Notes: generated by a model from the sequence alone, not told the origin. Counted from the first letter of the stretch, positions 1-64,000 are shown. The stretch is 64,000 nucleotides of DNA from Candidatus Latescibacterota bacterium (GCA_965261395.1 OZ253462.1:5344001-5408000), one strand, 5' to 3'. Numbers and translations: made by a program.

Positions 1-1587
1 GACCAGCAGCCGTGGAGCAACGGCAAGGTGGGGTCGTGGGGGACCTCGTGGTCGGGCTGGACGCAAACGGCGATGGCGGCGTTGGGGCCGACCAACCTCA
101 AGGCCATGGTGGTCAACATGAGCGGAGCCGACGCGCATGAATCTTCGGTGCGGCACGAGGGCGCATTGGAACTGCGGTTTTTGGCGTGGGCATTTTGGCA
201 TTCAGCGGCTAACACTCAGCGCGCGCTAAAAGCTGACCCAGCGGTTGATGCGGCCCTGAACTTGGGTGCGCCGACCTTTGCCGACTGGCTGACGCGGATG
301 CCGATCCGCAAGGGACAGACCCAGCTCAAATTGGTGCCTCCCTACCAGAAGTGGGCACTAGACCTGCTGACCAAGGCCGACTACGACGAGTACTGGCAGC
401 ACCCCAGTTATGCGCCGGCGCTCTTTTGGGACGACTTCCCGGACGTGCCGACTCTGATCATCGGGGGCTGGTACGATTCGTACACGCGCTCGACGTGCAA
501 AAACTACGAAGGGTTGTCGGCGCGCAAGCAGGGGCCGGTGCGGATGCTCATGGGGCCGTGGACACACGGGACGCAAACCTTGGAGCAGAGCTTTGCCGGC
601 GACGCGGAGTTCGGCGAGGACGCGGCGCTAGACGACTTCCGCGACCTGCATCTGCGCTACTTCGATTGGGCGCTCAAGGGCGTTGATAACGGCGAGGCCA
701 ACTCACCGCCGGTGCGAATATTCGCCATGGGTGGCGGCGGGGGCTATCACACCAGTAGCGGCCGGATTTTCCACGGCGGGCATTGGCGCGACGAGGCCGA
801 GTGGCCACTAGCCCGGACGAACTATACCAAGTACTATCTGCACGGCGACGGCACCTTATCGCCAGAAGAGCCAGCTACAGACGGCGGCGATACAGTCTAT
901 CGCTTCGATCCAGCCAATCCAGTGCCCTCCATTGGTGGCAATGTCTCGTCGCTTGCTGAGATCGGCCCGTTGCCGCCGGGCGTGAGCGATTCAGCCAATG
1001 CGCCGTGGCGGGCGCGGGTGGAACAATTGATGGTGCCGGGCGGGTTCGATCAGGTAGAAGGGCCGGCGTTTTACGGCTGTGCGCCGCCCTATCTGCCGCT
1101 GGGCTCGCGGCCGGATGTGCTGGTCTTTGCCACTGAGCCGCTTGCCGAGGACATGGAGGTGACCGGGCCGATTGAGGTGCAGTTGTGGGTCTCGTCGTCA
1201 GCGCCGGATACGGATTTTACCGCCAAGCTGATCGATTGCTATCCACCGAGCCGCTGGTACCCGCATGGCTACGCACTCAACCTGACCGATAGCATTGCGC
1301 GCCTGCGCTACCGCAACGGGCGCGAACAGGGCGAGCTGCTAGCGCCGGGCGAGGTCGCCGAGCTGACGATTACCCTCTATCCGACGAGCAATGTGTTTGC
1401 CGCCGGGCATCAGATCCGCCTCGACATTTCCAGCTCGAACTTTCCCCGCTTTGATGTCAATCCCAACACTGGTGATCCCATCGGCCAAGAGCGGCGACGG
1501 CAGGGGGCGGACAACAGAATCCACCACAGCGCGGCCCAGGCGTCGCACGTGGTGTTGCCGATTATTCCAACTAGGAGAAATGCATAA
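1..1587 (+). CDS. CocE/NonD family hydrolase (5' end outside window)
   Basis: Frame is open from base 1: QPWSNGKVGSWGTSW nucleophile elbow, GGWYD, MGPWTHG, and C-terminal SSSAPDTDFTAKLID / ISSSNFPRFDVNPNTG. Confidence 0.92.
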   Translation, partial: DQQPWSNGKVGSWGTSWSGWTQTAMAALGPTNLKAMVVNMSGADAHESSVRHEGALELRFLAWAFWHSAANTQRALKADPAVDAALNLGAPTFADWLTRMPIRKGQTQLKLVPPYQKWALDLLTKADYDEYWQHPSYAPALFWDDFPDVPTLIIGGWYDSYTRSTCKNYEGLSARKQGPVRMLMGPWTHGTQTLEQSFAGDAEFGEDAALDDFRDLHLRYFDWALKGVDNGEANSPPVRIFAMGGGGGYHTSSGRIFHGGHWRDEAEWPLARTNYTKYYLHGDGTLSPEEPATDGGDTVYRFDPANPVPSIGGNVSSLAEIGPLPPGVSDSANAPWRARVEQLMVPGGFDQVEGPAFYGCAPPYLPLGSRPDVLVFATEPLAEDMEVTGPIEVQLWVSSSAPDTDFTAKLIDCYPPSRWYPHGYALNLTDSIARLRYRNGREQGELLAPGEVAELTITLYPTSNVFAAGHQIRLDISSSNFPRFDVNPNTGDPIGQERRRQGADNRIHHSAAQASHVVLPIIPTRRNA

Positions 1588-2750
1588 TGGAACAGTTGCA
1601 TTTGGCCCTCGTGGGCTGTGGAGGCATGGCCGGAGCACACGTGCGCGGCTTGGAGGAGCTAGCGAAGGCCGGGATTGACGATATACAGGTGGTGGCCTGT
1701 TGCGACTTGGTGGAGGCACAGGCACAACAGCGGGCCGACGAGATCGCCGAGTTCCAAGAGCACAAGCCGGAGATCTATACCGACGTGGAGAGAATGCTCG
1801 CGCACGTGGAAGACCTAGACGCAGTGGACATCTGCGCCCTGCACTCGCAACACCACATCCTCGCCGTCACCTGTTTGGAGGCGGACAAGCACGTGATAAT
1901 CGAAAAGCCACTAGCGATTACCCTGCGCGCTGGTCGCAAAATACTCAATGCGGCCGTGGATAACCGCTGTCAGCTTGCCGTAGCGGAAAACTACCGCCGG
2001 TCGCCGCAGGAGCGGGCCCGATCTTGGGCGGTGGCCAGCGGGCGGATCGGCCAGCCGCGCACCTTCTACTGGCAGGAAGCGGGCTTGCGGCTGGGCAAGT
2101 GGGGTTGGCGCAATTTCAAGCGCGACGCCGGGGCCGGCTGGATACTCGACGGAGGCGTGCATTTTGCCGATCTGTTCCGCTATCACTTGGGCACGGAGGC
2201 GCGGCAGGTGGTGGCGCGAGTACACGGCTTTGAGCCGTATCGCTACGACGAGCCAGTCAAGCGCGAGGGGGCTTGGCCGGTGGATGTGGAGGACTGCGCC
2301 ATGGCGCTGATTGACTTCGACGGCGGTGCAGTGGTGCAGTGGACTTGGCAAGGTTCAGCGCCGGGACAGGACTTCAGCAAGCGCGTCCTCTACGGCAGCG
2401 AGGGCTGCATCGACTGGGAGAGCGGGCTGTGGACGCGCACCGGCACGAACACATCTAACGAGGCATTGGTCGAGGCGTATCATAACAGCCTCGCAGAGGA
2501 CGAGCGCGAGCGGCTGTTCCCCAAAGGAGTGGAAAATCCCATCTCAACCGAGTTGAAGGATTTCGCCGATGCCGTGCGGGGACAAGGTGTGCCCGAAGTC
2601 GATGGCCTAGACGGCTATCGCTCGCAGGCGATTTGCATGGCGCTCTTTGAGTCGGAGTGGTTTAACCGGCCGGTGAGCTTGGCCGAGATCGAGCGCGGCG
2701 ACTTGGAGGGCTACCAGGCCGAGATTGATCAGGCGTTGGGGATTGATTAG
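1587..2750 (+). CDS. Gfo/Idh/MocA family oxidoreductase
   Basis: LVGCGGMA Rossmann motif, HVIIEKP, AENYRR, GWILDGGVHFAD. Confidence 0.92.
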   Translation: MEQLHLALVGCGGMAGAHVRGLEELAKAGIDDIQVVACCDLVEAQAQQRADEIAEFQEHKPEIYTDVERMLAHVEDLDAVDICALHSQHHILAVTCLEADKHVIIEKPLAITLRAGRKILNAAVDNRCQLAVAENYRRSPQERARSWAVASGRIGQPRTFYWQEAGLRLGKWGWRNFKRDAGAGWILDGGVHFADLFRYHLGTEARQVVARVHGFEPYRYDEPVKREGAWPVDVEDCAMALIDFDGGAVVQWTWQGSAPGQDFSKRVLYGSEGCIDWESGLWTRTGTNTSNEALVEAYHNSLAEDERERLFPKGVENPISTELKDFADAVRGQGVPEVDGLDGYRSQAICMALFESEWFNRPVSLAEIERGDLEGYQAEIDQALGID

Positions 2751-2769
2751 GCGACGAGTTTTTCCTTAA
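2701..2769 (+). repeat. Direct repeat A1: 3' end of the Gfo/Idh/MocA gene plus 19 bp downstream
   Basis: Matches 6393-6460 with 3 substitutions and one 1-bp indel. Confidence 0.95.
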
Positions 2770-3946
2770 AATCCGCTGCTAGAGGTGGCGGAGCCTGATC
2801 TTTTGTTGAAGGCGTCGATAGATTGGGCACTAGGAGATACGACATCCAAGGCACGAACGCGGAGAAAAGACACCCAAAGACGCCGGACACGACTTAAAAA
2901 CACTCTAAAAAGCCTTCTTATACCTTCTAAATCTCACACACGAGGAAGCATTCGCTATGGAACCGAGAAACTACGCATTGGCCAATCTGTTTGAAAATCA
3001 GGGTATATATGTGGTCCCCCGATACCAACGGCTCTATGTCTGGAATCAAGAAGATCAGTGGGAACCACTGTGGGAGGATGTAATTGAGATAGCAGGTGAT
3101 CTGCTCAACGAGGCGACCAATCGAAACTCTGAAGAAGTGAACGCTGATTCCAGGGAGTCTCACTTTCTGGGAGCAGTCGTACTGAAACAGAGTGGCTTCA
3201 CGCCGGATATGGCCCAACGTTGGCGGGTGATTGACGGCCAACAGCGGCTTACGACTGTTCAACTGCTAATGACTGCTGTTGCTGACGAGTTAGACAAAAT
3301 TGAACTGTCCGTCCAAGCAGAGCGTTTAAGGAAACTAACGAAAAACTCGGCGGACGAGCCGTTCAAGATTATTCATGGCGGTCAAAACTACAAGCGATTT
3401 CGAGACGTGATGGAAGCAAATGGAGAAGAAAGTGTCATTGAGGCAATTGAAAGTCCTATGGCGGATTGTTATAAATACTTCCGCAACGTTGCCCACCAGT
3501 GGTTCGATGGACAAATTTCACGAATTCTTCTAGCAGCATCTGCACTTATCGCAGTTTTAATCGCAAAACTTCGTGTCGTTGCAATCTACTTGGATTCACA
3601 TGAAAAGGAGCACATGATATTCGAGACACTCAATGCACGAGGCGAACCGTTGACAGAGTGGGACAAGATCAAAAACTACTTGCTCTACAAGGCTGACGAA
3701 GACTCCGGCGTTGATCAAGATTCATTCTTCGACAAGTACTTGGAAATGTTCGATGATGATTGGTGGAGGGGACAAATCGGACGCGGGCAGAGGCCCCGTA
3801 CGGATATCTTCGCTGACTACTGGTTAGAATCAAGGGTCATGTCTCCTGTCAGCACTCGACGTGTATTTCGTATGTTTCAAAAGCACGTGGACGACGTCAA
3901 GGACAGCCTTGATGATTTAGGTCAAGATATTATTCAGGATGCGAAG

Positions 3947-5524
3947 GGGCACCTTAGCCGATTGTTATGGCACGATTTCGGTACGTATGTGTATATTTTA
4001 CAGTAACTTGTTCTATTCTTTTGCCGCCTCCCCCGCGGCACGCTCCCCTCGATTGAGAAAGAAGGGGAGCAATGCCTGCGATTCTCTCTCTGGCGCCCTT
4101 TCAGCAGCGGCAGCAGTGGGCGCGCTTTCGAAGTAGAGCGCATGAAGCCCTGGACGAGTTGCTGGATCGGGTGGAGACGCAAATGAGCGAGCACGGATCT
4201 ACTCCGCCGACGTTGATGGAGATTACCGAGGCGGTGTCGCAAGAGCGCTCCGGGCTTACCGCGGCGGTGGTGGAAGCCTTCATCGAACGCCGCCACGGCC
4301 AGTTCCTGGCGCAAGAAGAGGCGGCCTGCCCGAAGTGTGAGCGCGTCCTGCGTGCGCGACCGTCGCGCTCGCGCACGGTGGAGACGCTGCTCGGGCCGGT
4401 GCCCTTGGAGCGGCCCTATTTCTACTGCGTTTCCTGTGAGCACGGCTTTTATCCGCTGGACGAGGCCCTGGGCCTGTCGGGGCACCGCAAGCAGTGGGAC
4501 GTTCAAAACGCCGGGGTCAAGCTGGCGCTGGAGATGCCCCACCAGCGCGCCGCGAAGCTGCTGGACGAGCTGACCGACGCGTCGATGAGCGACTGTGTGA
4601 TTCACGAGGTGCTGCAACAGACCGGGTCGTTGGACGTGCTGCAGGTGTGTCCGGACGCGGCCGACATCCAGGATCGCATTGCTCAAGCCGCCGCCGCTCG
4701 CAAGTGGCGGCCCATCGTGGTGTTGGCCATCGACGCGGCCGACGTGCCCAGTCGTCCCGAGACCGCCAAAGGGACTCGTCCGGGGCGCAAGAAGAGCCGG
4801 GCTCGGCGAAGGCGTTGGCAGGGTGAATACCACGAAGCCAAGGGCTTTCGCTTCTACTTGGTAGACGATGAGCGCATCGAGCAGCTGATCTCCTGGCACC
4901 AGATGGGCGACGAACAGGCCTTCGGCTCGGCCTTGCGCCAGGTCAAGGAGGCGGGGCTGATCCCGGAGGAGCAGGTGCGCTTGTGTGCCATCGGGGACGG
5001 AGCCCCGTGGATCTGGAAATGGGTGGAGGAACTGTTCCCGAGCGCCCGTCAGATCCTCGACTACTACCATTGTAGCCGCTACCTGCACGCGGTGGCCGAG
5101 GCTCAATACGGCACCGATGCGGCGCGCGCCAGCCATTGGCTGGAAGCGACTCTGGCGCGCCTGTTCTGCGGTGAGGGCACCGGCGTGGTTTGGGGTCTGC
5201 AGCGCATGCAGGCGGTCTCGGAAGAGGCCGAAGAAGCGATCGGCACGGCCTTGACGTACCTGCAAAAGCGATTGCATCAAGTCGATTTCGGCAGCCATCG
5301 CAAGGGCGGATACCCGATCGGGTCGGGTGCGATCGAATCGGCGCATCGCTTCATCGGCCATGTTCGTCTGAAACGCTCGGGCGCTTGGTGGTATAAGGAA
5401 AACAGCAACGCCATTCTTGCCCTGCGTTGCGCCTTGTACAATGGAACGCTTGACCGGGTCTTTCAGCAGTACCGAGACAACCTAAAAACAACCACCAAAA
5501 CCGTAACAATCACCTAATGCACCC
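3947..5524 (+). mobile_element. ISKra4-family insertion sequence, 1578 bp
   Basis: 24-bp imperfect terminal IRs (GGGCACCTTAGCCGATTGTTATGG vs GGGTGCATTAGGTGATTGTTACGG, 18/24); 8-bp TSD ATGCGAAG at 3939-3946 and 5525-5532. Confidence 0.93.
4072..5517 (+). CDS. ISKra4-family DDE transposase
   Basis: CPKC/CVSC Zn motif, IGDGAPWIW, ILDYYH, GYPIGSGAIES. Confidence 0.9.
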   Translation: MPAILSLAPFQQRQQWARFRSRAHEALDELLDRVETQMSEHGSTPPTLMEITEAVSQERSGLTAAVVEAFIERRHGQFLAQEEAACPKCERVLRARPSRSRTVETLLGPVPLERPYFYCVSCEHGFYPLDEALGLSGHRKQWDVQNAGVKLALEMPHQRAAKLLDELTDASMSDCVIHEVLQQTGSLDVLQVCPDAADIQDRIAQAAAARKWRPIVVLAIDAADVPSRPETAKGTRPGRKKSRARRRRWQGEYHEAKGFRFYLVDDERIEQLISWHQMGDEQAFGSALRQVKEAGLIPEEQVRLCAIGDGAPWIWKWVEELFPSARQILDYYHCSRYLHAVAEAQYGTDAARASHWLEATLARLFCGEGTGVVWGLQRMQAVSEEAEEAIGTALTYLQKRLHQVDFGSHRKGGYPIGSGAIESAHRFIGHVRLKRSGAWWYKENSNAILALRCALYNGTLDRVFQQYRDNLKTTTKTVTIT

Positions 5525-6392
5525 ATGCGAAGTATTATCAGAAATTTGAACAACGGGACGACTACGAACAGACCTATGAAAGGCAGTTCCACAATCGCCG
5601 AATGTCCCTGGAGGTTGGCGCTATGTGGCCGCTATTACTGCAGTTGCAGAGGGTCGAATGCAAACAGCGGGAACAGGCGTTTGCGTGCTTGGAAAGTTAT
5701 TGGGTTCGGAGACTTATCGCCGGATATCAAGCACGAAGCTATGATCAAGTCACTTTGTACTTGCTTCATACTCTTAATGAATTCAAAAAATTTAAAAAAG
5801 ACGGCGATGTAATCATGCACTCTCTACAGCACTACAAGGAGAGAGGAACAGTTTGGCCGTCTGATAACGAGGTGAGATCAGCGATTCTAGAAAGGCGTTT
5901 ATCGTCGTCTGCACAGAACATAGTGCTCCACGCTATCGAAAAGCACCTGATGCCTGAATCTGCTCCGAATCCCACTGTATATCGAAATGTGCAAGTTGAG
6001 CATCTCATGCCCCAATCATGGAAAAATGAGCACTGGCAGTTAAGCCCACTTGAAGAAGTAGAGGATGTCACCGAGGAACGAAACCGCTTGATCCACACAC
6101 TGGGTAATCTAACATTAGTCAATAGTAGATTGAATGCTTCTATGAGTAATGGTCCTTGGCATCGTAAGCGAGAAGCCATCAAGGAATCGGACAATCTCTT
6201 TATTAACAGGAAATTGCTTGACGATGCATCTGATGTTTGGGATGAAGAGCAGATTGTCAAACGAGGTAAGTGGATGGCGGACATTATCCTCAATATTTGG
6301 CCACGTGAGGCGTAATTACGACGATTATCGGGAAGCGAATGATTTCGGATTGCTGTGATAGAAATCGCGTCGCAACAGGCTGATGGCGAGGT

Positions 6393-6460
6393 ACTTGGAG
6401 GCTACCAAGCCGAGATTGATCAGGCGCTGGGGATTGATTAGGCGACAAGTTTTTCCTTAA
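6393..6460 (+). repeat. Direct repeat A2: displaced copy of the Gfo/Idh/MocA 3' end
   Basis: Encodes YQAEIDQALGID* like 2701-2769, but is not part of any gene. Confidence 0.95.
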
Positions 6461-6466
6461 GGACGG

Positions 6467-7075
6467 CTAGGACTCGCCCAAAATTTCCTGGAGCAACTCA
6501 GGATGCCGTCGCCGCAACTCCAGTAGCCTGCTGGCTGTTCCCACCGGCGTCAAGTGAGCAGAGCGCGGAATCTGCTGCTTCTCTTGTAGCATACCTCCGC
6601 GCTGCTCTACGTCCTGAATCGCGAGCGGTCGTTGGCCAAGGGAGTAGAAGAGTTCCGGTTCAAGCTGCACGAGGGCCGGCAGATCCCTGGGTTCAGCGCG
6701 TCCAATCGCAGTGCCGACGTACACGGCGACTTTCCTACCCGCGATAAATCCTGGCTCGTTCCCTTCCCACAGGAACTGTACTCCTTCGGGCACGCTCTGC
6801 GGAAGAAGCGGCGACACCGCACCGGTTGGATCTAGCGAGAACGGACGAATCGATCTCGCAAAGGCGACCTTGCAGCCGATTTCTTCGAGTGCCTCTCTAT
6901 ACAGGGCATCCTCAATGGTCTCGCCCTCCTCGACAGTTCCACCGATACAGCCCATTCCAATCCTCAAAACTCCCTCTTGCTGACGCCTCCATTTCGCCGA
7001 CTTCTGGAGTTCAAAGAGGAATCTATTTTCGACTCTTAAAAGAATTGCAACGCCAATGATCAAAATACCTGACAT
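6467..7075 (-). CDS. NUDIX hydrolase
   Basis: Nudix box GGTVEEGETIEDALYREALEEIG. Confidence 0.88.
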   Translation of the reverse strand: MSGILIIGVAILLRVENRFLFELQKSAKWRRQQEGVLRIGMGCIGGTVEEGETIEDALYREALEEIGCKVAFARSIRPFSLDPTGAVSPLLPQSVPEGVQFLWEGNEPGFIAGRKVAVYVGTAIGRAEPRDLPALVQLEPELFYSLGQRPLAIQDVEQRGGMLQEKQQIPRSAHLTPVGTASRLLELRRRHPELLQEILGES

Positions 7076-7154
7076 ATCCTATTTGGTGCGGCTCAATGCC
7101 AGTCAAGCTGTTGGACTTCCGTGCGAAGGTCGTCAGGGGAGGAGAGACGTCTCC

Positions 7155-7469
7155 TTATACTTCAAGTGCCATGTTAAGCGGCTCAATCGTCTCTAGTGTC
7201 TGAGCCTCAGATTGGGTGGCGTGATACAGATCCCAGCGAAGTTGAAGATTCAGCCAAAACGCAGGCGACACGTCGAGATATTTTGCTAGGCGTAGGGCTG
7301 TGCTCGGAGTAATACCACGTCGGCCGTTTACCAATTCGTTGACCCGCTGATAAGGAACATGAATCGCGGTAGCCAATTCGCGCTGTGTTAAACCCAAAGG
7401 ATTTAAAAACTCCTCCAGCAACATCTCACCAGGGTGTGTCGGAACGCGATCTGTTGGAATACGTACCAT
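7155..7469 (-). CDS. higA: HigA antitoxin
   Basis: THPGEMLLEEFL, HTH, TALRLAKY, FWLNLQ. Confidence 0.93.
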   Translation of the reverse strand: MVRIPTDRVPTHPGEMLLEEFLNPLGLTQRELATAIHVPYQRVNELVNGRRGITPSTALRLAKYLDVSPAFWLNLQLRWDLYHATQSEAQTLETIEPLNMALEV

Positions 7470-7493
7470 GGATCGACACCTCTTGTTCAGTAA

Positions 7494-7787
7494 TTAGTGA
7501 TAGTCGACGATCTCGACAGCCTGAGGACCAGCATCCGACCATACAAAGCAAATCCGGTATTGATCATTGATCCGAACACTATATTGTCCAGACCGCAGGC
7601 TCCGCAAGGCCTCGAGATGATTGCCAGGTGGACTGCGTAAGTCGCGCAGTTCATCGGCCGAGTCCAGTTGTTCAAGCTTTCGTGCAGCTACAGTCCACAA
7701 AGACGATGGACAAGTACCGCGTGCAGCACGTGTGTCCCGTCCATTGAAGATATCCTCAGTGCCAGTACGCCGGAACGATTGAATCAT
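7494..7787 (-). CDS. higB: HigB (RelE/ParE) toxin
   Basis: MIQSF, PPGNHLEAL, YSVRINDQYRICF, VEIVDYH; lies upstream of higA. Confidence 0.93.
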   Translation of the reverse strand: MIQSFRRTGTEDIFNGRDTRAARGTCPSSLWTVAARKLEQLDSADELRDLRSPPGNHLEALRSLRSGQYSVRINDQYRICFVWSDAGPQAVEIVDYH

Positions 7788-7789
7788 GA

Positions 7790-7822
7790 TAGCATTATAA
7801 CACGGAACTCATGCTACGTCAA
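7790..7822 (-). promoter_or_regulatory. Sigma70 promoter of higBA with an inverted repeat
   Basis: TTGACG-17-TATAAT-6-ATG on the minus strand; TAGCAT-N15-ATGCTA inverted repeat at 7790-7816. Confidence 0.8.
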
Positions 7823-8000
7823 TTATATGCATATCTGGAAATGATACAGGGGTTCTCCCGGCCTTACTGATGACTACCTCATCGGGCGATGCAGTTGGAA
7901 GGTGATCCTTTAACACAAGCACTTCGTAGCCTGCCTGTCGTAGATCATCTACAACCACCGTCGGCACGCAATGGTCAGCAAAGAAAACTGCCGCCATCAA
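7809..8000 (-). pseudogene. DUF5615 PIN-like toxin, N-terminal fragment
   Basis: FFADHCVP..VVDDLRQAGYEV..SPDEVV; family similarity is lost near 7860; coupled to DUF433. Confidence 0.75.
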
Positions 8001-8221
8001 GCTGCTACTTCAAAATCGGCCAATTCACGGGCATAATCCAAGCAGGCGGCGATGCTCTCGGTCGTCAGATCTGGGAATTCGGCTATGATCTGGTCAGCGG
8101 AATAGCCATCCGCCAAGTAGCCGAGTACCAGAGCCACAGGGATTCGGGTATTCTTGATACGCGGTTTCCCGCGCAGCACGTCCGAAGTGCTCTCGATGTA
8201 GTCTTTCCACGCCGTAGGCAT
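7997..8221 (-). CDS. DUF433 domain antitoxin
   Basis: GKPRIKNTRIPV, IIAEFPDLT..IAACLDYA. Confidence 0.9.
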   Translation of the reverse strand: MPTAWKDYIESTSDVLRGKPRIKNTRIPVALVLGYLADGYSADQIIAEFPDLTTESIAACLDYARELADFEVAA

Positions 8222-8439
8222 TGTAAAGCCTCCTATTGAGGACTACATAGCTAAAGGAATACGGTCTGGGGCGAAGCAAGAGTGAGACGCCATTCCTTTA
8301 AAAATGCAGAGGTCAATAATGGTCTGCAGATTGCCGTTTTGTCCTAATATATAATCCAGATCCGCTAAGAGAAGTCCATTGATCAAAGCACGAGTTCTTA
8401 CTTTCTGATGATGTTGTTAGGCGGAACTGTCGTGCTCTA

Positions 8440-9333
8440 TCAGGATAAGGCTCTGAGCGATGCGACTCTTATATCGTCAAGCTCATCCGCACTGAACACC
8501 TTGGCCTTGAACAGGTTCATGTATTCTTGCGAGACGCTCTGACCGAAGATCATTAGATCGTCTGTATTGACCGGCACCTCAACTCCGTGATCGAACAACA
8601 CAGCGGATGGGATGGGACGCGAGATTGGCAGTTGCGCCCAGCATAACGTTGCTCGAAGGGCAGATGTGTAGTCGAATCCTATTTTGCGCCAACCACTCCA
8701 TGACTTCGGCGGATTCCGCGGCCGCAATACCATGTTGTATTTCCGCTAACCCAAGCACTTCAGCCGTCTCCTGCACCCGTTCCGCTCCTCTAAACTCTCC
8801 CACGTGTGCCTTCAGTTTCATCCCGGCCGATTGAGCATAATGGACATAAACAGGCCAGAGTCTATTCCCTCGCGGACCCGGTCCTTGATCTCGGTGTTGC
8901 CGATGGTTTCTCGTGCGATTCCCAGTTCCGGTCTCAGATCAATCCGCTCGCGATGGCGCTCTACCAATTGTCGGATGAATGCCGCAAAACCGGCAAAGCC
9001 TGTTTCGAAGTGGCCAGCCGAGCGCACATCAAAGCTCATCTCTAGTCGCTGGACTCCATCTTGCATCGCATCGACCACCGCAGCCTCCGCAGTGAATTCA
9101 AAACCAGCTAGTGAGTTGATGTAGGGATCTAGCGCCTTGGAGGTATAGTCCAGCATTCCACGCAGCCCTCGCATTGGGGTAATCGGCCTAGCCAACGAAT
9201 GCCCTAGCCAACGCTCGACGTTCTCGATCCGCGTACCGAAGTAACAATGACAGTGGTAATCAGCTTTCGGCACACGCCGTACTGACGCTAGGTCCTCTGT
9301 CTCAAGAGCCTGAGCAAACGGGATAGCTATCAC
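8440..9333 (-). pseudogene. Adenosine deaminase-like protein, degraded
   Basis: PKADYHCH, KAHVGEF, ICPSSN and VNTDD are spread over three frames; apparent deletion near 8840 and +1 insertion near 8603. Confidence 0.85.
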
Positions 9334-9437
9334 CGATAATCTCGCCTAGTATTGTTCCTAGTCCTGAATCGAAAAGACATTGGGTGAAAGACCGCATGGC
9401 CCAAGCCGGACATGGAAGTGTTCGCCGAAGCATGAAC

Positions 9438-10103
9438 TCACGCGAGGTTGCGGATTGTGCTCGGCAACTCGTCGAGATTGTCAACAATCGCATCCACAAT
9501 CTCAGGTGCCTCCCAGTACGCATCTCGCTTCCAAATCGCTTTCATCCCGTAGGACCTGGCACCCCGAATGTCGGCTTCTGAGTTGTCGCCAATCATGACA
9601 GCCTGATCTGGCGAGACGCCTAGGTTGTCGGTCGCCCGCTGGAAGATTTCCGCATCCGGTTTGGCGACCCCTTCGGCTTCCGAGATCAACATGGTGTCGA
9701 AATAGCGAGCGATCCCCAAACCATCAATTTTCGGCTGCTGTGAATCAACTCCCCCGTTTGTGACGAGCCCCATCTTTAAGCCTTGTTGCCTGAGTGTCGT
9801 AAGCGTCTGATGTGCCTTCGGAAACGGAACGCATATATGGGGAAAGTAGGTCAGGAAATCATCCAGCAACCTGTGCCAAGTACCGGGCGAGAGAGCGAAG
9901 TCGCGTTCAATGCGCCTAAACAGTTCCTCCTTATCGGCGTGGCCATGGGCATCCGACTCAATTACTCGATCCATGTATTCGCCAAATGGGAGAGCGTGCA
10001 GGTCATTGGCCAATCGTTCGACCTGACCGTACAGATATACTCTAAGGCAGCTGAGCCGATCCAACAGTGTTCCGTCAAGATCGAAGAGCACTGCTTGTAA
10101 CAT
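9438..10103 (-). CDS. HAD family hydrolase
   Basis: LFDLDGTL, LVTNG, KPDAEIF, IGDNSEADI. Confidence 0.92.
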   Translation of the reverse strand: MLQAVLFDLDGTLLDRLSCLRVYLYGQVERLANDLHALPFGEYMDRVIESDAHGHADKEELFRRIERDFALSPGTWHRLLDDFLTYFPHICVPFPKAHQTLTTLRQQGLKMGLVTNGGVDSQQPKIDGLGIARYFDTMLISEAEGVAKPDAEIFQRATDNLGVSPDQAVMIGDNSEADIRGARSYGMKAIWKRDAYWEAPEIVDAIVDNLDELPSTIRNLA

Positions 10104-10617
10104 TAGTACCTAGCTTCTGTGAGTCAGAGATTAGATCGACAGCAGACAACCGGGCTACGGTCGCAGCCTGCATGTTGCACGCCGTGCGCGGCGGCACATT
10201 GTAGAGAACCAGCGGCAGGTCCACGGCCTCAGCAATGGCGCAATAGTGACGGTAAAGCCCCTCCTGAGTCGGCTTGTTGTAGTACGGCGTCACCGACAGA
10301 CAGTAGTCGGCACCGTCGCCCTGCGCGGCCCGAGTAAACTCAATGGCCTCAGCCGTCGCGTTGGCACCAGTGCCTGCGACCACCGGCACGCGGCCATCCA
10401 CCCGGCGCACCACGGCTGCGATCACTTGTTTTTGTTCGGCGTGAGTTAGCGTAGCCGATTCGCCAGTGGTACCCACCGGCACAATACCGTGCGTTCCGGA
10501 CTCCAAGTGCCAATCCACCAAGCCGTCCAGCGCCGCCCAGTCGATGGCCCCCGATGCCGTCATCGGCGTCACCAAGGCGACCAAGCTGCCCCTCAAATCA
10601 TTCATTGCCTGAGACAT
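10075..10617 (-). pseudogene. dapA: DapA N-terminal fragment
   Basis: ALVTPM, GTTGESATL, VTPYYNKP, LYNVPPRT; breaks off at RLSAVD (~10133), before the Schiff-base Lys. Confidence 0.88.
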
Positions 10618-10755
10618 GATACCCCCCGCGAGATGAGAAAAAATGGAGGATTGAATGAAAGGTACTATTGTAGGGTGTCAAGGAGGCGACGACGCGCTAT
10701 GGCTCGCACCTTATATATTGCGGTATTCGGGAGCGACTTACACGCCCAATAACTC

Positions 10756-11355
10756 TCACCCCTCAGTTGCAGCGTCCCCAAGCGGATGCAGATCAATCGG
10801 CGTCAGAATCCCATAGAAACCGTATTTGATGCCCTGTCGATCCCCTTTCCCCGGAGGAAAGTATTCTTCAATAAGCGCCAATAATCGACGACTAAATTCG
10901 GCTGCCTGTTCTTCCGATAGTCGCGCGCGGTTGTGATTGACGGATTGCTGGAATGTCGAACCGTATAAGCCCTCGGCAGCTTCGCGAAACGCTTGATTGA
11001 ACTGGCTGGCAACATCCGTTGGTATGGCCTCCGCAATTTGGTCATTCGACGAAAGGGACTCTCGAACGCGAACTTTGCCTACCGCTGGCAAACAACGCCA
11101 TTCTTGGGGGCCTGCTTCATCTTCCTCCAAATGTACGACACCTGTTTGCGTCAGCCGTTGCAAGTGGTACAGCACCCGAGCATCGGTAACGTCCAACGTC
11201 TGCGAAATTTCTGCAACCGACTTCCCTGCTCCAAGAATTTCGAGGATGCGCCAACGAAGCGGATCGGCGAGTACATTCGCACGATCATCTTCGATAACAA
11301 GTACCGAGTCCTTTAAGGAGTTGGTCGGAAATGTCAATTCACGCCACGTACTCAT
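10756..11355 (-). CDS. ArsR-like winged-helix regulator
   Basis: LADPLRWRILEIL..SVAEISQTL..VLYHLQRL..GVV. Confidence 0.82.
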   Translation of the reverse strand: MSTWRELTFPTNSLKDSVLVIEDDRANVLADPLRWRILEILGAGKSVAEISQTLDVTDARVLYHLQRLTQTGVVHLEEDEAGPQEWRCLPAVGKVRVRESLSSNDQIAEAIPTDVASQFNQAFREAAEGLYGSTFQQSVNHNRARLSEEQAAEFSRRLLALIEEYFPPGKGDRQGIKYGFYGILTPIDLHPLGDAATEG

Positions 11356-11391
11356 TTAGACTCTCCAGTGTATAATCGAGGGAACTTTCGC

Positions 11392-11664
11392 TCAGCCATC
11401 GAGGAGCGCTTCGGCGATGTTGGTCGCGTGAGTGGTGACGATGACCGCCATGGCGACAGCCATCGGACCGGTCGGGCCGGATATTTGGGACCGCGTCCCG
11501 CCGAACACCGACGCAAAAAAGCCAACCGCAATGGCACCGTATAGTCCGGCCGCCGCCCCCAAGCCCGACGCCACGCCAAAGGCCAGCGCCACCGGCAGCG
11601 CCACCACCGTTGCCGTAAGGGCACCAAAAACATCCCCACGAAGTGTATGGAAATCGTAGTTCAT
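11392..11664 (-). pseudogene. SulP anion transporter, N-terminal fragment
   Basis: GDVFGALTATVVALPVALAFG, GLYGAI, FGG..QISGPTG; only 90 aa. Confidence 0.88.
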
Positions 11665-11875
11665 CGCATCGCTTCTTGGGATTGGAGAGGAGTTCAGCCT
11701 TGTTGACCGGGCATGTCCAATCCCTTGCTATAGGGCAGACTTAGACTGGCTGGAGCCGATCATACGAATCCGCGGTCGTTGCGAAGTAACTGCGCCATTC
11801 AGGTAATGAAGAATCCATGTTCTACTCCATCTGACGAGATTAATTCTGATTCCAGATGTCGAGTCTAACCCGTGC

Positions 11876-12739
11876 CTATATCCCGACTCCGAACTTCTCC
11901 TCAAACTCCGTCCATATCTCAGCGGGCACTTCCTGAGTCGCCGCGTCATAGGCGTCTTGGAGTTGGTTGCGGTCGGCCGGACCGCTCATGACGATACCAT
12001 CGATGGGCGCGTCGAGGCAGAACTGCATGGCCAAGTGCTTGATGTCCACATCCTGCTCTTGGCACCACTCCCACATGGCGTGAGCACGCGGCTCGGCGGC
12101 CCGGGTCGGCTCGATGCCGGTCAAGCGACCCATGCCAAAGACGCTGGCTAAGATCAGGCCGGTGCCGTGCTTTTTGGCCAAGCGCATGGTGGTGCGAGCG
12201 ACGGACTGGTCAAGCAGCGTGTAGTCGAGGAACGTGAGGACGATCTCGGCGTGGCCGGCTTCAATGGCAGCGCGGTGGAAGTCGTGATCGCGGACCCCTA
12301 AACCAATGTGGCGCACCAAGCCTTCTTCTTTCATCTTCTGCAACTCGTCGAAGGCGCGACCAGGGCCTAACGGGTCGGCAATATCGGGCGGGTCGTGAAC
12401 CAGCACAGCGTCGAGGTAATCGACGCGAAGCGATTGCAGACTTTGCTCGACGCTCCAGCGCGTGGCCTCCGCGGAAAAGTCCTTGGGACGCTCCGGGTGC
12501 GGGCCAACCTTGGCCTGCATGTAATAGCTCGACCGCTCGACGCCGGCTAGTGACTTGCCCCAGCGGTCCTCGTTGCGGCCAGCATAGCTGTCGAAGTAGT
12601 CGATGCCTAGATCGAGGGCGCGTTCGATGGTGGCGATGGTTTCGGCCTCGCCGGACGCACCGACGAAGGCTGCTCCCATGCCGAGCGCCCGGGGCTGCAT
12701 GCCGGTGCGGCCCATGTTGCGGCGCGGTAGGTTGCTCAT
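11876..12739 (-). CDS. Aldo/keto reductase
   Basis: MGRTG, ALDLGIDYFD, SLQSLRVDYLD..LVH, EEGLVRHIG. Confidence 0.9.
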   Translation of the reverse strand: MSNLPRRNMGRTGMQPRALGMGAAFVGASGEAETIATIERALDLGIDYFDSYAGRNEDRWGKSLAGVERSSYYMQAKVGPHPERPKDFSAEATRWSVEQSLQSLRVDYLDAVLVHDPPDIADPLGPGRAFDELQKMKEEGLVRHIGLGVRDHDFHRAAIEAGHAEIVLTFLDYTLLDQSVARTTMRLAKKHGTGLILASVFGMGRLTGIEPTRAAEPRAHAMWEWCQEQDVDIKHLAMQFCLDAPIDGIVMSGPADRNQLQDAYDAATQEVPAEIWTEFEEKFGVGI

Positions 12740-12743
12740 GAAT

Positions 12744-13190
12744 TTAACTCCCTTTTATCTCGTATAACTCGATTTCAAAAATTAAGGTCGCGCACGGGGG
12801 GATGCTGCCCGGCTTGCCCTTTTTGCCGTAGGCCAGTTCCGGCGGGACCACCAGTCGCGACTGGCCGCCGCCCTTCATCATCTGCAAGCCCTCTGTCCAA
12901 CCGGGGATGACCCTTTTGAGCGAGAGCGTGCTAGGGTGACCCCGTTCGTACGAACTGTCGAAGACCTTGCCGTCGGCAAACATGCCCTTGTAGTGGACGG
13001 TGACGCGGGCTTTAGGTCCTGGCTGGGGGCCGTAGCCGGCCTTTAACTCCTGATAGATGAGGCCGGATTCGGTGCGCACGGCTCCTTCTTTGGCGGCCTC
13101 GCCGTCGAGGAAGGCTTGGTCGATGGATTCAGCGCAGGGGTCGGAGCAGGCGGCGAGCGCCAATAAGGCGAAGGGGAGTAGGGCGTTCAT
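12744..13190 (-). CDS. FKBP-type PPIase lipoprotein
   Basis: LAAC lipobox, TESGLIY, VHYKG, FDSSYERG, VIPGWTEGL. Confidence 0.94.
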   Translation of the reverse strand: MNALLPFALLALAACSDPCAESIDQAFLDGEAAKEGAVRTESGLIYQELKAGYGPQPGPKARVTVHYKGMFADGKVFDSSYERGHPSTLSLKRVIPGWTEGLQMMKGGGQSRLVVPPELAYGKKGKPGSIPPCATLIFEIELYEIKGS

Positions 13191-13361
13191 GGCGTTACCT
13201 CGGGGAGTGAGGGTGGGCAGGCATACTCTCCATATTAGCGCACGCGGCCCGCTCGCTCAAGGGACGGCGCGGGAACGGATATGGACAACAGAGAACTCCG
13301 CGCGTTATGTTACCTAAACGTTGCACAACTTACGTCTCGCACGGAGGATAATACAGCGAAT

Positions 13362-15118
13362 ATGGGAAAACGGTCTAGGGCACTCGTTTGGCGCTTGGCA
13401 CTCTTATGCGGCGTAGGGCTGATAGCCTGTGGCGGCGAACAGACACCGGACGGTTTGCAGCAAGTGCCGCGCAACCGCACGCTAATCGTCGATTGCGCCG
13501 AGAACAACACCTGCGGCGGCCAGATCCAAGACTACAACACCTTCAACCCCTTCGTGCCGGGCGGGATCTCGCGGATCGGCTATCAGTTCCTCTACGAGCC
13601 GCTCTACTTCTTCAATGGCTACAAGGCCGACGCCGAACCGCTGCCGTGGATCGCCACCGGGCACCGGTTCAACGCGGACTACACCGAAGTCGTGGTGGAT
13701 ATACGCCCAGGTGTGGAGTGGAGCGACGGGCAGCCGTGGACGGCGCACGACTTTGTCTTTACGGTTAATATGCTCAAAGAGCACGCGCCGAACCTAGTGT
13801 TCTCGACCGATATGGAGACCTGGGTCCAAGAGGCAGTGGCCCTCGACAGCCTGACGGCGAAGATCGTCCTCAAATCGCCTAACCCGCGCTTTCTCTTCAG
13901 TTATTTCACCCACAACCACGGCAACGGAGTGCCGATCGTCCCCAAACACATCTGGGAGGGGCAAGATCCCTCGCGCTTTGCCAATTACGATCTGGCCAGC
14001 GGTTGGCCGGTAGTCACGGGGCCGTATCGCATTGCGCTGTCGGAGCCAGCGCAGCGGATCTGGGATCTGCGCCCGGACTGGTGGGCGGCCAAGATCGGCT
14101 TCCACGCGCTGCCGCAGGTCGAGCGCTTGATCTTTCTGCCCTATATGGAAGAGCACCAGCGAGTGCAGAACCTGCTGGCCAACAAGCTCGACACCTGTTT
14201 GGAACTCCGACCGTCCAATATCATCACCTTGCTCGAACAACACGACAAAATGAGCACCTGGACGGGGCGGGAGCCGCCCTATAGCTACATGACACCGTGG
14301 GCGATCACGCTAGGGTTCAACAATACGGAGGCCCCTTTCGACGATCCCGAGATCCGGCGGGCGATCAACTTCGCCATCAACCGCGAACAACTGGTCGAGA
14401 TCGGCTGGCAGAACTCGGGCGACTACGCGCTGCTGCCGTTGCCGGACGTGCCGCAGATGCAGCCCTATTTCGCCGCGGCGGCGGATCTAGTGGCCCGATA
14501 CGAGATCGGCGTCCACGACACTGCGCGCACGGCGGCGATCATGTCGCGCAAGGGATGGATGCGAGGGCCGGATGGCTTCTGATGAAGGACGGCGAGACAT
14601 TTTCGCTCGTCATCGATATCTTCGCGCATTTTCAAGACCTGACGCCGATTTTGGTCGCCCAGCTCCAAGCGGCGGGTTTTGACGCCTCGTTCCGCATGAC
14701 TTCGGACTACATTTCGCGGATGGCCCAGGGTGAGGCGCGCGCTTTTATGTTTGGCAACCTAAGCTCCATGCGCGATCCCTACCAAGTGCTGAGCCACTAC
14801 CACAGCCGTTTCGCCAAGCCGACGGGCGAGACTGCCGAGCACTACTGGCGCTGGCAAAACGCCGACTTCGACGCGCTAGTCGATCGCATGGCGCAGACGC
14901 CCAACGATGCGCCCGAGATGAGGGCGATTTACCGGCAGGCAATAGCGATCTGGCTGGCCGAGTTGCCGGCAATTCCAATTGTGCAGTGGCCGCACCGGAT
15001 TCCGGTCAACGAGACCTACTGGACGGGGTGGCCTTCGGCAGAAGATCCCTATATAAACACTTCGTACTGGGCGCGGTCTTGGCTGTTGGTGTTGCTCAAT
15101 TTGCGCCCGGTTGGATAA
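13362..15118 (+). pseudogene. ABC peptide-type substrate-binding lipoprotein (family 5) with a 1-bp frameshift
   Basis: LIAC lipobox, WSDGQPWTAHD, PFDDPEIRRAI; TTC TG ATG AAG at ~14580 would read FWMK with one extra G. Confidence 0.85.
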
Positions 15119-15131
15119 AGTGCCGCCCTCC

Positions 15132-17138
15132 ATGTCCCCCACCCTATTCGACCGCACCCTGTTACCCGAGGCCCTAGGCGAATTCGTCGTCATCTCCGAT
15201 ACCCACTATGCGCTAGCAGGGGGCGTCGGGATGAGCGAATTCCCCTCCCGCGCCCAACAGAGCCGACGGGCGGCCGCGGCATTGCGTCTGGTCGCCGCCT
15301 TGGAACCGGATTTTGTCGTCCACATGGGCGATGTGGTGCAAGAATACCCCGGGAGCGCGGGCTTTGTCCCGGCTTTAGACCAAGCCCTAGAGCAGATGGC
15401 GGCCTGCGGCGTGCAGCCGCGCTGGGTGGCCGGCAACCACGACGTGGGCGACAAACCCGACCCTACCATGCCGACCCATCCGGTTACGGCCGAGGGGCTG
15501 GCCGCATACCACCGGCGCTTTGGCCCGTCCTGGTACAGCTTTGACCATCACGACCTGCACTTGGTGGTACTCAACAGCCAAATTCTGAACACCGGCCTGC
15601 CGGCAGAAGAAGAGCAAAGGACTTGGTTGGAGGCAGACCTAACCACGCATGCCCAGATGCGCATCGCGGTATTTTTGCACCTGCCACCCTATCTGCACAA
15701 CCCCGCTGAGCCGCATCTGGGGCACTACGACAACATCGGCGAACCGGCCCGCACTTGGCTGCTAAAATTGTTGGCCGCCCACCGGGTAGCTTGGCTTTTT
15801 GCGGCCCACGTGCACTTTGCCTTTTGCGATCCAGCGGGGGCCTTGGACTATCGCACCGTCCCCTCCACTTCTTTTGTGCGGCCCGGTTTTAGCCACTTGT
15901 TCAACGGCGCACCGCCGCCCGAGCAAGGCCGCAACGACCAGCCCAAGTTGGGCTTTTTCCTGTGCCGCCTGCGCCACAACCGACTCGACATCCACCTGAT
16001 TCGCACCGCCGGGACACAGGATTGGACGCCGGGCCCGCGGCGGCTGCTCACCCCAGCAACCGCCGACTTGGGCGGGGGACCATTGGGGCTGACCGCGACT
16101 CATCCACTCGGTTGGGAAACGCAAGTTCCCATAACCTTTCCCTCGGTGATACGCCAGCCAGTGCGCAACGACTATCCCCTGCTGGCCTGTCTGGAGCTGG
16201 GCGCACAGGCTCTGCGCTGCCCTTGGACCGACTTGAACCAGTCCGGCGACCACCTGCGCTTTTTGCGCAGCCAAGGCGTCCAAGTGCAAGCGACCATTCT
16301 CGACGACGAGAACACTCCTTACGAGTCCATCCTGGAAAGTCGCCGCGACCAAGTGGATACTTGGGAGATCCAGATGCCGGGCGGGCCTTGGCCATCGTCG
16401 TCGTGTCTGTATTTGTTCAAGAGCTACCACCGCAATCTGCGGCTGTCTTTGGCCCCGGTGATCCCCGGCCAGCAGATAGCCGGCAAGCAGCACCCCCGCA
16501 CCCGGGTCGGCTACCGGCCCGACGAAGTGGCCCAACTCGACCGTCTATTGCAAAACGCAGATACCTGGATAGAAGCGGCCCTGTGCCGACTGGACGCAAC
16601 GGCCCCTTGGGAAGACGCCTTGGCTTGGCGCGAGGTTGGTGCCCTGACCACGATGGGGCGGCTGGATTTGCTCTTTGAATTGCCGGGGCAAAGCGACCAA
16701 GACGATACGCTCCAAGCCGCGGAGGCGCTCTTCGCCACTGCGCTGCTGCCGAGGGCGCGGCTCTTTGTCGAACCTTTTATCGATCTGGACCGCACCATGG
16801 ATGTCGGTCAGGGGCTTTTGGATCCCCTGTGCAACCCCCGCCCCGTCTTTGGCGTCCTGCGCTGCCTCAATGCGCTGCTACAGCGCTTTCGCGTGCCCTT
16901 TGCCGAGGCTACCAGCGCGGAAGGCGACGGAGCAACAGTGCGGCTGCTCCGAGGGCCGACCCGCACGTTGGCCCTGCTGTTGCCAGCAGTTGCGGGTTCT
17001 ACGGTTCCATCCACTTGGGAGATTACCGGATCGGCGCGGCTTTATCGCCTAGCCGACGGCACCGTAGAAGAGATGGAGGCCGAGCGGCTTTCAGAAGTGG
17101 CGCTCGACCAGCCGAGCTTGGTGATCGTCGAAAATTAG
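15132..17138 (+). CDS. Metallophosphoesterase with an unassigned C-terminal region
   Basis: SDTH, HMGDV, GNHD and AHVH motifs in the first ~300 aa. Confidence 0.85.
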   Translation: MSPTLFDRTLLPEALGEFVVISDTHYALAGGVGMSEFPSRAQQSRRAAAALRLVAALEPDFVVHMGDVVQEYPGSAGFVPALDQALEQMAACGVQPRWVAGNHDVGDKPDPTMPTHPVTAEGLAAYHRRFGPSWYSFDHHDLHLVVLNSQILNTGLPAEEEQRTWLEADLTTHAQMRIAVFLHLPPYLHNPAEPHLGHYDNIGEPARTWLLKLLAAHRVAWLFAAHVHFAFCDPAGALDYRTVPSTSFVRPGFSHLFNGAPPPEQGRNDQPKLGFFLCRLRHNRLDIHLIRTAGTQDWTPGPRRLLTPATADLGGGPLGLTATHPLGWETQVPITFPSVIRQPVRNDYPLLACLELGAQALRCPWTDLNQSGDHLRFLRSQGVQVQATILDDENTPYESILESRRDQVDTWEIQMPGGPWPSSSCLYLFKSYHRNLRLSLAPVIPGQQIAGKQHPRTRVGYRPDEVAQLDRLLQNADTWIEAALCRLDATAPWEDALAWREVGALTTMGRLDLLFELPGQSDQDDTLQAAEALFATALLPRARLFVEPFIDLDRTMDVGQGLLDPLCNPRPVFGVLRCLNALLQRFRVPFAEATSAEGDGATVRLLRGPTRTLALLLPAVAGSTVPSTWEITGSARLYRLADGTVEEMEAERLSEVALDQPSLVIVEN

Positions 17139-17824
17139 TCGATGTGCTCGGTGCGGTCCGAATCGAGCAGCGCGCGCACTTCCTCAATATTGTCCAGCCC
17201 CAGCCGGACTCGGCGGGTGAGGTTTTCTTCGGCCTCGCGCACCTTGGGCAAGGTTTCCACCACATGGTCGAACTGGTCGTGAGGGATGACCACCACCCCG
17301 TCGCGGTCGGCGACGACAATCTCACCCGCATCGACGCAGGTCCCGCCCATGACCACGGGCATCCCGGCGGTACCCGGTCCATTGCGAGTACAAGAATTGG
17401 GGGTGATGCCCATGCAGAAGGCAGGCAGGCCAACGGGCAGGATGCCGTCGATGTCGCGCATCAGACCGTCGGTGACAAAGCCGGCGACACCTCGGTTGCG
17501 CCCCATAGCTATCATGATGTCGCCGGCGATCGCGGTGCGAGTGAACGTATCCGTGGCGATGAAGATCGCGTCCCCCGGCTGCGCGATCTCGAGCGCGGCA
17601 AAGACGGCGAGGTTGTCGCCCGGCCCCGGATGACAGGTGACGATGGGCGCGACGAGCTTGCAGTTGTTGGGATCGAGCGGCTTGATGCGGTAGTCGAGCG
17701 CGCCGCGACCGTTCATGCAATCGACGATAAAGCCAGTGGGAACACTGCGCAGGGCGCGCAGGACAGCTTCCGAGGGCCGCGGAAAATTGCGGCGGACCGT
17801 GAGTAGCGGGGGGTCCTTAATCAT
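17135..17824 (-). CDS. RraA / HMG-CHA aldolase family protein
   Basis: PGDNL, AGDIM, DGLMRD, VADRDGVVVIP. Confidence 0.88.
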   Translation of the reverse strand: MIKDPPLLTVRRNFPRPSEAVLRALRSVPTGFIVDCMNGRGALDYRIKPLDPNNCKLVAPIVTCHPGPGDNLAVFAALEIAQPGDAIFIATDTFTRTAIAGDIMIAMGRNRGVAGFVTDGLMRDIDGILPVGLPAFCMGITPNSCTRNGPGTAGMPVVMGGTCVDAGEIVVADRDGVVVIPHDQFDHVVETLPKVREAEENLTRRVRLGLDNIEEVRALLDSDRTEHID

Positions 17825-17945
17825 GTTAGCTCCAAAGGTGAATGAAGGCGGACTATTCTATAAGAGGCCAAGGGCAGTTGTCAAATCCTAGATCCGGGCG
17901 GCCCTACCATCGAAAAACACCCGATGTGGGTTTTGATTCCGCTTT

Positions 17946-19112
17946 TCAGCGCTCCACCGCGCGGCCCCAAGGCCCAGGGATGTAAGGGAAGCGCGTTTCG
18001 AGGTCGTCAGCCAGCTCCACACCCCAGCCGGGCGCGTCGGGCAGCGCGAGAGAGCCTTCGGTCGCGGGCGGGTCTTTGAGGATGTCCCATTGCAACGGCC
18101 CTTGGCCGATGAACATTTCCAGCACGTGCTCTTTGGGGAGAGCGGCGAGGAAGTGGGCATTGGCTATGGTCAACAGACCGTTGTGCCAGTTCTGAGTAAA
18201 AAGCTCAATGCCGTGCTCTTTGGCGCGATGGTAGATGCGGATGGCCTCGCCGAGGCTGCAAACGCCGACATCGAGCTGGCCTTTGGCGTACGCTTTTTGC
18301 GCGAAGAACGGCTCGAACTGGTCGAGGGCCGTGTTGGATTCGCCGCCGGTGATGGGCAGATGCAATTCGGCGTTGAGGCGGGCGTAGCCGTCGATCTGGT
18401 CCTTGGGCAGCGGTTCTTCAAACCAAGTCCAGCCCGCCTCGTCGAGAAAGTGGCCGATCTCGCGGGCCTGCGCCTCGTCGAGGCGGCAATTGCCCTCCAG
18501 CATCAGCTCCATGCGCTCGCCCACTGCGTCGGTCACCTGGCGCAACAGGTCGATCATCTGCGCGACGGTGACGCCCGACCACGACCACTCGGTGCCCAGC
18601 CGCATCTTATAGGCGGTGAAGCCCCGGTCGGCGAGGGCACGAGCTTCATCCACGACCGATGAGGGGCGATCATCCCAGTCGTACTGCACGCCACCCGAAG
18701 CATAAAGGCGCAGGCGGGTGCGCGGTTTGCGCTCGGGGGTATCGGGTGTGATGAGGGGGACGATGAGTTCGGCGACTGTCTTGTTTTGCGCCTTGGCGCG
18801 CAGATCCCACAGTGCCAGTTCGAGACCAGCCCAGGCAATGTGCAGCGAACGGTCGCCGGTAGGTTTGGGCGCGAGGTCCGGGTCGAGCGGGTCGCAACCG
18901 ATGAGACTGGGCTTGAGGGCGTCGAGCCGCTGGCGAATGATCGGTGGATCGCCATAGGTGGAAGGTTCGGCAATGCCCTGTAAGCCAGCGTCCGTGTCGA
19001 TGATGACTACGGGACAGTCGGCTTTTTCCACGTGGAAGGCGGCGCTAAACCACTGACGGTCGGGTTCGTGGGGACGGGAAAGGCAAAGGGTGCGGATGTC
19101 GGTAATTTTCAC
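17946..19112 (-). CDS. Mandelate racemase/MLE (enolase superfamily) enzyme
   Basis: MKITDI, ELALWDL, YKMR, WFEEP, ITGGES, PGWGVEL. Confidence 0.88.
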   Translation of the reverse strand: MKITDIRTLCLSRPHEPDRQWFSAAFHVEKADCPVVIIDTDAGLQGIAEPSTYGDPPIIRQRLDALKPSLIGCDPLDPDLAPKPTGDRSLHIAWAGLELALWDLRAKAQNKTVAELIVPLITPDTPERKPRTRLRLYASGGVQYDWDDRPSSVVDEARALADRGFTAYKMRLGTEWSWSGVTVAQMIDLLRQVTDAVGERMELMLEGNCRLDEAQAREIGHFLDEAGWTWFEEPLPKDQIDGYARLNAELHLPITGGESNTALDQFEPFFAQKAYAKGQLDVGVCSLGEAIRIYHRAKEHGIELFTQNWHNGLLTIANAHFLAALPKEHVLEMFIGQGPLQWDILKDPPATEGSLALPDAPGWGVELADDLETRFPYIPGPWGRAVER

Positions 19113-19121
19113 GGGGACTCC

Positions 19122-20156
19122 TTAGTGTGTGTTGCGTACCCAGTCCAGCGAAAAGCGGGCCAAGGTCAGGCGCTCGTAGGGCTGCTCGGCACCGCATTCA
19201 TAGAGACAGGCGGCGCGGCCATCGGGCAGAGCAGCCAGACAGGAGTACGCTGCCGGGCCGGGATGCAGAACGCGGGCGCAGACCCACGTTTGGCCGTCGT
19301 CATCGCTGAGCCGCACGGTCATATTCTGGCGGCCCTCGGCGCTGGCGGGGTTGGAAAAGAGCAAGCTAGTGCCGACCCGGCGGATGCTGGCCTGGCAGAT
19401 CGGCTCGACAAGGACAGGATCGCGCGCTAGCGACGACCAGCTCTGGCCGCCGTCGTCGCTAAACGAAAAAGCGCGGGCGCGGATGCTTGGATCGTAGTTG
19501 CGCATATTGAGCAGCAGACGACCGTCCTGTAGCTCGACGACTTCGCACTCGTTGACTTGGTCTTGCGGAGTCGAGCCGCCGAGCCGCCAGCTTTGGCCGC
19601 CGTCGTCGCTGAGCAGGACGTGCGAGTAGTATTTCTTGCTGCCCGCTTCAATGTGGTCGCAGGGGATGACGAGCCGGCCGGTGGCTAGCTGGATGCCAGC
19701 GCCTGGGCCAGTGGCGTACCAGGTCCAGTTAGGTTGCTTAGCTACGGAAGTGATCTCCACGGGAGGAGACCAAGTGCGTCCGTCGTCCTCGCTGCGCGTC
19801 AGCCACACCGTGCGGGTGCCCTCGCTGGTTTGGTCGATGATATCGGGCTCGTGGTCGTGGCCGAGATTGTGGGTCATCAGTAGAGCAATCGCACCCGTGC
19901 AGGCATCGACCACCGGACAGGGATTGCCGCAGGTGTTCGGGCCGTCGTCCCACACCAGCTCGTAGGGAGCAAACGTCTGCCCGCCATCGTCGCTGCGCCG
20001 CAGCAGCATGTCGATGTCGCCGGTGTCGCCGCGAGCGTTTTTGCGGCCCTCGCAAAAGGCGAGCACCGTGCCGGTGAGCGTGGTAATCAGGGCTGGGATG
20101 CGGAAGGTGTGGTAGCCTTGGGTCCCGCTCTCGAAGAGGTCGATGGAATCGATCAT
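19122..20156 (-). CDS. Exo-alpha-sialidase (GH33), no signal peptide
   Basis: FRIP motif, five Asp-boxes (SxDxGxTW/F), AYS motif. Confidence 0.92.
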   Translation of the reverse strand: MIDSIDLFESGTQGYHTFRIPALITTLTGTVLAFCEGRKNARGDTGDIDMLLRRSDDGGQTFAPYELVWDDGPNTCGNPCPVVDACTGAIALLMTHNLGHDHEPDIIDQTSEGTRTVWLTRSEDDGRTWSPPVEITSVAKQPNWTWYATGPGAGIQLATGRLVIPCDHIEAGSKKYYSHVLLSDDGGQSWRLGGSTPQDQVNECEVVELQDGRLLLNMRNYDPSIRARAFSFSDDGGQSWSSLARDPVLVEPICQASIRRVGTSLLFSNPASAEGRQNMTVRLSDDDGQTWVCARVLHPGPAAYSCLAALPDGRAACLYECGAEQPYERLTLARFSLDWVRNTH

Positions 20157-20346
20157 GCCGTTGGTTGCTCCTTTACATTAAGGGCGTCAATATACTCCGT
20201 CTAATCGGAGTAGAGCAAGGGCATCTCCTAGAGCGGTTGCAGGGAAAAAGTACATCTGAGTAGATTCGGGTCGTTCACTTCTTTGCTACTGAGACGACAT
20301 GTAGGGATGCAGGACTAATGCTCCATTAAACGGGAGGAAACAAGGC

Positions 20347-21726
20347 ATGGACCCCATAGCAGAACTAGCCGAATTCGACCGCGAGACCGTCGCCCAAGCC
20401 AAAGCCGTCGAGCAGCGGATCCAAGCCGAGGGCTTTGCCGCCGGGCACATCATCCGCGACGTGCGCGTCTTCCGGGTGCTGATGCCCTGGGTTGGGACCA
20501 AGCGCTGGGATGGCTCGGCCGAGGGATTTACTTTTGCCGAGTTCGAGACCGACAAGGGCTTGGTCGGCATTGCCGAAGGAGCCAACTCGGACGCCGAAGA
20601 ATTAAAGAGCAAAGTCCTAGGTAAAAATCCTTTTGACCCCCATATCCGCGCCGATATGGGCCTAGCCTACTGGGATCTGATCGGCAAAATCGCCAACCGA
20701 CCGTTGGGCCAGTACTTGCACGAACTCTTCGCGCTAGAGACCCCCCTAACAGAGCGCGTACCAATGTCGGCCTATACTTGGTATAGTTTCCCCGACCTCA
20801 ACGGCGAAAACGCCGTCACCTTTGAGAGCTATCCAGCCTACGTGCAGGGCATTATCCGCACCCACGGCTTCCACAACATCAAGCTCTCGATGTGCGATTT
20901 TGAGCCGCAGCACTATGTAGAATTGGTGCGCAACATCCGCGCGGCAGTAGGGCCGGACGTGGACATCCGCGTCGATCCACACGCTTCTTGGGGCGAAGCG
21001 CAGGCGCTGCGCTTTATGCGCGAGGTAGAAGACTACCATCTGGAGTGGATTGAGGAACCGGTGGGCGGGCGTTTCGATCACATCTTTCGCGCTGGCCATC
21101 GCCTGCGGCTGTTGAGTACCATACCGATCTCGTCGCACGCTTGGCTGCCACCGCTGCTACCGCATTCCGATGCCAAGGGTCGCTACGGCGATGGTACCCT
21201 AGACGCGGCGCTGGATCTGGACGCGCTGCGGCGCTGGCAGCCAGCCGACATTTCCGCTCCCGACGCGTACGCGGGGCCGCTGGCGCTCAAGCGCTACTAC
21301 GACGCGGCGCGCTTTATGGGCATGGGGATCGGCATGCACAGCGCGTATGAACTGGGACCGGCAACGGCGATCCGCCTGCACATCGCGGCCTTCACCTTTC
21401 CCTACGAAATCCCCTATCACATCGTCTGGGGGCGAGACCGCGCCTTTCCGCCCTTCTCGGCGCACGCGATCGACGCGCATTACAACCAGTGGGCCGACGA
21501 CGTGATCTGCGGCGGCAAGATGACTTATGATCAGGGGTTCCTCACCGTGCCCAAGGAACCGGGGCTGGGCGTCGAACTCGATCCCGAACGCCTGCGCCAC
21601 TACGCCTTCAGCCAAGAGAAGGCCGCAGCCCATACCCGCCATATCGAACAGATCCGCGCAACCCATCTCGACGCGCTCGGCTGGCGGGTGGAGCGCAGCG
21701 GCTGGCGGCGCTATCGGGCGCGCTAA
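20347..21726 (+). CDS. Divergent enolase-superfamily enzyme
   Basis: FETDKGLVG, YWDLIGK, IKLS, RVDPHASW, WIEEP, MHS..ELG, PGLGVEL. Confidence 0.8.
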   Translation: MDPIAELAEFDRETVAQAKAVEQRIQAEGFAAGHIIRDVRVFRVLMPWVGTKRWDGSAEGFTFAEFETDKGLVGIAEGANSDAEELKSKVLGKNPFDPHIRADMGLAYWDLIGKIANRPLGQYLHELFALETPLTERVPMSAYTWYSFPDLNGENAVTFESYPAYVQGIIRTHGFHNIKLSMCDFEPQHYVELVRNIRAAVGPDVDIRVDPHASWGEAQALRFMREVEDYHLEWIEEPVGGRFDHIFRAGHRLRLLSTIPISSHAWLPPLLPHSDAKGRYGDGTLDAALDLDALRRWQPADISAPDAYAGPLALKRYYDAARFMGMGIGMHSAYELGPATAIRLHIAAFTFPYEIPYHIVWGRDRAFPPFSAHAIDAHYNQWADDVICGGKMTYDQGFLTVPKEPGLGVELDPERLRHYAFSQEKAAAHTRHIEQIRATHLDALGWRVERSGWRRYRAR

Positions 21727-21730
21727 ACCA

Positions 21731-21750
21731 CAAAGGCGATGGAGCCTTTG
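21731..21750. terminator. Hairpin between convergent genes
   Basis: CAAAGGC-gatgga-GCCTTTG, a 7-bp stem between the stops at 21726 and 21753. Confidence 0.5.
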
Positions 21751-21752
21751 GA

Positions 21753-24098
21753 TCAGTAGGCGACGGCAAAGGAGCGGATGGCAATGTCCTCGCCGGCATC
21801 GGCCCCGAGATCTACGTGCAGGAGGTAGATCCCCGGTTCGACTAACGCACCGCTGTCGTCGTGCCCCGACCAAGTATAGTGCTGCTGGACACCCGCTTGG
21901 GCTGCGACCAGCGAGGCCCGGTGGCGACCGGCGAGATCGTGGACGGAAATCTTGGGGACGGTCGCGGCTGCCTTGAAGACGACAAAACGCACCGCCAACA
22001 GGTCGTTGACACCATCGCTATTGGGGGTGAACACCTTGGGCACCTGCAGGTCGGCGATCAGCCGATCGCTGTCGGTCAATGCGGGCAGCATGACGATGTT
22101 GGAGCGGCGCTCCATGGCCTCGACCGACTGCCAGATTCCAGGTCGTGAGCCCAAGCCGAGATCCAAGGCGAAGACCGTGGCGTTTTGTATTACGCGGGTG
22201 GTGAACGAGACGCGAACGGAGTCACTGCGGACAGGGTCCGGCAGGACGACGACTAGCGAATCACCGCGTTGCTCCACTGCGGCGGGGGCGATGACCTGCC
22301 CCCCAATTTCGAGATCGACAGCGCTGGCCGCCGCGGAAAGCACGAAGCGCAGGCGGTCGAAACCGCTGTCCTGTTCCCCGGCCCCAGGCCAGAGGGTATA
22401 GGTGAAGCGGGTATCCGCGTTGGGGTGGGCTTCGCGGGGCTGGATACTGCCTTTGGCCTCCTGCAAGAAGGCGTCTTCAAAGTCGATGGACAGCGCGTTG
22501 ATCGCGGGGGCGACAGCGGGGGCGTCGGTGGCGAGGATCAGTTCCAACTGCAGAAAGCGGCGCGGATTTTGCGACTTGAAGGCCTCGCCGATCAATTTGT
22601 ACTCCTCGCTCCAGGCGTCCCAATCCTCTCCTACAACTATGGTGGTATCGATCCCCCCGCGCAGCACTTTGGGAGAACTGTTCCATTTTTCCTCGGTGAT
22701 CTTTTCGCCTCTTCGATCGTGGAAATCATAGATTTCGTTGAAGGTATTGCCCGAGCGCGAACGTAGTTGCAGACGTGCGCCGGGGGGCAGGTCCGCGTTC
22801 CAAGATAGCCCCTTGATGAACTTGGGACGCCCGTCGCCAGCTTCCGCCCCTAAATCGATAAAGCCCGAGTGCATGACCACCTCGGCGGGGTGCCCCGGCG
22901 AGAACAGCATGAGTTCGGCCCACTTGGAGTTCCAGCCGCTCGTGCTGTGGACGTGCCAGAGCAGATAGCGCACTCGGCGGGGCCGGAACTGATAGCGCAG
23001 GTAGTGCAGGCACTGGGGGCAGTTGTCCGGTTGGAAGAGTAACTCGTTGTACTCGAAGGGCTCGGGGACGGGCAGATCCGTGCCGATGGAAGGCGTGCCG
23101 TCTGAGGCGAGGATCGTAAAGCCCCGCGCAGACCCGGCGATAAACCCGGCAGTGCCCTCCTGCTCCTTGAGTACATAGATGAAGACCCCGTCGAGCCAAA
23201 ATACGGCTCCTAGGTCTGCGTAGAACCAAGTTCCCTGCTCCTGCCAACTGCGCTCCCGGCCGGCGAAGGAGACGGGGGCAATGGCGCTATTGGTGTTCAT
23301 ATTGGCGTCGAAGAGGCTGATATTGGAAACAGAGGTTAGGCCGTCGATGACGGAGCCGCGGCGCTCGAGGCCAATGGAGACGTTATCGCCGATGCCGATG
23401 ATCTCGATCTCGGAGAGTGCCCCTTCTGGGTCGAGGACCTCGACGGTAAAATTGATGTACTGGAGGAGCCGGTACTGGTCTTTTTCTTGCGGATCAATAT
23501 CGATATCTGGGTCGAGTACCTGCGATGTGGCCTTGGATATGAAAGCCAGTGGTATCGAAATCTCGGTCTCCTCGTTGGGGCGAGTAGTGCGATAGACGGG
23601 GTCGAAGAGGAAGAGATCGTCGAGGGGATCAGACGTCACACCGGTGGCGATGAAGACAGTGAATTGCCGGAAGGGCCGCGCGCCTTGTTGGTCGGGGAAG
23701 GTGAGGCGAATTTCCTTGGCTAGTACTGCGCGTCCTAGGTCAATCTGCACGAACCACTCGCCGACGACCGCGTCCGGGTCGGGCTTCCAAAAGGTGCTAG
23801 GGTCGCCGTCGATGACGTGCCCTGCCGTAGCTTGGCCGCTACCGACCTCCCATAAGCCGCCGGCGACGGCGTCGCGGGTCTTAGTCGGGTGGGTGAAGAG
23901 GGGGGCATCGGCGATCACGTTAGTGTTCTTGTGGTACTTGACTAACTGTAGCTGGCCCCTCTCACCGATTTGCACTAGGCCGAACGGTGCCTCCCAACTC
24001 GCCCAGTCCTCAGCGCTGTCGAAGGTCAAGCGCTCGGCCGAGCTGGGGCGGACGGACGATAATAGAAACAGACCGCAGAGTAAAAGGCCAATACGCAC
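21753..24098 (-). CDS. Secreted discoidin-like / FlgD-Ig C-terminal protein (paralogue 1)
   Basis: GTG start after AGGAG; signal peptide; IDGDPSTFW..QIDLGR; RSRSGN; VFTPNSDGVND..WSGHD..PGIY..AVAY. Confidence 0.8.
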   Translation of the reverse strand: MRIGLLLCGLFLLSSVRPSSAERLTFDSAEDWASWEAPFGLVQIGERGQLQLVKYHKNTNVIADAPLFTHPTKTRDAVAGGLWEVGSGQATAGHVIDGDPSTFWKPDPDAVVGEWFVQIDLGRAVLAKEIRLTFPDQQGARPFRQFTVFIATGVTSDPLDDLFLFDPVYRTTRPNEETEISIPLAFISKATSQVLDPDIDIDPQEKDQYRLLQYINFTVEVLDPEGALSEIEIIGIGDNVSIGLERRGSVIDGLTSVSNISLFDANMNTNSAIAPVSFAGRERSWQEQGTWFYADLGAVFWLDGVFIYVLKEQEGTAGFIAGSARGFTILASDGTPSIGTDLPVPEPFEYNELLFQPDNCPQCLHYLRYQFRPRRVRYLLWHVHSTSGWNSKWAELMLFSPGHPAEVVMHSGFIDLGAEAGDGRPKFIKGLSWNADLPPGARLQLRSRSGNTFNEIYDFHDRRGEKITEEKWNSSPKVLRGGIDTTIVVGEDWDAWSEEYKLIGEAFKSQNPRRFLQLELILATDAPAVAPAINALSIDFEDAFLQEAKGSIQPREAHPNADTRFTYTLWPGAGEQDSGFDRLRFVLSAAASAVDLEIGGQVIAPAAVEQRGDSLVVVLPDPVRSDSVRVSFTTRVIQNATVFALDLGLGSRPGIWQSVEAMERRSNIVMLPALTDSDRLIADLQVPKVFTPNSDGVNDLLAVRFVVFKAAATVPKISVHDLAGRHRASLVAAQAGVQQHYTWSGHDDSGALVEPGIYLLHVDLGADAGEDIAIRSFAVAY

Positions 24099-24108
24099 GT
24101 TGACTCTC

Positions 24109-26169
24109 CTAATAGGCGATGCCCAGCGGCCGCAGTTGGGGCTGCTGGGGGGTATGGGTACCGAGGGAGATCGCCAGGAGGTAAAGTCCCGGTGCGAGGA
24201 CCCTGCCCTGCTGGTCGCGGCCATCCCAAGTGATCTGTTGGGGACCCGAATCCTGGATCCCCATGGCGACCCGAGCGACTCGACGGCCATCGAGCGCGTA
24301 CAGTTCGAGGGCCACCGGCACTTGCTGGGGCAGGCGAAACAGCGAATAAGCGATGTGCAGTTCGTCGTGAATTTGGTCGCCGTTGGGCGTCAAGATCGGG
24401 GTCGAAAAGGTGAGATCCTGGATGAGATCGAGAGAAGCGTCCGAGGCACTGAGTACCCGCAGGCTGTTGGTCGAAACAGCCTCGCCGGCGTCGCCAGGTA
24501 CGATCTGCTGAGGCAGGCTCTCGCTATCCGTAGAGAGAACCTCGCCCTCGAAAGTCACAGCAAATTCAAAGACTTCAGTGCCAAAGACCACCCGGATGGG
24601 CGGGTTTTGGGTTGGAGTTACCCGATCGGGAAGGCGGACGACTAGGGCGCTTTCTGCCTCCACTACTTCTGCTGGGGCAACCGCTGCAAGGGGTGTGCCC
24701 ATTTCTAGGCGTCGGAAAGCAGCCCGGTTGCTCGTGTGGATGCGCAGGGCGTCGAAGCCGGAGACCTGATCGCTGGTAAAAACGGCTTGTACGTCATAGA
24801 CAAAATCAGTCATCGCGCCCAACTCGACCTCGGTAACGCCGCGCTGAGGCTGGAGGTCATCGGCTCTGGCCACTTCGCCGTGAACGTCGTCGGCCAGCAG
24901 CGGCGCGGTCTCGACCCAAAGCGAGTCGAGGCGGACCCAAGTGTCGAAGTCTTGGCTTTTGAGCGTGATAGTGAACTGAAGGTGCGAGCCGGAGCGCAGC
25001 CGAAGCGGCTGTCCCGACTCGGTAAAGGGCACCGACCAAAAGGTCCAGTTGTCGCTGTCGTAGGCGATTGAGGCGCGGACCCCGGGTTTGGGCTCGCGGG
25101 TGCGGAAGCTACCGGCGTCGGCACTGACCCGGACGAGCCGGGCCCTGAGGTCGTTTTCGTAGCGTTGGCGCGAAACTTCCTTTTCTAGGCCGGTATTGGT
25201 GAACTCGTGATAAATGTCCGGGGTATCGTCGCGGCCGGAGCGCACCTCGACCTTGACCGAGACGGGCGCGTCCGGGTCCTGAACTGCGATGTTGTTGGCC
25301 ATGCGCATAGGAGTAGCGGCCCAGTGCAGGCTACCGAAGTTGATGATTGACCCTAGATCCGCAATTTTGGTGACGTAGATCACCCGCTGCGGCACCCCCA
25401 AGGCGAAAAACTCGAAGTCGCCGATATTGCCCTTGATCGCCCGGGCTTGGTTACCTTGGGCACCGCAATCGCGGCAGCCGCCCAGCGCCTCTTCGTCGAG
25501 GATCGACAATTGCCGTCGCCAGCGGATGAAGCGCACGTACTCACGCGGAAAGTCGAGGTGGATGGTGGGGTCGAGGTTTTCGGCCACATCGGCGATGACC
25601 TTTTCCAGCAGGTCGTTGCTTCCTTTGGGGATCGCCGGGTCTGCGTCGCCGCCGATGGAGACATCGAACGCGGGGGGCGCGTCGATCAGGGTGGGGCTGC
25701 CATCGATGCGGAACCCCACGGGCGAAGTGAAGAAGCCGAACCGGACAGCCGGCACTGGCACGGCCACATCAATGGTGAAGTACTCGGCGGATATCCCTCC
25801 TTGGGCGATGGGGATATTGTAGGAAGTGCTGTCGCCGTCAATCAGCCAGGAGCCGTTTTCGGAGGGGTCGGGAATCCCGTCTTTGAACTTCCATATCCGC
25901 GGCATCTGGCTATCTATATAGCCTAGAATTTTGTCGCTGGGATCGCGCCAGAATTGCCAGTTGTGCAAATGCGAAAACACGGTCCGGTCCGGCGTCAGGT
26001 ACCTTGGCTGGATCGCCCCCGGCGTGCGTTCAAAGTCGATGAGTATTTCGACCGAGTCGGTTTGGCTCCACTCTAGGCCGCTACCCCCCAGTTGCCAGAT
26101 GCCTAGCTGAGCCTCCCCCGCTGTCGCTGACAGCAAACCTAAGGCGACGCATCGCCATAGATTGTGCAT
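24109..26169 (-). CDS. Secreted FlgD-Ig C-terminal protein (paralogue 2)
   Basis: ATG after GGAGG; signal peptide; LIDGDSTS; VRSGRD; LTPNGDQIHD..WDGRDQQG..PGLY..GIAY. Confidence 0.8.
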   Translation of the reverse strand: MHNLWRCVALGLLSATAGEAQLGIWQLGGSGLEWSQTDSVEILIDFERTPGAIQPRYLTPDRTVFSHLHNWQFWRDPSDKILGYIDSQMPRIWKFKDGIPDPSENGSWLIDGDSTSYNIPIAQGGISAEYFTIDVAVPVPAVRFGFFTSPVGFRIDGSPTLIDAPPAFDVSIGGDADPAIPKGSNDLLEKVIADVAENLDPTIHLDFPREYVRFIRWRRQLSILDEEALGGCRDCGAQGNQARAIKGNIGDFEFFALGVPQRVIYVTKIADLGSIINFGSLHWAATPMRMANNIAVQDPDAPVSVKVEVRSGRDDTPDIYHEFTNTGLEKEVSRQRYENDLRARLVRVSADAGSFRTREPKPGVRASIAYDSDNWTFWSVPFTESGQPLRLRSGSHLQFTITLKSQDFDTWVRLDSLWVETAPLLADDVHGEVARADDLQPQRGVTEVELGAMTDFVYDVQAVFTSDQVSGFDALRIHTSNRAAFRRLEMGTPLAAVAPAEVVEAESALVVRLPDRVTPTQNPPIRVVFGTEVFEFAVTFEGEVLSTDSESLPQQIVPGDAGEAVSTNSLRVLSASDASLDLIQDLTFSTPILTPNGDQIHDELHIAYSLFRLPQQVPVALELYALDGRRVARVAMGIQDSGPQQITWDGRDQQGRVLAPGLYLLAISLGTHTPQQPQLRPLGIAY

Positions 26170-26265
26170 AGATCGCCTCCGTGGTAGATATGCCAATGTA
26201 CTCCTCATTTAATATGCAATACGACAACACTTAACAAGCAAAAGCGGCGATCGGCGAGTAAGGCT

Positions 26266-28674
26266 TCAATAAACAACTGAGACCACGCGCCGCACGCGCT
26301 GCTGATGCGCATCTCCATCAAGGTGGAGTTCGAGCACGTAGAGGCCGGGCGGCACCAGTTGCCCTGCTCGGTCGCGGCCATCCCAGGTGAAGTGGTGGGC
26401 ACCCGCAGTGACGGCTTGCGAGCGCTCGACGAGCGCATAGCCGGCCAAGTCGTAGAGCCGCAGGTGCCAAGGGCGCGGTTCGAGGAGGTTGATCACGTCG
26501 GCGTGGACGGCGAGCGCATCGTTTATGCCGTCGCCGTTGGGCGTCAGCACCTCCGTGTCGAAGACGACGTTGAGCAGCAGGTCGCGGGCGACGGGCAGGC
26601 CGACGACGTTGGTGCTGCTGGCGACTTGATCGGTAGCATCCCCGGGATCGACGCGCTGGCGGCTGGAGTCTTCGGTGCGCGCGTCTTGAATAAAAAGGAC
26701 GAAGGGGGTGGATTGCTGAAAAACCTGTGCGGCGAAGCGCAATTCGACTATATCGTCGTCGCGCAGTGGCTGGGGAAAGGTCACCGCAAACCCAGCTTCG
26801 ACCGACTCATCTGTGACCTCTAAGGGAGTGTCGTTGACCAAGGCGCCAATAAAGCGCGTCGGCGTCGGCGTCTCCAAGACGAGGCGGTCGAACCCAGATG
26901 CCTTGGTTTCACGCGGGCGCAAGAAGAAGCGGAACTCAGTTTCCTCGCCCGGCAAAACATGGGTCGGGAAAATTTCGCTGACCGCGCGCCCGGATAGCGG
27001 ATCGCTAAAGACAATGCTAAGCGCGTCGAGTTGGAGTGCCACCGAGGGGTCTGCGGAGACCATCCACATCTGGAGCTGAGCGTAGCGCCGCGGCGAGGGC
27101 GACTGGAACTCCTGGCCGGAGAAGGCGTAGAGCTTACTCCACGCGCTCCAGTCGTCGCCGATGACCCGGGAGGTGTCGATAGGCCCTTTGAAGCTCGGAA
27201 TCAACTTGTCATAGCGCCTCTCGGTGACTTCCTTGCCGTTCTTGTCGTAGTACGTGAGCAAGTTTTCGACTTTGTTGCCGGAGCGGCTGCGCAGCTCCAG
27301 CCGGGTGCCTAGCGGGATGTCGGCCTCCCAGGATAGGGCGTTGAGGCTTTTGGGGCTTTGGAAGTCCATGATGTGCGAGCGAAATTCCAAGTTCTGCGGG
27401 AAGCCCTCGCCAAATACCTGAAGCTCCTCGGCAAAGCCCCGGAAGGCCCAGCGATTGCTCGCGTCCCAGCTCTTCCACAGCACCCGGATAAAGCGGGTGG
27501 GCACCAGCCCAAACTCGTGGGTGGCGGCACCGGTTACTTGTTTGACGTGTCGGGTGGCGGTGCCAGAATAGTACTTCTGCCAGATCAGGGTGCCATCGGG
27601 CGCTACGGAGCCATCGGAACCGAGCACCTCGTAGAAATTGAACCCAAAGGAGCGCCGGGTGACGAAGAAGTCGACGAACCGACCGCTGCCACCAGTGATG
27701 CCACCGCCGGGCCGGGCGACTACGCCACCGACGATTTTGAGCCTATCGACAAAGTAGGTGGCACCCAAGTCGAGGACGATGTGCGAAAAGACATCGCGCT
27801 CGGCTTGGATGGTGCGCCGCACGAACCAGCGGGTGGAAAGATCGCCGTCAATGAGCACTTGGGCGTTACCCAGCGGAATGAGGTCTTGAGTGACAAACGC
27901 ATCGAGGACGACTTCGAGGTTGCCGCCGCGTTCGAGCGTCCCCAAAGCTAGATTGTCGCCTAGCGCTTCGACTTCGACTTCGAGAAGGCGGGTATTCGGT
28001 TCGAGGGCGAGCAGATCTAGGCGCACGTACTGAATCGGCGTGTGGAAGGACTGGTCGAGTTCATAAGTGATCTCGTGGCGGGTGTTTTCCTTAAATCGCT
28101 CGCGCTGGCGGTAGATGACGGCCTCGGCGATGGGGTTGTCCACCTCGTCAACGGCGTGTTCGCCAGTGGAAAGCAGCAGGTCAAAAAGCGACGGCGCAGG
28201 GCCTTGGGGATCGAAGATCAGCTTGACTCGACGGGCGGAGACGCCCCGGCCCAAATCGACCTCAATGGTCCAGCTTGCGGGGGGATCGTCCAGATGGGGG
28301 TACCAGCCGGTGGCGCGATCGCCATCCATGACCAGCGGCGCGTCTCCTAGGTTGGAACCAGCGCGGCGGATACCGCCGCCAAAGGCGGCGGCATTGAGGA
28401 CGGCATTGATGTCGCGGCGAACAGCAACGGGCTTGAGAGCACCCTGTGGGGTCAGCTCGACCGTGCCGGGCAGCGGCCAAGCCTGCCAGTCGCGGCGGGA
28501 GGCAAAGCGAATCTCGTCAGCACTCGCCGGAGGCAGCCAGAAAGTCGCGCCGAGCAAGGCGCAAAAAACCGCACAGTAGCGCGTTACGCACCCCGTGAAG
28601 AAAGGCGGTGATCGCCCAAGGCGTTGGTCGCTGGAGTCCATGGTTCGCCCTGCCCCTGCATAGAGTGGATTCAA
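26266..28674 (-). CDS. Secreted discoidin-like / FlgD-Ig C-terminal protein (paralogue 3; start uncertain)
   Basis: Signal peptide ending ASA; two DGD..W..DLG modules; YDKNGKEVTERRYDKLIPSFKGPIDT; LTPNGDGIND..WDGRD..SVVY. Confidence 0.8.
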   Translation of the reverse strand: MNPLYAGAGRTMDSSDQRLGRSPPFFTGCVTRYCAVFCALLGATFWLPPASADEIRFASRRDWQAWPLPGTVELTPQGALKPVAVRRDINAVLNAAAFGGGIRRAGSNLGDAPLVMDGDRATGWYPHLDDPPASWTIEVDLGRGVSARRVKLIFDPQGPAPSLFDLLLSTGEHAVDEVDNPIAEAVIYRQRERFKENTRHEITYELDQSFHTPIQYVRLDLLALEPNTRLLEVEVEALGDNLALGTLERGGNLEVVLDAFVTQDLIPLGNAQVLIDGDLSTRWFVRRTIQAERDVFSHIVLDLGATYFVDRLKIVGGVVARPGGGITGGSGRFVDFFVTRRSFGFNFYEVLGSDGSVAPDGTLIWQKYYSGTATRHVKQVTGAATHEFGLVPTRFIRVLWKSWDASNRWAFRGFAEELQVFGEGFPQNLEFRSHIMDFQSPKSLNALSWEADIPLGTRLELRSRSGNKVENLLTYYDKNGKEVTERRYDKLIPSFKGPIDTSRVIGDDWSAWSKLYAFSGQEFQSPSPRRYAQLQMWMVSADPSVALQLDALSIVFSDPLSGRAVSEIFPTHVLPGEETEFRFFLRPRETKASGFDRLVLETPTPTRFIGALVNDTPLEVTDESVEAGFAVTFPQPLRDDDIVELRFAAQVFQQSTPFVLFIQDARTEDSSRQRVDPGDATDQVASSTNVVGLPVARDLLLNVVFDTEVLTPNGDGINDALAVHADVINLLEPRPWHLRLYDLAGYALVERSQAVTAGAHHFTWDGRDRAGQLVPPGLYVLELHLDGDAHQQRVRRVVSVVY

Positions 28675-28677
28675 AAG

Positions 28678-29442
28678 CTACTTCTGCAAGACTCGGCCGG
28701 TGCCATGGCGGTCCCAAATCCCCACCGCACCGTTGCGCTGCTCATCGGCCCCCAAGAAGATGAGGTGGGTTCCATTGGCGGCATTGACGTGCAAGCCGCC
28801 GTTGCCGCCGGTACCTGCACCAGCGTAGATCAGGTTGTCGCCGGTGTGGCTGTTGAGCAGCAAGCCGCCGTTTTGCGACGAATCGGCACCGGCGAGGAAG
28901 ATGTTGACGCCCGCGGCATTGTTGGCCATCAGCAGGCCGCTGCCTTTGTCTTCGCCCGCGGCAACGAGCAAGGCACCGGCCGCACTTCGCAGCGCCAAGT
29001 GACCGCTGCCGACCTCGCTCTCGCCTAGGTACGCCAACTGCTCGCCCGCCGCACTGTATACCTGCAACGCGCCGCCCTCTTGGTCGTTGCTTACAACTGA
29101 GACCAGCGGCGCACCAGTAGCCGTGTTGACCACGAGCAAGCCGTGACCGGCTGCGTCGGTACTAAAGCTGACCCCGCCCCGTCCCTTGCCAGCCCCCACC
29201 CACAAAACGCCATTTTGGCGTTCGTCAGCCGTAGCGACGAGCACGGGCTGCCCCTCGTCGTTGAGGATTTCAATGGCACGGGCGCGGATCACATCGACCC
29301 CGGACGCCGTGCTCATCAAGGCGGTGCTCAGCGACGCGCTCAGCACAATGGCAATGTCGGTTAGGGCCAGCGCGGCCAACAGCGCCAAGAGGCGGCGGCC
29401 AATGTATTGCTCCAAAGAAGCGTAGGGTTGGAAGGCGCGCAT
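28678..29442 (-). CDS. Membrane-anchored repeat protein (~23-aa repeats)
   Basis: GAGGA RBS; hydrophobic N-terminal segment; about 8 G-x-L-x-V/L-N-x-x-x-G repeats. Confidence 0.65.
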   Translation of the reverse strand: MRAFQPYASLEQYIGRRLLALLAALALTDIAIVLSASLSTALMSTASGVDVIRARAIEILNDEGQPVLVATADERQNGVLWVGAGKGRGGVSFSTDAAGHGLLVVNTATGAPLVSVVSNDQEGGALQVYSAAGEQLAYLGESEVGSGHLALRSAAGALLVAAGEDKGSGLLMANNAAGVNIFLAGADSSQNGGLLLNSHTGDNLIYAGAGTGGNGGLHVNAANGTHLIFLGADEQRNGAVGIWDRHGTGRVLQK

Positions 29443-29501
29443 ATGGATCCTCTCGGTAAAAAGCGATTTTTCGTCCATCGCATCGGGCCTATTTTGCTCG
29501 C

Positions 29502-30493
29502 TCAGAAACTGACTCGCCATATGCCCGTGGCTTGTCTGGCCATCCAGGTTTGGTGTGAGCGGATCTTCTCCACAGTCCAAGTATCAAAGTCTTCTGCCAG
29601 CTTGCGCGTTATTGCGAAGTCGCTCTTCTGGTAAACCAAGCGCTTTGCGGCATATCCCGAGTTGCCCAGATCGCGATTGTCTGCGGTCGTCAAGAGGGTC
29701 ATGTTACCTAGACAGTAGGTGGACGCCTCCCGCTGTTGGTCGTCGAACTGGTGCCAGTCGTCGCGCGGATTTTCTGGCAGCACCTGCTCAATGCCATGCT
29801 TTGCGCTCTCGAATTCAAAGTGCTGCCCCGACAACTGAGTTTCGAGCCGGAACAGTATAAAGCGCACGACTTTATTGTTGCGGGAACTGGTTGTTCGCAG
29901 CGCCTTGTCTGCAAACGCCGCCCTGAATTCCGCGTCCTCGGCTCACCGTCATCACCTGATCGGTCCTTGATGCGCTCCCTGAACCAGAGAAACGCCCGGC
30001 GCAGGAGATGTTCCGATGCGTTCAATCCTCTTTGCGGCAAACTCTCCAAGGGAACTAGGTAATTCTGGTAAAAGCGATCGTTATGCCGATTTAGCGTCAG
30101 CTTGGAGCGCGGCACTAGGCTCACTGGGTCCAAATAGCCAATGTAATTGCTACGCAACTGCTCTGCGCGCCGACGTTGTGGGTCAGCCGGGTCAGCCGGC
30201 ACGGCCAAGTCTGTCAGATGCGCTACCGCCGCCAGCATCAACAGGCTCAGCGTGGTCATGTGCTGCTGTCCATCGATGACATCGAACGTCCTGTTGTCCG
30301 CCGATTGCAGTACTAGATAGCCCATGTAATGAGCGGGTTCTGGGTCCTCACCGAACAGCGCGACAAGATCCTGCCATAGGTCATCCCACTCGTCGCCCCC
30401 CCAAGAATAGTCGCGTTGGAACAGCGGTACGCGATAACTCATCCCATTGCCCATAAGTTGGCGAAACGTGCTGTTGGTGGTATTGAAGTTCAT
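29502..30493 (-). pseudogene. Second GmrSD-like (DUF262/DUF1524) gene with an internal deletion
   Basis: VPLFQRDYSW and IDGQQH in the N-part; out-of-frame junction at ~29941 to DAEFRAAF..IEQVLPENP..LGNMTL; the FETLN region is missing. Confidence 0.88.
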
Positions 30494-30541
30494 CTGCGAA
30501 ACACCTTCACAATCTCGTCCCCGAGGTGGTTGATGAAGACC

Positions 30542-30721
30542 CTACCGATGGCATTTTTATCCTTGACAACACTCGATACTGCCCACCCCGGCCGCTGCTA
30601 TTTCTTCAGGACGTTGAGGCCGCCATCTCCCTAGGCGCTGGGGAACCGACCCACAGACGCCGTTTTGGTGCTCTAATCTCAAACTTACGCAAGGAGGAGG
30701 CCAATGGCCAAGATCAAGGAA
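30542..30721 (+). repeat. Direct repeat B1: copy of the leader, RBS and first 6 codons (MAKIKE) of the 33469 gene
   Basis: Aligns with 33308-33486, roughly 80-85% identical by eye. Confidence 0.93.
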
Positions 30722-31010
30722 TACGGACCAGCGAATAGTCTAGGCGGAACAGAACCAAATCCATGGCCACCTTCCAGATGCTTTTGTGCAACGAGGAGTT
30801 TATGGCCGAGGTGGGGAACTGGCCCTGCGCTTGACGGGCGTATTGGAGCGGGAAGCAGGCGAATGGAAGTTCGCGCAGATCCACGCTTCCATAGGGGTGG
30901 CCTAGCGCGAGGAACTTGCGCCGCCGATGGGAAAACGCTCCATTACCTGTTAGGCTCCCTTTGCGCGTCCTATATTTGGATCATTGGCTTGGCTCAACCG
31001 GATAAATCCC

Positions 31011-33314
31011 ATGCGCAACGCCATCCTCGTGAGTGCCCTAGTGCTCGCCACGCCCCTCGCGGGCGACCAACTCCGCATCGCCACCTCGAACGACTGGCAC
31101 CAATGGCAACTGCCCGGCGACGCCGTCGAGGTCGCACGCGGTACGCTCAAACCCTCCTTTGTCCGCCGCAATATCAACGCCGTCGCCAACGCCTTTGACT
31201 TTGCCGGCGGCATCCGCAAAGTAGGCTCCAACCCCGGCGACGCCCTCAAGCTCATCGATGGCGACCTAGCCACCTATTGGGCTCCCGATCCGACCGCCAG
31301 CGTAGAGGACTGGTGGATCGAAGTCGATCTGGGGCGCGTTGTATCGGCGCGCAAAATTGAGCTCCACTTCGCCGCCGACAGCACCCCGCTGGAGTTTTTC
31401 AAAATCCTCACCTCCGACGGCGAGCCTTTCTTCAGCAATGCCAATTCCATTCTTCCCGGCACGCTGCGCTACAACAAGCGCTGGCGCTATAGCTTTAACG
31501 AATCACACCTCATCGAGATTGACTACCAGCTCAAGCCGCTCAAGAATATCCGCATCGCGGCCGACCTGCCCACGGAGCATATCCGCCTGACCGAGGTAGT
31601 GGTCGAGAGCGTCGGCGACAACCTTTCGCTGGGGATCTGGGGCCGGGGAGGCAGCGTCGAAATTGTCTCTGAGGCCACCTCTAAGATCGGCCGTACCCTC
31701 ATCGAGTCGAAGGGGATCAGCAATACCCTCGTCGATGGCGATATTACCACCTATTGGGGTACGGTGCATCGCGGCGGCTCCGGCACGCAGCCCGAACAAC
31801 AGATCGGACAGTTCGAGATTGACCTAGGTGCGCTGTATTGGGTGGACAGGGTGCGAATGCTCGGTGATGCCAGTGGCATCGCGCCTAAGGCGGCGTGCGG
31901 CGATTGTGGCCGGCAACGTCAATTCAACTACCTCTGGTACCAATTCTTCGCCTCGGACGGATCGAAGGCACCGGATGGCTCGCTGAGCTGGGAGCTGCTG
32001 GGCGAATTGCCCTCGGATCGCCGCAACCTAACGCAAGTCCGCCATTTCCAGGAGCGCTTCCCGCTGCGCAAGGTGCGCCACGTGCGGCTGCTCTTCCCCA
32101 TGTCCGAGGGCTTCGAAGCCTTTAACGGCCGCATCGGCACCACGGCCGAGTGGCAGGTCTTCGGCGAGGGCCACCCGGCCGCGGTGATGGCGCGCTCGCC
32201 GATTTACGACCTGGGCTCCATCCAGCATATTGCGGAAATAGGCTGGGCAATCGACGCACCGCCGCAGACGCGCGTCGAAATTCGCAGCCGCACCGGCAAC
32301 CTCCTCGACAACCAGCACATCTTTTACGATAAAAACGGCAAGCAAGTCACCGAGAGGAAATACAACAAGCTGATCCCCAGCTTCAAAGGGGCCATCGACA
32401 CCGTCCGCACCGCTGGAGCCGACTGGAGCAACTGGAGCCGGGCCTACGCGACCTCCGGACAGGTCTTCCTCTCCCCCGGCCCTCGGCGCTACGTGCAGTT
32501 GGACATCCACTTCCTCTCCGAAGACCCTTTCGCCACCGCGACCTTAGACGATATCGTCCTCGAATTCGGCAACCCGCTGGCCCAACAGACGCGCGCCGAA
32601 GTCTTTCCCATCGAGGTTTCCCCCGGCGAAATGAGCCAATTTACCTACTATCTTCGCTCCGACTTCGTCTCGTCCAGCCGGGGCTTTGATCAGATCCAAC
32701 TGGCCTCCACCGCTGGGGCCACCTTCCGTGCGCTGCGGCTCGCCGGCGAGCCGGTCACCGCCCCGGTCGAAGAAACCGAAAATGGCTTTAAGATCCTCCT
32801 CGCTGAGCCGGTGCGACGCTCGGCCCTAATCGAAATTGACTTCGAGAGCATCCTCTATCTCAACCAGACCCGCTTCGAAGCCTTTCTCTTCAACAGCACC
32901 CTGTCAACTACCTCGCGTCAACAGGTTGACCCCGGCGACGCCGAGGCCGCCATTACCAGCGACCGGACCTTTGTCTCCTTGCCCACCGACGGGCGACTCT
33001 TTGCGGACTTCTCGCTATCGAACCGAGTACTGACTCCCAATGGCGACGGCATCTCAGACCAGTTGCAAATTGACCTCGACCTGTTCAAAATGCTCGACCC
33101 GCGACCGGTCATCATCGGCGTCTATAACTTAACTGGCCACCGGGTCGCCCTCATCAGCGACGCGGCCACCACGGCCGGTCACCAGACCTATCAATGGGAC
33201 GGCCGCGACAGCCAAGGCCGCACCGTTGCGCCCGGGATCTACATCCTCCGCGTCACGGCTGAAGGCGACGCGCTGACCCGCAGCGAGAACCGCCTGATCT
33301 CGGTAGTCTACTGA
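31011..33314 (+). CDS. Secreted discoidin-like / FlgD-Ig C-terminal protein (paralogue 4)
   Basis: Signal peptide MRNAILVSAL; LIDGDLATYW..VDLGR; YDKNGKQVTERKYNKLIPSFKG; LTPNGDGISD..WDGRD..SVVY. Confidence 0.82.
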   Translation: MRNAILVSALVLATPLAGDQLRIATSNDWHQWQLPGDAVEVARGTLKPSFVRRNINAVANAFDFAGGIRKVGSNPGDALKLIDGDLATYWAPDPTASVEDWWIEVDLGRVVSARKIELHFAADSTPLEFFKILTSDGEPFFSNANSILPGTLRYNKRWRYSFNESHLIEIDYQLKPLKNIRIAADLPTEHIRLTEVVVESVGDNLSLGIWGRGGSVEIVSEATSKIGRTLIESKGISNTLVDGDITTYWGTVHRGGSGTQPEQQIGQFEIDLGALYWVDRVRMLGDASGIAPKAACGDCGRQRQFNYLWYQFFASDGSKAPDGSLSWELLGELPSDRRNLTQVRHFQERFPLRKVRHVRLLFPMSEGFEAFNGRIGTTAEWQVFGEGHPAAVMARSPIYDLGSIQHIAEIGWAIDAPPQTRVEIRSRTGNLLDNQHIFYDKNGKQVTERKYNKLIPSFKGAIDTVRTAGADWSNWSRAYATSGQVFLSPGPRRYVQLDIHFLSEDPFATATLDDIVLEFGNPLAQQTRAEVFPIEVSPGEMSQFTYYLRSDFVSSSRGFDQIQLASTAGATFRALRLAGEPVTAPVEETENGFKILLAEPVRRSALIEIDFESILYLNQTRFEAFLFNSTLSTTSRQQVDPGDAEAAITSDRTFVSLPTDGRLFADFSLSNRVLTPNGDGISDQLQIDLDLFKMLDPRPVIIGVYNLTGHRVALISDAATTAGHQTYQWDGRDSQGRTVAPGIYILRVTAEGDALTRSENRLISVVY

Positions 33315-33486
33315 TGGCATTTTATTTTTGACAACGCTCGATACTGCCTACCCCGGTCGCTGCGACTTCCTCAGGACGTTGAGGCTGACGCCTCCCTAGG
33401 TGCTGGGGACCCGACCCACAGAACGCCGTTTTGGCGCTCTAATCTCAAACCCACATAAGGAGACATTCATGGCCAAGATCAAGGAA
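33308..33486 (+). repeat. Direct repeat B2: functional leader and start of the dehydratase gene
   Basis: Matches 30542-30721. Confidence 0.93.
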
Positions 33487-34677
33487 GTCCGCTGCATCCG
33501 CACCCGCCGAAACGGCACGTGGGTCATCGTCAAAATCATCACCGACCAGCCCGGCCTCTACGGCATCGGCTCGGCCAGCGAGCACAACCACGCCGCCACC
33601 GTCGCCACGGCCCTCGAAGAAAGCCTAGGACCGCTGCTGATTGGCCGCGAGGCCAGCCGCATCGAAGACATCTGGCAATGCGTGTACAACAGCGGCTACT
33701 GGCGCAGCGGCTCCATCCTCAACGCCGCGCTGGGCGGCATTGACATGGCCCTATGGGACATCAAGGGCAAAGAGGCCGGGATGCCCGTGTACGAACTGCT
33801 AGGCGGAGCCTGCCGCGCGGCGGTCCCCTGCTACGCCCACGCCGGCGGCGGCGACCACGAGGCGCTCGCCGATGACATCCAGCGCTACATCGACGAGGGC
33901 TGGCCGGTAATCCGCTGCCAGCTCGGCGGCTATGGCGGCGGCGGGTTCGTGGAAAACGCGATCAAGCCGCGCAATGCCTGGTCGGCGGCACCGGCCTTTG
34001 ACGACGAAGCCTATCTAGAGGCAATTCCCGCGATGTTCGAGTACTTGCGCAACAAGCTAGGTTTTGGCCCCAAGCTCACCCACGACGTCCACGAGCATCT
34101 CAAACCCCAAATCGCGGTGGCACTGGCCAAGCGGCTGGAGCCGTATCGGCTGTTTTTCCTCGAAGACGCGCTTGCGCCCGAGCAGATCGGCTGGTACCGG
34201 CTCATGCGCCAGCAATGCACCACGCCGCAGGCCATGGGTGAGCTATTCGTCAATGTTCACGAATACCTGCCGCTGATCAGCGAACGCCTCATCGACTACG
34301 TCCGCGTACGGGTAGCTAAAGGCGGCGGCATCACCCCCTGCCGCAAAATCGCCGCGCTCTGCGAGTTTTACGGAGTGCAGACGGCTTGGCAGGAAGGCGG
34401 AGACAACGATCCGGTCAACCAAGCGGCAGCCATGCATCTCGATATGTCGAGCTATAGCTTCGGGATTCAGGAGGAAAACGGTTTCAGTCCAGCAGAGCTA
34501 GAAGCGTTCCCCGGACACGCGACCATGAAAGGAGGGTACATGTATCCCAACGACCAGCCAGGGCTAGGGGTCGATATCGACGAGGAAAAGGCGAAGAATC
34601 TGTTGGTCGGGGATCAGGTGCGCGCCTTTTACGCAGCCGAGGACCGCCGGGCCGACGGGAGCGTGGTGCGGCCCTGA
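33469..34677 (+). CDS. ManD/RspA-like dehydratase (enolase superfamily)
   Basis: TDQPGLYGIG, DMALWDIKGK, HDVHE, FFLED, AMGEL, PGLGVD. Confidence 0.88.
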   Translation: MAKIKEVRCIRTRRNGTWVIVKIITDQPGLYGIGSASEHNHAATVATALEESLGPLLIGREASRIEDIWQCVYNSGYWRSGSILNAALGGIDMALWDIKGKEAGMPVYELLGGACRAAVPCYAHAGGGDHEALADDIQRYIDEGWPVIRCQLGGYGGGGFVENAIKPRNAWSAAPAFDDEAYLEAIPAMFEYLRNKLGFGPKLTHDVHEHLKPQIAVALAKRLEPYRLFFLEDALAPEQIGWYRLMRQQCTTPQAMGELFVNVHEYLPLISERLIDYVRVRVAKGGGITPCRKIAALCEFYGVQTAWQEGGDNDPVNQAAAMHLDMSSYSFGIQEENGFSPAELEAFPGHATMKGGYMYPNDQPGLGVDIDEEKAKNLLVGDQVRAFYAAEDRRADGSVVRP

Positions 34678-34707
34678 GTGGCGGGGCCTAGTGAAGTTCT
34701 CCTTTGC

Positions 34708-36360
34708 TCATCGGGCGATCAGCATCGTCACCCGCTGCGGCTCGGTTCCCAGCGGCAGTCTCCGGGCCCCGTGTGCATCTCGTAGCGTGAACGGGTGATG
34801 CATGAGGATGTCCTGCTTGCCGTCCTTGTTGAGGTCCACTAGCCAGGTGTGTTCCTCGTCGTTGGGCACGGCGACCGCAACGTCCTGAGGCCGCTGGGAA
34901 AACAGGTCCGGCCCCGACACGCCGACAAAGATGTCCAGGTGCCTCGGGTGCTGCCCGATGAGCAGGTCGGAGAGGCCGTCGCCGGTCACATCCCCGATGA
35001 GCAAAGTCGAGTTGAACGCGCGCGGCCAACTCTTTTGTGTCTTGCGGCGTTCGTGCGTCGCCCCTCGAAGCACGATGTCCAGTGGCACCCACCCCGGCTC
35101 CTTATGGCTGGGTACGCCGTCCAACGCGATTCTGCGGATGGCGTCGGGTGTGTCGGGATAGCGGCCCCCTTCCATGTGGTAGAACTCGAGATCCAGCCAG
35201 ATGTCATCGCCCATGAACCCCTTGATGCTCTTCCAGAGGCTGCCTTCGAGAAAGTCGAGATCAATGGTTGTCAACATAAGATCAACCTGGCCGTCGCGAT
35301 CAAAGTCGTGTCGGTCCATCCCGAGTTGGATGCTGCCATCAGACTGAAACGTGGCTCCGACCTCCGGCGCAAACGCGGTGCCGCCATCGGCTGTTGGCAT
35401 GCCGAAATGCACCTCGTAGGTGGAACGCTTGCTGGAAATGCTCCGGCCCTCCAGCGAGAAGACCACCAAGTCGGTGACGCCGTCGCCGTTCAGGTCGGTT
35501 AGCGAGTGCAGCACCTTCCCCGTCATATCTCCGGTAGCGAGCGAAGAGAGGTCGTCGGAGTCGAATGCTACATCGGTCGTGAAGGTCTCCGCCTCCGGGG
35601 CAAACAGCCCACGCTCGTCTTGGAGATGAACCTCGAAGTGGTCCTCCTTCCAGAACACTAGATCGCGGCGACCATCTCGGTTGTAGTCTATCTCGTGGAC
35701 ACGACTCTGAGACCAAGGATTGTATCTATAGCCATCGGCTCCGTAGATCCTACTCATGTCGGTGGAGGGGCCGATCTTCACGGGATCGGCGAACGCACCG
35801 TCGCTCATCTGGATGAACACCCAGAAGCCATCGACGTCCGGCACGACCAAGTCGTCGCGCCCGTCGCCGTTCACGTCCCGCGTAACATTTACATGGGGGA
35901 TTTCGCTGCTACGCGGCGGATTGAAGTTGGAAGTCGCCGCCACCAGCGTGCGTTCTGTCGCCGATTCGGGATCGAACCAGTTCAGGCGGCCGGACTCGTA
36001 CGCAATCAAGCGGTCGCGTCCGCCGATATTGGCCACATCGATGAACAATACTTCGGGACACAGCGTTGCGTCGAGTAGCGGTTCCCAAGTGCTGTCGCCG
36101 AACGCGTACACGCGCAAGCGGTGGTCGTCGTTTTCGTCGATGTTCACCACGGCCAGTTCGGCCATAGCACCACCGAGCAGGAACCCCGTCAAAACGGCCT
36201 GGCGTTCCGCCGAGCCGATGACGACCTCGTACTGCTCGAAAGTGAATTCCGCGGCGGCCGGCATCATCGGCTCAGCCCCAATAGCGACTTGTGCCTGAGT
36301 CGAGAAACTGAAGGTTACACTCAAAAAGATGCAGATCAGACGAGCAATCGAGCGTGTCAT
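34708..36360 (-). CDS. Secreted FG-GAP/VCBS repeat protein
   Basis: Signal peptide; DVNGDGRDDL, DYNRDGRRDL, DLNGDGVTDL, DFDRDGQVDL, DVTGDGLSDL, DLNKDGKQDI. Confidence 0.88.
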   Translation of the reverse strand: MTRSIARLICIFLSVTFSFSTQAQVAIGAEPMMPAAAEFTFEQYEVVIGSAERQAVLTGFLLGGAMAELAVVNIDENDDHRLRVYAFGDSTWEPLLDATLCPEVLFIDVANIGGRDRLIAYESGRLNWFDPESATERTLVAATSNFNPPRSSEIPHVNVTRDVNGDGRDDLVVPDVDGFWVFIQMSDGAFADPVKIGPSTDMSRIYGADGYRYNPWSQSRVHEIDYNRDGRRDLVFWKEDHFEVHLQDERGLFAPEAETFTTDVAFDSDDLSSLATGDMTGKVLHSLTDLNGDGVTDLVVFSLEGRSISSKRSTYEVHFGMPTADGGTAFAPEVGATFQSDGSIQLGMDRHDFDRDGQVDLMLTTIDLDFLEGSLWKSIKGFMGDDIWLDLEFYHMEGGRYPDTPDAIRRIALDGVPSHKEPGWVPLDIVLRGATHERRKTQKSWPRAFNSTLLIGDVTGDGLSDLLIGQHPRHLDIFVGVSGPDLFSQRPQDVAVAVPNDEEHTWLVDLNKDGKQDILMHHPFTLRDAHGARRLPLGTEPQRVTMLIAR

Positions 36361-36464
36361 TATTTCTGAATCGCGTCCCTTTCACGTTTCCTCGGATAGG
36401 ACCATCACTGGCGTCGCTTACTTTAACACCGTCGCCAGTGATATGCGTTACTCGTCAAGATGTC

Positions 36465-38948
36465 CTAGCGGATCAAGGCCATCCGCCCCACCGCAGTAAA
36501 ATCCGCTCCACCGCTGAGTCGGTACAAATAGACGCCGCTGGCGGCCGGCCGACCTTCGTCGTCGCGGCCGTTCCAAGGGGTGCGATACTGACCAGCCGTC
36601 AGCGTCTCTCCACTGTGCAGGGCGCGGACGCGGCGTCCCAGCACGTCGTACACCACGAGGCGCACCGGCGCGGTCCTCGCCACGTCAAAGGCGATGACCG
36701 TATTGGCGTTGAATGGATTGGGCCAGTTGCCGTGCAACCGAAACGCTTCGGGCACTCCTGCGGCCTGTTCGGCAATCGCCGTCTGAACCTGATTCGGAGC
36801 TCCCGGCGTAGGAGTATTTACGGTCTGAAAATCGCCCGTGATATCCGGCACGCGCGCCCAACTCGTCCCCTCATCGGCCTGTCCCTTTTCCCAGTCAATC
36901 TGAGCGACCAAGGTGCCGTCTGCCGTCCAGATGCCCAGCTCTTCGTCGCGGCCGAGGGCAAAGCCGGGCCACCCGTCTTTATCTAGCTGAATCTGTAGAA
37001 ACTCACCCGCCTCAATGACCGTGCCAGCCGGAAAGGAGATGCGCTTACTTTCGTCCGTCAGGTCGTCGGCCATCACAAAGTCCGCAAGATCTATCATCTC
37101 ATCCGAGGCATTGTAGAGTTCAAACCAATCGAGGGGATCGCCTTGGGCGGCGACCTCGTTGATAACCAGTCCAATCTCTGCCCCGGCTTCGTCGCCGTCT
37201 TCTGCTACCGTGTCCCCTCCTCCGCCAAAGCTGAATAAGGTGCCATAAAACCGGCCCGAAATTTTCGCGCCCGGCTCCGTGCTGGCCTCGCTGAATTCAA
37301 TCCCTCCCTTGGCAATTAGTTCAAACTGGTCCGGATCGCTATCAGGCGATGGCAACGACAAGCGGTAGCCACGGACTGCATTCATGTCGATGGGTAAGCT
37401 GGCACCGCTCACCACCCATTCCACCGGCAGCGAAGCGGTGATAATGTCGATGTTTTTTCCAAGGCTGATAATGGATAAAGACGCCCTGTCCTTGTCCGTG
37501 CGCCCTTCATCCTCTTCAAAGCCGGCTATGGCTCCCGAGAGCCCAAAGCCCTGCTCTTTTCCTCCTAGCTTGTACTCAGTGAACTCGACCGTCCCTTCCC
37601 CCAGCGGATTCTCGCTTGCACTCGATCCCCATGTCGTCTCAAAGTGCAGATCAAACACGCCCCTTTCCGGCCAGCAGATATCGGCTGCGGCCAGCGGCCA
37701 AGACCAAGTGGACGGCTCTGGATCGAGATCGGCCAAAATCACCGCGCGCCGCGCGCGGATGAACCGGCGCACCCGGTCTGCGTCGCGGGCGGCATCCGCG
37801 CGCCTTTTGGCCAGCGCGTGCTGCTGGACGATCGCCGCCATCTCGTCGGCGAGGTCGAGCAGTTCTTCTTCGTTCCAGACCGTGTCGAGCAGTTGCTTGA
37901 GGCGGGCTACATAGGCGGCTCGCATCGCGTCTTCGCGGTATAAACGGTGGGCAATGGCCCCGTGCGCCATGACCGCAGGCGGCGACACAAAGTCGTCAAA
38001 GGGGCCATCGGTCGAGGTAAAAACTTGATCTGCGCCCCAAGGCATGAACACAAAAGGTGCCTCCGGCTCGCGGTACACGTAGAAATTATTGCGGTTGCCG
38101 GCGTACCCATCCCAGTGCCCGATCAGCACTTCGACGGCCCAGAAGGTGAGGAAGCTGTCGAGGTCAATGGCAGCGGCGAGGGCTTCTAAGCCGGCCGGGG
38201 AGGGGTCTTGCAGCGCGGCGACGATCGCGTCGATATCCGACCAATCCGCTTCTGCCTCGTTGGTTTTCTTCTGCAAGGTGCCGCGCCATTCGGGCCGAAA
38301 ATCGCTGACGGTCCCCTCGTAAAAATTGCCGCTTGGATCGGAGAAATTGCGCTCTAAAAAGGCGGTTTTCATGCTCTCGACGTGTACGTACAAGCCCAAG
38401 TTTTCGCCGTTTACCGCAACGGTAGCAAAGTTGCAGCGCGGTGCTGGCAGACCGGCGGCAGCAAAGACGTGATAGGCCATACAGGTATTGAGCATCGACG
38501 GGTCCTGCTGAACATTATTCAGCGTCAGGCGCTTCATCGCATCGCCGAGGAGCTGACCGTCGATGAACTTGTCGAAGCGGACCTTGAGCGCGGGTTTCAC
38601 CTTACTCAGCGATCCGATGAACCCTTTCTTGCGGACGCCGACTTGGGTGTGGGTTTCGCCGTCCACGGTTACGGTCGCCTCGAACCAAGTGAAGACCTCA
38701 TCCGCGGGGCTGTCGAGGCAGTCGGCACCACCGAGTATATCCGCGAGAGTCCGCGTCTGGGCGCGCAGGCGATCCCAATCCTCGGGTGCCATCTCAATGC
38801 TCACGTCGAGCACGCGGTCGAGGGCGAAGTAGGGGTCGCTGGGATGGGACGTGTCCGCAGCCACTTGGCCAGATGTTGGATGGACGGCCAAGAGTAATGC
38901 CGCGAGCACTATATGCGCGACCGCAAGTACGCTCTGGTGGTTTTTCAT
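36465..38948 (-). CDS. CotH kinase-family protein with lamin-tail domain and T9SS type A-like/FlgD C-terminus
   Basis: VGVRKKG, HWDGY..NRNNFY, PWGAD; VINEV..DWFELYN; NWPNPFN..SGVYLYRL. Confidence 0.88.
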   Translation of the reverse strand: MKNHQSVLAVAHIVLAALLLAVHPTSGQVAADTSHPSDPYFALDRVLDVSIEMAPEDWDRLRAQTRTLADILGGADCLDSPADEVFTWFEATVTVDGETHTQVGVRKKGFIGSLSKVKPALKVRFDKFIDGQLLGDAMKRLTLNNVQQDPSMLNTCMAYHVFAAAGLPAPRCNFATVAVNGENLGLYVHVESMKTAFLERNFSDPSGNFYEGTVSDFRPEWRGTLQKKTNEAEADWSDIDAIVAALQDPSPAGLEALAAAIDLDSFLTFWAVEVLIGHWDGYAGNRNNFYVYREPEAPFVFMPWGADQVFTSTDGPFDDFVSPPAVMAHGAIAHRLYREDAMRAAYVARLKQLLDTVWNEEELLDLADEMAAIVQQHALAKRRADAARDADRVRRFIRARRAVILADLDPEPSTWSWPLAAADICWPERGVFDLHFETTWGSSASENPLGEGTVEFTEYKLGGKEQGFGLSGAIAGFEEDEGRTDKDRASLSIISLGKNIDIITASLPVEWVVSGASLPIDMNAVRGYRLSLPSPDSDPDQFELIAKGGIEFSEASTEPGAKISGRFYGTLFSFGGGGDTVAEDGDEAGAEIGLVINEVAAQGDPLDWFELYNASDEMIDLADFVMADDLTDESKRISFPAGTVIEAGEFLQIQLDKDGWPGFALGRDEELGIWTADGTLVAQIDWEKGQADEGTSWARVPDITGDFQTVNTPTPGAPNQVQTAIAEQAAGVPEAFRLHGNWPNPFNANTVIAFDVARTAPVRLVVYDVLGRRVRALHSGETLTAGQYRTPWNGRDDEGRPAASGVYLYRLSGGADFTAVGRMALIR

Positions 38949-39011
38949 TTGTTCCTCTTCGTTTAACTGGATAAAGTCGTCAAATACCGGCGTCGAAACC
39001 GCATTAAACAC

Positions 39012-40979
39012 TCAACCGTGCAGGATGGGATGGCCGTTGCCGGTAAAAAATACCACATCCACGAGGAAGGAAAGACCAACGCCGAGGAAGTAGCCGGCGA
39101 TTAGTCCGATGAAGAACGGCGCGGCTTTGCGGTATAGTTCGATGCCGCCAAAGCGCATAATCAGGCTCTTGGCCGCCCACGCCACAAAGATCGCCGGAGC
39201 TTGGTTGCGCACCATCCAGATCGCGGAGATGGCCAAGCCCACCGGGTGCAGGGGCCACCACGGAAAGCGATACTGCATAAATGTCAAAACTGACATCGCC
39301 GCCGCGCCGATGCCGAAGAAGCTGAGCTTTTGCGCGTGGAAATCGGCCGGGGCCTTGATCTTGGCCATCACATCGCCAAAGGCCATCACGCCAGCACCCG
39401 AGGAGACGCGGAAGATCCAAGAATTGAAGTTGGAAGCCCCCTGCTCGTAGGCCATGGAGATGAGATTGGTCAGCGAAACCGCAAAGGACAGCACCACGGC
39501 TAAGGCGATGGCCAAGACAAAGCCGCGGCGGGCAATGTGCAGGCTGTGCTGCAGCTTGGCAGCGTGCGCGGCCGAGGGCATGAAGATGGACTGCACATCG
39601 CCGAAAAAGGCATAGGTCAGCCCCAAGGCCGCCAAACCCGTCGGCGAAATGGCGCTGGTGCCCAGCGTCATCATGGTCATCGCCTGACTGACAACAGGCG
39701 TGGTCAGGTAGAACACGCCGGTCTGCACCACCAAGCGCGTAATACCCAAATAGGCGATGAGGACGCCAGCCAAAAAGAGCATGGCTACCGACCACTCCAT
39801 GCCAGCCTTGTGCAGCCAAATTAGCATGTAGAAGGTACCCAACAAGAGGCCCAGCACGGCGGCGCGATAGGACATCAACTCGCGGCGGTCATCAATCGGG
39901 TAGGCCGGATTCCACGCCTTGCGGAACACGTCCTTGAGGTGGTCGCGCGCCATCCACAACCCCCACAGCACCAGCACCACAAACGCCCCCCAACACTGCC
40001 AAGATGTCGAAGGCAGCCCCCAGACGAATTTATCCGCCTCGGTGACGCCGAGGCCAAAGCGATTGAACAAACCCTCTTCGAGCAGCGTCAGCAAAAAGAA
40101 GAACCAAATGCTGAAGGTCACATTGAGGTTGGCAAAGTACATGAAGCCAATGACCGGGAAGTAGAAGCGGATGTTAATGGTCGGAAAGCCGTGCGCGATT
40201 TGGATGGGATGGTGCCATTCGATCTTGGGAAAGAAGTGAAAGAAAAAGCCGACGATGTTCCATAAGACAATGCACAGCGGAATGGCCGCCCCTGCCCAGA
40301 AGACTTTGCTGTACATGACCGCTGGCAGTCGGCGGGAGCTATCGGCGTTGGCGACGAGGGCCTGGGGCACTTCCATTAGCGGGTAGGCCAACCGCTCGCG
40401 CTCGACCCACTGCTTGCGCAGGATGACCACTACACAGAAGCAGACTAGGTATAAAGTCCAGATAAAACTCAGCCACCAAAACAGCGGCATGGCCCAGGCG
40501 GCTAGCAAGGTGCCCCAGGGGGTGGGTTCGCCAAGAGGTAGCCCCTCGAAAAACCAAGTCATGGCCAAGCCGTCGTTGGACGGCAGCAGCCAAGCGGGCA
40601 GGTAGGGCAAAACGTACGTGCCCCACTGATTCTCCGCGGACGCAAAGTAATACGGCGTCGTCGGTATGGCTAGGAAGTAGCCGATGAGAAAAACCGGGAT
40701 GCCGGTGCAGACCAAGCCCATGACGACGACGGTGATCATCTCGGCGGGGCGCAGTGCCCAGTTCGCGTTGAGGGTCTTCAGCAGAGCATTGGCGAAGATG
40801 AGGCAGATAAAGAGAAACCCCACCCCAATCGGAAAGAACGACCACGTCATCTCAGACGAGCCAAACGTCCAGATCGAGTGCGGTGCTCCCAAGCTGATCA
40901 ACACCACCACGGCGCAGCCCACGAGCAAGGAGCGCACGGTGACGCCTGTGCCCTCTTGCTGTACCGGATGGGTTGCCAA
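39012..40979 (-). CDS. Polytopic membrane protein, DUF6785/DUF6784-like putative transporter (copy 1)
   Basis: Many TM segments; LRKQWVERERLAYPL, WWPLHPVG, RFGG..YRK..PFFIG. Confidence 0.78.
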   Translation of the reverse strand: MATHPVQQEGTGVTVRSLLVGCAVVVLISLGAPHSIWTFGSSEMTWSFFPIGVGFLFICLIFANALLKTLNANWALRPAEMITVVVMGLVCTGIPVFLIGYFLAIPTTPYYFASAENQWGTYVLPYLPAWLLPSNDGLAMTWFFEGLPLGEPTPWGTLLAAWAMPLFWWLSFIWTLYLVCFCVVVILRKQWVERERLAYPLMEVPQALVANADSSRRLPAVMYSKVFWAGAAIPLCIVLWNIVGFFFHFFPKIEWHHPIQIAHGFPTINIRFYFPVIGFMYFANLNVTFSIWFFFLLTLLEEGLFNRFGLGVTEADKFVWGLPSTSWQCWGAFVVLVLWGLWMARDHLKDVFRKAWNPAYPIDDRRELMSYRAAVLGLLLGTFYMLIWLHKAGMEWSVAMLFLAGVLIAYLGITRLVVQTGVFYLTTPVVSQAMTMMTLGTSAISPTGLAALGLTYAFFGDVQSIFMPSAAHAAKLQHSLHIARRGFVLAIALAVVLSFAVSLTNLISMAYEQGASNFNSWIFRVSSGAGVMAFGDVMAKIKAPADFHAQKLSFFGIGAAAMSVLTFMQYRFPWWPLHPVGLAISAIWMVRNQAPAIFVAWAAKSLIMRFGGIELYRKAAPFFIGLIAGYFLGVGLSFLVDVVFFTGNGHPILHG

Positions 40980-40986
40980 CGCGGCC

Positions 40987-42987
40987 TCAGCCGTGGAGGA
41001 TGGGGTGGCCGTTGCCGGGGAAGAAAATCATATCGACGATAAACGAGATCCCCACCCCGAAGAAGTGCCCGAGAATCAAGCCGATGAAAAACGGCGCAGC
41101 CTTGCGGTATAGTTCAATGCCGCCAAAGCGCATGATCAGACTCTTGGCCGCCCAAGACACAAAGATCGCCGGAGCTTGGTTGCGCACCATCCAGATCGCG
41201 GAGATGGCCAAGCCCACCGGGTGCAGCGGCCACCACGGGAAGCGATACTGCATAAACGTCAAAACCGCCATCGCCGCCGCGCCGATGCCAAAGAAGCCGA
41301 GTTTTTGTGCGTGGAAATCGGCCGGGGTTTTTATTTTGCTCATTGCGTCGTCAAAGGAGCGCACCCCCGCGCCCGAGGAGACGCGGAAAAACCAAGAGTT
41401 GAAGTTGGAGGCCCCCTGCTCGTAGGCCATGGCAATGACGTACACAATGGCGGCGATAAAGCCGACCAATAGCGCCAGCGCAATGGCCAAACACAGGCCG
41501 CGGCGGCTCATGCGCATGGCGTCGTGCAGCCGGGTGGCATGGGCGGCCGACGTCATAAAAATCGACTGCACATCGCTGAAGAACCCATAACTCATCCCCA
41601 AGGCCGCCAAGCCCGTCGGCGAAATCGCACTCGTGCCAAAGGTCATCATGGTCATGGCTTGGCTGACCACGGGCGTGGTCAGGTAAAAGACGCCGGCCTG
41701 CACCACCAAGCGGGTGATGCCCAAGTAGGCGATGAGCACGCCGCCCAAGAAAAACGCCGCCACCGGCAATTCCATGCCAGCCTTGTTGAGCCACGCCAGC
41801 ATATAGACGACCCCGACCAACAGGCCGACGACCGCGCTGCGATAGGACATCAGCTCGCGGCTGTCGTCAACCGGATAGGCGGGATTCCAGGCTTTGCGCG
41901 CCACGTCTTTTAGGTGATCGCGCGCCATCCACAGCCCCCACAGCACCAGCACCACAAACGCCCCCCAACACTGCCAAGACGTCGATGGCAAGCCCCACAC
42001 GAAGTTGTCGGCCTCCGTAACGCCAACGCCAAAGCGGTTAAACAGGCCCTCTTCGAGCAGCAGCAGCAAAAAGAAAAACCAGATGCTGAAGGTGACGTTG
42101 AGGTTGGCGAAATACATGAAGCCGACGACCGGGAAGTAGAAGCGGATGTTGATCGTGGGAAAGCCGTGCGCGATTTGGATGGGATGGTGCCATTCGATCT
42201 TGGGAAAGAAGTGGAAGAAAAAGCCGACGATGTTCCACAAGACGATGCACAAGGGGATCGCCGCCCCCATCCAAAAGACCTTGTTGCGCAAGACGGCCGG
42301 CACGCGCGCAGGGCCATCGGCGTCCGCCACGAGGGCTTGCGGCACCTCCATCAGCGGATAGGCCAGCCGCTCGCGCTCGACCCACTGCTTGCGCAATATG
42401 ACGACGAGGCAAAAACAGACCGCGTACAAAGTCCAGATAAAGCTCAGCCACCAAAACAGCGGCATGGCCCACGCATCGAGCAGCGTGCCCCAAGGCATCG
42501 GCTCACCGAGGGGCAGCCCCTCGAAAAACCAAGTCATGGCCAAGCCGTCGTTGCTCGGCAAAAGCCACGCCGGCAGGTGGGGCAAGACGTATGTGCCCCA
42601 CTGGTTTTCAGCGGAGGCAAAGTAATAGGGCGTGGTGGGGATCGACAGCACGTAGCCCATCATAAAGATGGGAATGCCGGTCGTCACCAAGCCCATGACG
42701 ACAACCGTGATCATCTCGGCCGGCCGCAAGGCCCAGCCGGGATTGATCGTCTTGAGCAGGATGTTGAGCAGGATGAGGCAGCAGAACGAGAAGCCGACGG
42801 CAATCGGAAAAAACGACCACGTGATTTCGGACGACCCCAAGACCCAAATGGCGTAGGGCGCGCCCAAACACACCACGAGGACTTGGATGACGCCGAGCAC
42901 CAAGGAGCGGAGCGTGAGGCCGCTGGCCGCGCCTTGGCTAGTGCTCGTTTCTCGATGTGTAGGGGCCGCAGTCGGCGACGTCATCAA
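40987..42987 (-). CDS. Polytopic membrane protein, DUF6785/DUF6784-like putative transporter (copy 2)
   Basis: Tandem paralogue of 39012-40979 with the same motifs. Confidence 0.78.
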   Translation of the reverse strand: MMTSPTAAPTHRETSTSQGAASGLTLRSLVLGVIQVLVVCLGAPYAIWVLGSSEITWSFFPIAVGFSFCCLILLNILLKTINPGWALRPAEMITVVVMGLVTTGIPIFMMGYVLSIPTTPYYFASAENQWGTYVLPHLPAWLLPSNDGLAMTWFFEGLPLGEPMPWGTLLDAWAMPLFWWLSFIWTLYAVCFCLVVILRKQWVERERLAYPLMEVPQALVADADGPARVPAVLRNKVFWMGAAIPLCIVLWNIVGFFFHFFPKIEWHHPIQIAHGFPTINIRFYFPVVGFMYFANLNVTFSIWFFFLLLLLEEGLFNRFGVGVTEADNFVWGLPSTSWQCWGAFVVLVLWGLWMARDHLKDVARKAWNPAYPVDDSRELMSYRSAVVGLLVGVVYMLAWLNKAGMELPVAAFFLGGVLIAYLGITRLVVQAGVFYLTTPVVSQAMTMMTFGTSAISPTGLAALGMSYGFFSDVQSIFMTSAAHATRLHDAMRMSRRGLCLAIALALLVGFIAAIVYVIAMAYEQGASNFNSWFFRVSSGAGVRSFDDAMSKIKTPADFHAQKLGFFGIGAAAMAVLTFMQYRFPWWPLHPVGLAISAIWMVRNQAPAIFVSWAAKSLIMRFGGIELYRKAAPFFIGLILGHFFGVGISFIVDMIFFPGNGHPILHG

Positions 42988-43068
42988 AAGCCAGCTTCAG
43001 AGGCGATTCTAGCGGGATTCAACGCGGACAATATGGTTTCAAGACACCGCAGCCGCAATCCTGCCGCG

Positions 43069-44676
43069 CTAGTCCCCATCTAGCCCGGCGGCGTGGCGGC
43101 CTGCAGCCGGATCGCCAGCCGCGTAGTACGTGCCCGCGTCGGCCCACAGCATGACCGGGGTGGCGATGGGGCCGTTGCGGGCCTCGACTTGGTGGCCGCG
43201 CCGCGCTAGTTCGTCCCGGACATTCGCATCGACGGCCGAGCTGATGGCCAGCGAGCCAGCCTGGATGAACGTCTGCTCGCGCACCGGATTGGGGTCAAAC
43301 GAGTCCTCGTGATGGTCCGTGGCAAAGCGCGGCGCAACGACCGCTTCGGCCGGCTGCATCCCAAACTCCACAAAGTCGAGCAACAGGTTCAAGGTGGCCT
43401 GATCTTGCAGATCGCCGCCAGCCACGCTGATGGCCAACACGGGTGCACCGTCTTTGAGCACCATTGTGGGGGTCAGGGTGATGCGGGGCCGCTTGCCCGG
43501 CGCAATGCAGTTGGGGTGTCCGGGGGTCGTGTTGAGGCTGCGCAGGCGGTTGCCATACGAGACGCCCGTGCTGCCGGTGCCGCCGGCGTGATAGACATTC
43601 GCGCTCGGCGTGGCCGAGACGACCATGCCCCAGCGATCGGCTACCACGCACGTGGTCGTGCCGCCGACTCCGGGCCGGAACGCGCCGCCCTCCTGCACTG
43701 CCTTCATGCCGAGCGGATCACCAGGGCGGGCGTCCAGCGCAGCTTGCCCCATGTCGATCAGGGGCTGCCGGAGCTGGGTATATTCGTCGGACAGCAAGGC
43801 GTTCATGGGCACATCCACGAACAGGGGGTCGCCGTAGTGCGCGTCGCGGTCGGCCATGGCCAGCTTGATGGCTTCGACGACCGCGTGGACGTAGTCGGCC
43901 GAGCACTGCCCCATACCTTTGAGATCAAACCCTTCGAGCAGGCGCAGGGCTTGACACAGATAAGGGCCTTGAGTCCACGGGCCGCATTTGTACACTTGGT
44001 AGCCCCGATAATCGACTGCCACCGGCTCTTCGATCAAAGTCCTATGAGCGGCCAGATCCGCGCGGCGCAAAAACCCGCCCTGCTCCACGTAGAACGCCTC
44101 CAAGTCTTCGGCTATATCGCCGTGCTCGGCGCGGCGGCCATAGAAGTGATCGCAGGCTGCTTGCAGCTTCTCTTGGCGATCGCCGGTGGCGCGGTGCTCC
44201 TCCTCCACCATGCGCCGCAGCGTCTGCGCCAAGTCGGGGTGCCACGCTTCCTCTCCTTCGTCGAGCAGGGCCAAGGTCGGCGCAACAATCGCGGCAAAGC
44301 TCTGCGTGCCGTAGTGCTGCAAGAGGGTAATACACAAATCCACGACCGACGGCACCGGAGCCATCTTGATGTCGCGGTCTGGGATGCCGTGCTCCATGTA
44401 CCAAGCAATAGCTTCCGGCGACAGCGGCGCGCGCCCCTGGCCGGACAGCGACTTGACCGCTTTCCCGTCCCAGACGAGCACCGGCACTTCCCCGCCGATG
44501 GAGCAGGCCCCGTGATCGGTGACGTTGAGCGCGAGAATCGCGCCGGCCGCGGCATCGGCCGCATTGCCGCCCGCGCCGAGAATTTCAATGCCAGCGGCTA
44601 CAGCTCCAGCACCGCCGGCCGCAATGACGCCGGTTTTGCTCTCGGCCTGCCAGCCGATCTGATCTACCCTACTCAT
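43069..44676 (-). CDS. Gamma-glutamyltransferase family protein
   Basis: GGNAADAA, PWTQGP, AMADRDAHYGDP, GTTTCVVAD, PGKRP; RBS AAGGAG. Confidence 0.9.
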   Translation of the reverse strand: MSRVDQIGWQAESKTGVIAAGGAGAVAAGIEILGAGGNAADAAAGAILALNVTDHGACSIGGEVPVLVWDGKAVKSLSGQGRAPLSPEAIAWYMEHGIPDRDIKMAPVPSVVDLCITLLQHYGTQSFAAIVAPTLALLDEGEEAWHPDLAQTLRRMVEEEHRATGDRQEKLQAACDHFYGRRAEHGDIAEDLEAFYVEQGGFLRRADLAAHRTLIEEPVAVDYRGYQVYKCGPWTQGPYLCQALRLLEGFDLKGMGQCSADYVHAVVEAIKLAMADRDAHYGDPLFVDVPMNALLSDEYTQLRQPLIDMGQAALDARPGDPLGMKAVQEGGAFRPGVGGTTTCVVADRWGMVVSATPSANVYHAGGTGSTGVSYGNRLRSLNTTPGHPNCIAPGKRPRITLTPTMVLKDGAPVLAISVAGGDLQDQATLNLLLDFVEFGMQPAEAVVAPRFATDHHEDSFDPNPVREQTFIQAGSLAISSAVDANVRDELARRGHQVEARNGPIATPVMLWADAGTYYAAGDPAAGRHAAGLDGD

Positions 44677-44914
44677 GTGTTGCTCCTTTTCGAAAAGAAG
44701 ATGTGCCGCGCTCAATTATAATCGTCGGGTCCGGCACTAGGCCGAAAGTCGAGAGGTCTTCGCCCTCTATATGCAGCGCGACCGCTTCGCGGAGGTTGGC
44801 CAAGGTTTCGTCCAAAGTGACGCCTTGCGTTACAACGGCTAGCTCGACGCACTCGGCAACGTAGTGGGTCTCGCCCGATCTGATGAAGGCTTTGATCGTG
44901 TGTTGCAGGTTCAT
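44669..44914 (-). CDS. Orphan HicB-like antitoxin, C-terminus probably replaced
   Basis: YVAECVELAVVTQGVTLDETLANLREAVALH; its tail runs through the GGT RBS; no hicA seen. Confidence 0.7.
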   Translation of the reverse strand: MNLQHTIKAFIRSGETHYVAECVELAVVTQGVTLDETLANLREAVALHIEGEDLSTFGLVPDPTIIIERGTSSFRKGATHE

Positions 44915-45110
44915 TTGACTCCTTTCCGAGTGAGCACCGCGCTCAATATCGCCTTGTAAGAGCGGTCTGTCGAGTCTAGTGATGGAGGGACGCTCCCCTT
45001 CCACGTGGAGCGGGCCAATATCCAGGCTTCAAATAAGAGAAAATTCGATTATGTCTCAACATCCCGTTATATTTATAGGTTCGCTACGGTGCCGCGCCGC
45101 AGTGCTGTCC

Positions 45111-45260
45111 GTTGCCTTTCTCGACCGCCAGACAGAAAAAATCGGCGCGCTGGCAGCAAAAATCGAGGCCGCTACGAACGATCTGCAAGAGTACCGTTCC
45201 GTCCTCATCACCAACGCTGAGACCGGCAAAATTAACATGAGAGAGAACGCTGCTTTATGA
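45111..45260 (+). pseudogene. hsdS: Type I R-M specificity subunit, C-terminal stub
   Basis: VAFLDRQTEKI..LQEYRSVLITNAETGKI is typical of the HsdS C-terminal helix; its stop overlaps the next ATG. Confidence 0.75.
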
Positions 45261-45990
45261 ACATTGACTCTATATACTTCAAGGGATATAGCTGTTTCAA
45301 AAAGAAGTGGGCTGGCTTCGATACAATCAAGCCGATCAACGTCATCATTGGACGCAATAACTCCGGAAAATCCCATCTTTTGAACTTGGTTGAATCACTA
45401 TACGATGCCAGGCTATCCCACCATGAATGGCAGACTCAGTGCCACGGTGTGTTAGACGAGGAATCGCTAAAGAAAGTTTTTCCAGAAAGGCGAAGGGATA
45501 CAAGTCAAAACTTGAATGCAGCTCTCGTGTTCAGCGACGTACAGCCTTTAGTCGGCGAGAAGCTAATATGGGAAGTGGCCCCAAGCCGGTCCGAGTCGCC
45601 ACCGCATGGATACGGATTGCAGGTATCGAGTTTAAGGTTCCCAGCTTTCTCATCAGAACAATCAAGCAATATCCCTTTAGCAGTTGAGGAGATGCTGAAA
45701 AGCGCAACGCACCAGTTTAGCTACTCACCAGAACAATCAGGAAATATCCCCTCAGGGATTCATAACATGCTACGAGATACAACACACCAGTTTCGTACGG
45801 CGTCATTCTGCAGACTCCTTGCGGACCGGGATATCGAGACTGAACTAGAAGATATAGAGATGGAACTTGGCCGAGACGGTCAAGGAGCTACAAATATAAT
45901 ACGTCGGCTCATTCTAACATCTGACGAGCGATTCTCAAGAGAAGTTATCCAAGAAGAACTTCTGGCCGCGCTGAATTTAATATTTGGAAG

Positions 45991-47175
45991 GGCTTTGGTG
46001 CATGAATTGGTGTTTTTTTCGGTTGATCGGTTGAATAAAAACAGGCTCCTCAGTAGATTGAGCACGACTTTCGCCAAAAAACCCATGCTTTCTCGTCCAA
46101 GGAACCTGTCATGGCCAACCTATCGTCTTGCCCCTCTTCCGTCAAGCCTGGTCGCTCGCCTCGCCGTCGCTCCAACGTCGTGTACCGGGTACGTAATTGG
46201 GCCGACTATGAGGCCGGGCTGCAACAGCGCGGTAGTCTGACGGTGTGGTTCACGCCCCAGGCCGTCGAAGCTTGGTATTATCAAGGGCCGCCTCAGCGGG
46301 GGGCGCAATATACCTTTTCGGAGGTCGCCATCCAAACGGCGTTGACGCTGCGTCTTTTGTATCACTTGCCCCTACGCCAAACCGAGGGGTTTGTCGCTTC
46401 GGTGTTGGCCCTGATGGGCTTGGATCTGCGGGTGCCCGATCACACGACCCTGTCGCGCCGTCAGGCGGGTTTAGCCGTGGCGTGGCCGCCCCAGCGGGGA
46501 GACCAACCGATGCACTTGGTGGTGGATTCGACCGGGCTGAAAGTGTATGGCGAAGGCGAATGGAAGGTGCGTCAGCACGGCTGGAGCAAGCGGCGCACGT
46601 GGCGCAAATTGCACCTCGGGGTTAATGAAGCCACCGGCGAGATCGTCGCGCAGACCTTGACGACGAATAGCCACGATGATGCGGGGCAGGTGGAGCCGTT
46701 GCTGGCACAGATCGAGGCCCCCGTGGAGGCGTTGGGCGGCGATGGGGCCTATGACAAACGCAAGGTGTTCAAGGCGTTGGCCGCGCCCGAGCAGGGGGCA
46801 CCTATTCATCCGATCATTCCGCCGCGCAAGGACGCCAAAATCGAGCAACATGGCAACACCAACGCCGAGCCGTTGCCCCGCGATGAGACGATTCGAGCCA
46901 TCCGCAAACGGGGCCGTCGAGGTTGGAAACACGAGAGCGGCTATCATCGACGCTCGGTAGCCGAAACGCAGATAGGCCGCTACAAACAGATACTTGGTGA
47001 CACCTTGCGCACCCGAACCCTAACCAACCAACAGACCGAAGCGCGGTTGGGCTGTGCCTTGCTCAACCGGATGCGGGCGTTGGCGAAACCTGAGTCCTAT
47101 CCGCTAACCAAAAAAGCGTAAATCACACGCGAAAGAAGCCAACACGGCCCCGACCGGTTTTCATGCAACAAAGCC
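45991..47175 (+). mobile_element. IS5-family (IS903 group) insertion sequence, 1185 bp
   Basis: IRs GGCTTTGGTGCATGAA / GGCTTTGTTGCATGAA (15/16); 9-bp TSD ATTTGGAAG at 45982-45990 and 47176-47184. Confidence 0.95.
46111..47121 (+). CDS. IS5/IS903-group transposase
   Basis: NWADYEAGLQQRGSLT, VDSTGLKVYGEGEW, WRKLHLG, DGAYD, SGYHRRSVAET. Confidence 0.93.
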   Translation: MANLSSCPSSVKPGRSPRRRSNVVYRVRNWADYEAGLQQRGSLTVWFTPQAVEAWYYQGPPQRGAQYTFSEVAIQTALTLRLLYHLPLRQTEGFVASVLALMGLDLRVPDHTTLSRRQAGLAVAWPPQRGDQPMHLVVDSTGLKVYGEGEWKVRQHGWSKRRTWRKLHLGVNEATGEIVAQTLTTNSHDDAGQVEPLLAQIEAPVEALGGDGAYDKRKVFKALAAPEQGAPIHPIIPPRKDAKIEQHGNTNAEPLPRDETIRAIRKRGRRGWKHESGYHRRSVAETQIGRYKQILGDTLRTRTLTNQQTEARLGCALLNRMRALAKPESYPLTKKA

Positions 47176-48357
47176 ATTTGGAAGTGATGGCCAGTTTTCA
47201 AATATCCAAGTACAAGTTCACGATGATAGGGCAGACAAACTAAAGGGCCATTGGGAGGTCTGTCTTCACGAAAAGAAAAAGGGTTGGGTTCCCCTCAGCA
47301 AATCGGGAAGCGGCTTGAAAACCATTATTCTGGTTCTACTTAATCTACTGGTCATTCCCAAAATTGAGAATAAGGAGAAATCTCAGTTCATATTCGCTTT
47401 TGAGGAACTTGAAAACAACCTCCATCCGGCCCTCTTACGGAGGTTATTCAAGTATCTTGAGGACTACGCAGTCAACAAAAAAGCGACGATCTTCCTGACG
47501 ACCCATTCGAGCATCGCCCTCGACTTTTTCGGTGTATCTGATAATGCCCAGATTATCCATGTGTCCCACGATGGCGAGTCCGCCCATACGACAACCGTCC
47601 CCACTCATTTTGGCCATCTCAGGATAATCTCCGAACTGGGATCAAGACCGTCAGATTTGCTCCAAGCGAATGGACTCATTTGGGTAGAAGGCCCTACTGA
47701 CCGCATTTATCTCAACCATTGGATTGAGCTTTACACTCAGGACCGTCCTCAAGGCAGCCTTCGAGAAGGTCGCGATTATCAGTGCGTATTTTACGGCGGT
47801 GCGCTACTAGCAAAAGTCCAGTTCACGTCGCCCGAAGACGAGACCGCAGAACTCGCCAACCTGTTCCGAATCAATCCCAATTTCTTCGTCGTGTGTGACG
47901 GCGATAGAGAGACCGAGGATTCTGACCTAAAGCCGAGAGTGAAGAGAATTCGCGAGGAAGTCGAAAAGATAGATGACGAGCGCATTTGGATCACTGACGC
48001 CAAGGAAATTGAGAACTACCTTCCTGGTTCTGTCCTCTCAGAGGTCACAGGATTCCCATCGTTGCCAGATCCCGGACAATATGAAAGTTGGTCGTCATAT
48101 ACCGAAAATCATGTTCAGGGAAAGAGCATAGACAAGGTGGACTTAGCCATTTCGAGCACCCAGACCCAGTATATGACAAAGGAAGTAATGGAGAAGCGAT
48201 TCGATTGGACGGAACAGATGGAACAGATCATCAAGCACATTGGCAGGTGGAACGAAAATGGCTCCCCGGAAGGACCGTAACCGGCAAGACATTGAGCAAC
48301 AATGGGGGAAATTTCAGCAGAGACGTCAGCAATGCTAAATCGAGGCGACGCTCCTTG

Positions 48358-48909
48358 CTAGAAAATCTCGTTTAAGCCAACGGAGAAACCTGTGAGTGTG
48401 GACGAGGTCATCGTTTGCCCCTCGCCGTAGATGGCCTCCACCTCGAAGGCACCTTCGCCGAGCCGCAGCACCGTCACCGTCCGGGCGTCCGAATCGACTA
48501 GCCAGTATTCCTTCACGCCATACTTGGCGTACAGGGCGCGTTTGAGCGTCCGGTCCCGCCCGGCAGTGGAGGGGGACAGGATCTCGACGACCAAATCCGG
48601 TGCACCGAGGACATTTGCGCCGCCGAGCAGCAGGTGCGCTCGCTCATTGGAGACGAACAATAGGTCCGGCTGTACCACATCCGTATTCGACAGCACCACG
48701 TCGCAGGGCGCGTGGAAGACCTCGCCTAAACCCCTCTCCTGTACGAAGCCATGGAGCAACGCTCCTAGCCGGATGCCAATTCTCTGGTGCTCTAGGTTGG
48801 GCACCGGGACCATAATCAACTCTCCGTCCAATAACTCGTAGCGCTTGTCCTCGGGGGTATGTTGGTAGTCCTCATAGGTGAACTTGACGGCTGGGTTGGG
48901 GCTGAGCAT
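48358..48909 (-). CDS. Uma2 family endonuclease
   Basis: RYELLDGEL, VQPDL, APDLVVEILSPST, GVKEYWLVD. Confidence 0.92.
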   Translation of the reverse strand: MLSPNPAVKFTYEDYQHTPEDKRYELLDGELIMVPVPNLEHQRIGIRLGALLHGFVQERGLGEVFHAPCDVVLSNTDVVQPDLLFVSNERAHLLLGGANVLGAPDLVVEILSPSTAGRDRTLKRALYAKYGVKEYWLVDSDARTVTVLRLGEGAFEVEAIYGEGQTMTSSTLTGFSVGLNEIF

Positions 48910-48994
48910 ATCGCCCTCCTCTCATCGCTGGATGTGCGGTTTACGGACGCCTAAATATCGGTCAACCAGCTACCAATAATCTAACCACCCCGCC

Positions 48995-49062
48995 CTACTC
49001 TGCGAGCCGCCCAAGATCATCCGGCCCCACGTGTTGTCGTCGTCGCCATTGCCGTAGATCAT
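48995..49062 (-). repeat. Direct repeat C: displaced copy of the 3' end of the 49655-50470 gene
   Basis: Matches 49655-49744 with 3 synonymous substitutions and a 22-bp deletion between CCAA microhomologies. Confidence 0.95.
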
Positions 49063-49105
49063 GAGCAAGTTCGTCTTTTGCATTTTACACCTGAATGAGG
49101 GTGAT

Positions 49106-49642
49106 TCACTGCATCAATCGGTCAACCTGAGCCAAAATTTCATCGGCTGCCGGCCGGTCGGAGATGCTTCTCCCTACGTATTGCCATTCGATGTCGCCCC
49201 CAGGCGAGACGATGACCGCGGACGGCGTCGCAACGCCGTCACGCAGCAGGTTGTAAACTCCGTAGCCTTTGGCTACCTCGGCGTCCTTGTCTGACAGAAT
49301 GGCGAATTCAGCGCCGGTGAGCTCCGCCATTTTCAGCGCGTCGGCGATGTCATCAGTGCTGATCGCCGCAAGCGACACATTGCGCTTTAGAAACTCAGGA
49401 TACAACTCTACCAACTCACCTAGTTGGCTCCTACAGACACTTCAGAAGAATCCTCTGTAGAACAGCAGTACCGCCGCCGTGCGGTTGTCGAGTAAGTCGG
49501 ACAGGGAAACAGAAGTCCCATCCGCCGCCGGTAAGGTGAACGCAGGCGCTCGACCTCCCGAGGAGACCGGATTGGAGTTGCAGCCGACGAGGGCCATGAG
49601 GGTCGCTATTGCCAAGGGCAGCAGCACTGCTCTATGGTGCAT
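49106..49642 (-). CDS. AhpC/TSA peroxiredoxin-like lipoprotein with selenocysteine (UxxC), 178 aa
   Basis: LVGC lipobox, APAFTL, FYRGFF-TGA(49442-49444)-SVCRSQL, continuing in frame to AISTD..ILSD..YGV. Confidence 0.85.
49411..49427 (-). promoter_or_regulatory. Candidate bacterial SECIS hairpin
   Basis: CCAACU-AGGUG-AGUUGG; the loop starts 20 nt after the UGA and has G at position 2. Confidence 0.65.
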
Positions 49643-49654
49643 TTTCTTTCTCCT

Positions 49655-50470
49655 CTACTCGGCGAGTCGCCCAATCGGCGTCCGCGGGCCGACCAAGATC
49701 ATCCGGCCCCACGTGTTGTCGTCGTCGCCGTTGCCGTAGATCATAAAGTGGCCGCCGTACGCGCCGCCGTCCGGGTCGGTATGGACGATTTCCATGCTGT
49801 ATTCGTCGCCTACTTGCGGCGGCTGCCAACGGGGGTCGCTCTGGCCAAACGTCGGAGCCATCTCGACGCGGGCTTCGATGATGAAATCGGCCGCGCTCCG
49901 GCCCCAAGGATCCATGCGCACCACGTAGTCGCAAGCGGCTTCGGGGATCGGTTCTTCAATGTAGCTCTGGCCAGGTGCGCCGTGCCGCCACCAAGCGTTT
50001 TGCGGGGTGCGCTGTGGGTCGGCGACAAAGCAGAAGGCATTGTCGCCTTGGCCGAAGCGCTCGTTGGCCCGGTCGCGCGGGCCTTCCATAAACCAGCAAA
50101 TCGCATCCTTAAAATACCAACGCTTGTCCGCCGGATCGGGGTCGTCGAGGTCGTTGACGTTGTCCCAGACCTCGGCCCCGAAGTAAAAGTTGTGCGCGTC
50201 CCAAGCAATGTAGTAGCGGGCGCTCAAGTCGTCTTCGAGGTGCGGCTCATTGCCGTGGTCGGTGAGGCGATTGCGCGCGCCGCGATCGAGGCGGTAGAAG
50301 CCAGCCTCGCTGATGCGGCGCATGTCCCAGACTCCGTCGTTGTGAGCGCGGTCCTTCCACTCGGCGAGGTCGCCGTCAATGGTCGGGGCCGTCTCCAACA
50401 GGGGGGCGTTGATGTTCATGTCCGCGCACGCGGCAGAGGCGGCGAGCAAAATCGCGCACAAGGGCAGCAT
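49655..50470 (-). CDS. Secreted CBM9/DOMON-like sugar-binding protein
   Basis: Signal peptide; APTIDGDLAEW, YIAWDAHNFYFGAEVWD, IIEARV; RBS GGAGA. Confidence 0.7.
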   Translation of the reverse strand: MLPLCAILLAASAACADMNINAPLLETAPTIDGDLAEWKDRAHNDGVWDMRRISEAGFYRLDRGARNRLTDHGNEPHLEDDLSARYYIAWDAHNFYFGAEVWDNVNDLDDPDPADKRWYFKDAICWFMEGPRDRANERFGQGDNAFCFVADPQRTPQNAWWRHGAPGQSYIEEPIPEAACDYVVRMDPWGRSAADFIIEARVEMAPTFGQSDPRWQPPQVGDEYSMEIVHTDPDGGAYGGHFMIYGNGDDDNTWGRMILVGPRTPIGRLAE

Positions 50471-50481
50471 AGATTTTCTCC

Positions 50482-51228
50482 TCAGCGGTAGTCTTCGGCT
50501 CGGTCCGCGGGCACAAAGCCCACCGTCTGGCGAGCGTGCTCCAAGTCGCGGTAGCCCCATTTGTTGTCCGAGTTGACGAAGAAGATGTCGAAGGGCAAGT
50601 CGAGAGGGGCGGCAAGGCACTTTTCGATCATCTGCACGGCGTCGCGCTGGCTGCACCAGACGCAGTATTCGCGGGAATGGGTTGGGCGGTTCTCCGGGTT
50701 GACGCGGCCAAAGCGCAGGCAGAGGACAGACATGCCGTAGGCCGAGGCGTATTCGCGTCCCAGCTCTTCGCCCCAGACCTTGCTGGCCGCGTACAGACCC
50801 GTTGGCCGCAGGGGTGATTGCGCCGTCAGCATTGACCACGTAGCCGGCACTTGGTCGTATTCCCCGGCCAAAAGCTCCTTGTATGGCGAGAGCGCGGTGT
50901 ATCCACCCATGACCGACCCACTGCTGGCAAAGAGGACGCGGCGCACTCCGGCCTCGCGGGCCGCGGCGAAAACATTGCCGGTACCCTGCAAGTTGGCACG
51001 GAAAATCGCCGGCAGGTCATTGGCGATGTGCGCGGCGAGATGGACGACCGCATCGATCCCGGCAAAGGCCGGCCGGATGGCGTCGAGATCGGCGATGTCG
51101 GCCTGGTGGCAGTCGATGTGCGGGAGCGGGCGGCGGTTGAGGGCGCGCAAGTTATAGTGCTTGCGCAGGCTGGCGCACGCGGCCGTGCCGATCAGACCTG
51201 TGGCACCCGTGATGAGGACGTTTTGCAT
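50482..51228 (-). CDS. NAD-dependent epimerase/dehydratase (uronate dehydrogenase-like)
   Basis: ITGATGLIG, VVHLAA, YAASK. Confidence 0.85.
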   Translation of the reverse strand: MQNVLITGATGLIGTAACASLRKHYNLRALNRRPLPHIDCHQADIADLDAIRPAFAGIDAVVHLAAHIANDLPAIFRANLQGTGNVFAAAREAGVRRVLFASSGSVMGGYTALSPYKELLAGEYDQVPATWSMLTAQSPLRPTGLYAASKVWGEELGREYASAYGMSVLCLRFGRVNPENRPTHSREYCVWCSQRDAVQMIEKCLAAPLDLPFDIFFVNSDNKWGYRDLEHARQTVGFVPADRAEDYR

Positions 51229-51377
51229 GGCGTGTCCGAACAGTTATGAGGTTCCACTAAGTAAGGAATTGCGGACGCGGTGTCCAGCAGAGCAGATTGT
51301 CGGCAAAGAGCGGTTTGGCTAATATAGACGGCGCGAAATGCACTGGAGCAATTTGCGGATTCTATGCGGCTATATCC

Positions 51378-52640
51378 TTGAAAAAAATACTAGTTCCACT
51401 GTTCATAAGTCTAATCGCCTGCGGAGGCGACGACCGCCCGCGCCCCGGCGAGCCGACCTCGGTAGTGTTGTGGGAATTCGGCGGGGTGCCGGGCCTGCGC
51501 GAATGGGTGCAGCAGGCCGTGGCCGACTTCAACGCCTCCCGCAGCGACATCCAAATCGAGCTGGAATTCCGCGACTGGGCGACGCAACGCGAGAGTCTGA
51601 TTAGCACCACCATCGTCGGCGATGGGCCGGATATCGTGCGGGTGCATCACAAGTACTCGGTGGAGTTCGGCGAGTTGGGGGGATTGTACGCGCTGGAGAA
51701 CTTCCCCGATTTCCCCCAAGTCAAGGAGCGCATCCTCGACAATGTTTGGGAACTGGTCGAATACGACGGCAAGCACTACGGCCTGCCGGTGACCATGCTG
51801 CCCTTCGTGCTGGCGGTCAACACCGACATTATGGCGCGGATGGGACTCGAAGTTCCCAAGACCTGGGATGAGATGCTGGCGCTCGGCCCGCAATTCGCGG
51901 GCACGGGAATCGAGCCTTTTACCATACCTGGGGGCCTCAATCTGGACACGGCCTACCGCTTCTTGCCGCTGCTGTACAAAGCGGGTGGGCGCGTCTTTAA
52001 CGACGATTGGTCGGCCGCGGCCTTTAACGGACCAGCCGGGCAAGCGGCGTTGGAGTTTTTGATAGAAATGAAGAACAAAGGCTATTTGCCCGCCGCCAGT
52101 GCTGCCTACGCTTTTGACGAGAATGCCGCGCACTGGTCAACGGGCAGGGCGGCGCTGTCGATTGAGGGGCCGTGGTGGCAGGATATCGTCCACGGCAACT
52201 ACGACTTCGATCTGAACAATCTGGCGCTGGCGCAGATTCCCACGCCCACCGAGCACCTCGGGCCGCGCGAATCGCGGACCTTGCTCGACGTAATTATGAT
52301 TGCCATAACGGGCTATACCAAGGTTCCCAATGAAGCTTGGGAAGTGATCAAGGCGCTGAATTTGGACCATCCGGTCTGGCGCAACCCCAACCCGACCATG
52401 GGCGGCATTCCCACGCTGAAGGCGGCCTATGTCGAAGGCGTGCAATCCGATTACATCGACCTAGACCAACTCGCCATAGCTGGGGCCAATGGGCTGGGCT
52501 GGCCGGGGCATCCGGCGGTCACCCAAATCCAGCGGCACATTGCCGACGCGGTCAATACGGCGCTGACCGGCACGCTAAGCCCCAAGGAGGCGCTGGACTT
52601 TGCCGCCGAAGAAGTAAACGAGGTGTTGAGTGATTACTAA
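51378..52640 (+). CDS. CUT1 sugar ABC substrate-binding lipoprotein
   Basis: LIAC lipobox, GDGPDI, YDGKHYGLP, PKTWDEM; start uncertain. Confidence 0.88.
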   Translation: MKKILVPLFISLIACGGDDRPRPGEPTSVVLWEFGGVPGLREWVQQAVADFNASRSDIQIELEFRDWATQRESLISTTIVGDGPDIVRVHHKYSVEFGELGGLYALENFPDFPQVKERILDNVWELVEYDGKHYGLPVTMLPFVLAVNTDIMARMGLEVPKTWDEMLALGPQFAGTGIEPFTIPGGLNLDTAYRFLPLLYKAGGRVFNDDWSAAAFNGPAGQAALEFLIEMKNKGYLPAASAAYAFDENAAHWSTGRAALSIEGPWWQDIVHGNYDFDLNNLALAQIPTPTEHLGPRESRTLLDVIMIAITGYTKVPNEAWEVIKALNLDHPVWRNPNPTMGGIPTLKAAYVEGVQSDYIDLDQLAIAGANGLGWPGHPAVTQIQRHIADAVNTALTGTLSPKEALDFAAEEVNEVLSDY

Positions 52641-53535
52641 AGGCGCGCTGCGCAAAAATCTGACGCCGTACTATTTTTTGTTGCCGGCGATTCTGGTCTT
52701 GGCGGTCGTCATCCTCTATCCGGTGTTCAGCAACCTGATCATGAGCTTGTACAAGGTGAAGCTCTTCCGCGGGGCTGGCGACGAGTTCATCGGCCTGACT
52801 CACTACGCCAAGCTCTTCGGCAGCCGCACCTTTGTCAACAGCATCTGGAGTTCGGTGCGCTTTACGCTTTACTCGCTGCCGGTGGCCTTCGTCTTGGGCT
52901 TGGGGATGGCGTTGATCTTCAACGAGATCCGCAAGTATCGGCCGGTCTTTACCGGCTTTCTGCTCATCCCCTGGGCCATCGCCCCGGTGGTGACCGGCTA
53001 TATGTGGCGCTGGCTCTTCCACGATAGCTTCGGCCTCGTCAATCATACGCTCCTGAGCCTCGGCTTCATCGACGCCAATGTCCCCTGGCTAGCGCAGCCA
53101 GACACAGCTATCGGCGCGGTGGTGGTGGCCAATGTCTGGCGCTTCATGCCCTATATCACCATCATGCTGCTGGCCGGTCTGCAGGGCGTATCCTCCGAGC
53201 TGTACGAGGCCGCGCACGTCGATGGAGCCAATGTGTTCGAGCGCTTCTTCCACGTGACGCTGCCGCAGCTCAAACACGTGATCGGGGTGGTCTTCCTCTT
53301 CGCCACGATCTGGATGGTCAACGACTTCGCGCTGATCTTCATTATGACCGAGGGAGGCCCGGCCAAGGCCACGCAGGTGGTGCCGATTACAGTGTATCGC
53401 ATCGCCTTCGAGCACCTGCGGCTCGGCAAGGGCGCGGCCGCGGCACTCATTCTGCTGCTCTTTTTGCTATCGTTGAGCATCGTCTTCATCCGCATGCTCT
53501 TCCGCGAGGAGAGGAGAAGCGGGGATGCGAATTAA
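52630..53535 (+). CDS. Sugar ABC permease
   Basis: LAGLQGVSSELYEAAHVDGA (EAA motif), TEGGP. Confidence 0.92.
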   Translation: MITKGALRKNLTPYYFLLPAILVLAVVILYPVFSNLIMSLYKVKLFRGAGDEFIGLTHYAKLFGSRTFVNSIWSSVRFTLYSLPVAFVLGLGMALIFNEIRKYRPVFTGFLLIPWAIAPVVTGYMWRWLFHDSFGLVNHTLLSLGFIDANVPWLAQPDTAIGAVVVANVWRFMPYITIMLLAGLQGVSSELYEAAHVDGANVFERFFHVTLPQLKHVIGVVFLFATIWMVNDFALIFIMTEGGPAKATQVVPITVYRIAFEHLRLGKGAAAALILLLFLLSLSIVFIRMLFREERRSGDAN

Positions 53536-54364
53536 GACCCAAGAAAAAGTCCGCGCCTATCTCGCCTACGGCTTGGGATCGGTCTTTGTGCTCGCGCTGG
53601 TGATGCCGCTGATATGGGTGGTCACGACTTCGGTGCGTCCCCTGTCCGAGATGACGCAGACGCCGCCTTTGGTCTTTCCGCGCTCGGTCACTTTCAGCGC
53701 ATACGTCGATATGTGGGACACCGGGCCGTTTGGGAAGTACTTTGCCAACAGCATGGTGATTTCCCTTTCGACGGCCCTGATTGCCCTCGCGTTTAGCATC
53801 TGCGCGGCGTATGCCTTTGCCCGCTTTCGCTTTCGCGGCAATACCTTGTTGCTGATGGTAGTGGTGATGTCGCAAATGCTGCCTGGTTCTTCGATTCTCA
53901 TCCCGCTCTTTCAGGTGATTCGCTCGTTCGGCTTGCTCGACACGCATGTGGGCATGGTGCTGATCTACACGGGCTTTGCCATCCCCTTTTGCACCTGGCT
54001 GCTCAACGGCTATTTCCGCGCCATCCCCACCGACCTAGAGCAGGCCGCGCTCATCGACGGCTGCAATCGCCTTCAGCTACTCTACCGAATCATCTTGCCA
54101 TTGGCCGCACCAGCGATTGTGGCAGTGGGGACCTTTGCGTTTTTGCTTTCGTGGAATGAATTCTTGTTCGCTTTTGTGTTTACCAAATCGCAGGCCCTGA
54201 CCATTCCGGTGGGGCTACGCGCCGCGTTTTTGGGGCAATACGTCAACAAATACGACCAGCTATTCGCCGCGTCGCTGATTTTTAGCCTGCCGCCAATCGC
54301 GCTCTTTGTGGGGTTGCAGCGGTATTTTGTCCAGGGATTAACGGCTGGTGCCGTGAAGGGATAA
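53525..54364 (+). CDS. Sugar ABC permease
   Basis: IPTDLEQAALIDG, WNEF, GLTAGAVKG. Confidence 0.92.
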   Translation: MRIKTQEKVRAYLAYGLGSVFVLALVMPLIWVVTTSVRPLSEMTQTPPLVFPRSVTFSAYVDMWDTGPFGKYFANSMVISLSTALIALAFSICAAYAFARFRFRGNTLLLMVVVMSQMLPGSSILIPLFQVIRSFGLLDTHVGMVLIYTGFAIPFCTWLLNGYFRAIPTDLEQAALIDGCNRLQLLYRIILPLAAPAIVAVGTFAFLLSWNEFLFAFVFTKSQALTIPVGLRAAFLGQYVNKYDQLFAASLIFSLPPIALFVGLQRYFVQGLTAGAVKG

Positions 54365-54376
54365 GGAGTCCTCGCG

Positions 54377-55954
54377 ATGCGTTTTTTCAACACCAGCGGT
54401 CCGGTGGTGGCCGAGGATCACTACCGTATCCCGCCCTTGGAGCGACTGAACCTCGCCGCGGTGCGCCGGTTCATCCGCGACAAACGCTACTTCGTCCTGC
54501 ACGCGCCGCGGCAGACGGGCAAGACCTCGGCCCTGCTGGCGCTGCGCGATCTGCTCAACGCCGAAGGGGCCTATCGCTGCGTGTACGTCAACGTGGAAGG
54601 CGGGCAGGCCGGGCGCGAAGATGTGGAACAGGTAATACGCACCGTTTTGGGAGCGTTGGCGTCTCGGGCGAGCTGGACGCTGGACGACGATTTCTTGGAT
54701 GCGATTTGGCCCGACCTCTTGACCAAATACGGTCCGCACGCGGCTCTGCAAGAGGCATTGACGCGCTGGTCCAAGGCTGATCCCAAGCCCTTCGTGCTGC
54801 TGATCGACGAAATAGATTCCTTGATCGGCGATTCTTTGCTGTCGGTGCTGCGGCAGTTGCGGGCCGGCTACGATTTGCGACCAGCGGGTTTTCCGCAGAG
54901 CGTGGTGCTGTGCGGGGTGCGCGATGTGCGCGATTACCGCATTCAATCGACGGCGGAGAATGCGCTTATCGCCGGCGGTAGTGCGTTCAATATCAAAGCG
55001 CGCTCGTTGCGTCTGGGCGACTTTTCGCGGGCGGAGGTGCTGGCGCTATTGGGTCAGCACACCGAGGAGACGGGGCAGATATTCACCGCCGAGGCGCTGG
55101 ACGCGGTTTGGACGCAGACCCAAGGACAGCCGTGGCTAGTCAACGCGCTGGCCGACGAAGCCTGCTTCTATGGCGAATTTGCCGAGGCGTGGCATCGTCC
55201 GGTAGCCGCCGAAGCCATCCGCGCCGCGCAAGAGCAACTCATCCTGCGGCGCGAGACGCATCTGGATCAGTTGGCCGACAAGCTCCAAGAGGAGCGGGTG
55301 CGGCGGGTGGTCGAGCCGCTGTTGAGCGGCGGCGAAGCGCGCGCTATGCCCTCCGACGACTTGACCTATCTCCGCGATCTGGGGCTGATCAGTGCAGATG
55401 ATCCGGCTCGTATTGCCAACCCCATTTACCGCGAGGTTATTCCGCGGGAACTCACCTATACCACCCAAGCGATGTTGGCGCAAGAAACGGCGTGGTATGT
55501 GGGGGACGATGGAGACCTACACGTCGGCAAACTACTAACCGCGTTCCAAGCGTTCTTCCGCGAGCACTCCGAGCACTGGGTCGAGCGGTTCGAGTACAAG
55601 GAAGCGGGGCCACAGTTGCTGTTGCAGGCATTTTTGCAGCGCATCGTCAACAGCGGCGGTCGCATCGAGCGCGAATACGGCCTCGGTCGGATGCGGACGG
55701 ATTTGCTGATTGTGTGGCCGCAGGGCGAACAGACGCGCCAGTTCGTCGTCGAGTGCAAGGTGCTGCACAAGAGCTTGAAGCAGACCATCGCCGAGGGGTT
55801 GGAGCAGACGGCGGAGTACATGGATCGCTGCGCGGCCGAGGCGGGTCATCTGGTGATTTTCGACCGGCGCGAAGGGCGGCGTTGGGCGGACAAGGTGTTC
55901 CACCGCCGCCGGACCGCGGACCGCGGGGTCGAGATCGATATTTGGGGAATGTGA
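54377..55954 (+). CDS. AAA-like ATPase with a putative C-terminal PD-(D/E)xK nuclease
   Basis: FFNTSGP, APRQTGKT, LIDEID, TQGQPWLVN, REY..RTDL..VECK. Confidence 0.8.
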   Translation: MRFFNTSGPVVAEDHYRIPPLERLNLAAVRRFIRDKRYFVLHAPRQTGKTSALLALRDLLNAEGAYRCVYVNVEGGQAGREDVEQVIRTVLGALASRASWTLDDDFLDAIWPDLLTKYGPHAALQEALTRWSKADPKPFVLLIDEIDSLIGDSLLSVLRQLRAGYDLRPAGFPQSVVLCGVRDVRDYRIQSTAENALIAGGSAFNIKARSLRLGDFSRAEVLALLGQHTEETGQIFTAEALDAVWTQTQGQPWLVNALADEACFYGEFAEAWHRPVAAEAIRAAQEQLILRRETHLDQLADKLQEERVRRVVEPLLSGGEARAMPSDDLTYLRDLGLISADDPARIANPIYREVIPRELTYTTQAMLAQETAWYVGDDGDLHVGKLLTAFQAFFREHSEHWVERFEYKEAGPQLLLQAFLQRIVNSGGRIEREYGLGRMRTDLLIVWPQGEQTRQFVVECKVLHKSLKQTIAEGLEQTAEYMDRCAAEAGHLVIFDRREGRRWADKVFHRRRTADRGVEIDIWGM

Positions 55955-55977
55955 CCGTAAGGAAAGGAACGCGACCT

Positions 55978-56958
55978 ATGAAAAAAACATGGCTGCTGAG
56001 CCTGCTGCTAATCGCCTGCGGACAGCCGGACGACGCGCCCGACAAACTCAAGATCGGCTACGTGATCAACTTCATGTCGCACGAGTGGTATCAAAACATC
56101 AGCAAGTCGGCGACAGCGCGGGCAGCCGAGTTGGGTGTCGAGCTGATCGTCGCCGATGCCAACCTCGACGTGGCAGCGCAAATCTCCAAGGCCGAAAACC
56201 TGCTCGCCCAAGGGGTCGAGGTGCTGATTTTGTCGCCGGTGGATGCCAAGGCGATGGGGCCGATAGTGCGGCAGGCCAAGGCCGCGGGTGCCAAGGTGAT
56301 TACCGAATCCAACCCCGTGCCAGAGGCCGACAGCTACGTGGGAATCGACAACTACGCCAGCGGGGTCAAGGCCGGTGAGTGGTTTGCCGAGTACGCCCAA
56401 GCCAAGGGGATCGATCCCAAAATCCTCACCGTCGGTTTCCCCAACTTCGAGGATTGCCGGCAGCGGGTCGATGGTTTTAAGGACGCGCTCGCGGCCTCGG
56501 GTCTGACCTATACAATCGTCCAAGAAGTCGATGGGCAGGGCCTCAAAGAAAAGGCGTTCAAGGTGGCGCAGGACGCGCTGACAGCCAACCCGCAGATCAA
56601 CGTGATCTACGGCATCAACGACGATTCGACGACCGGCGGCATGGCGGCCTATAAAGCTGCGGGTCTCGACGAAGCAGCGCTGACGGCGATCGGCTTTGGC
56701 TTCGAGGGCACCGTGGGACAGACGGCCCTGACTGGCGACACGCCCTACGCGGCGGCCCTGGCAATGTTTCCCAACTTCGTCGGCGCATCGCTGATTGACG
56801 CAGCCGTGCAGTTGAGCGAAGGCAAATCGTTGCCCGACCACTACGAGACGCCGACCATCGTCGTCACCCGCGACAATCTCAGCCGCTTCTACGACATAAG
56901 CACCGAGCCGCCCTTCGCCCTCAAGGTGGATGCGGTGCGGGCCTTGATGTCGCAATGA
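55978..56958 (+). CDS. CUT2 (RbsB-like) substrate-binding lipoprotein
   Basis: LIAC lipobox, VGIDNYASG, QRVDGF, INDD. Confidence 0.9.
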   Translation: MKKTWLLSLLLIACGQPDDAPDKLKIGYVINFMSHEWYQNISKSATARAAELGVELIVADANLDVAAQISKAENLLAQGVEVLILSPVDAKAMGPIVRQAKAAGAKVITESNPVPEADSYVGIDNYASGVKAGEWFAEYAQAKGIDPKILTVGFPNFEDCRQRVDGFKDALAASGLTYTIVQEVDGQGLKEKAFKVAQDALTANPQINVIYGINDDSTTGGMAAYKAAGLDEAALTAIGFGFEGTVGQTALTGDTPYAAALAMFPNFVGASLIDAAVQLSEGKSLPDHYETPTIVVTRDNLSRFYDISTEPPFALKVDAVRALMSQ

Positions 56959-57926
56959 GTCGCTTTCTTGCGCGAGTACTCCACAGCGAGCAGGCCGGGC
57001 TGTTGCTGGCGTTGGTCTTGCTCTGCGTGGGGATTTCGCTTTTGACGCCGGTCTTCTTTACCGCCGTCAATATCAAGAACGTGCTGCGCGACGCCTCGCT
57101 GGTGGCCATCGCCGGGATCGGCATGGTGATGATCATCCTGCTCGGCGAGATCGACCTGAGCGTCGGCTCGACCCAAGCCGTGGCCGGGATCATCGCCGTA
57201 GCTGTGCTCAATCAGTTTGAGAGCGTGACGCTGGCGCTGGGGGCCGCACTGGTTGCCGGGGCGCTCGTCGGCCTGTGCAACGGACTGTTGGTCACCAAGG
57301 CCGGCATCAACTCCCTGATCGCCACCTTGGGTATGATGGCGATTTTGCGCGGCTCGGCCATGGTCAGTACCCAAGCGGTATCGATCCAAGGCAAAGTAGA
57401 AGGCTTCGTCGAAGTGGGGACCGGATACTTGGGGCCGATCCCGATCCCGGTACTGGTGACCTTTGTCCTCTTCGGGTTGTTTTACTACGTCCTGCACCAC
57501 ACCATCCTCGGCCGCTACATCTACGCCATCGGCGGCAATATCCAAGCGGCGCGGCTGGCGGGCTTGGCCGTTGATCGCACGCGCGTCTTGGTCTTTGTGC
57601 TCGGCGGGGTGCTAGCGGCCTTGAGCGCCTTTATCTTGGCCTCGCGCCTCAACTCCGGGCAGCCGAATGCCGGCCTAGGGTTTGAGTTGCAGGTGATCGC
57701 CGCGGTGATCTTGGGCGGCATCAGCCTGACGGGCGGCGTGGGTACGCTCGGCGGTGCTTTTATCGGCATCCTGATTCTGACGGTGCTCTCCAACGGCTTG
57801 GTGCTTTTGAACGTGTCGTCCTTCTACCACGATATTGCGCGCGGCGCGGTAATTATTCTCGCCGTGTATCTGGACACCCGGCGCAAGCAGAGCCTCCTGC
57901 GACGGCTACTCGCCCCCCCAACATGA
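56955..57926 (+). CDS. CUT2 (RbsC-like) ABC permease
   Basis: GEIDLSVGS, YAIGGN..AARLAG, ELQVIAAVILGG. Confidence 0.92.
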   Translation: MSRFLARVLHSEQAGLLLALVLLCVGISLLTPVFFTAVNIKNVLRDASLVAIAGIGMVMIILLGEIDLSVGSTQAVAGIIAVAVLNQFESVTLALGAALVAGALVGLCNGLLVTKAGINSLIATLGMMAILRGSAMVSTQAVSIQGKVEGFVEVGTGYLGPIPIPVLVTFVLFGLFYYVLHHTILGRYIYAIGGNIQAARLAGLAVDRTRVLVFVLGGVLAALSAFILASRLNSGQPNAGLGFELQVIAAVILGGISLTGGVGTLGGAFIGILILTVLSNGLVLLNVSSFYHDIARGAVIILAVYLDTRRKQSLLRRLLAPPT

Positions 57927-59413
57927 CGCCGCTGCTTTCCCTAGAGGATATCCACAAGCGCTTCCCCGGCGTCTATGCGCTCAAGGGCGTTGATTTCGCG
58001 GTACTGCCAGGGGAAGTCCACGCGCTGGTCGGCGAAAACGGCGCGGGCAAGAGCACCTTGATCAAAATTGCGGCCGGCGTGTATAGCCGCGACCAAGGCC
58101 GCTACCAGATCGCAGGCCGCCCCGTAGATATCCGCCATCCGCGCCAAGCCCTGGACCACGGGCTGGCGGTCGTTTACCAAGAGTTAGAGTTAGTCCCTTC
58201 GCTGTCGGTGGCTGAGAATTTGTTCTTCGGCCGCCTGCCGCACGGGCGCGGTGGGCGCGTCCACTGGAACTCGCTCTACGCTGCGTCTGCAACGCTATTG
58301 GCCGAGGTCGGGCTATCGGTTGACCCGCAGACCAAGGTCGGCCATCTCGGCGTAGCCGCGCAGCAATTGGTCGAGATCGCGCGGGCGCTGGCGTGCGACG
58401 CCCAAGTAATCGTCATGGACGAGCCAACCTCGGCGCTGAGTACGCGCGAGATCGACAAACTCTTTGCGCTCATCGCCCGGCTCAAGGCGCGAGGCGTGGG
58501 CGTGGTCTATGTATCGCACAAGCTCGCCGAGGTCATGGCGCTGGCCGACCGGGTGACGGTCTTGCGCGACGGAGAGCGCGTCGCCTGCGAGCAAGCCGCC
58601 GACCTCGACGAAGAGCGGCTGATCGCGCTGATGGTGGGGCGGGCATTGGGCCAAGGTTTTCCCGCAGCCGATCGCACGCCGGGGCCGTGTGCACTGGAAG
58701 TGGATGGGCTGACCACGGACCGGGTGCGGGACATTTCCTTCCGGGTCTGCGCTGGGGAAATCGTCGGCTTCTCCGGACTGATGGGCGCGGGGCGGACGGA
58801 ACTAGCACGGGCCGTGATGGGCGTGGATCGCCGCCGCGCGGGAACTGTCACCCTCGGCGGGGTCGCCGTGCCAGCGAACGCACCGCCGAGGGCGCGTACC
58901 CTCGGATTGGGACTAGTACCGGAGGATCGCCGGGCCGACGGCCTGTTCGCCCAGCAAAGCGTGCGCGCAAACGCGAGCGTCGCGGCCTTAGAGCAGTTTT
59001 GCCGCGCCGGGCACGTGCAGGTAGGAGCGGAGCGGCAGCAAGTCGGCGCACTCGTCGCACGCCTGCGCCTGCGTCCCCCCGACCAAGAGCAGACCATCGC
59101 TCGGCTCAGTGGCGGCAATCAGCAAAAGGTGCTGCTGGCCCGCTGGCTGCTGAAGGAAAATTTGCAGGTGCTGCTCGTCGATGAGCCGACCCGGGGGATC
59201 GATGTCGGCGCCAAGGCCGAGATCTATCAATTGCTGGACGAACTGGCGCGCCAAGGGCTGGCAATCGTGGTCCTCTCGTCGGAAATGCCCGAAATTCTGG
59301 GACTGTGCGACCGAGTGTACGTGATGCGCGAGGGACGGATTGCCGCCGAATACGCACGGGCCGAGGCCACGCCGGAAAAACTTTTGGCCAGCGCCCTACC
59401 CAGCGCCAGCTAA
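57923..59413 (+). CDS. CUT2 (RbsA-like) ABC ATP-binding protein
   Basis: GENGAGKST, MDEPT, LSGGNQQK, DEPTRGIDVGAK. Confidence 0.94.
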   Translation: MTPLLSLEDIHKRFPGVYALKGVDFAVLPGEVHALVGENGAGKSTLIKIAAGVYSRDQGRYQIAGRPVDIRHPRQALDHGLAVVYQELELVPSLSVAENLFFGRLPHGRGGRVHWNSLYAASATLLAEVGLSVDPQTKVGHLGVAAQQLVEIARALACDAQVIVMDEPTSALSTREIDKLFALIARLKARGVGVVYVSHKLAEVMALADRVTVLRDGERVACEQAADLDEERLIALMVGRALGQGFPAADRTPGPCALEVDGLTTDRVRDISFRVCAGEIVGFSGLMGAGRTELARAVMGVDRRRAGTVTLGGVAVPANAPPRARTLGLGLVPEDRRADGLFAQQSVRANASVAALEQFCRAGHVQVGAERQQVGALVARLRLRPPDQEQTIARLSGGNQQKVLLARWLLKENLQVLLVDEPTRGIDVGAKAEIYQLLDELARQGLAIVVLSSEMPEILGLCDRVYVMREGRIAAEYARAEATPEKLLASALPSAS

Positions 59414-59443
59414 AGCCATTCATCCCCATCAAAGAGGTGCAAC

Positions 59444-60472
59444 GTGAAAATCCTCATCACCGGCGGCACCGGCCGCGTCGGAGCCAATTTGGCGCAAGCC
59501 CTGCTCGACAAAGGGCACGAGATCCGCTCGTTTGTCTATCCCGGCGACCAAAGCCGCGCCCACAAGCTCGACGGCTTTGACCGCGTCGAGACCATCGAAG
59601 GCGATTTGCGCAATTTCGCCGACGTGCGCCGCGCGGTCGAGGGAGTCGATGCGGTGTACCACATCGCCGCGGCCTTTGCCGGCCCCTTCGACAACCGCGA
59701 ATACCTCGAAATCAACGGCATGGGCACCATCAACGTGCTGGAGTCCATCCGCGAGCTAGCGCCCAATCTGCACCGCTTGGTCTATGCTTCCACTGAGGCG
59801 ATCTACTGGGACAATCCCTACAACGGCCGCTGCTTTGAAGAGCCAATCCGCGAAGATCAGGTCGCCCGCTACCAGACGATGCCCTACTTCCTGACCAAGT
59901 GGATCGGTGAAGAGCTAGTGATGAGCTATCACCGCCAGTACGGGTTGCCGGCCGCGACCACGCGCTTTGCCACGATTATTGAGCCGGGGGAATTCCTCGA
60001 CGAAAATGGCTTGCCGCACCTGTTTTTGTTGGGGCCGGTTTACGAGCGGTTCAAGGACCAAGAGGGGGCCGAGGAGCTCAAGGCGCTGTGGACGGGCGAG
60101 GAGCAGTTCTTGCTATCGCGGAATCCAGACGGGCGACCCTATCGGCAGGCGTTTGCCGACGTACGCGACATCGTCCAAGGGCTGGTACTGGCGCTGGAGC
60201 GGGACGAGGCCGTGGGCGAGGTATTCAACTTGGGCGGGGCCGCGCTGTTCGACTGGGGTACAGCCGTCCCCTATCTCGCCGAGCGCTTCGGGCTGGGGTT
60301 CGTCGAGGCGCGGCGGCCGGATTGGAACTACTTCGAGTTAGATTTGACCAACATCAAGGAAAAATTGGGGTTTGAACCCAAGCACGACTTGGCGAGCATA
60401 CTCGATGCGGCTGAGGCCATGCGGCGCGGCGAGGACGTGGGGATTATCCCGACGGGGGTGCGCTTTGGATAG
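59444..60472 (+). CDS. NAD-dependent epimerase/dehydratase
   Basis: ITGGTGRVG, YHIAA, YFLTK. Confidence 0.88.
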   Translation: MKILITGGTGRVGANLAQALLDKGHEIRSFVYPGDQSRAHKLDGFDRVETIEGDLRNFADVRRAVEGVDAVYHIAAAFAGPFDNREYLEINGMGTINVLESIRELAPNLHRLVYASTEAIYWDNPYNGRCFEEPIREDQVARYQTMPYFLTKWIGEELVMSYHRQYGLPAATTRFATIIEPGEFLDENGLPHLFLLGPVYERFKDQEGAEELKALWTGEEQFLLSRNPDGRPYRQAFADVRDIVQGLVLALERDEAVGEVFNLGGAALFDWGTAVPYLAERFGLGFVEARRPDWNYFELDLTNIKEKLGFEPKHDLASILDAAEAMRRGEDVGIIPTGVRFG

Positions 60473-60511
60473 GCGTAGTGTCGCACCGGAATTTCCTGTT
60501 GTGAGGAGAAC

Positions 60512-62128
60512 ATGATCGAAGGACACCAAGTACTAGCCGACGGCGGCGCGGTGGCCGCCCAGCAACCAGCCGCGGCGCGCATTGGCGCGCAGATATTGTC
60601 CCAAGGCGGCAACGCCATGGATGCGGCCGCGGCCACCAGCCTGGCCTGCTGCATGTTGGCACCCCAATCCAACGGCATCGGCGGCTATATGTCGGCCGCG
60701 GTTGTTTTGGAAGGTTCCACCGGCCGCGTCTGGTCGCTCGACGCCAATGCCGTAGCTCCAGCCACTGCCCACGAGTACATGTACGATATTCTACCAGCCC
60801 GCCGCGACAATAAGGACCTCAACGAAAAGGAATACGCCTGTAGCGTGCGCGACGATGCCAACGTGTACGGCCCCCAGTCCGTAGCCGTCCCCGGCCAAAT
60901 GGCTGGCATGGGCTTTTTGCACGAGCGCTGGGGGCAGTTGCCTTGGGCCGCGATTGTCGCTCCGGCCCAAGGGCTGCTCGCCGACGGCTTCCCCTACGGC
61001 CCGGCCCTAGCCAGTACCATTCGCAGCCAAGCAGCCATTCTGCGCCGCTTCCCCGCGACGTTTAGCCACCTCGCGCCGCAAGGCGAGTTGCCCAGCCCCG
61101 ACGACATTTGGCATCGCCCCGATATGGAGCGCACCCTAGCGCGTTTGGCCCGAGCCGGCTGGCGCGACTTTTACCACGGCGAATTGGGCCGCACCATCGG
61201 CGATTATGTCCAAGCCAGCGGCGGTGCTCTCACTCGCGAGGATATGGCCGCTTTTGCGCCGCGCCTGACCGAGCCGTACCAAATCACCTACCGCGACGTG
61301 CCAGTGTACGGGCCGATTTTGCCCAACGGCTGCCTCTCCGCCCTCCAGATTCTGCACATGCTGGAATGCTTGCCCGTGGTGCCCGACGACCAAGCCCTGT
61401 ACTGGCACCAGCTAGCCGAAGTCGTCAAACAAGCCTGGCGCGACCGCCTGCGCTACGTCGGCGACCCCGATTTTGTCGATGTGCCGGTGGAGCGCTTGCT
61501 GAGCAAGGACTATGCGGCCGGTCGCGTCGAGGCCCTGCGGCAATTCCCCGAGCGGGTTGATCAGCAAGTGTACGAAGCCTCGGGTCCGGCCGTGGCCGAA
61601 ACTTTGCACGTATCGGCTGCGGACGCCGAGGGCAATCTCGTCGGCATTACCATCACCCAAGGCGGGGCCTTTGGCTCTTGTCTCACCGTGCCGGGCACGG
61701 GCATCATTCTGGGCCACGGCATGTGCCGTTTGGACCCCCGCCCCGGCCGGGCCAATTCCGTGGCCGCGCACAAGCGTCCGCTCAACAACGTAGTCCCCAT
61801 GATTTTGCGCCTGCCCCAACGCGACGTGGCCATCGGTCTGCCCGGCGGTCGCCGCATCATCAGCGTCGGTGCCCAACTGGGACAGCGCATTATCGACTTC
61901 AACGCCACCGCCTTGGGAGCGGCCACAGCCCCCCGACTCAACGCCGAAGCGCAGGAGCCTCTCGAACTAAAGCGCGGCATCGACCCGGCGATTGTGCAAG
62001 CCCTGAAAGAAATGGGCCACCGGGTGCTGGTACGAGAAGCGGTGGCCGGAGGGGCGCACGGAGCCGAAGTACTCAAAAGCGAGGGCAAAGTGCGCGCCGG
62101 GGGCAATGGTTGGGCCGCGGGCGTATAG
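60512..62128 (+). CDS. Gamma-glutamyltransferase family protein
   Basis: GGNAMDAA, GIGG, DRLRYVGDP, ETLHVSAAD, PGGRRI. Confidence 0.9.
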   Translation: MIEGHQVLADGGAVAAQQPAAARIGAQILSQGGNAMDAAAATSLACCMLAPQSNGIGGYMSAAVVLEGSTGRVWSLDANAVAPATAHEYMYDILPARRDNKDLNEKEYACSVRDDANVYGPQSVAVPGQMAGMGFLHERWGQLPWAAIVAPAQGLLADGFPYGPALASTIRSQAAILRRFPATFSHLAPQGELPSPDDIWHRPDMERTLARLARAGWRDFYHGELGRTIGDYVQASGGALTREDMAAFAPRLTEPYQITYRDVPVYGPILPNGCLSALQILHMLECLPVVPDDQALYWHQLAEVVKQAWRDRLRYVGDPDFVDVPVERLLSKDYAAGRVEALRQFPERVDQQVYEASGPAVAETLHVSAADAEGNLVGITITQGGAFGSCLTVPGTGIILGHGMCRLDPRPGRANSVAAHKRPLNNVVPMILRLPQRDVAIGLPGGRRIISVGAQLGQRIIDFNATALGAATAPRLNAEAQEPLELKRGIDPAIVQALKEMGHRVLVREAVAGGAHGAEVLKSEGKVRAGGNGWAAGV

Positions 62129-62136
62129 ACCTTCTT

Positions 62137-62188
62137 AGGGTGATTATCACCCTTGACGTGGGTGATAATCACCCATACCATGGGTATA
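62137..62188 (+). promoter_or_regulatory. Sigma70 promoter with two 17-bp palindromic operators
   Basis: AGGGTGATTATCACCCT (62137-62153), TTGACG (62153-62158), TGGGTGATAATCACCCA as the 17-bp spacer, TACCAT (62176-62181), then 6 nt to the ATG. Confidence 0.8.
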
Positions 62189-63417
62189 TGAACACGAATC
62201 GACTGCTGCCTCGATTTGCTTCCGCGAGCGTGGAGCGGGCGCTGAGGGTTATGCCCGTGACTGTTCTCACTGGCGCACGACAGACCGGCAAGAGCACTCT
62301 CGCCCGGATGCATCCCATTGGGGCAGATCGATCTTACTTCACCCTAGACGATTACGGCGTCCTCGAGCAAGCCCAACGCGAACCGGATGCTCTTGCTGCT
62401 CGGGCCGTGCAGATCACGCTTGATGAGGTGCAGCGGGTGCCGCATGTGCTGCTCGCCATCAAGCGCCTCGTTGACGAAGATCGAGTTGCCGGTCGTTTCC
62501 TCCTGACTGGGTCGGCGAATCTGCTGCTTATGAAGGAAGTGGGAGAAACGCTGGCTGGTCGTGCTAGCTACTTGACGCTCTGGCCCATGACCCGTCGCGA
62601 GCAACGCGGATTGGCTAGGCCTGGTCTGTGGACAGAACTTGTAGATGCGCCTCCTACTGCATGGCGGGATGTGCTGCTCGCGGAACCAGCCGAAGCAGAG
62701 CCGTGGATGGCCCTTGCTCGACGCGGAGGTTATCCCGTCCCGGCCCATGAGTTGATGGACGATGACGACCGGCGGCTCTGGTTCGAAGGCTACGCAGCTA
62801 CCTACTTGGAGCGGGATATCCCGCGTCTATCTGCCATTGAGGGCATCACTGATCTGCGGAGATTGATAACGGCAGCCTGTCTGCGCGTTGGAGGGCTATT
62901 AAATCAATCAGACCTAGCCCGGGATGTACATCTTGCCCCCTCCACAGTGCAGCGGTATCTCAACTTGCTAGAAGTGTCATTCCAGCTCGTGCGACTGCCA
63001 TCCTATTCTGTCAACAGGACGAAACGGCTGGTCAAGTCATCCAAACTCTACTGGAGCGATACCGGGTTGGCTTTGCACTTAGCGGGCGAGGCGCATCCTC
63101 GCGGCGCGCACCTAGAGAACATAGTGCTCTGCGATCTGCTCGCTTGGGCGGGTACTCGCATCGAAAGAACGGAGATTCTCTTTTGGCGGACTACAAAGGG
63201 TGCCAAGGTCGATTTCGTCATTGAAACGGGCCGGCGTCTGCTGCCCGTGGAAGTGAAGGCCGCCGCGAGCGTTCATCCCGGGGATGTGCGACATCTGCAT
63301 ACGTTCCTAGATGAGTACTCCGATATGGCGCAGCGTGGAATCGTTCTCTACGATGGCGAAGAGACATTCTGGCTCACCGACCGCGTACTCGCCGCACCGT
63401 GGTGGCGCGTCATTTGA
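62188..63417 (+). CDS. AAA_14 ATPase with wHTH and DUF4143 nuclease-like domain
   Basis: GARQTGKS, LDEVQR, LLTGSA, GGYP, KLYWSDTG, VDFV..PVEVK. Confidence 0.9.
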   Translation: MNTNRLLPRFASASVERALRVMPVTVLTGARQTGKSTLARMHPIGADRSYFTLDDYGVLEQAQREPDALAARAVQITLDEVQRVPHVLLAIKRLVDEDRVAGRFLLTGSANLLLMKEVGETLAGRASYLTLWPMTRREQRGLARPGLWTELVDAPPTAWRDVLLAEPAEAEPWMALARRGGYPVPAHELMDDDDRRLWFEGYAATYLERDIPRLSAIEGITDLRRLITAACLRVGGLLNQSDLARDVHLAPSTVQRYLNLLEVSFQLVRLPSYSVNRTKRLVKSSKLYWSDTGLALHLAGEAHPRGAHLENIVLCDLLAWAGTRIERTEILFWRTTKGAKVDFVIETGRRLLPVEVKAAASVHPGDVRHLHTFLDEYSDMAQRGIVLYDGEETFWLTDRVLAAPWWRVI

Positions 63418-63448
63418 AGCTACTACCTAAATACAACGAAGAACAAAA

Positions 63449-64000
63449 ATGAAAATTACTGACTTGCAGGTAATGCGGATGGGATCGGAAGGTGGGAATA
63501 ATTGGACGTTTGTGAAAATTGAGACAGACGCCGGTATTCACGGGCTAGGCGAAGCCAGTTTGCAGTTTAAAGACGACGGATTGATGGGCGAGTTTGCGGC
63601 GTTTAAGCGCTTTCTGCTAGGCAAAAATCCGTTTGAGATCGAGCGGATCTGGACTTCGCTGTATCGTCGGGTGACGTGGTCGGGTGGCCCGGTGACGACG
63701 AGTGCGATCAGTGCAATTGATCTGGCGTTATGGGACATTAAAGGCAAAGCACTGGGCGTCCCCGTATATGAATTGTTAGGTGGAAAATCGCACGATAAAA
63801 TTCGCATGTACGCCAATGGCTGGCCGCGAAAGGACAACACACCTGAAGGGATTGCCGAGGGCGTAAAACGAGTAGTAGATCAAGGCTATGAGGCGTTGAA
63901 GTTCTACCCCTTTAACGGCGTACAGGTGGCAAAGATTGATCGGATTCAGCACGGCGTCGCCTTGGTGGAAGCGGCGCGCGAAGCGGCGGGGTCGCAAATT
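63449..64000 (+). CDS. Galactonate dehydratase-like enolase-superfamily enzyme (3' end outside window)
   Basis: Translated by hand: MKITDLQ..VKIETDAGIHGLGE..SAIDLALWDIKGKALGVPVYELLGG..YANGW. Confidence 0.88.
   Translation, partial: MKITDLQVMRMGSEGGNNWTFVKIETDAGIHGLGEASLQFKDDGLMGEFAAFKRFLLGKNPFEIERIWTSLYRRVTWSGGPVTTSAISAIDLALWDIKGKALGVPVYELLGGKSHDKIRMYANGWPRKDNTPEGIAEGVKRVVDQGYEALKFYPFNGVQVAKIDRIQHGVALVEAAREAAGSQI

What the first reader, a model, noticed from the sequence alone, without database searches (positions are those of the whole stretch)
2701..49744. Three integrase-free cassettes, each bounded by a diverged copy of a neighbouring gene's end
Seen: three unrelated cargoes (GmrSD 2957-6315, secreted protein 31011-33314, Sec-peroxiredoxin 49106-49642) each sit between a functional gene terminus and a second, non-functional copy of it. 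All five coding substitutions in pairs A and C are synonymous, and the coding part of pair B is identical. Established: integrative elements that target ORFs restore the gene and displace the old end, and homology-facilitated illegitimate recombination anchors foreign DNA on one homologous side. Inference: the two copies were alleles in different strains, and one recurrent gene-capture route acts at unrelated genes with no integrase in the cargo. This is my best candidate for an undescribed system here.
Basis: partly seen in the sequence, partly recalled or inferred. Interest (0 to 1): 0.8.

Follow-up and report, generated by a model that had tools for sequence, protein, structure and literature searches.

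The report
Recombination scars duplicating gene ends
Small gene cassettes in this genome sit between a gene's real end and a decayed second copy of it; this looks like the scar of ordinary recombination between different versions of a locus, a pattern already in print, not a new mobile system.

Summary
The three repeat pairs are real. They belong to a genome-wide class. There are 61 isolated direct repeat pairs of 55 nt or more within 15 kb, against 4 inverted pairs and 1-3 direct pairs per distance band further apart. Twenty-seven cleanly duplicate a gene's 3' end (22) or 5' end (5) around 0.3-12 kb of cargo.

No cargo ORF is an integrase. The genome has only 4 tyrosine-recombinase hits and no serine recombinase. 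The repeats share no motif.

Copy differences are 62% synonymous, and no pair is identical. At four sites (pairs B and C, and the AHJR and RmuC cassettes elsewhere in the genome), other species of the genus carry at least one of the two gene-end-plus-neighbour arrangements on its own; at three they carry both.

The likely route is one homologous exchange in the gene end plus one illegitimate joint. Pair C shows a 3-nt overlap at that joint.

The pattern is already in print as "insertion with long target duplication", as homology-facilitated illegitimate recombination (HFIR), and as single-crossover integration. A genome from another family shows about half the density. It is a known kind, of moderate interest.

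The parts
1587..2750 (+). Target gene of pair A: GFO/IDH/MocA-type oxidoreductase, intact
   Evidence: ORF; Pfam hits. Found in all 18 genus members searched at 75-93% identity.
2703..2769 (+). Copy A1: last 48 nt of the gene plus 19 nt downstream, attached to the gene
   Evidence: A contig spanning 2728-3684 bridges A1|cargo in runs X19, X20 and X1.
2770..6393 (+). Cargo A: GmrSD type IV restriction gene (N part 2957-3938, C part 5527-6315), interrupted by an insertion sequence
   Evidence: Pfam GmrSD_N and GmrSD_C. Cargo absent from all 30 relatives. GC 0.535. Frame continuity across the insertion sequence is my own arithmetic from the joint 3938->5525.
3946..5528 (+). Insertion sequence inside GmrSD (transposase ORF 4072-5517, UPF0236 family); a secondary event, not the vehicle of the cassette
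   Evidence: Seven copies in the genome at 100% (rounded) identity, counting the window's own. Pfam. Contigs skipping 3938->5525 occur in 3 runs, with a shorter side of 23 nt.
6394..6460 (+). Copy A2: displaced, non-functional gene end, contiguous with the native downstream flank
   Evidence: G004 and G002 have one copy followed by the same flank, i.e. an empty site. X1 contig 6099-6477 bridges cargo|A2.
30555..30721 (+). Copy B1: displaced promoter/leader and first 18 nt of the MR/MLE gene; resembles the allele of the empty-site species G008
30722..33319 (+). Cargo B: secreted F5/8-type-C protein with a type IX secretion C-terminal domain (30984/31011-33314)
   Evidence: Pfam. 95% paralog at G000:2299407-2301908, equivalent to window 30815-33317. 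Cargo plus gene are contiguous in G041, G039, G002, G035 and G011.
33320..33486 (+). Copy B2: working promoter/leader and start of the MR/MLE (enolase-superfamily) gene 33469-34677
48358..48994 (-). Uma2-family endonuclease cassette (ORF 48358-48909 plus its 85-nt leader). In 10 other species the same cassette sits directly after the stop codon of the pair C gene.
   Evidence: Pfam.
48995..49062 (-). Copy C1: displaced gene end (last 90 nt minus 22 nt), contiguous with the Uma2 cassette. Its inner edge is the illegitimate joint, with a 3-nt overlap (ATG in gene sense; window 49060-49062).
49063..49654 (-). 'Cargo' C: peroxiredoxin with an in-frame TGA (49106-49642) and its 3' flank; contiguous with the gene as in 11 other species
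49655..49744 (-). Copy C2: working 3' end of the CBM9-like gene (49655-50839 at the longest)

Best explanation
These are recombination scars, not mobile elements.

In this genus the DNA next to many conserved genes differs between lineages: different cassettes, often defence or toxin-antitoxin genes, or none. When DNA from one version enters a cell carrying another version, it is fixed by two events. One is a homologous exchange inside the shared gene. The other is an illegitimate, microhomology-level joint that happens to fall inside the gene's last, or first, 55-300 nt.

The gene stays whole and now abuts the incoming neighbour. The resident gene end is pushed to the far side of the insert, where it decays.

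Two routes give this product:
- A single (Campbell-type) crossover of a fragment that had circularised by illegitimate end-joining.
- A homology-facilitated illegitimate recombination event whose illegitimate joint lands inside the anchor gene.

Shown:
- The genome-wide class and its orientation.
- The lack of integrases and of a common motif.
- The synonymous bias.
- The separate existence of both haplotypes in relatives.
- One joint with a 3-nt overlap.

Inferred:
- The order of events.
- The route of DNA entry.
- Which of the two recombination routes acted.
For: 1. Class and orientation. There are 61 isolated direct pairs within 15 kb, against 4 inverted pairs and 1-3 direct pairs per distance band further apart. 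Fifty-seven of the 61 were classified; 4 with unequal copy spans were skipped. Of the 57, 35 have one copy in a well-scored gene and the other outside one. Ten are tandem paralogs, 1 lies within one gene, and 11 have neither copy in a well-scored gene. Of the 35, 22 are 3'-end type with the dead copy downstream, 5 are 5'-end type with it upstream, and 8 are other.

2. The copies were both under selection. There are 105 synonymous and 65 non-synonymous differences (62% synonymous). Random hits with the observed transition/transversion ratio would give 30% (p about 2e-17). An in-place duplication with one freely decaying copy would give 42-45% (p at most 1e-5). None of the 61 pairs is identical, and only 1 has one mismatch or fewer.

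3. Both haplotypes exist separately.
- Pair C: the real end runs into Prx as in 11 species. The dead end runs into the Uma2 cassette exactly as the real end does in 10 species.
- AHJR nuclease cassette (genome 2869232/2870430): AHJR-gene occurs in G001, G038 and G033. Upstream block-gene occurs in G037 and G039. G000 is the sum of the two, with the first 202 nt of the gene doubled.
- RmuC cassette: gene-RmuC is contiguous in 5 species without duplication.
- Pair B: copy B1 resembles the empty-site allele of G008, and copy B2 travels with the cargo.
- Pair A: the site is empty in G004 and G002 and holds McrBC in G011.

4. The joint of pair C is identified. The Prx 3' flank is homologous to G009 and G005 up to ...gctcATG. 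G000 then continues ATCTACGGC..., which is the gene's own sequence, so the overlap is 3 nt.

5. No dedicated machinery.
- 0 of 103 cargo ORFs in the 33 pairs outside the window hit an integrase or resolvase at E<=1e-5.
- None of the window's cargo ORFs does either.
- The genome has 4 PF00589 hits, none in the window, and 0 PF00239 hits.
- No k-mer is shared by the 27 repeats beyond 100 random sets.

6. Precedent. Single crossover of a re-circularised molecule duplicated 109-950 bp of the homologous locus in 56 of 60 clones (PMC3240628, passages read).
Against: - Only one joint (pair C) could be resolved to microhomology. At the AHJR and RmuC sites, 58 and 106 nt of filler of unknown origin lie at the joint.
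- No donor haplotype was found for cargo A. It is in none of the 30 relatives. The 22 metagenome loci found are only 34-63% identical in protein.
- Canonical homology-facilitated illegitimate recombination gives deletions, not duplications (PMC3240628).
- No circular or excised form was seen, but only contigs were laid, and contigs drop rare variants.
- 38% of the differences are non-synonymous, so part of the divergence arose after displacement. A pure in-place origin followed by allele replacement through later homologous recombination is not excluded for individual pairs.
- Locus C has a more tangled history than one event. Short remnants resembling the gene end follow Prx in G041, G038 and G036 too.
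- Gene calls are from my own crude caller.
- Relatives are different species, so no within-species comparison was possible.
Confidence: 0.7

Rival explanations
1. True long target duplication. An unknown insertion process, for example one tied to double-strand breaks made by restriction systems, copies 55-300 nt of the target at the moment of insertion. The copies start identical and diverge in place.
For: - This is how the pattern is described in PMC2853133 (passages read).
- Many cargoes carry restriction, methylase or toxin-antitoxin families: about 15 of 33 by my reading of the family names, plus GmrSD in pair A.
- Pair B is old. Its joint is shared by 5 species, so its 12-14% divergence could have arisen in place.
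Against: - None of the 61 pairs is identical, and the synonymous share of 62% exceeds the 42-45% expected if one copy decays freely.
- At pair C and the AHJR site, each copy is contiguous with a different neighbour that exists on its own in other species. A target duplication does not predict this.
- Metabolic and transporter operons are cargo too.
Confidence: 0.12
2. A self-propagating, recombinase-free cassette cycle. Once flanked by gene-end repeats, a cassette loops out as a circle through RecA and re-enters naive genomes by a single crossover at the gene end it carries.
For: - The architecture is what such a cycle would leave.
- In pair B, the variant next to the ribosome-binding site is swapped between the two copies in different species. 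G000 has V1 then V2; G002 and G035 have V2 then V1. Repeated exchange between the copies would produce this.
- The Uma2 cassette appears at two positions, in one of them carrying a piece of the gene end.
- PMC2853133 proposes a similar life cycle for restriction-modification units (Discussion read).
Against: - No excision joint or circle was found in four runs, though only contigs were laid.
- The repeats are short and 76-99% identical, which I would expect to make them poor RecA substrates (my own knowledge, no call).
- The same cassette with the same repeats was not seen at a second target.
- The swap in pair B can be plain gene conversion.
Confidence: 0.13
3. Site-specific integrative elements whose integrase was lost or acts in trans, with the repeats as attL and attR.
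Against: - 0 of 103 cargo ORFs hit an integrase.
- The genome has only 4 tyrosine-recombinase hits and no serine recombinase.
- The repeats share no core motif.
- Repeat lengths range from 55 to 300 nt.
- 5'-end cases exist.
- Cargoes are as small as 0.3-0.6 kb.
Confidence: 0.03
4. Assembly artefact from mixing strains.
For: Run X20 shows lower contig depth over cargo A than over its flanks (about 145 against about 300), so related genomes without the cargo may co-occur.
Against: - The genome is one closed contig.
- Contigs from three studies bridge A1|cargo, and one bridges cargo|A2.
- Pair B's joint is present in four other species' genomes.
- The same class of pairs occurs in G041 and G029.
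Confidence: 0.01

Closest known systems
Insertion with long target duplication (Nobusato et al. 2000, recalled; Furuta, Abe & Kobayashi 2010, PMC2853133, passages and Discussion read)
   Same: - Inserts under 20 kb with no mobility gene, flanked by direct repeats longer than 30 bp (the examples read are 46-423 bp) that are imperfect (e.g. 384/412).
- The repeats can overlap the 3' end of a gene.
- A related genome has one copy and no insert.
- Type IV restriction systems are among the cargoes.
   Different: - That work screened only restriction-modification units and found a handful per comparison. Here any kind of gene is cargo, and one genome holds 27 clean cases.
- That work reads the repeats as a duplication of the target. 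Here the copies look allelic.
Homology-facilitated illegitimate recombination (de Vries & Wackernagel 2002 and Prudhomme et al. 2002, not held; described in PMC3240628 and PMC5361080, passages read)
   Same: - One homologous anchor plus one illegitimate joint at a 3-10 bp microhomology.
- No recombinase of its own.
- Foreign DNA is captured next to a conserved gene.
   Different: The canonical product is an insertion coupled with a deletion. Here the resident gene end is kept, so a duplication results. The Uma2 insertion seen in 10 relatives, which removes the ribosome-binding site and about 19 nt of the Prx gene, is the canonical type.
Single-crossover (Campbell-type) integration of a re-circularised fragment (Amarir-Bouhram et al. 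2011, PMC3240628, passages read)
   Same: It duplicates 109-950 bp of the homologous locus on either side of the insert and needs only general recombination.
   Different: It was shown with a plasmid in E. coli conjugation. No circular intermediate was seen here.
C-terminal displacement in Rhs and type VI secretion effector-immunity loci (Jackson et al. 2009, cited only; Kirchberger et al. 2017, PMC5361080, passages read)
   Same: An incoming module brings a new 3' end, and the old 3' end is shifted downstream as an orphan.
   Different: Those loci are toxin families with long variable tips and arrays of orphans. Here the genes are ordinary housekeeping and metabolic genes, and only 55-300 nt is displaced.

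Membership tests
Insertion with long target duplication (PMC2853133 criteria) | Insert under 20 kb flanked by direct repeats longer than 30 bp | tested here: met
   Pair A: 3.6 kb insert, 67-nt repeat. Pair B: 2.6 kb, about 166 nt. Pair C: 0.6 kb, 68/90 nt. Genome-wide: 61 pairs.
Insertion with long target duplication (PMC2853133 criteria) | A related genome holds a single copy of the repeat and no insert | tested here: met
   Pair A: G004 and G002. Pair B: G008. AHJR site: G037 and G039. These are other species, not conspecific strains.
Insertion with long target duplication (PMC2853133 criteria) | No other mobile element accounts for the insertion | tested here: met
   No integrase or resolvase among the cargo ORFs. 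The insertion sequence in cargo A lies inside GmrSD, not at the cargo's ends. By my reading, transposase families occur in 6 of the 33 other cargoes, again not at their ends.
Insertion with long target duplication (PMC2853133 criteria) | Both a restriction gene and a modification gene inside the insert | tested here: not met
   Pair A carries a type IV restriction gene (GmrSD) but no methylase hit. Pairs B and C carry a secreted protein and a peroxiredoxin. Elsewhere a type I system, two methylases and a nuclease are cargo.
Insertion with long target duplication (PMC2853133 criteria) | Both repeats derive from the one target sequence | tested here: not met
   None of 61 pairs is identical, and there is a synonymous excess. 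Each copy is contiguous with a different haplotype at pair C and the AHJR site.
Homology-facilitated illegitimate recombination | Illegitimate joint at a short (3-10 bp) microhomology | tested here: inconclusive
   Pair C has a 3-nt overlap. The AHJR and RmuC sites have filler of 58 and 106 nt. The donor for pair A is unknown.
Homology-facilitated illegitimate recombination | Insertion coupled with deletion of resident DNA | tested here: not met
   The resident gene end is kept, giving a duplication, in all 27 clean pairs.
Homology-facilitated illegitimate recombination | Natural transformation as the entry route | not testable with these tools
   ComEC and two DprA-family matches are present and Ku is absent. 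ComEC and DprA also ring in most control genomes, so they prove nothing.
Campbell-type single crossover of a circular molecule | Direct duplication of the homologous segment on both sides of the insert | tested here: met
Campbell-type single crossover of a circular molecule | Circular intermediate, or chimeric make-up of both copies | tested here: inconclusive
   No circle or excision joint appeared in the contigs of 4 runs. The copies of pair C carry no haplotype-specific differences that could show chimerism.
Integrase-borne integrative element | Integrase gene in or beside the element | tested here: not met
Integrase-borne integrative element | Common att core at the joints | tested here: not met
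   No shared 8- to 11-mer beyond random sets.

The most novel reading that the evidence does not exclude
Gene-end repeats act as homology addresses for a recombinase-free cassette cycle. A cassette bounded by the two copies loops out through general recombination, travels as DNA, and re-enters any genome of the genus that has the same conserved gene. Defence and toxin-antitoxin genes would then circulate among lineages without integrases or transposases.

The swapped variants between the copies of pair B in different species would be traces of repeated rounds. So would the Uma2 cassette carrying a gene-end piece to a second position.
Probability: 0.15. Interest if true: 0.6.

Novelty: new member of a known kind. 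Interest (0 to 1): 0.33.

Why it matters
How small defence and accessory cassettes move between genomes without any mobility gene is an open practical question for defence-island biology. This genome gives a clean natural sample of the answer "general recombination plus one illegitimate joint". It holds 27 scars with a measurable allelic signature, and at several sites both parental arrangements survive in sister species. That makes the process countable in genomes through a simple screen for short, diverged, local direct repeats at gene ends.

It does not reveal new machinery. A genome of another family shows the same kind of pair at about half the density, so the trait is probably widespread and not special to this lineage.

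Tried and rejected
- Donor for cargo A. The metagenome scan with the GmrSD N-terminal part gave 22 loci at only 34-63% protein identity, so no donor haplotype was found.
- Excision or circle joints. No joint between A1 and A2 was listed among the contigs of four runs. Contigs drop rare variants, so this says nothing either way.
- Microhomology at the AHJR and RmuC joints. Unexplained filler of 58 and 106 nt blocks the test.
- Common motif. None found.
- Intragenomic source of cargoes. Apart from insertion sequences and a few short partial matches, only cargo B has a paralog spanning most of its length, out of 46 cargoes examined.
- Ku-type end joining. No Ku match in the genome.
- The two original 2002 papers on homology-facilitated illegitimate recombination are not held. 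What I say of them comes from PMC3240628 and PMC5361080.
- One literature search failed on a term's syntax and was not repeated.
- The stop-codon boundary. In about half of the 3'-type pairs the repeat ends within a few nt of the stop codon. I considered a targeting mechanism. I rejected it because several pairs continue with indels beyond the ungapped match, and because species differ immediately after the stop codon at site A. The boundary is where the haplotypes diverge.


Full report
THE OBSERVATION

Pair A copies the last 48 nt of a GFO/IDH/MocA oxidoreductase gene (1587-2750) plus 19 nt downstream. The copies are 2703-2769 and 6394-6460. The repeat finder reports 2709-2769 / 6400-6460 at 95%.

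Pair B copies about 150 nt of promoter and leader plus the first 18 nt of an MR/MLE enolase-superfamily gene. The copies are 30555-30721 and 33320-33486, 86-88% identical, with the 18 coding nt identical.

Pair C copies the last 90 nt of a CBM9-like gene on the minus strand (49655-49744). The second copy is 48995-49062 and lacks 22 nt.

An ungapped alignment of pair C gives 1 synonymous and 2 non-synonymous.

Corrections to the cargo descriptions:
- GmrSD is split by a 1.58-kb insertion sequence with 7 copies in the genome, all at 100% rounded identity and counting the window's own.
- Cargo B has a 95% paralog at 2.30 Mb.
- The peroxiredoxin of pair C is the gene's usual neighbour in the genus.

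NOT CHANCE, NOT AN ARTEFACT

I ran my own k-mer and extension pipeline over the genome and kept isolated pairs. These are pairs of 55 nt or more with a spacer of 150 nt or more and no other repeat within 300 nt.

| Orientation | Distance | Isolated pairs |
|---|---|---|
| Direct | within 15 kb | 61 |
| Direct | 15-30 kb | 2 |
| Direct | 50-65 kb | 3 |
| Direct | 200-215 kb | 1 |
| Inverted | within 15 kb | 4 |
| Inverted | 15-30 kb | 1 |
| Inverted | 50-65 kb | 2 |

Contigs of public runs from three studies bridge the A1|cargo joint (2728-3684, 0-1 differences). One bridges cargo|A2 (6099-6477). Pair B's joint is present in four other species' genomes.

A GENOME-WIDE CLASS

I used a crude codon-usage gene caller and classified 57 of the 61 pairs. 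Four with unequal copy spans were skipped.

| Class | Pairs |
|---|---|
| One copy in a well-scored gene, the other outside one | 35 |
| Tandem paralogs | 10 |
| Both copies within one gene | 1 |
| Neither copy in a well-scored gene (pair B falls here) | 11 |

Of the 35:
- 22 duplicate a 3' end, with the dead copy downstream of the cargo.
- 5 duplicate a 5' end, with the dead copy upstream.
- 8 are other kinds. By my reading, these include an ExbD tandem pair and a subtilase domain repeat.

Cargoes are 0.3-12 kb, often below the genome's G+C. Apart from insertion sequences and a few short partial matches, only cargo B has a paralog spanning most of its length in the genome, out of 46 cargoes examined.

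WHAT THE CARGO IS AND IS NOT

Of 103 cargo ORFs in the 33 pairs outside the window, none matched an integrase or resolvase at E<=1e-5. Nor do the window's cargo ORFs.

The whole genome has 4 tyrosine-recombinase matches, 3 of them over the cut-off and none in the window. It has no serine recombinase. The 27 clean repeats share no 8- to 11-mer beyond 100 random sets.

By my reading of the family names, about 15 of the 33 cargoes carry restriction, methylase, toxin-antitoxin or other defence-type families. These include:
- a type I restriction-modification system;
- Dcm with a HATPase;
- an N6/N4 methylase;
- an AHJR nuclease;
- PIN (four times), HicB and Fic;
- AAA_15/21, TIR-TPR, Schlafen and Uma2.

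Others are plain metabolic or transporter operons.

Site A is a defence hotspot. It holds GmrSD here and McrBC in G011, and it is empty in G004 and G002.

THE TWO COPIES ARE ALLELES, NOT A FRESH DUPLICATION

In the 27 clean pairs the coding differences are 105 synonymous and 65 non-synonymous, which is 62% synonymous.
- Random hits with the observed transition/transversion ratio would give 30% (p about 2e-17).
- An in-place duplication with one freely decaying copy would give 42-45% (p at most 1e-5).
- None of the 61 pairs is identical.

The 38% non-synonymous share shows that some decay has followed.

More direct evidence is that other species carry each half separately.

Pair C. In 11 of 30 species the gene's stop codon runs straight into the Prx ribosome-binding site, as at copy C2. 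In 10 species the stop codon runs into the Uma2 cassette, as at the dead copy C1. G000 therefore joins a gene-Prx block to a gene-end-Uma2 block.

AHJR site (genome 2869232/2870430). AHJR-gene occurs in G001, G038 and G033. Upstream block-gene occurs in G037 and G039. G000 has both, with the first 202 nt of the gene doubled.

RmuC site. Gene-RmuC is contiguous in 5 species without any duplication.

Pair B. Copy B1 resembles the allele of the empty-site species G008, and copy B2 travels with the cargo. The joint aaggaa|tacggacc is shared by G000, G011, G041, G002 and G035, so this scar is old.

THE JOINT

At pair C the Prx 3' flank is homologous to G009 and G005 up to ...gctcATG. Those species go on with gaagag..., while G000 goes on with ATCTACGGC..., the gene's own sequence 90 nt before its stop. 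This is an illegitimate joint with a 3-nt overlap.

G041 has a different joint that keeps only about 11 nt of the gene end. G038 and G036 also carry short remnants resembling the gene end after Prx. The locus has therefore been hit more than once.

In the 10 species with Uma2 next to the gene, the Uma2 stop codon is fused to a Prx gene that lacks its first ~19 nt. That is an insertion with a small deletion.

At the AHJR and RmuC joints, 58 and 106 nt of filler of unknown origin prevent the same reading.

MECHANISM

The simplest account is one homologous exchange in the conserved gene plus one illegitimate joint that falls inside the gene's terminal 55-300 nt.

According to PMC3240628 (passages read), canonical homology-facilitated illegitimate recombination pairs the insertion with a deletion. 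In contrast, duplication of 109-950 bp of the homologous locus arose in 56 of 60 clones by single crossover of a molecule that had been cut back and re-circularised. Either that route, or a homology-facilitated event whose illegitimate joint lands within the anchor, gives the architecture seen here. I cannot tell them apart with these data.

How the DNA enters is unknown. ComEC and two DprA-family matches are present and Ku is absent, but ComEC and DprA also ring in most control genomes.

COMPARISON WITH WHAT IS KNOWN

Furuta et al. 2010 (PMC2853133; passages and Discussion read) define "insertion with long target duplication". The definition covers restriction-modification units of all types, inserts under 20 kb, repeats longer than 30 bp (the examples read are 46-423 bp and imperfect), and no mobility genes. 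Some repeats overlap gene 3' ends, most cases are in competent species, and the mechanism is unknown. Pair A fits the description apart from criterion (i), which asks for both a restriction and a modification gene: GmrSD has no methylase partner in the insert.

Kirchberger et al. 2017 (PMC5361080; passages read) invoke homology-facilitated illegitimate recombination for displaced effector 3' ends. They cite the same idea for Rhs C-terminal displacement.

What this genome adds:
- the scale, with 27 clean cases;
- cargo of any function;
- evidence that the "target duplication" is in fact two alleles.

It is not peculiar to the lineage. The same pipeline found the following densities:

| Genome | Relation | Isolated direct pairs | Sequence scanned |
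|---|---|---|---|
| G000 | this genome | 65 | 6.4 Mb |
| G041 | same genus | 10 | 0.8 Mb |
| G029 | another family, same class | 4 | 0.8 Mb |

VERDICT

The claim of an undescribed system is not. I file this as a new member of a known kind, with moderate interest.

The boldest reading still open is a recombinase-free cassette cycle that uses gene ends as homology addresses. I put it at about 15%.

Noticed in passing
window 3946-5528 (transposase ORF 4072-5517): Insertion sequence of the UPF0236 family with 7 copies in the genome, all at 100% rounded identity. Contigs of three runs also carry the GmrSD gene without it (joint 3938->5525, 8 nt fitting either side). The insertion therefore looks recent and polymorphic. 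Without it the GmrSD frame is continuous by my arithmetic.
   Followed up: partly
window 49106-49642 (-), TGA codon at 49442-49444: A peroxiredoxin-family gene has an in-frame TGA at residue 67 (FFUSVC). The genome has a tRNA-SeC at 871108-871206 and a SelA match at 2059236-2060330 (478.6 bits). Selenocysteine read-through is therefore plausible.
   Followed up: partly
L033 (G011:C1:5993500-6001000), ORFs 3027-5594 and 1782-3014: At the same place where G000 has GmrSD, species G011 has a McrBC-type pair (an AAA_5 protein plus McrC) with no repeat around it. This is a defence hotspot with allelic replacement.
   Followed up: partly
window 2758-9431: A contig in a run labelled sponge metagenome (X2; contigs 90-99% alike) joins 2757 to 9432 with 66 other letters between. 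In that relative the whole stretch holding the GmrSD cargo, the NUDIX gene and the HTH genes is replaced.
   Followed up: no
window 30815-33317 and G000:C1:2299407-2301908: The secreted F5/8-type-C protein gene with its 170-nt leader exists twice in the genome at 95% identity. That is closer than to the copies at the same site in other species (89-93%), which suggests gene conversion between the paralogs or a second transfer.
   Followed up: no
window 33455-33470 vs 30690-30705, and L010-L014: The 12-15 nt between the ribosome-binding site and the start codon come in two variants. These are distributed differently over the two copies of pair B in different species, which is a sign of exchange between the copies.
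   Followed up: no
L029, L030 (G035, G010) and 8 further species: The Uma2 cassette is inserted exactly after the stop codon of the CBM9-like gene. Its own stop codon is fused to a peroxiredoxin gene lacking its first ~19 nt, with a 2-nt overlap (AG) by my reading. The peroxiredoxin may be dead in those species.
   Followed up: partly
window 39011-42987: Two adjacent paralogous genes of about 2 kb on the minus strand (655 and 666 aa), 78-87% identical over the stretches found, in a region of strong AT skew. These are ordinary tandem paralogs, not cassettes.
   Followed up: no
window 45649-45793: Two 70-nt units 75 nt apart (71% identical) in a low-G+C stretch next to a DDE transposase gene (46180-47121).
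   Followed up: no
window 29708-30493 (-): A second, short GmrSD_N-only ORF (261 aa) lies next to pair B. It is conserved beside the MR/MLE gene in many species of the genus.
   Followed up: no
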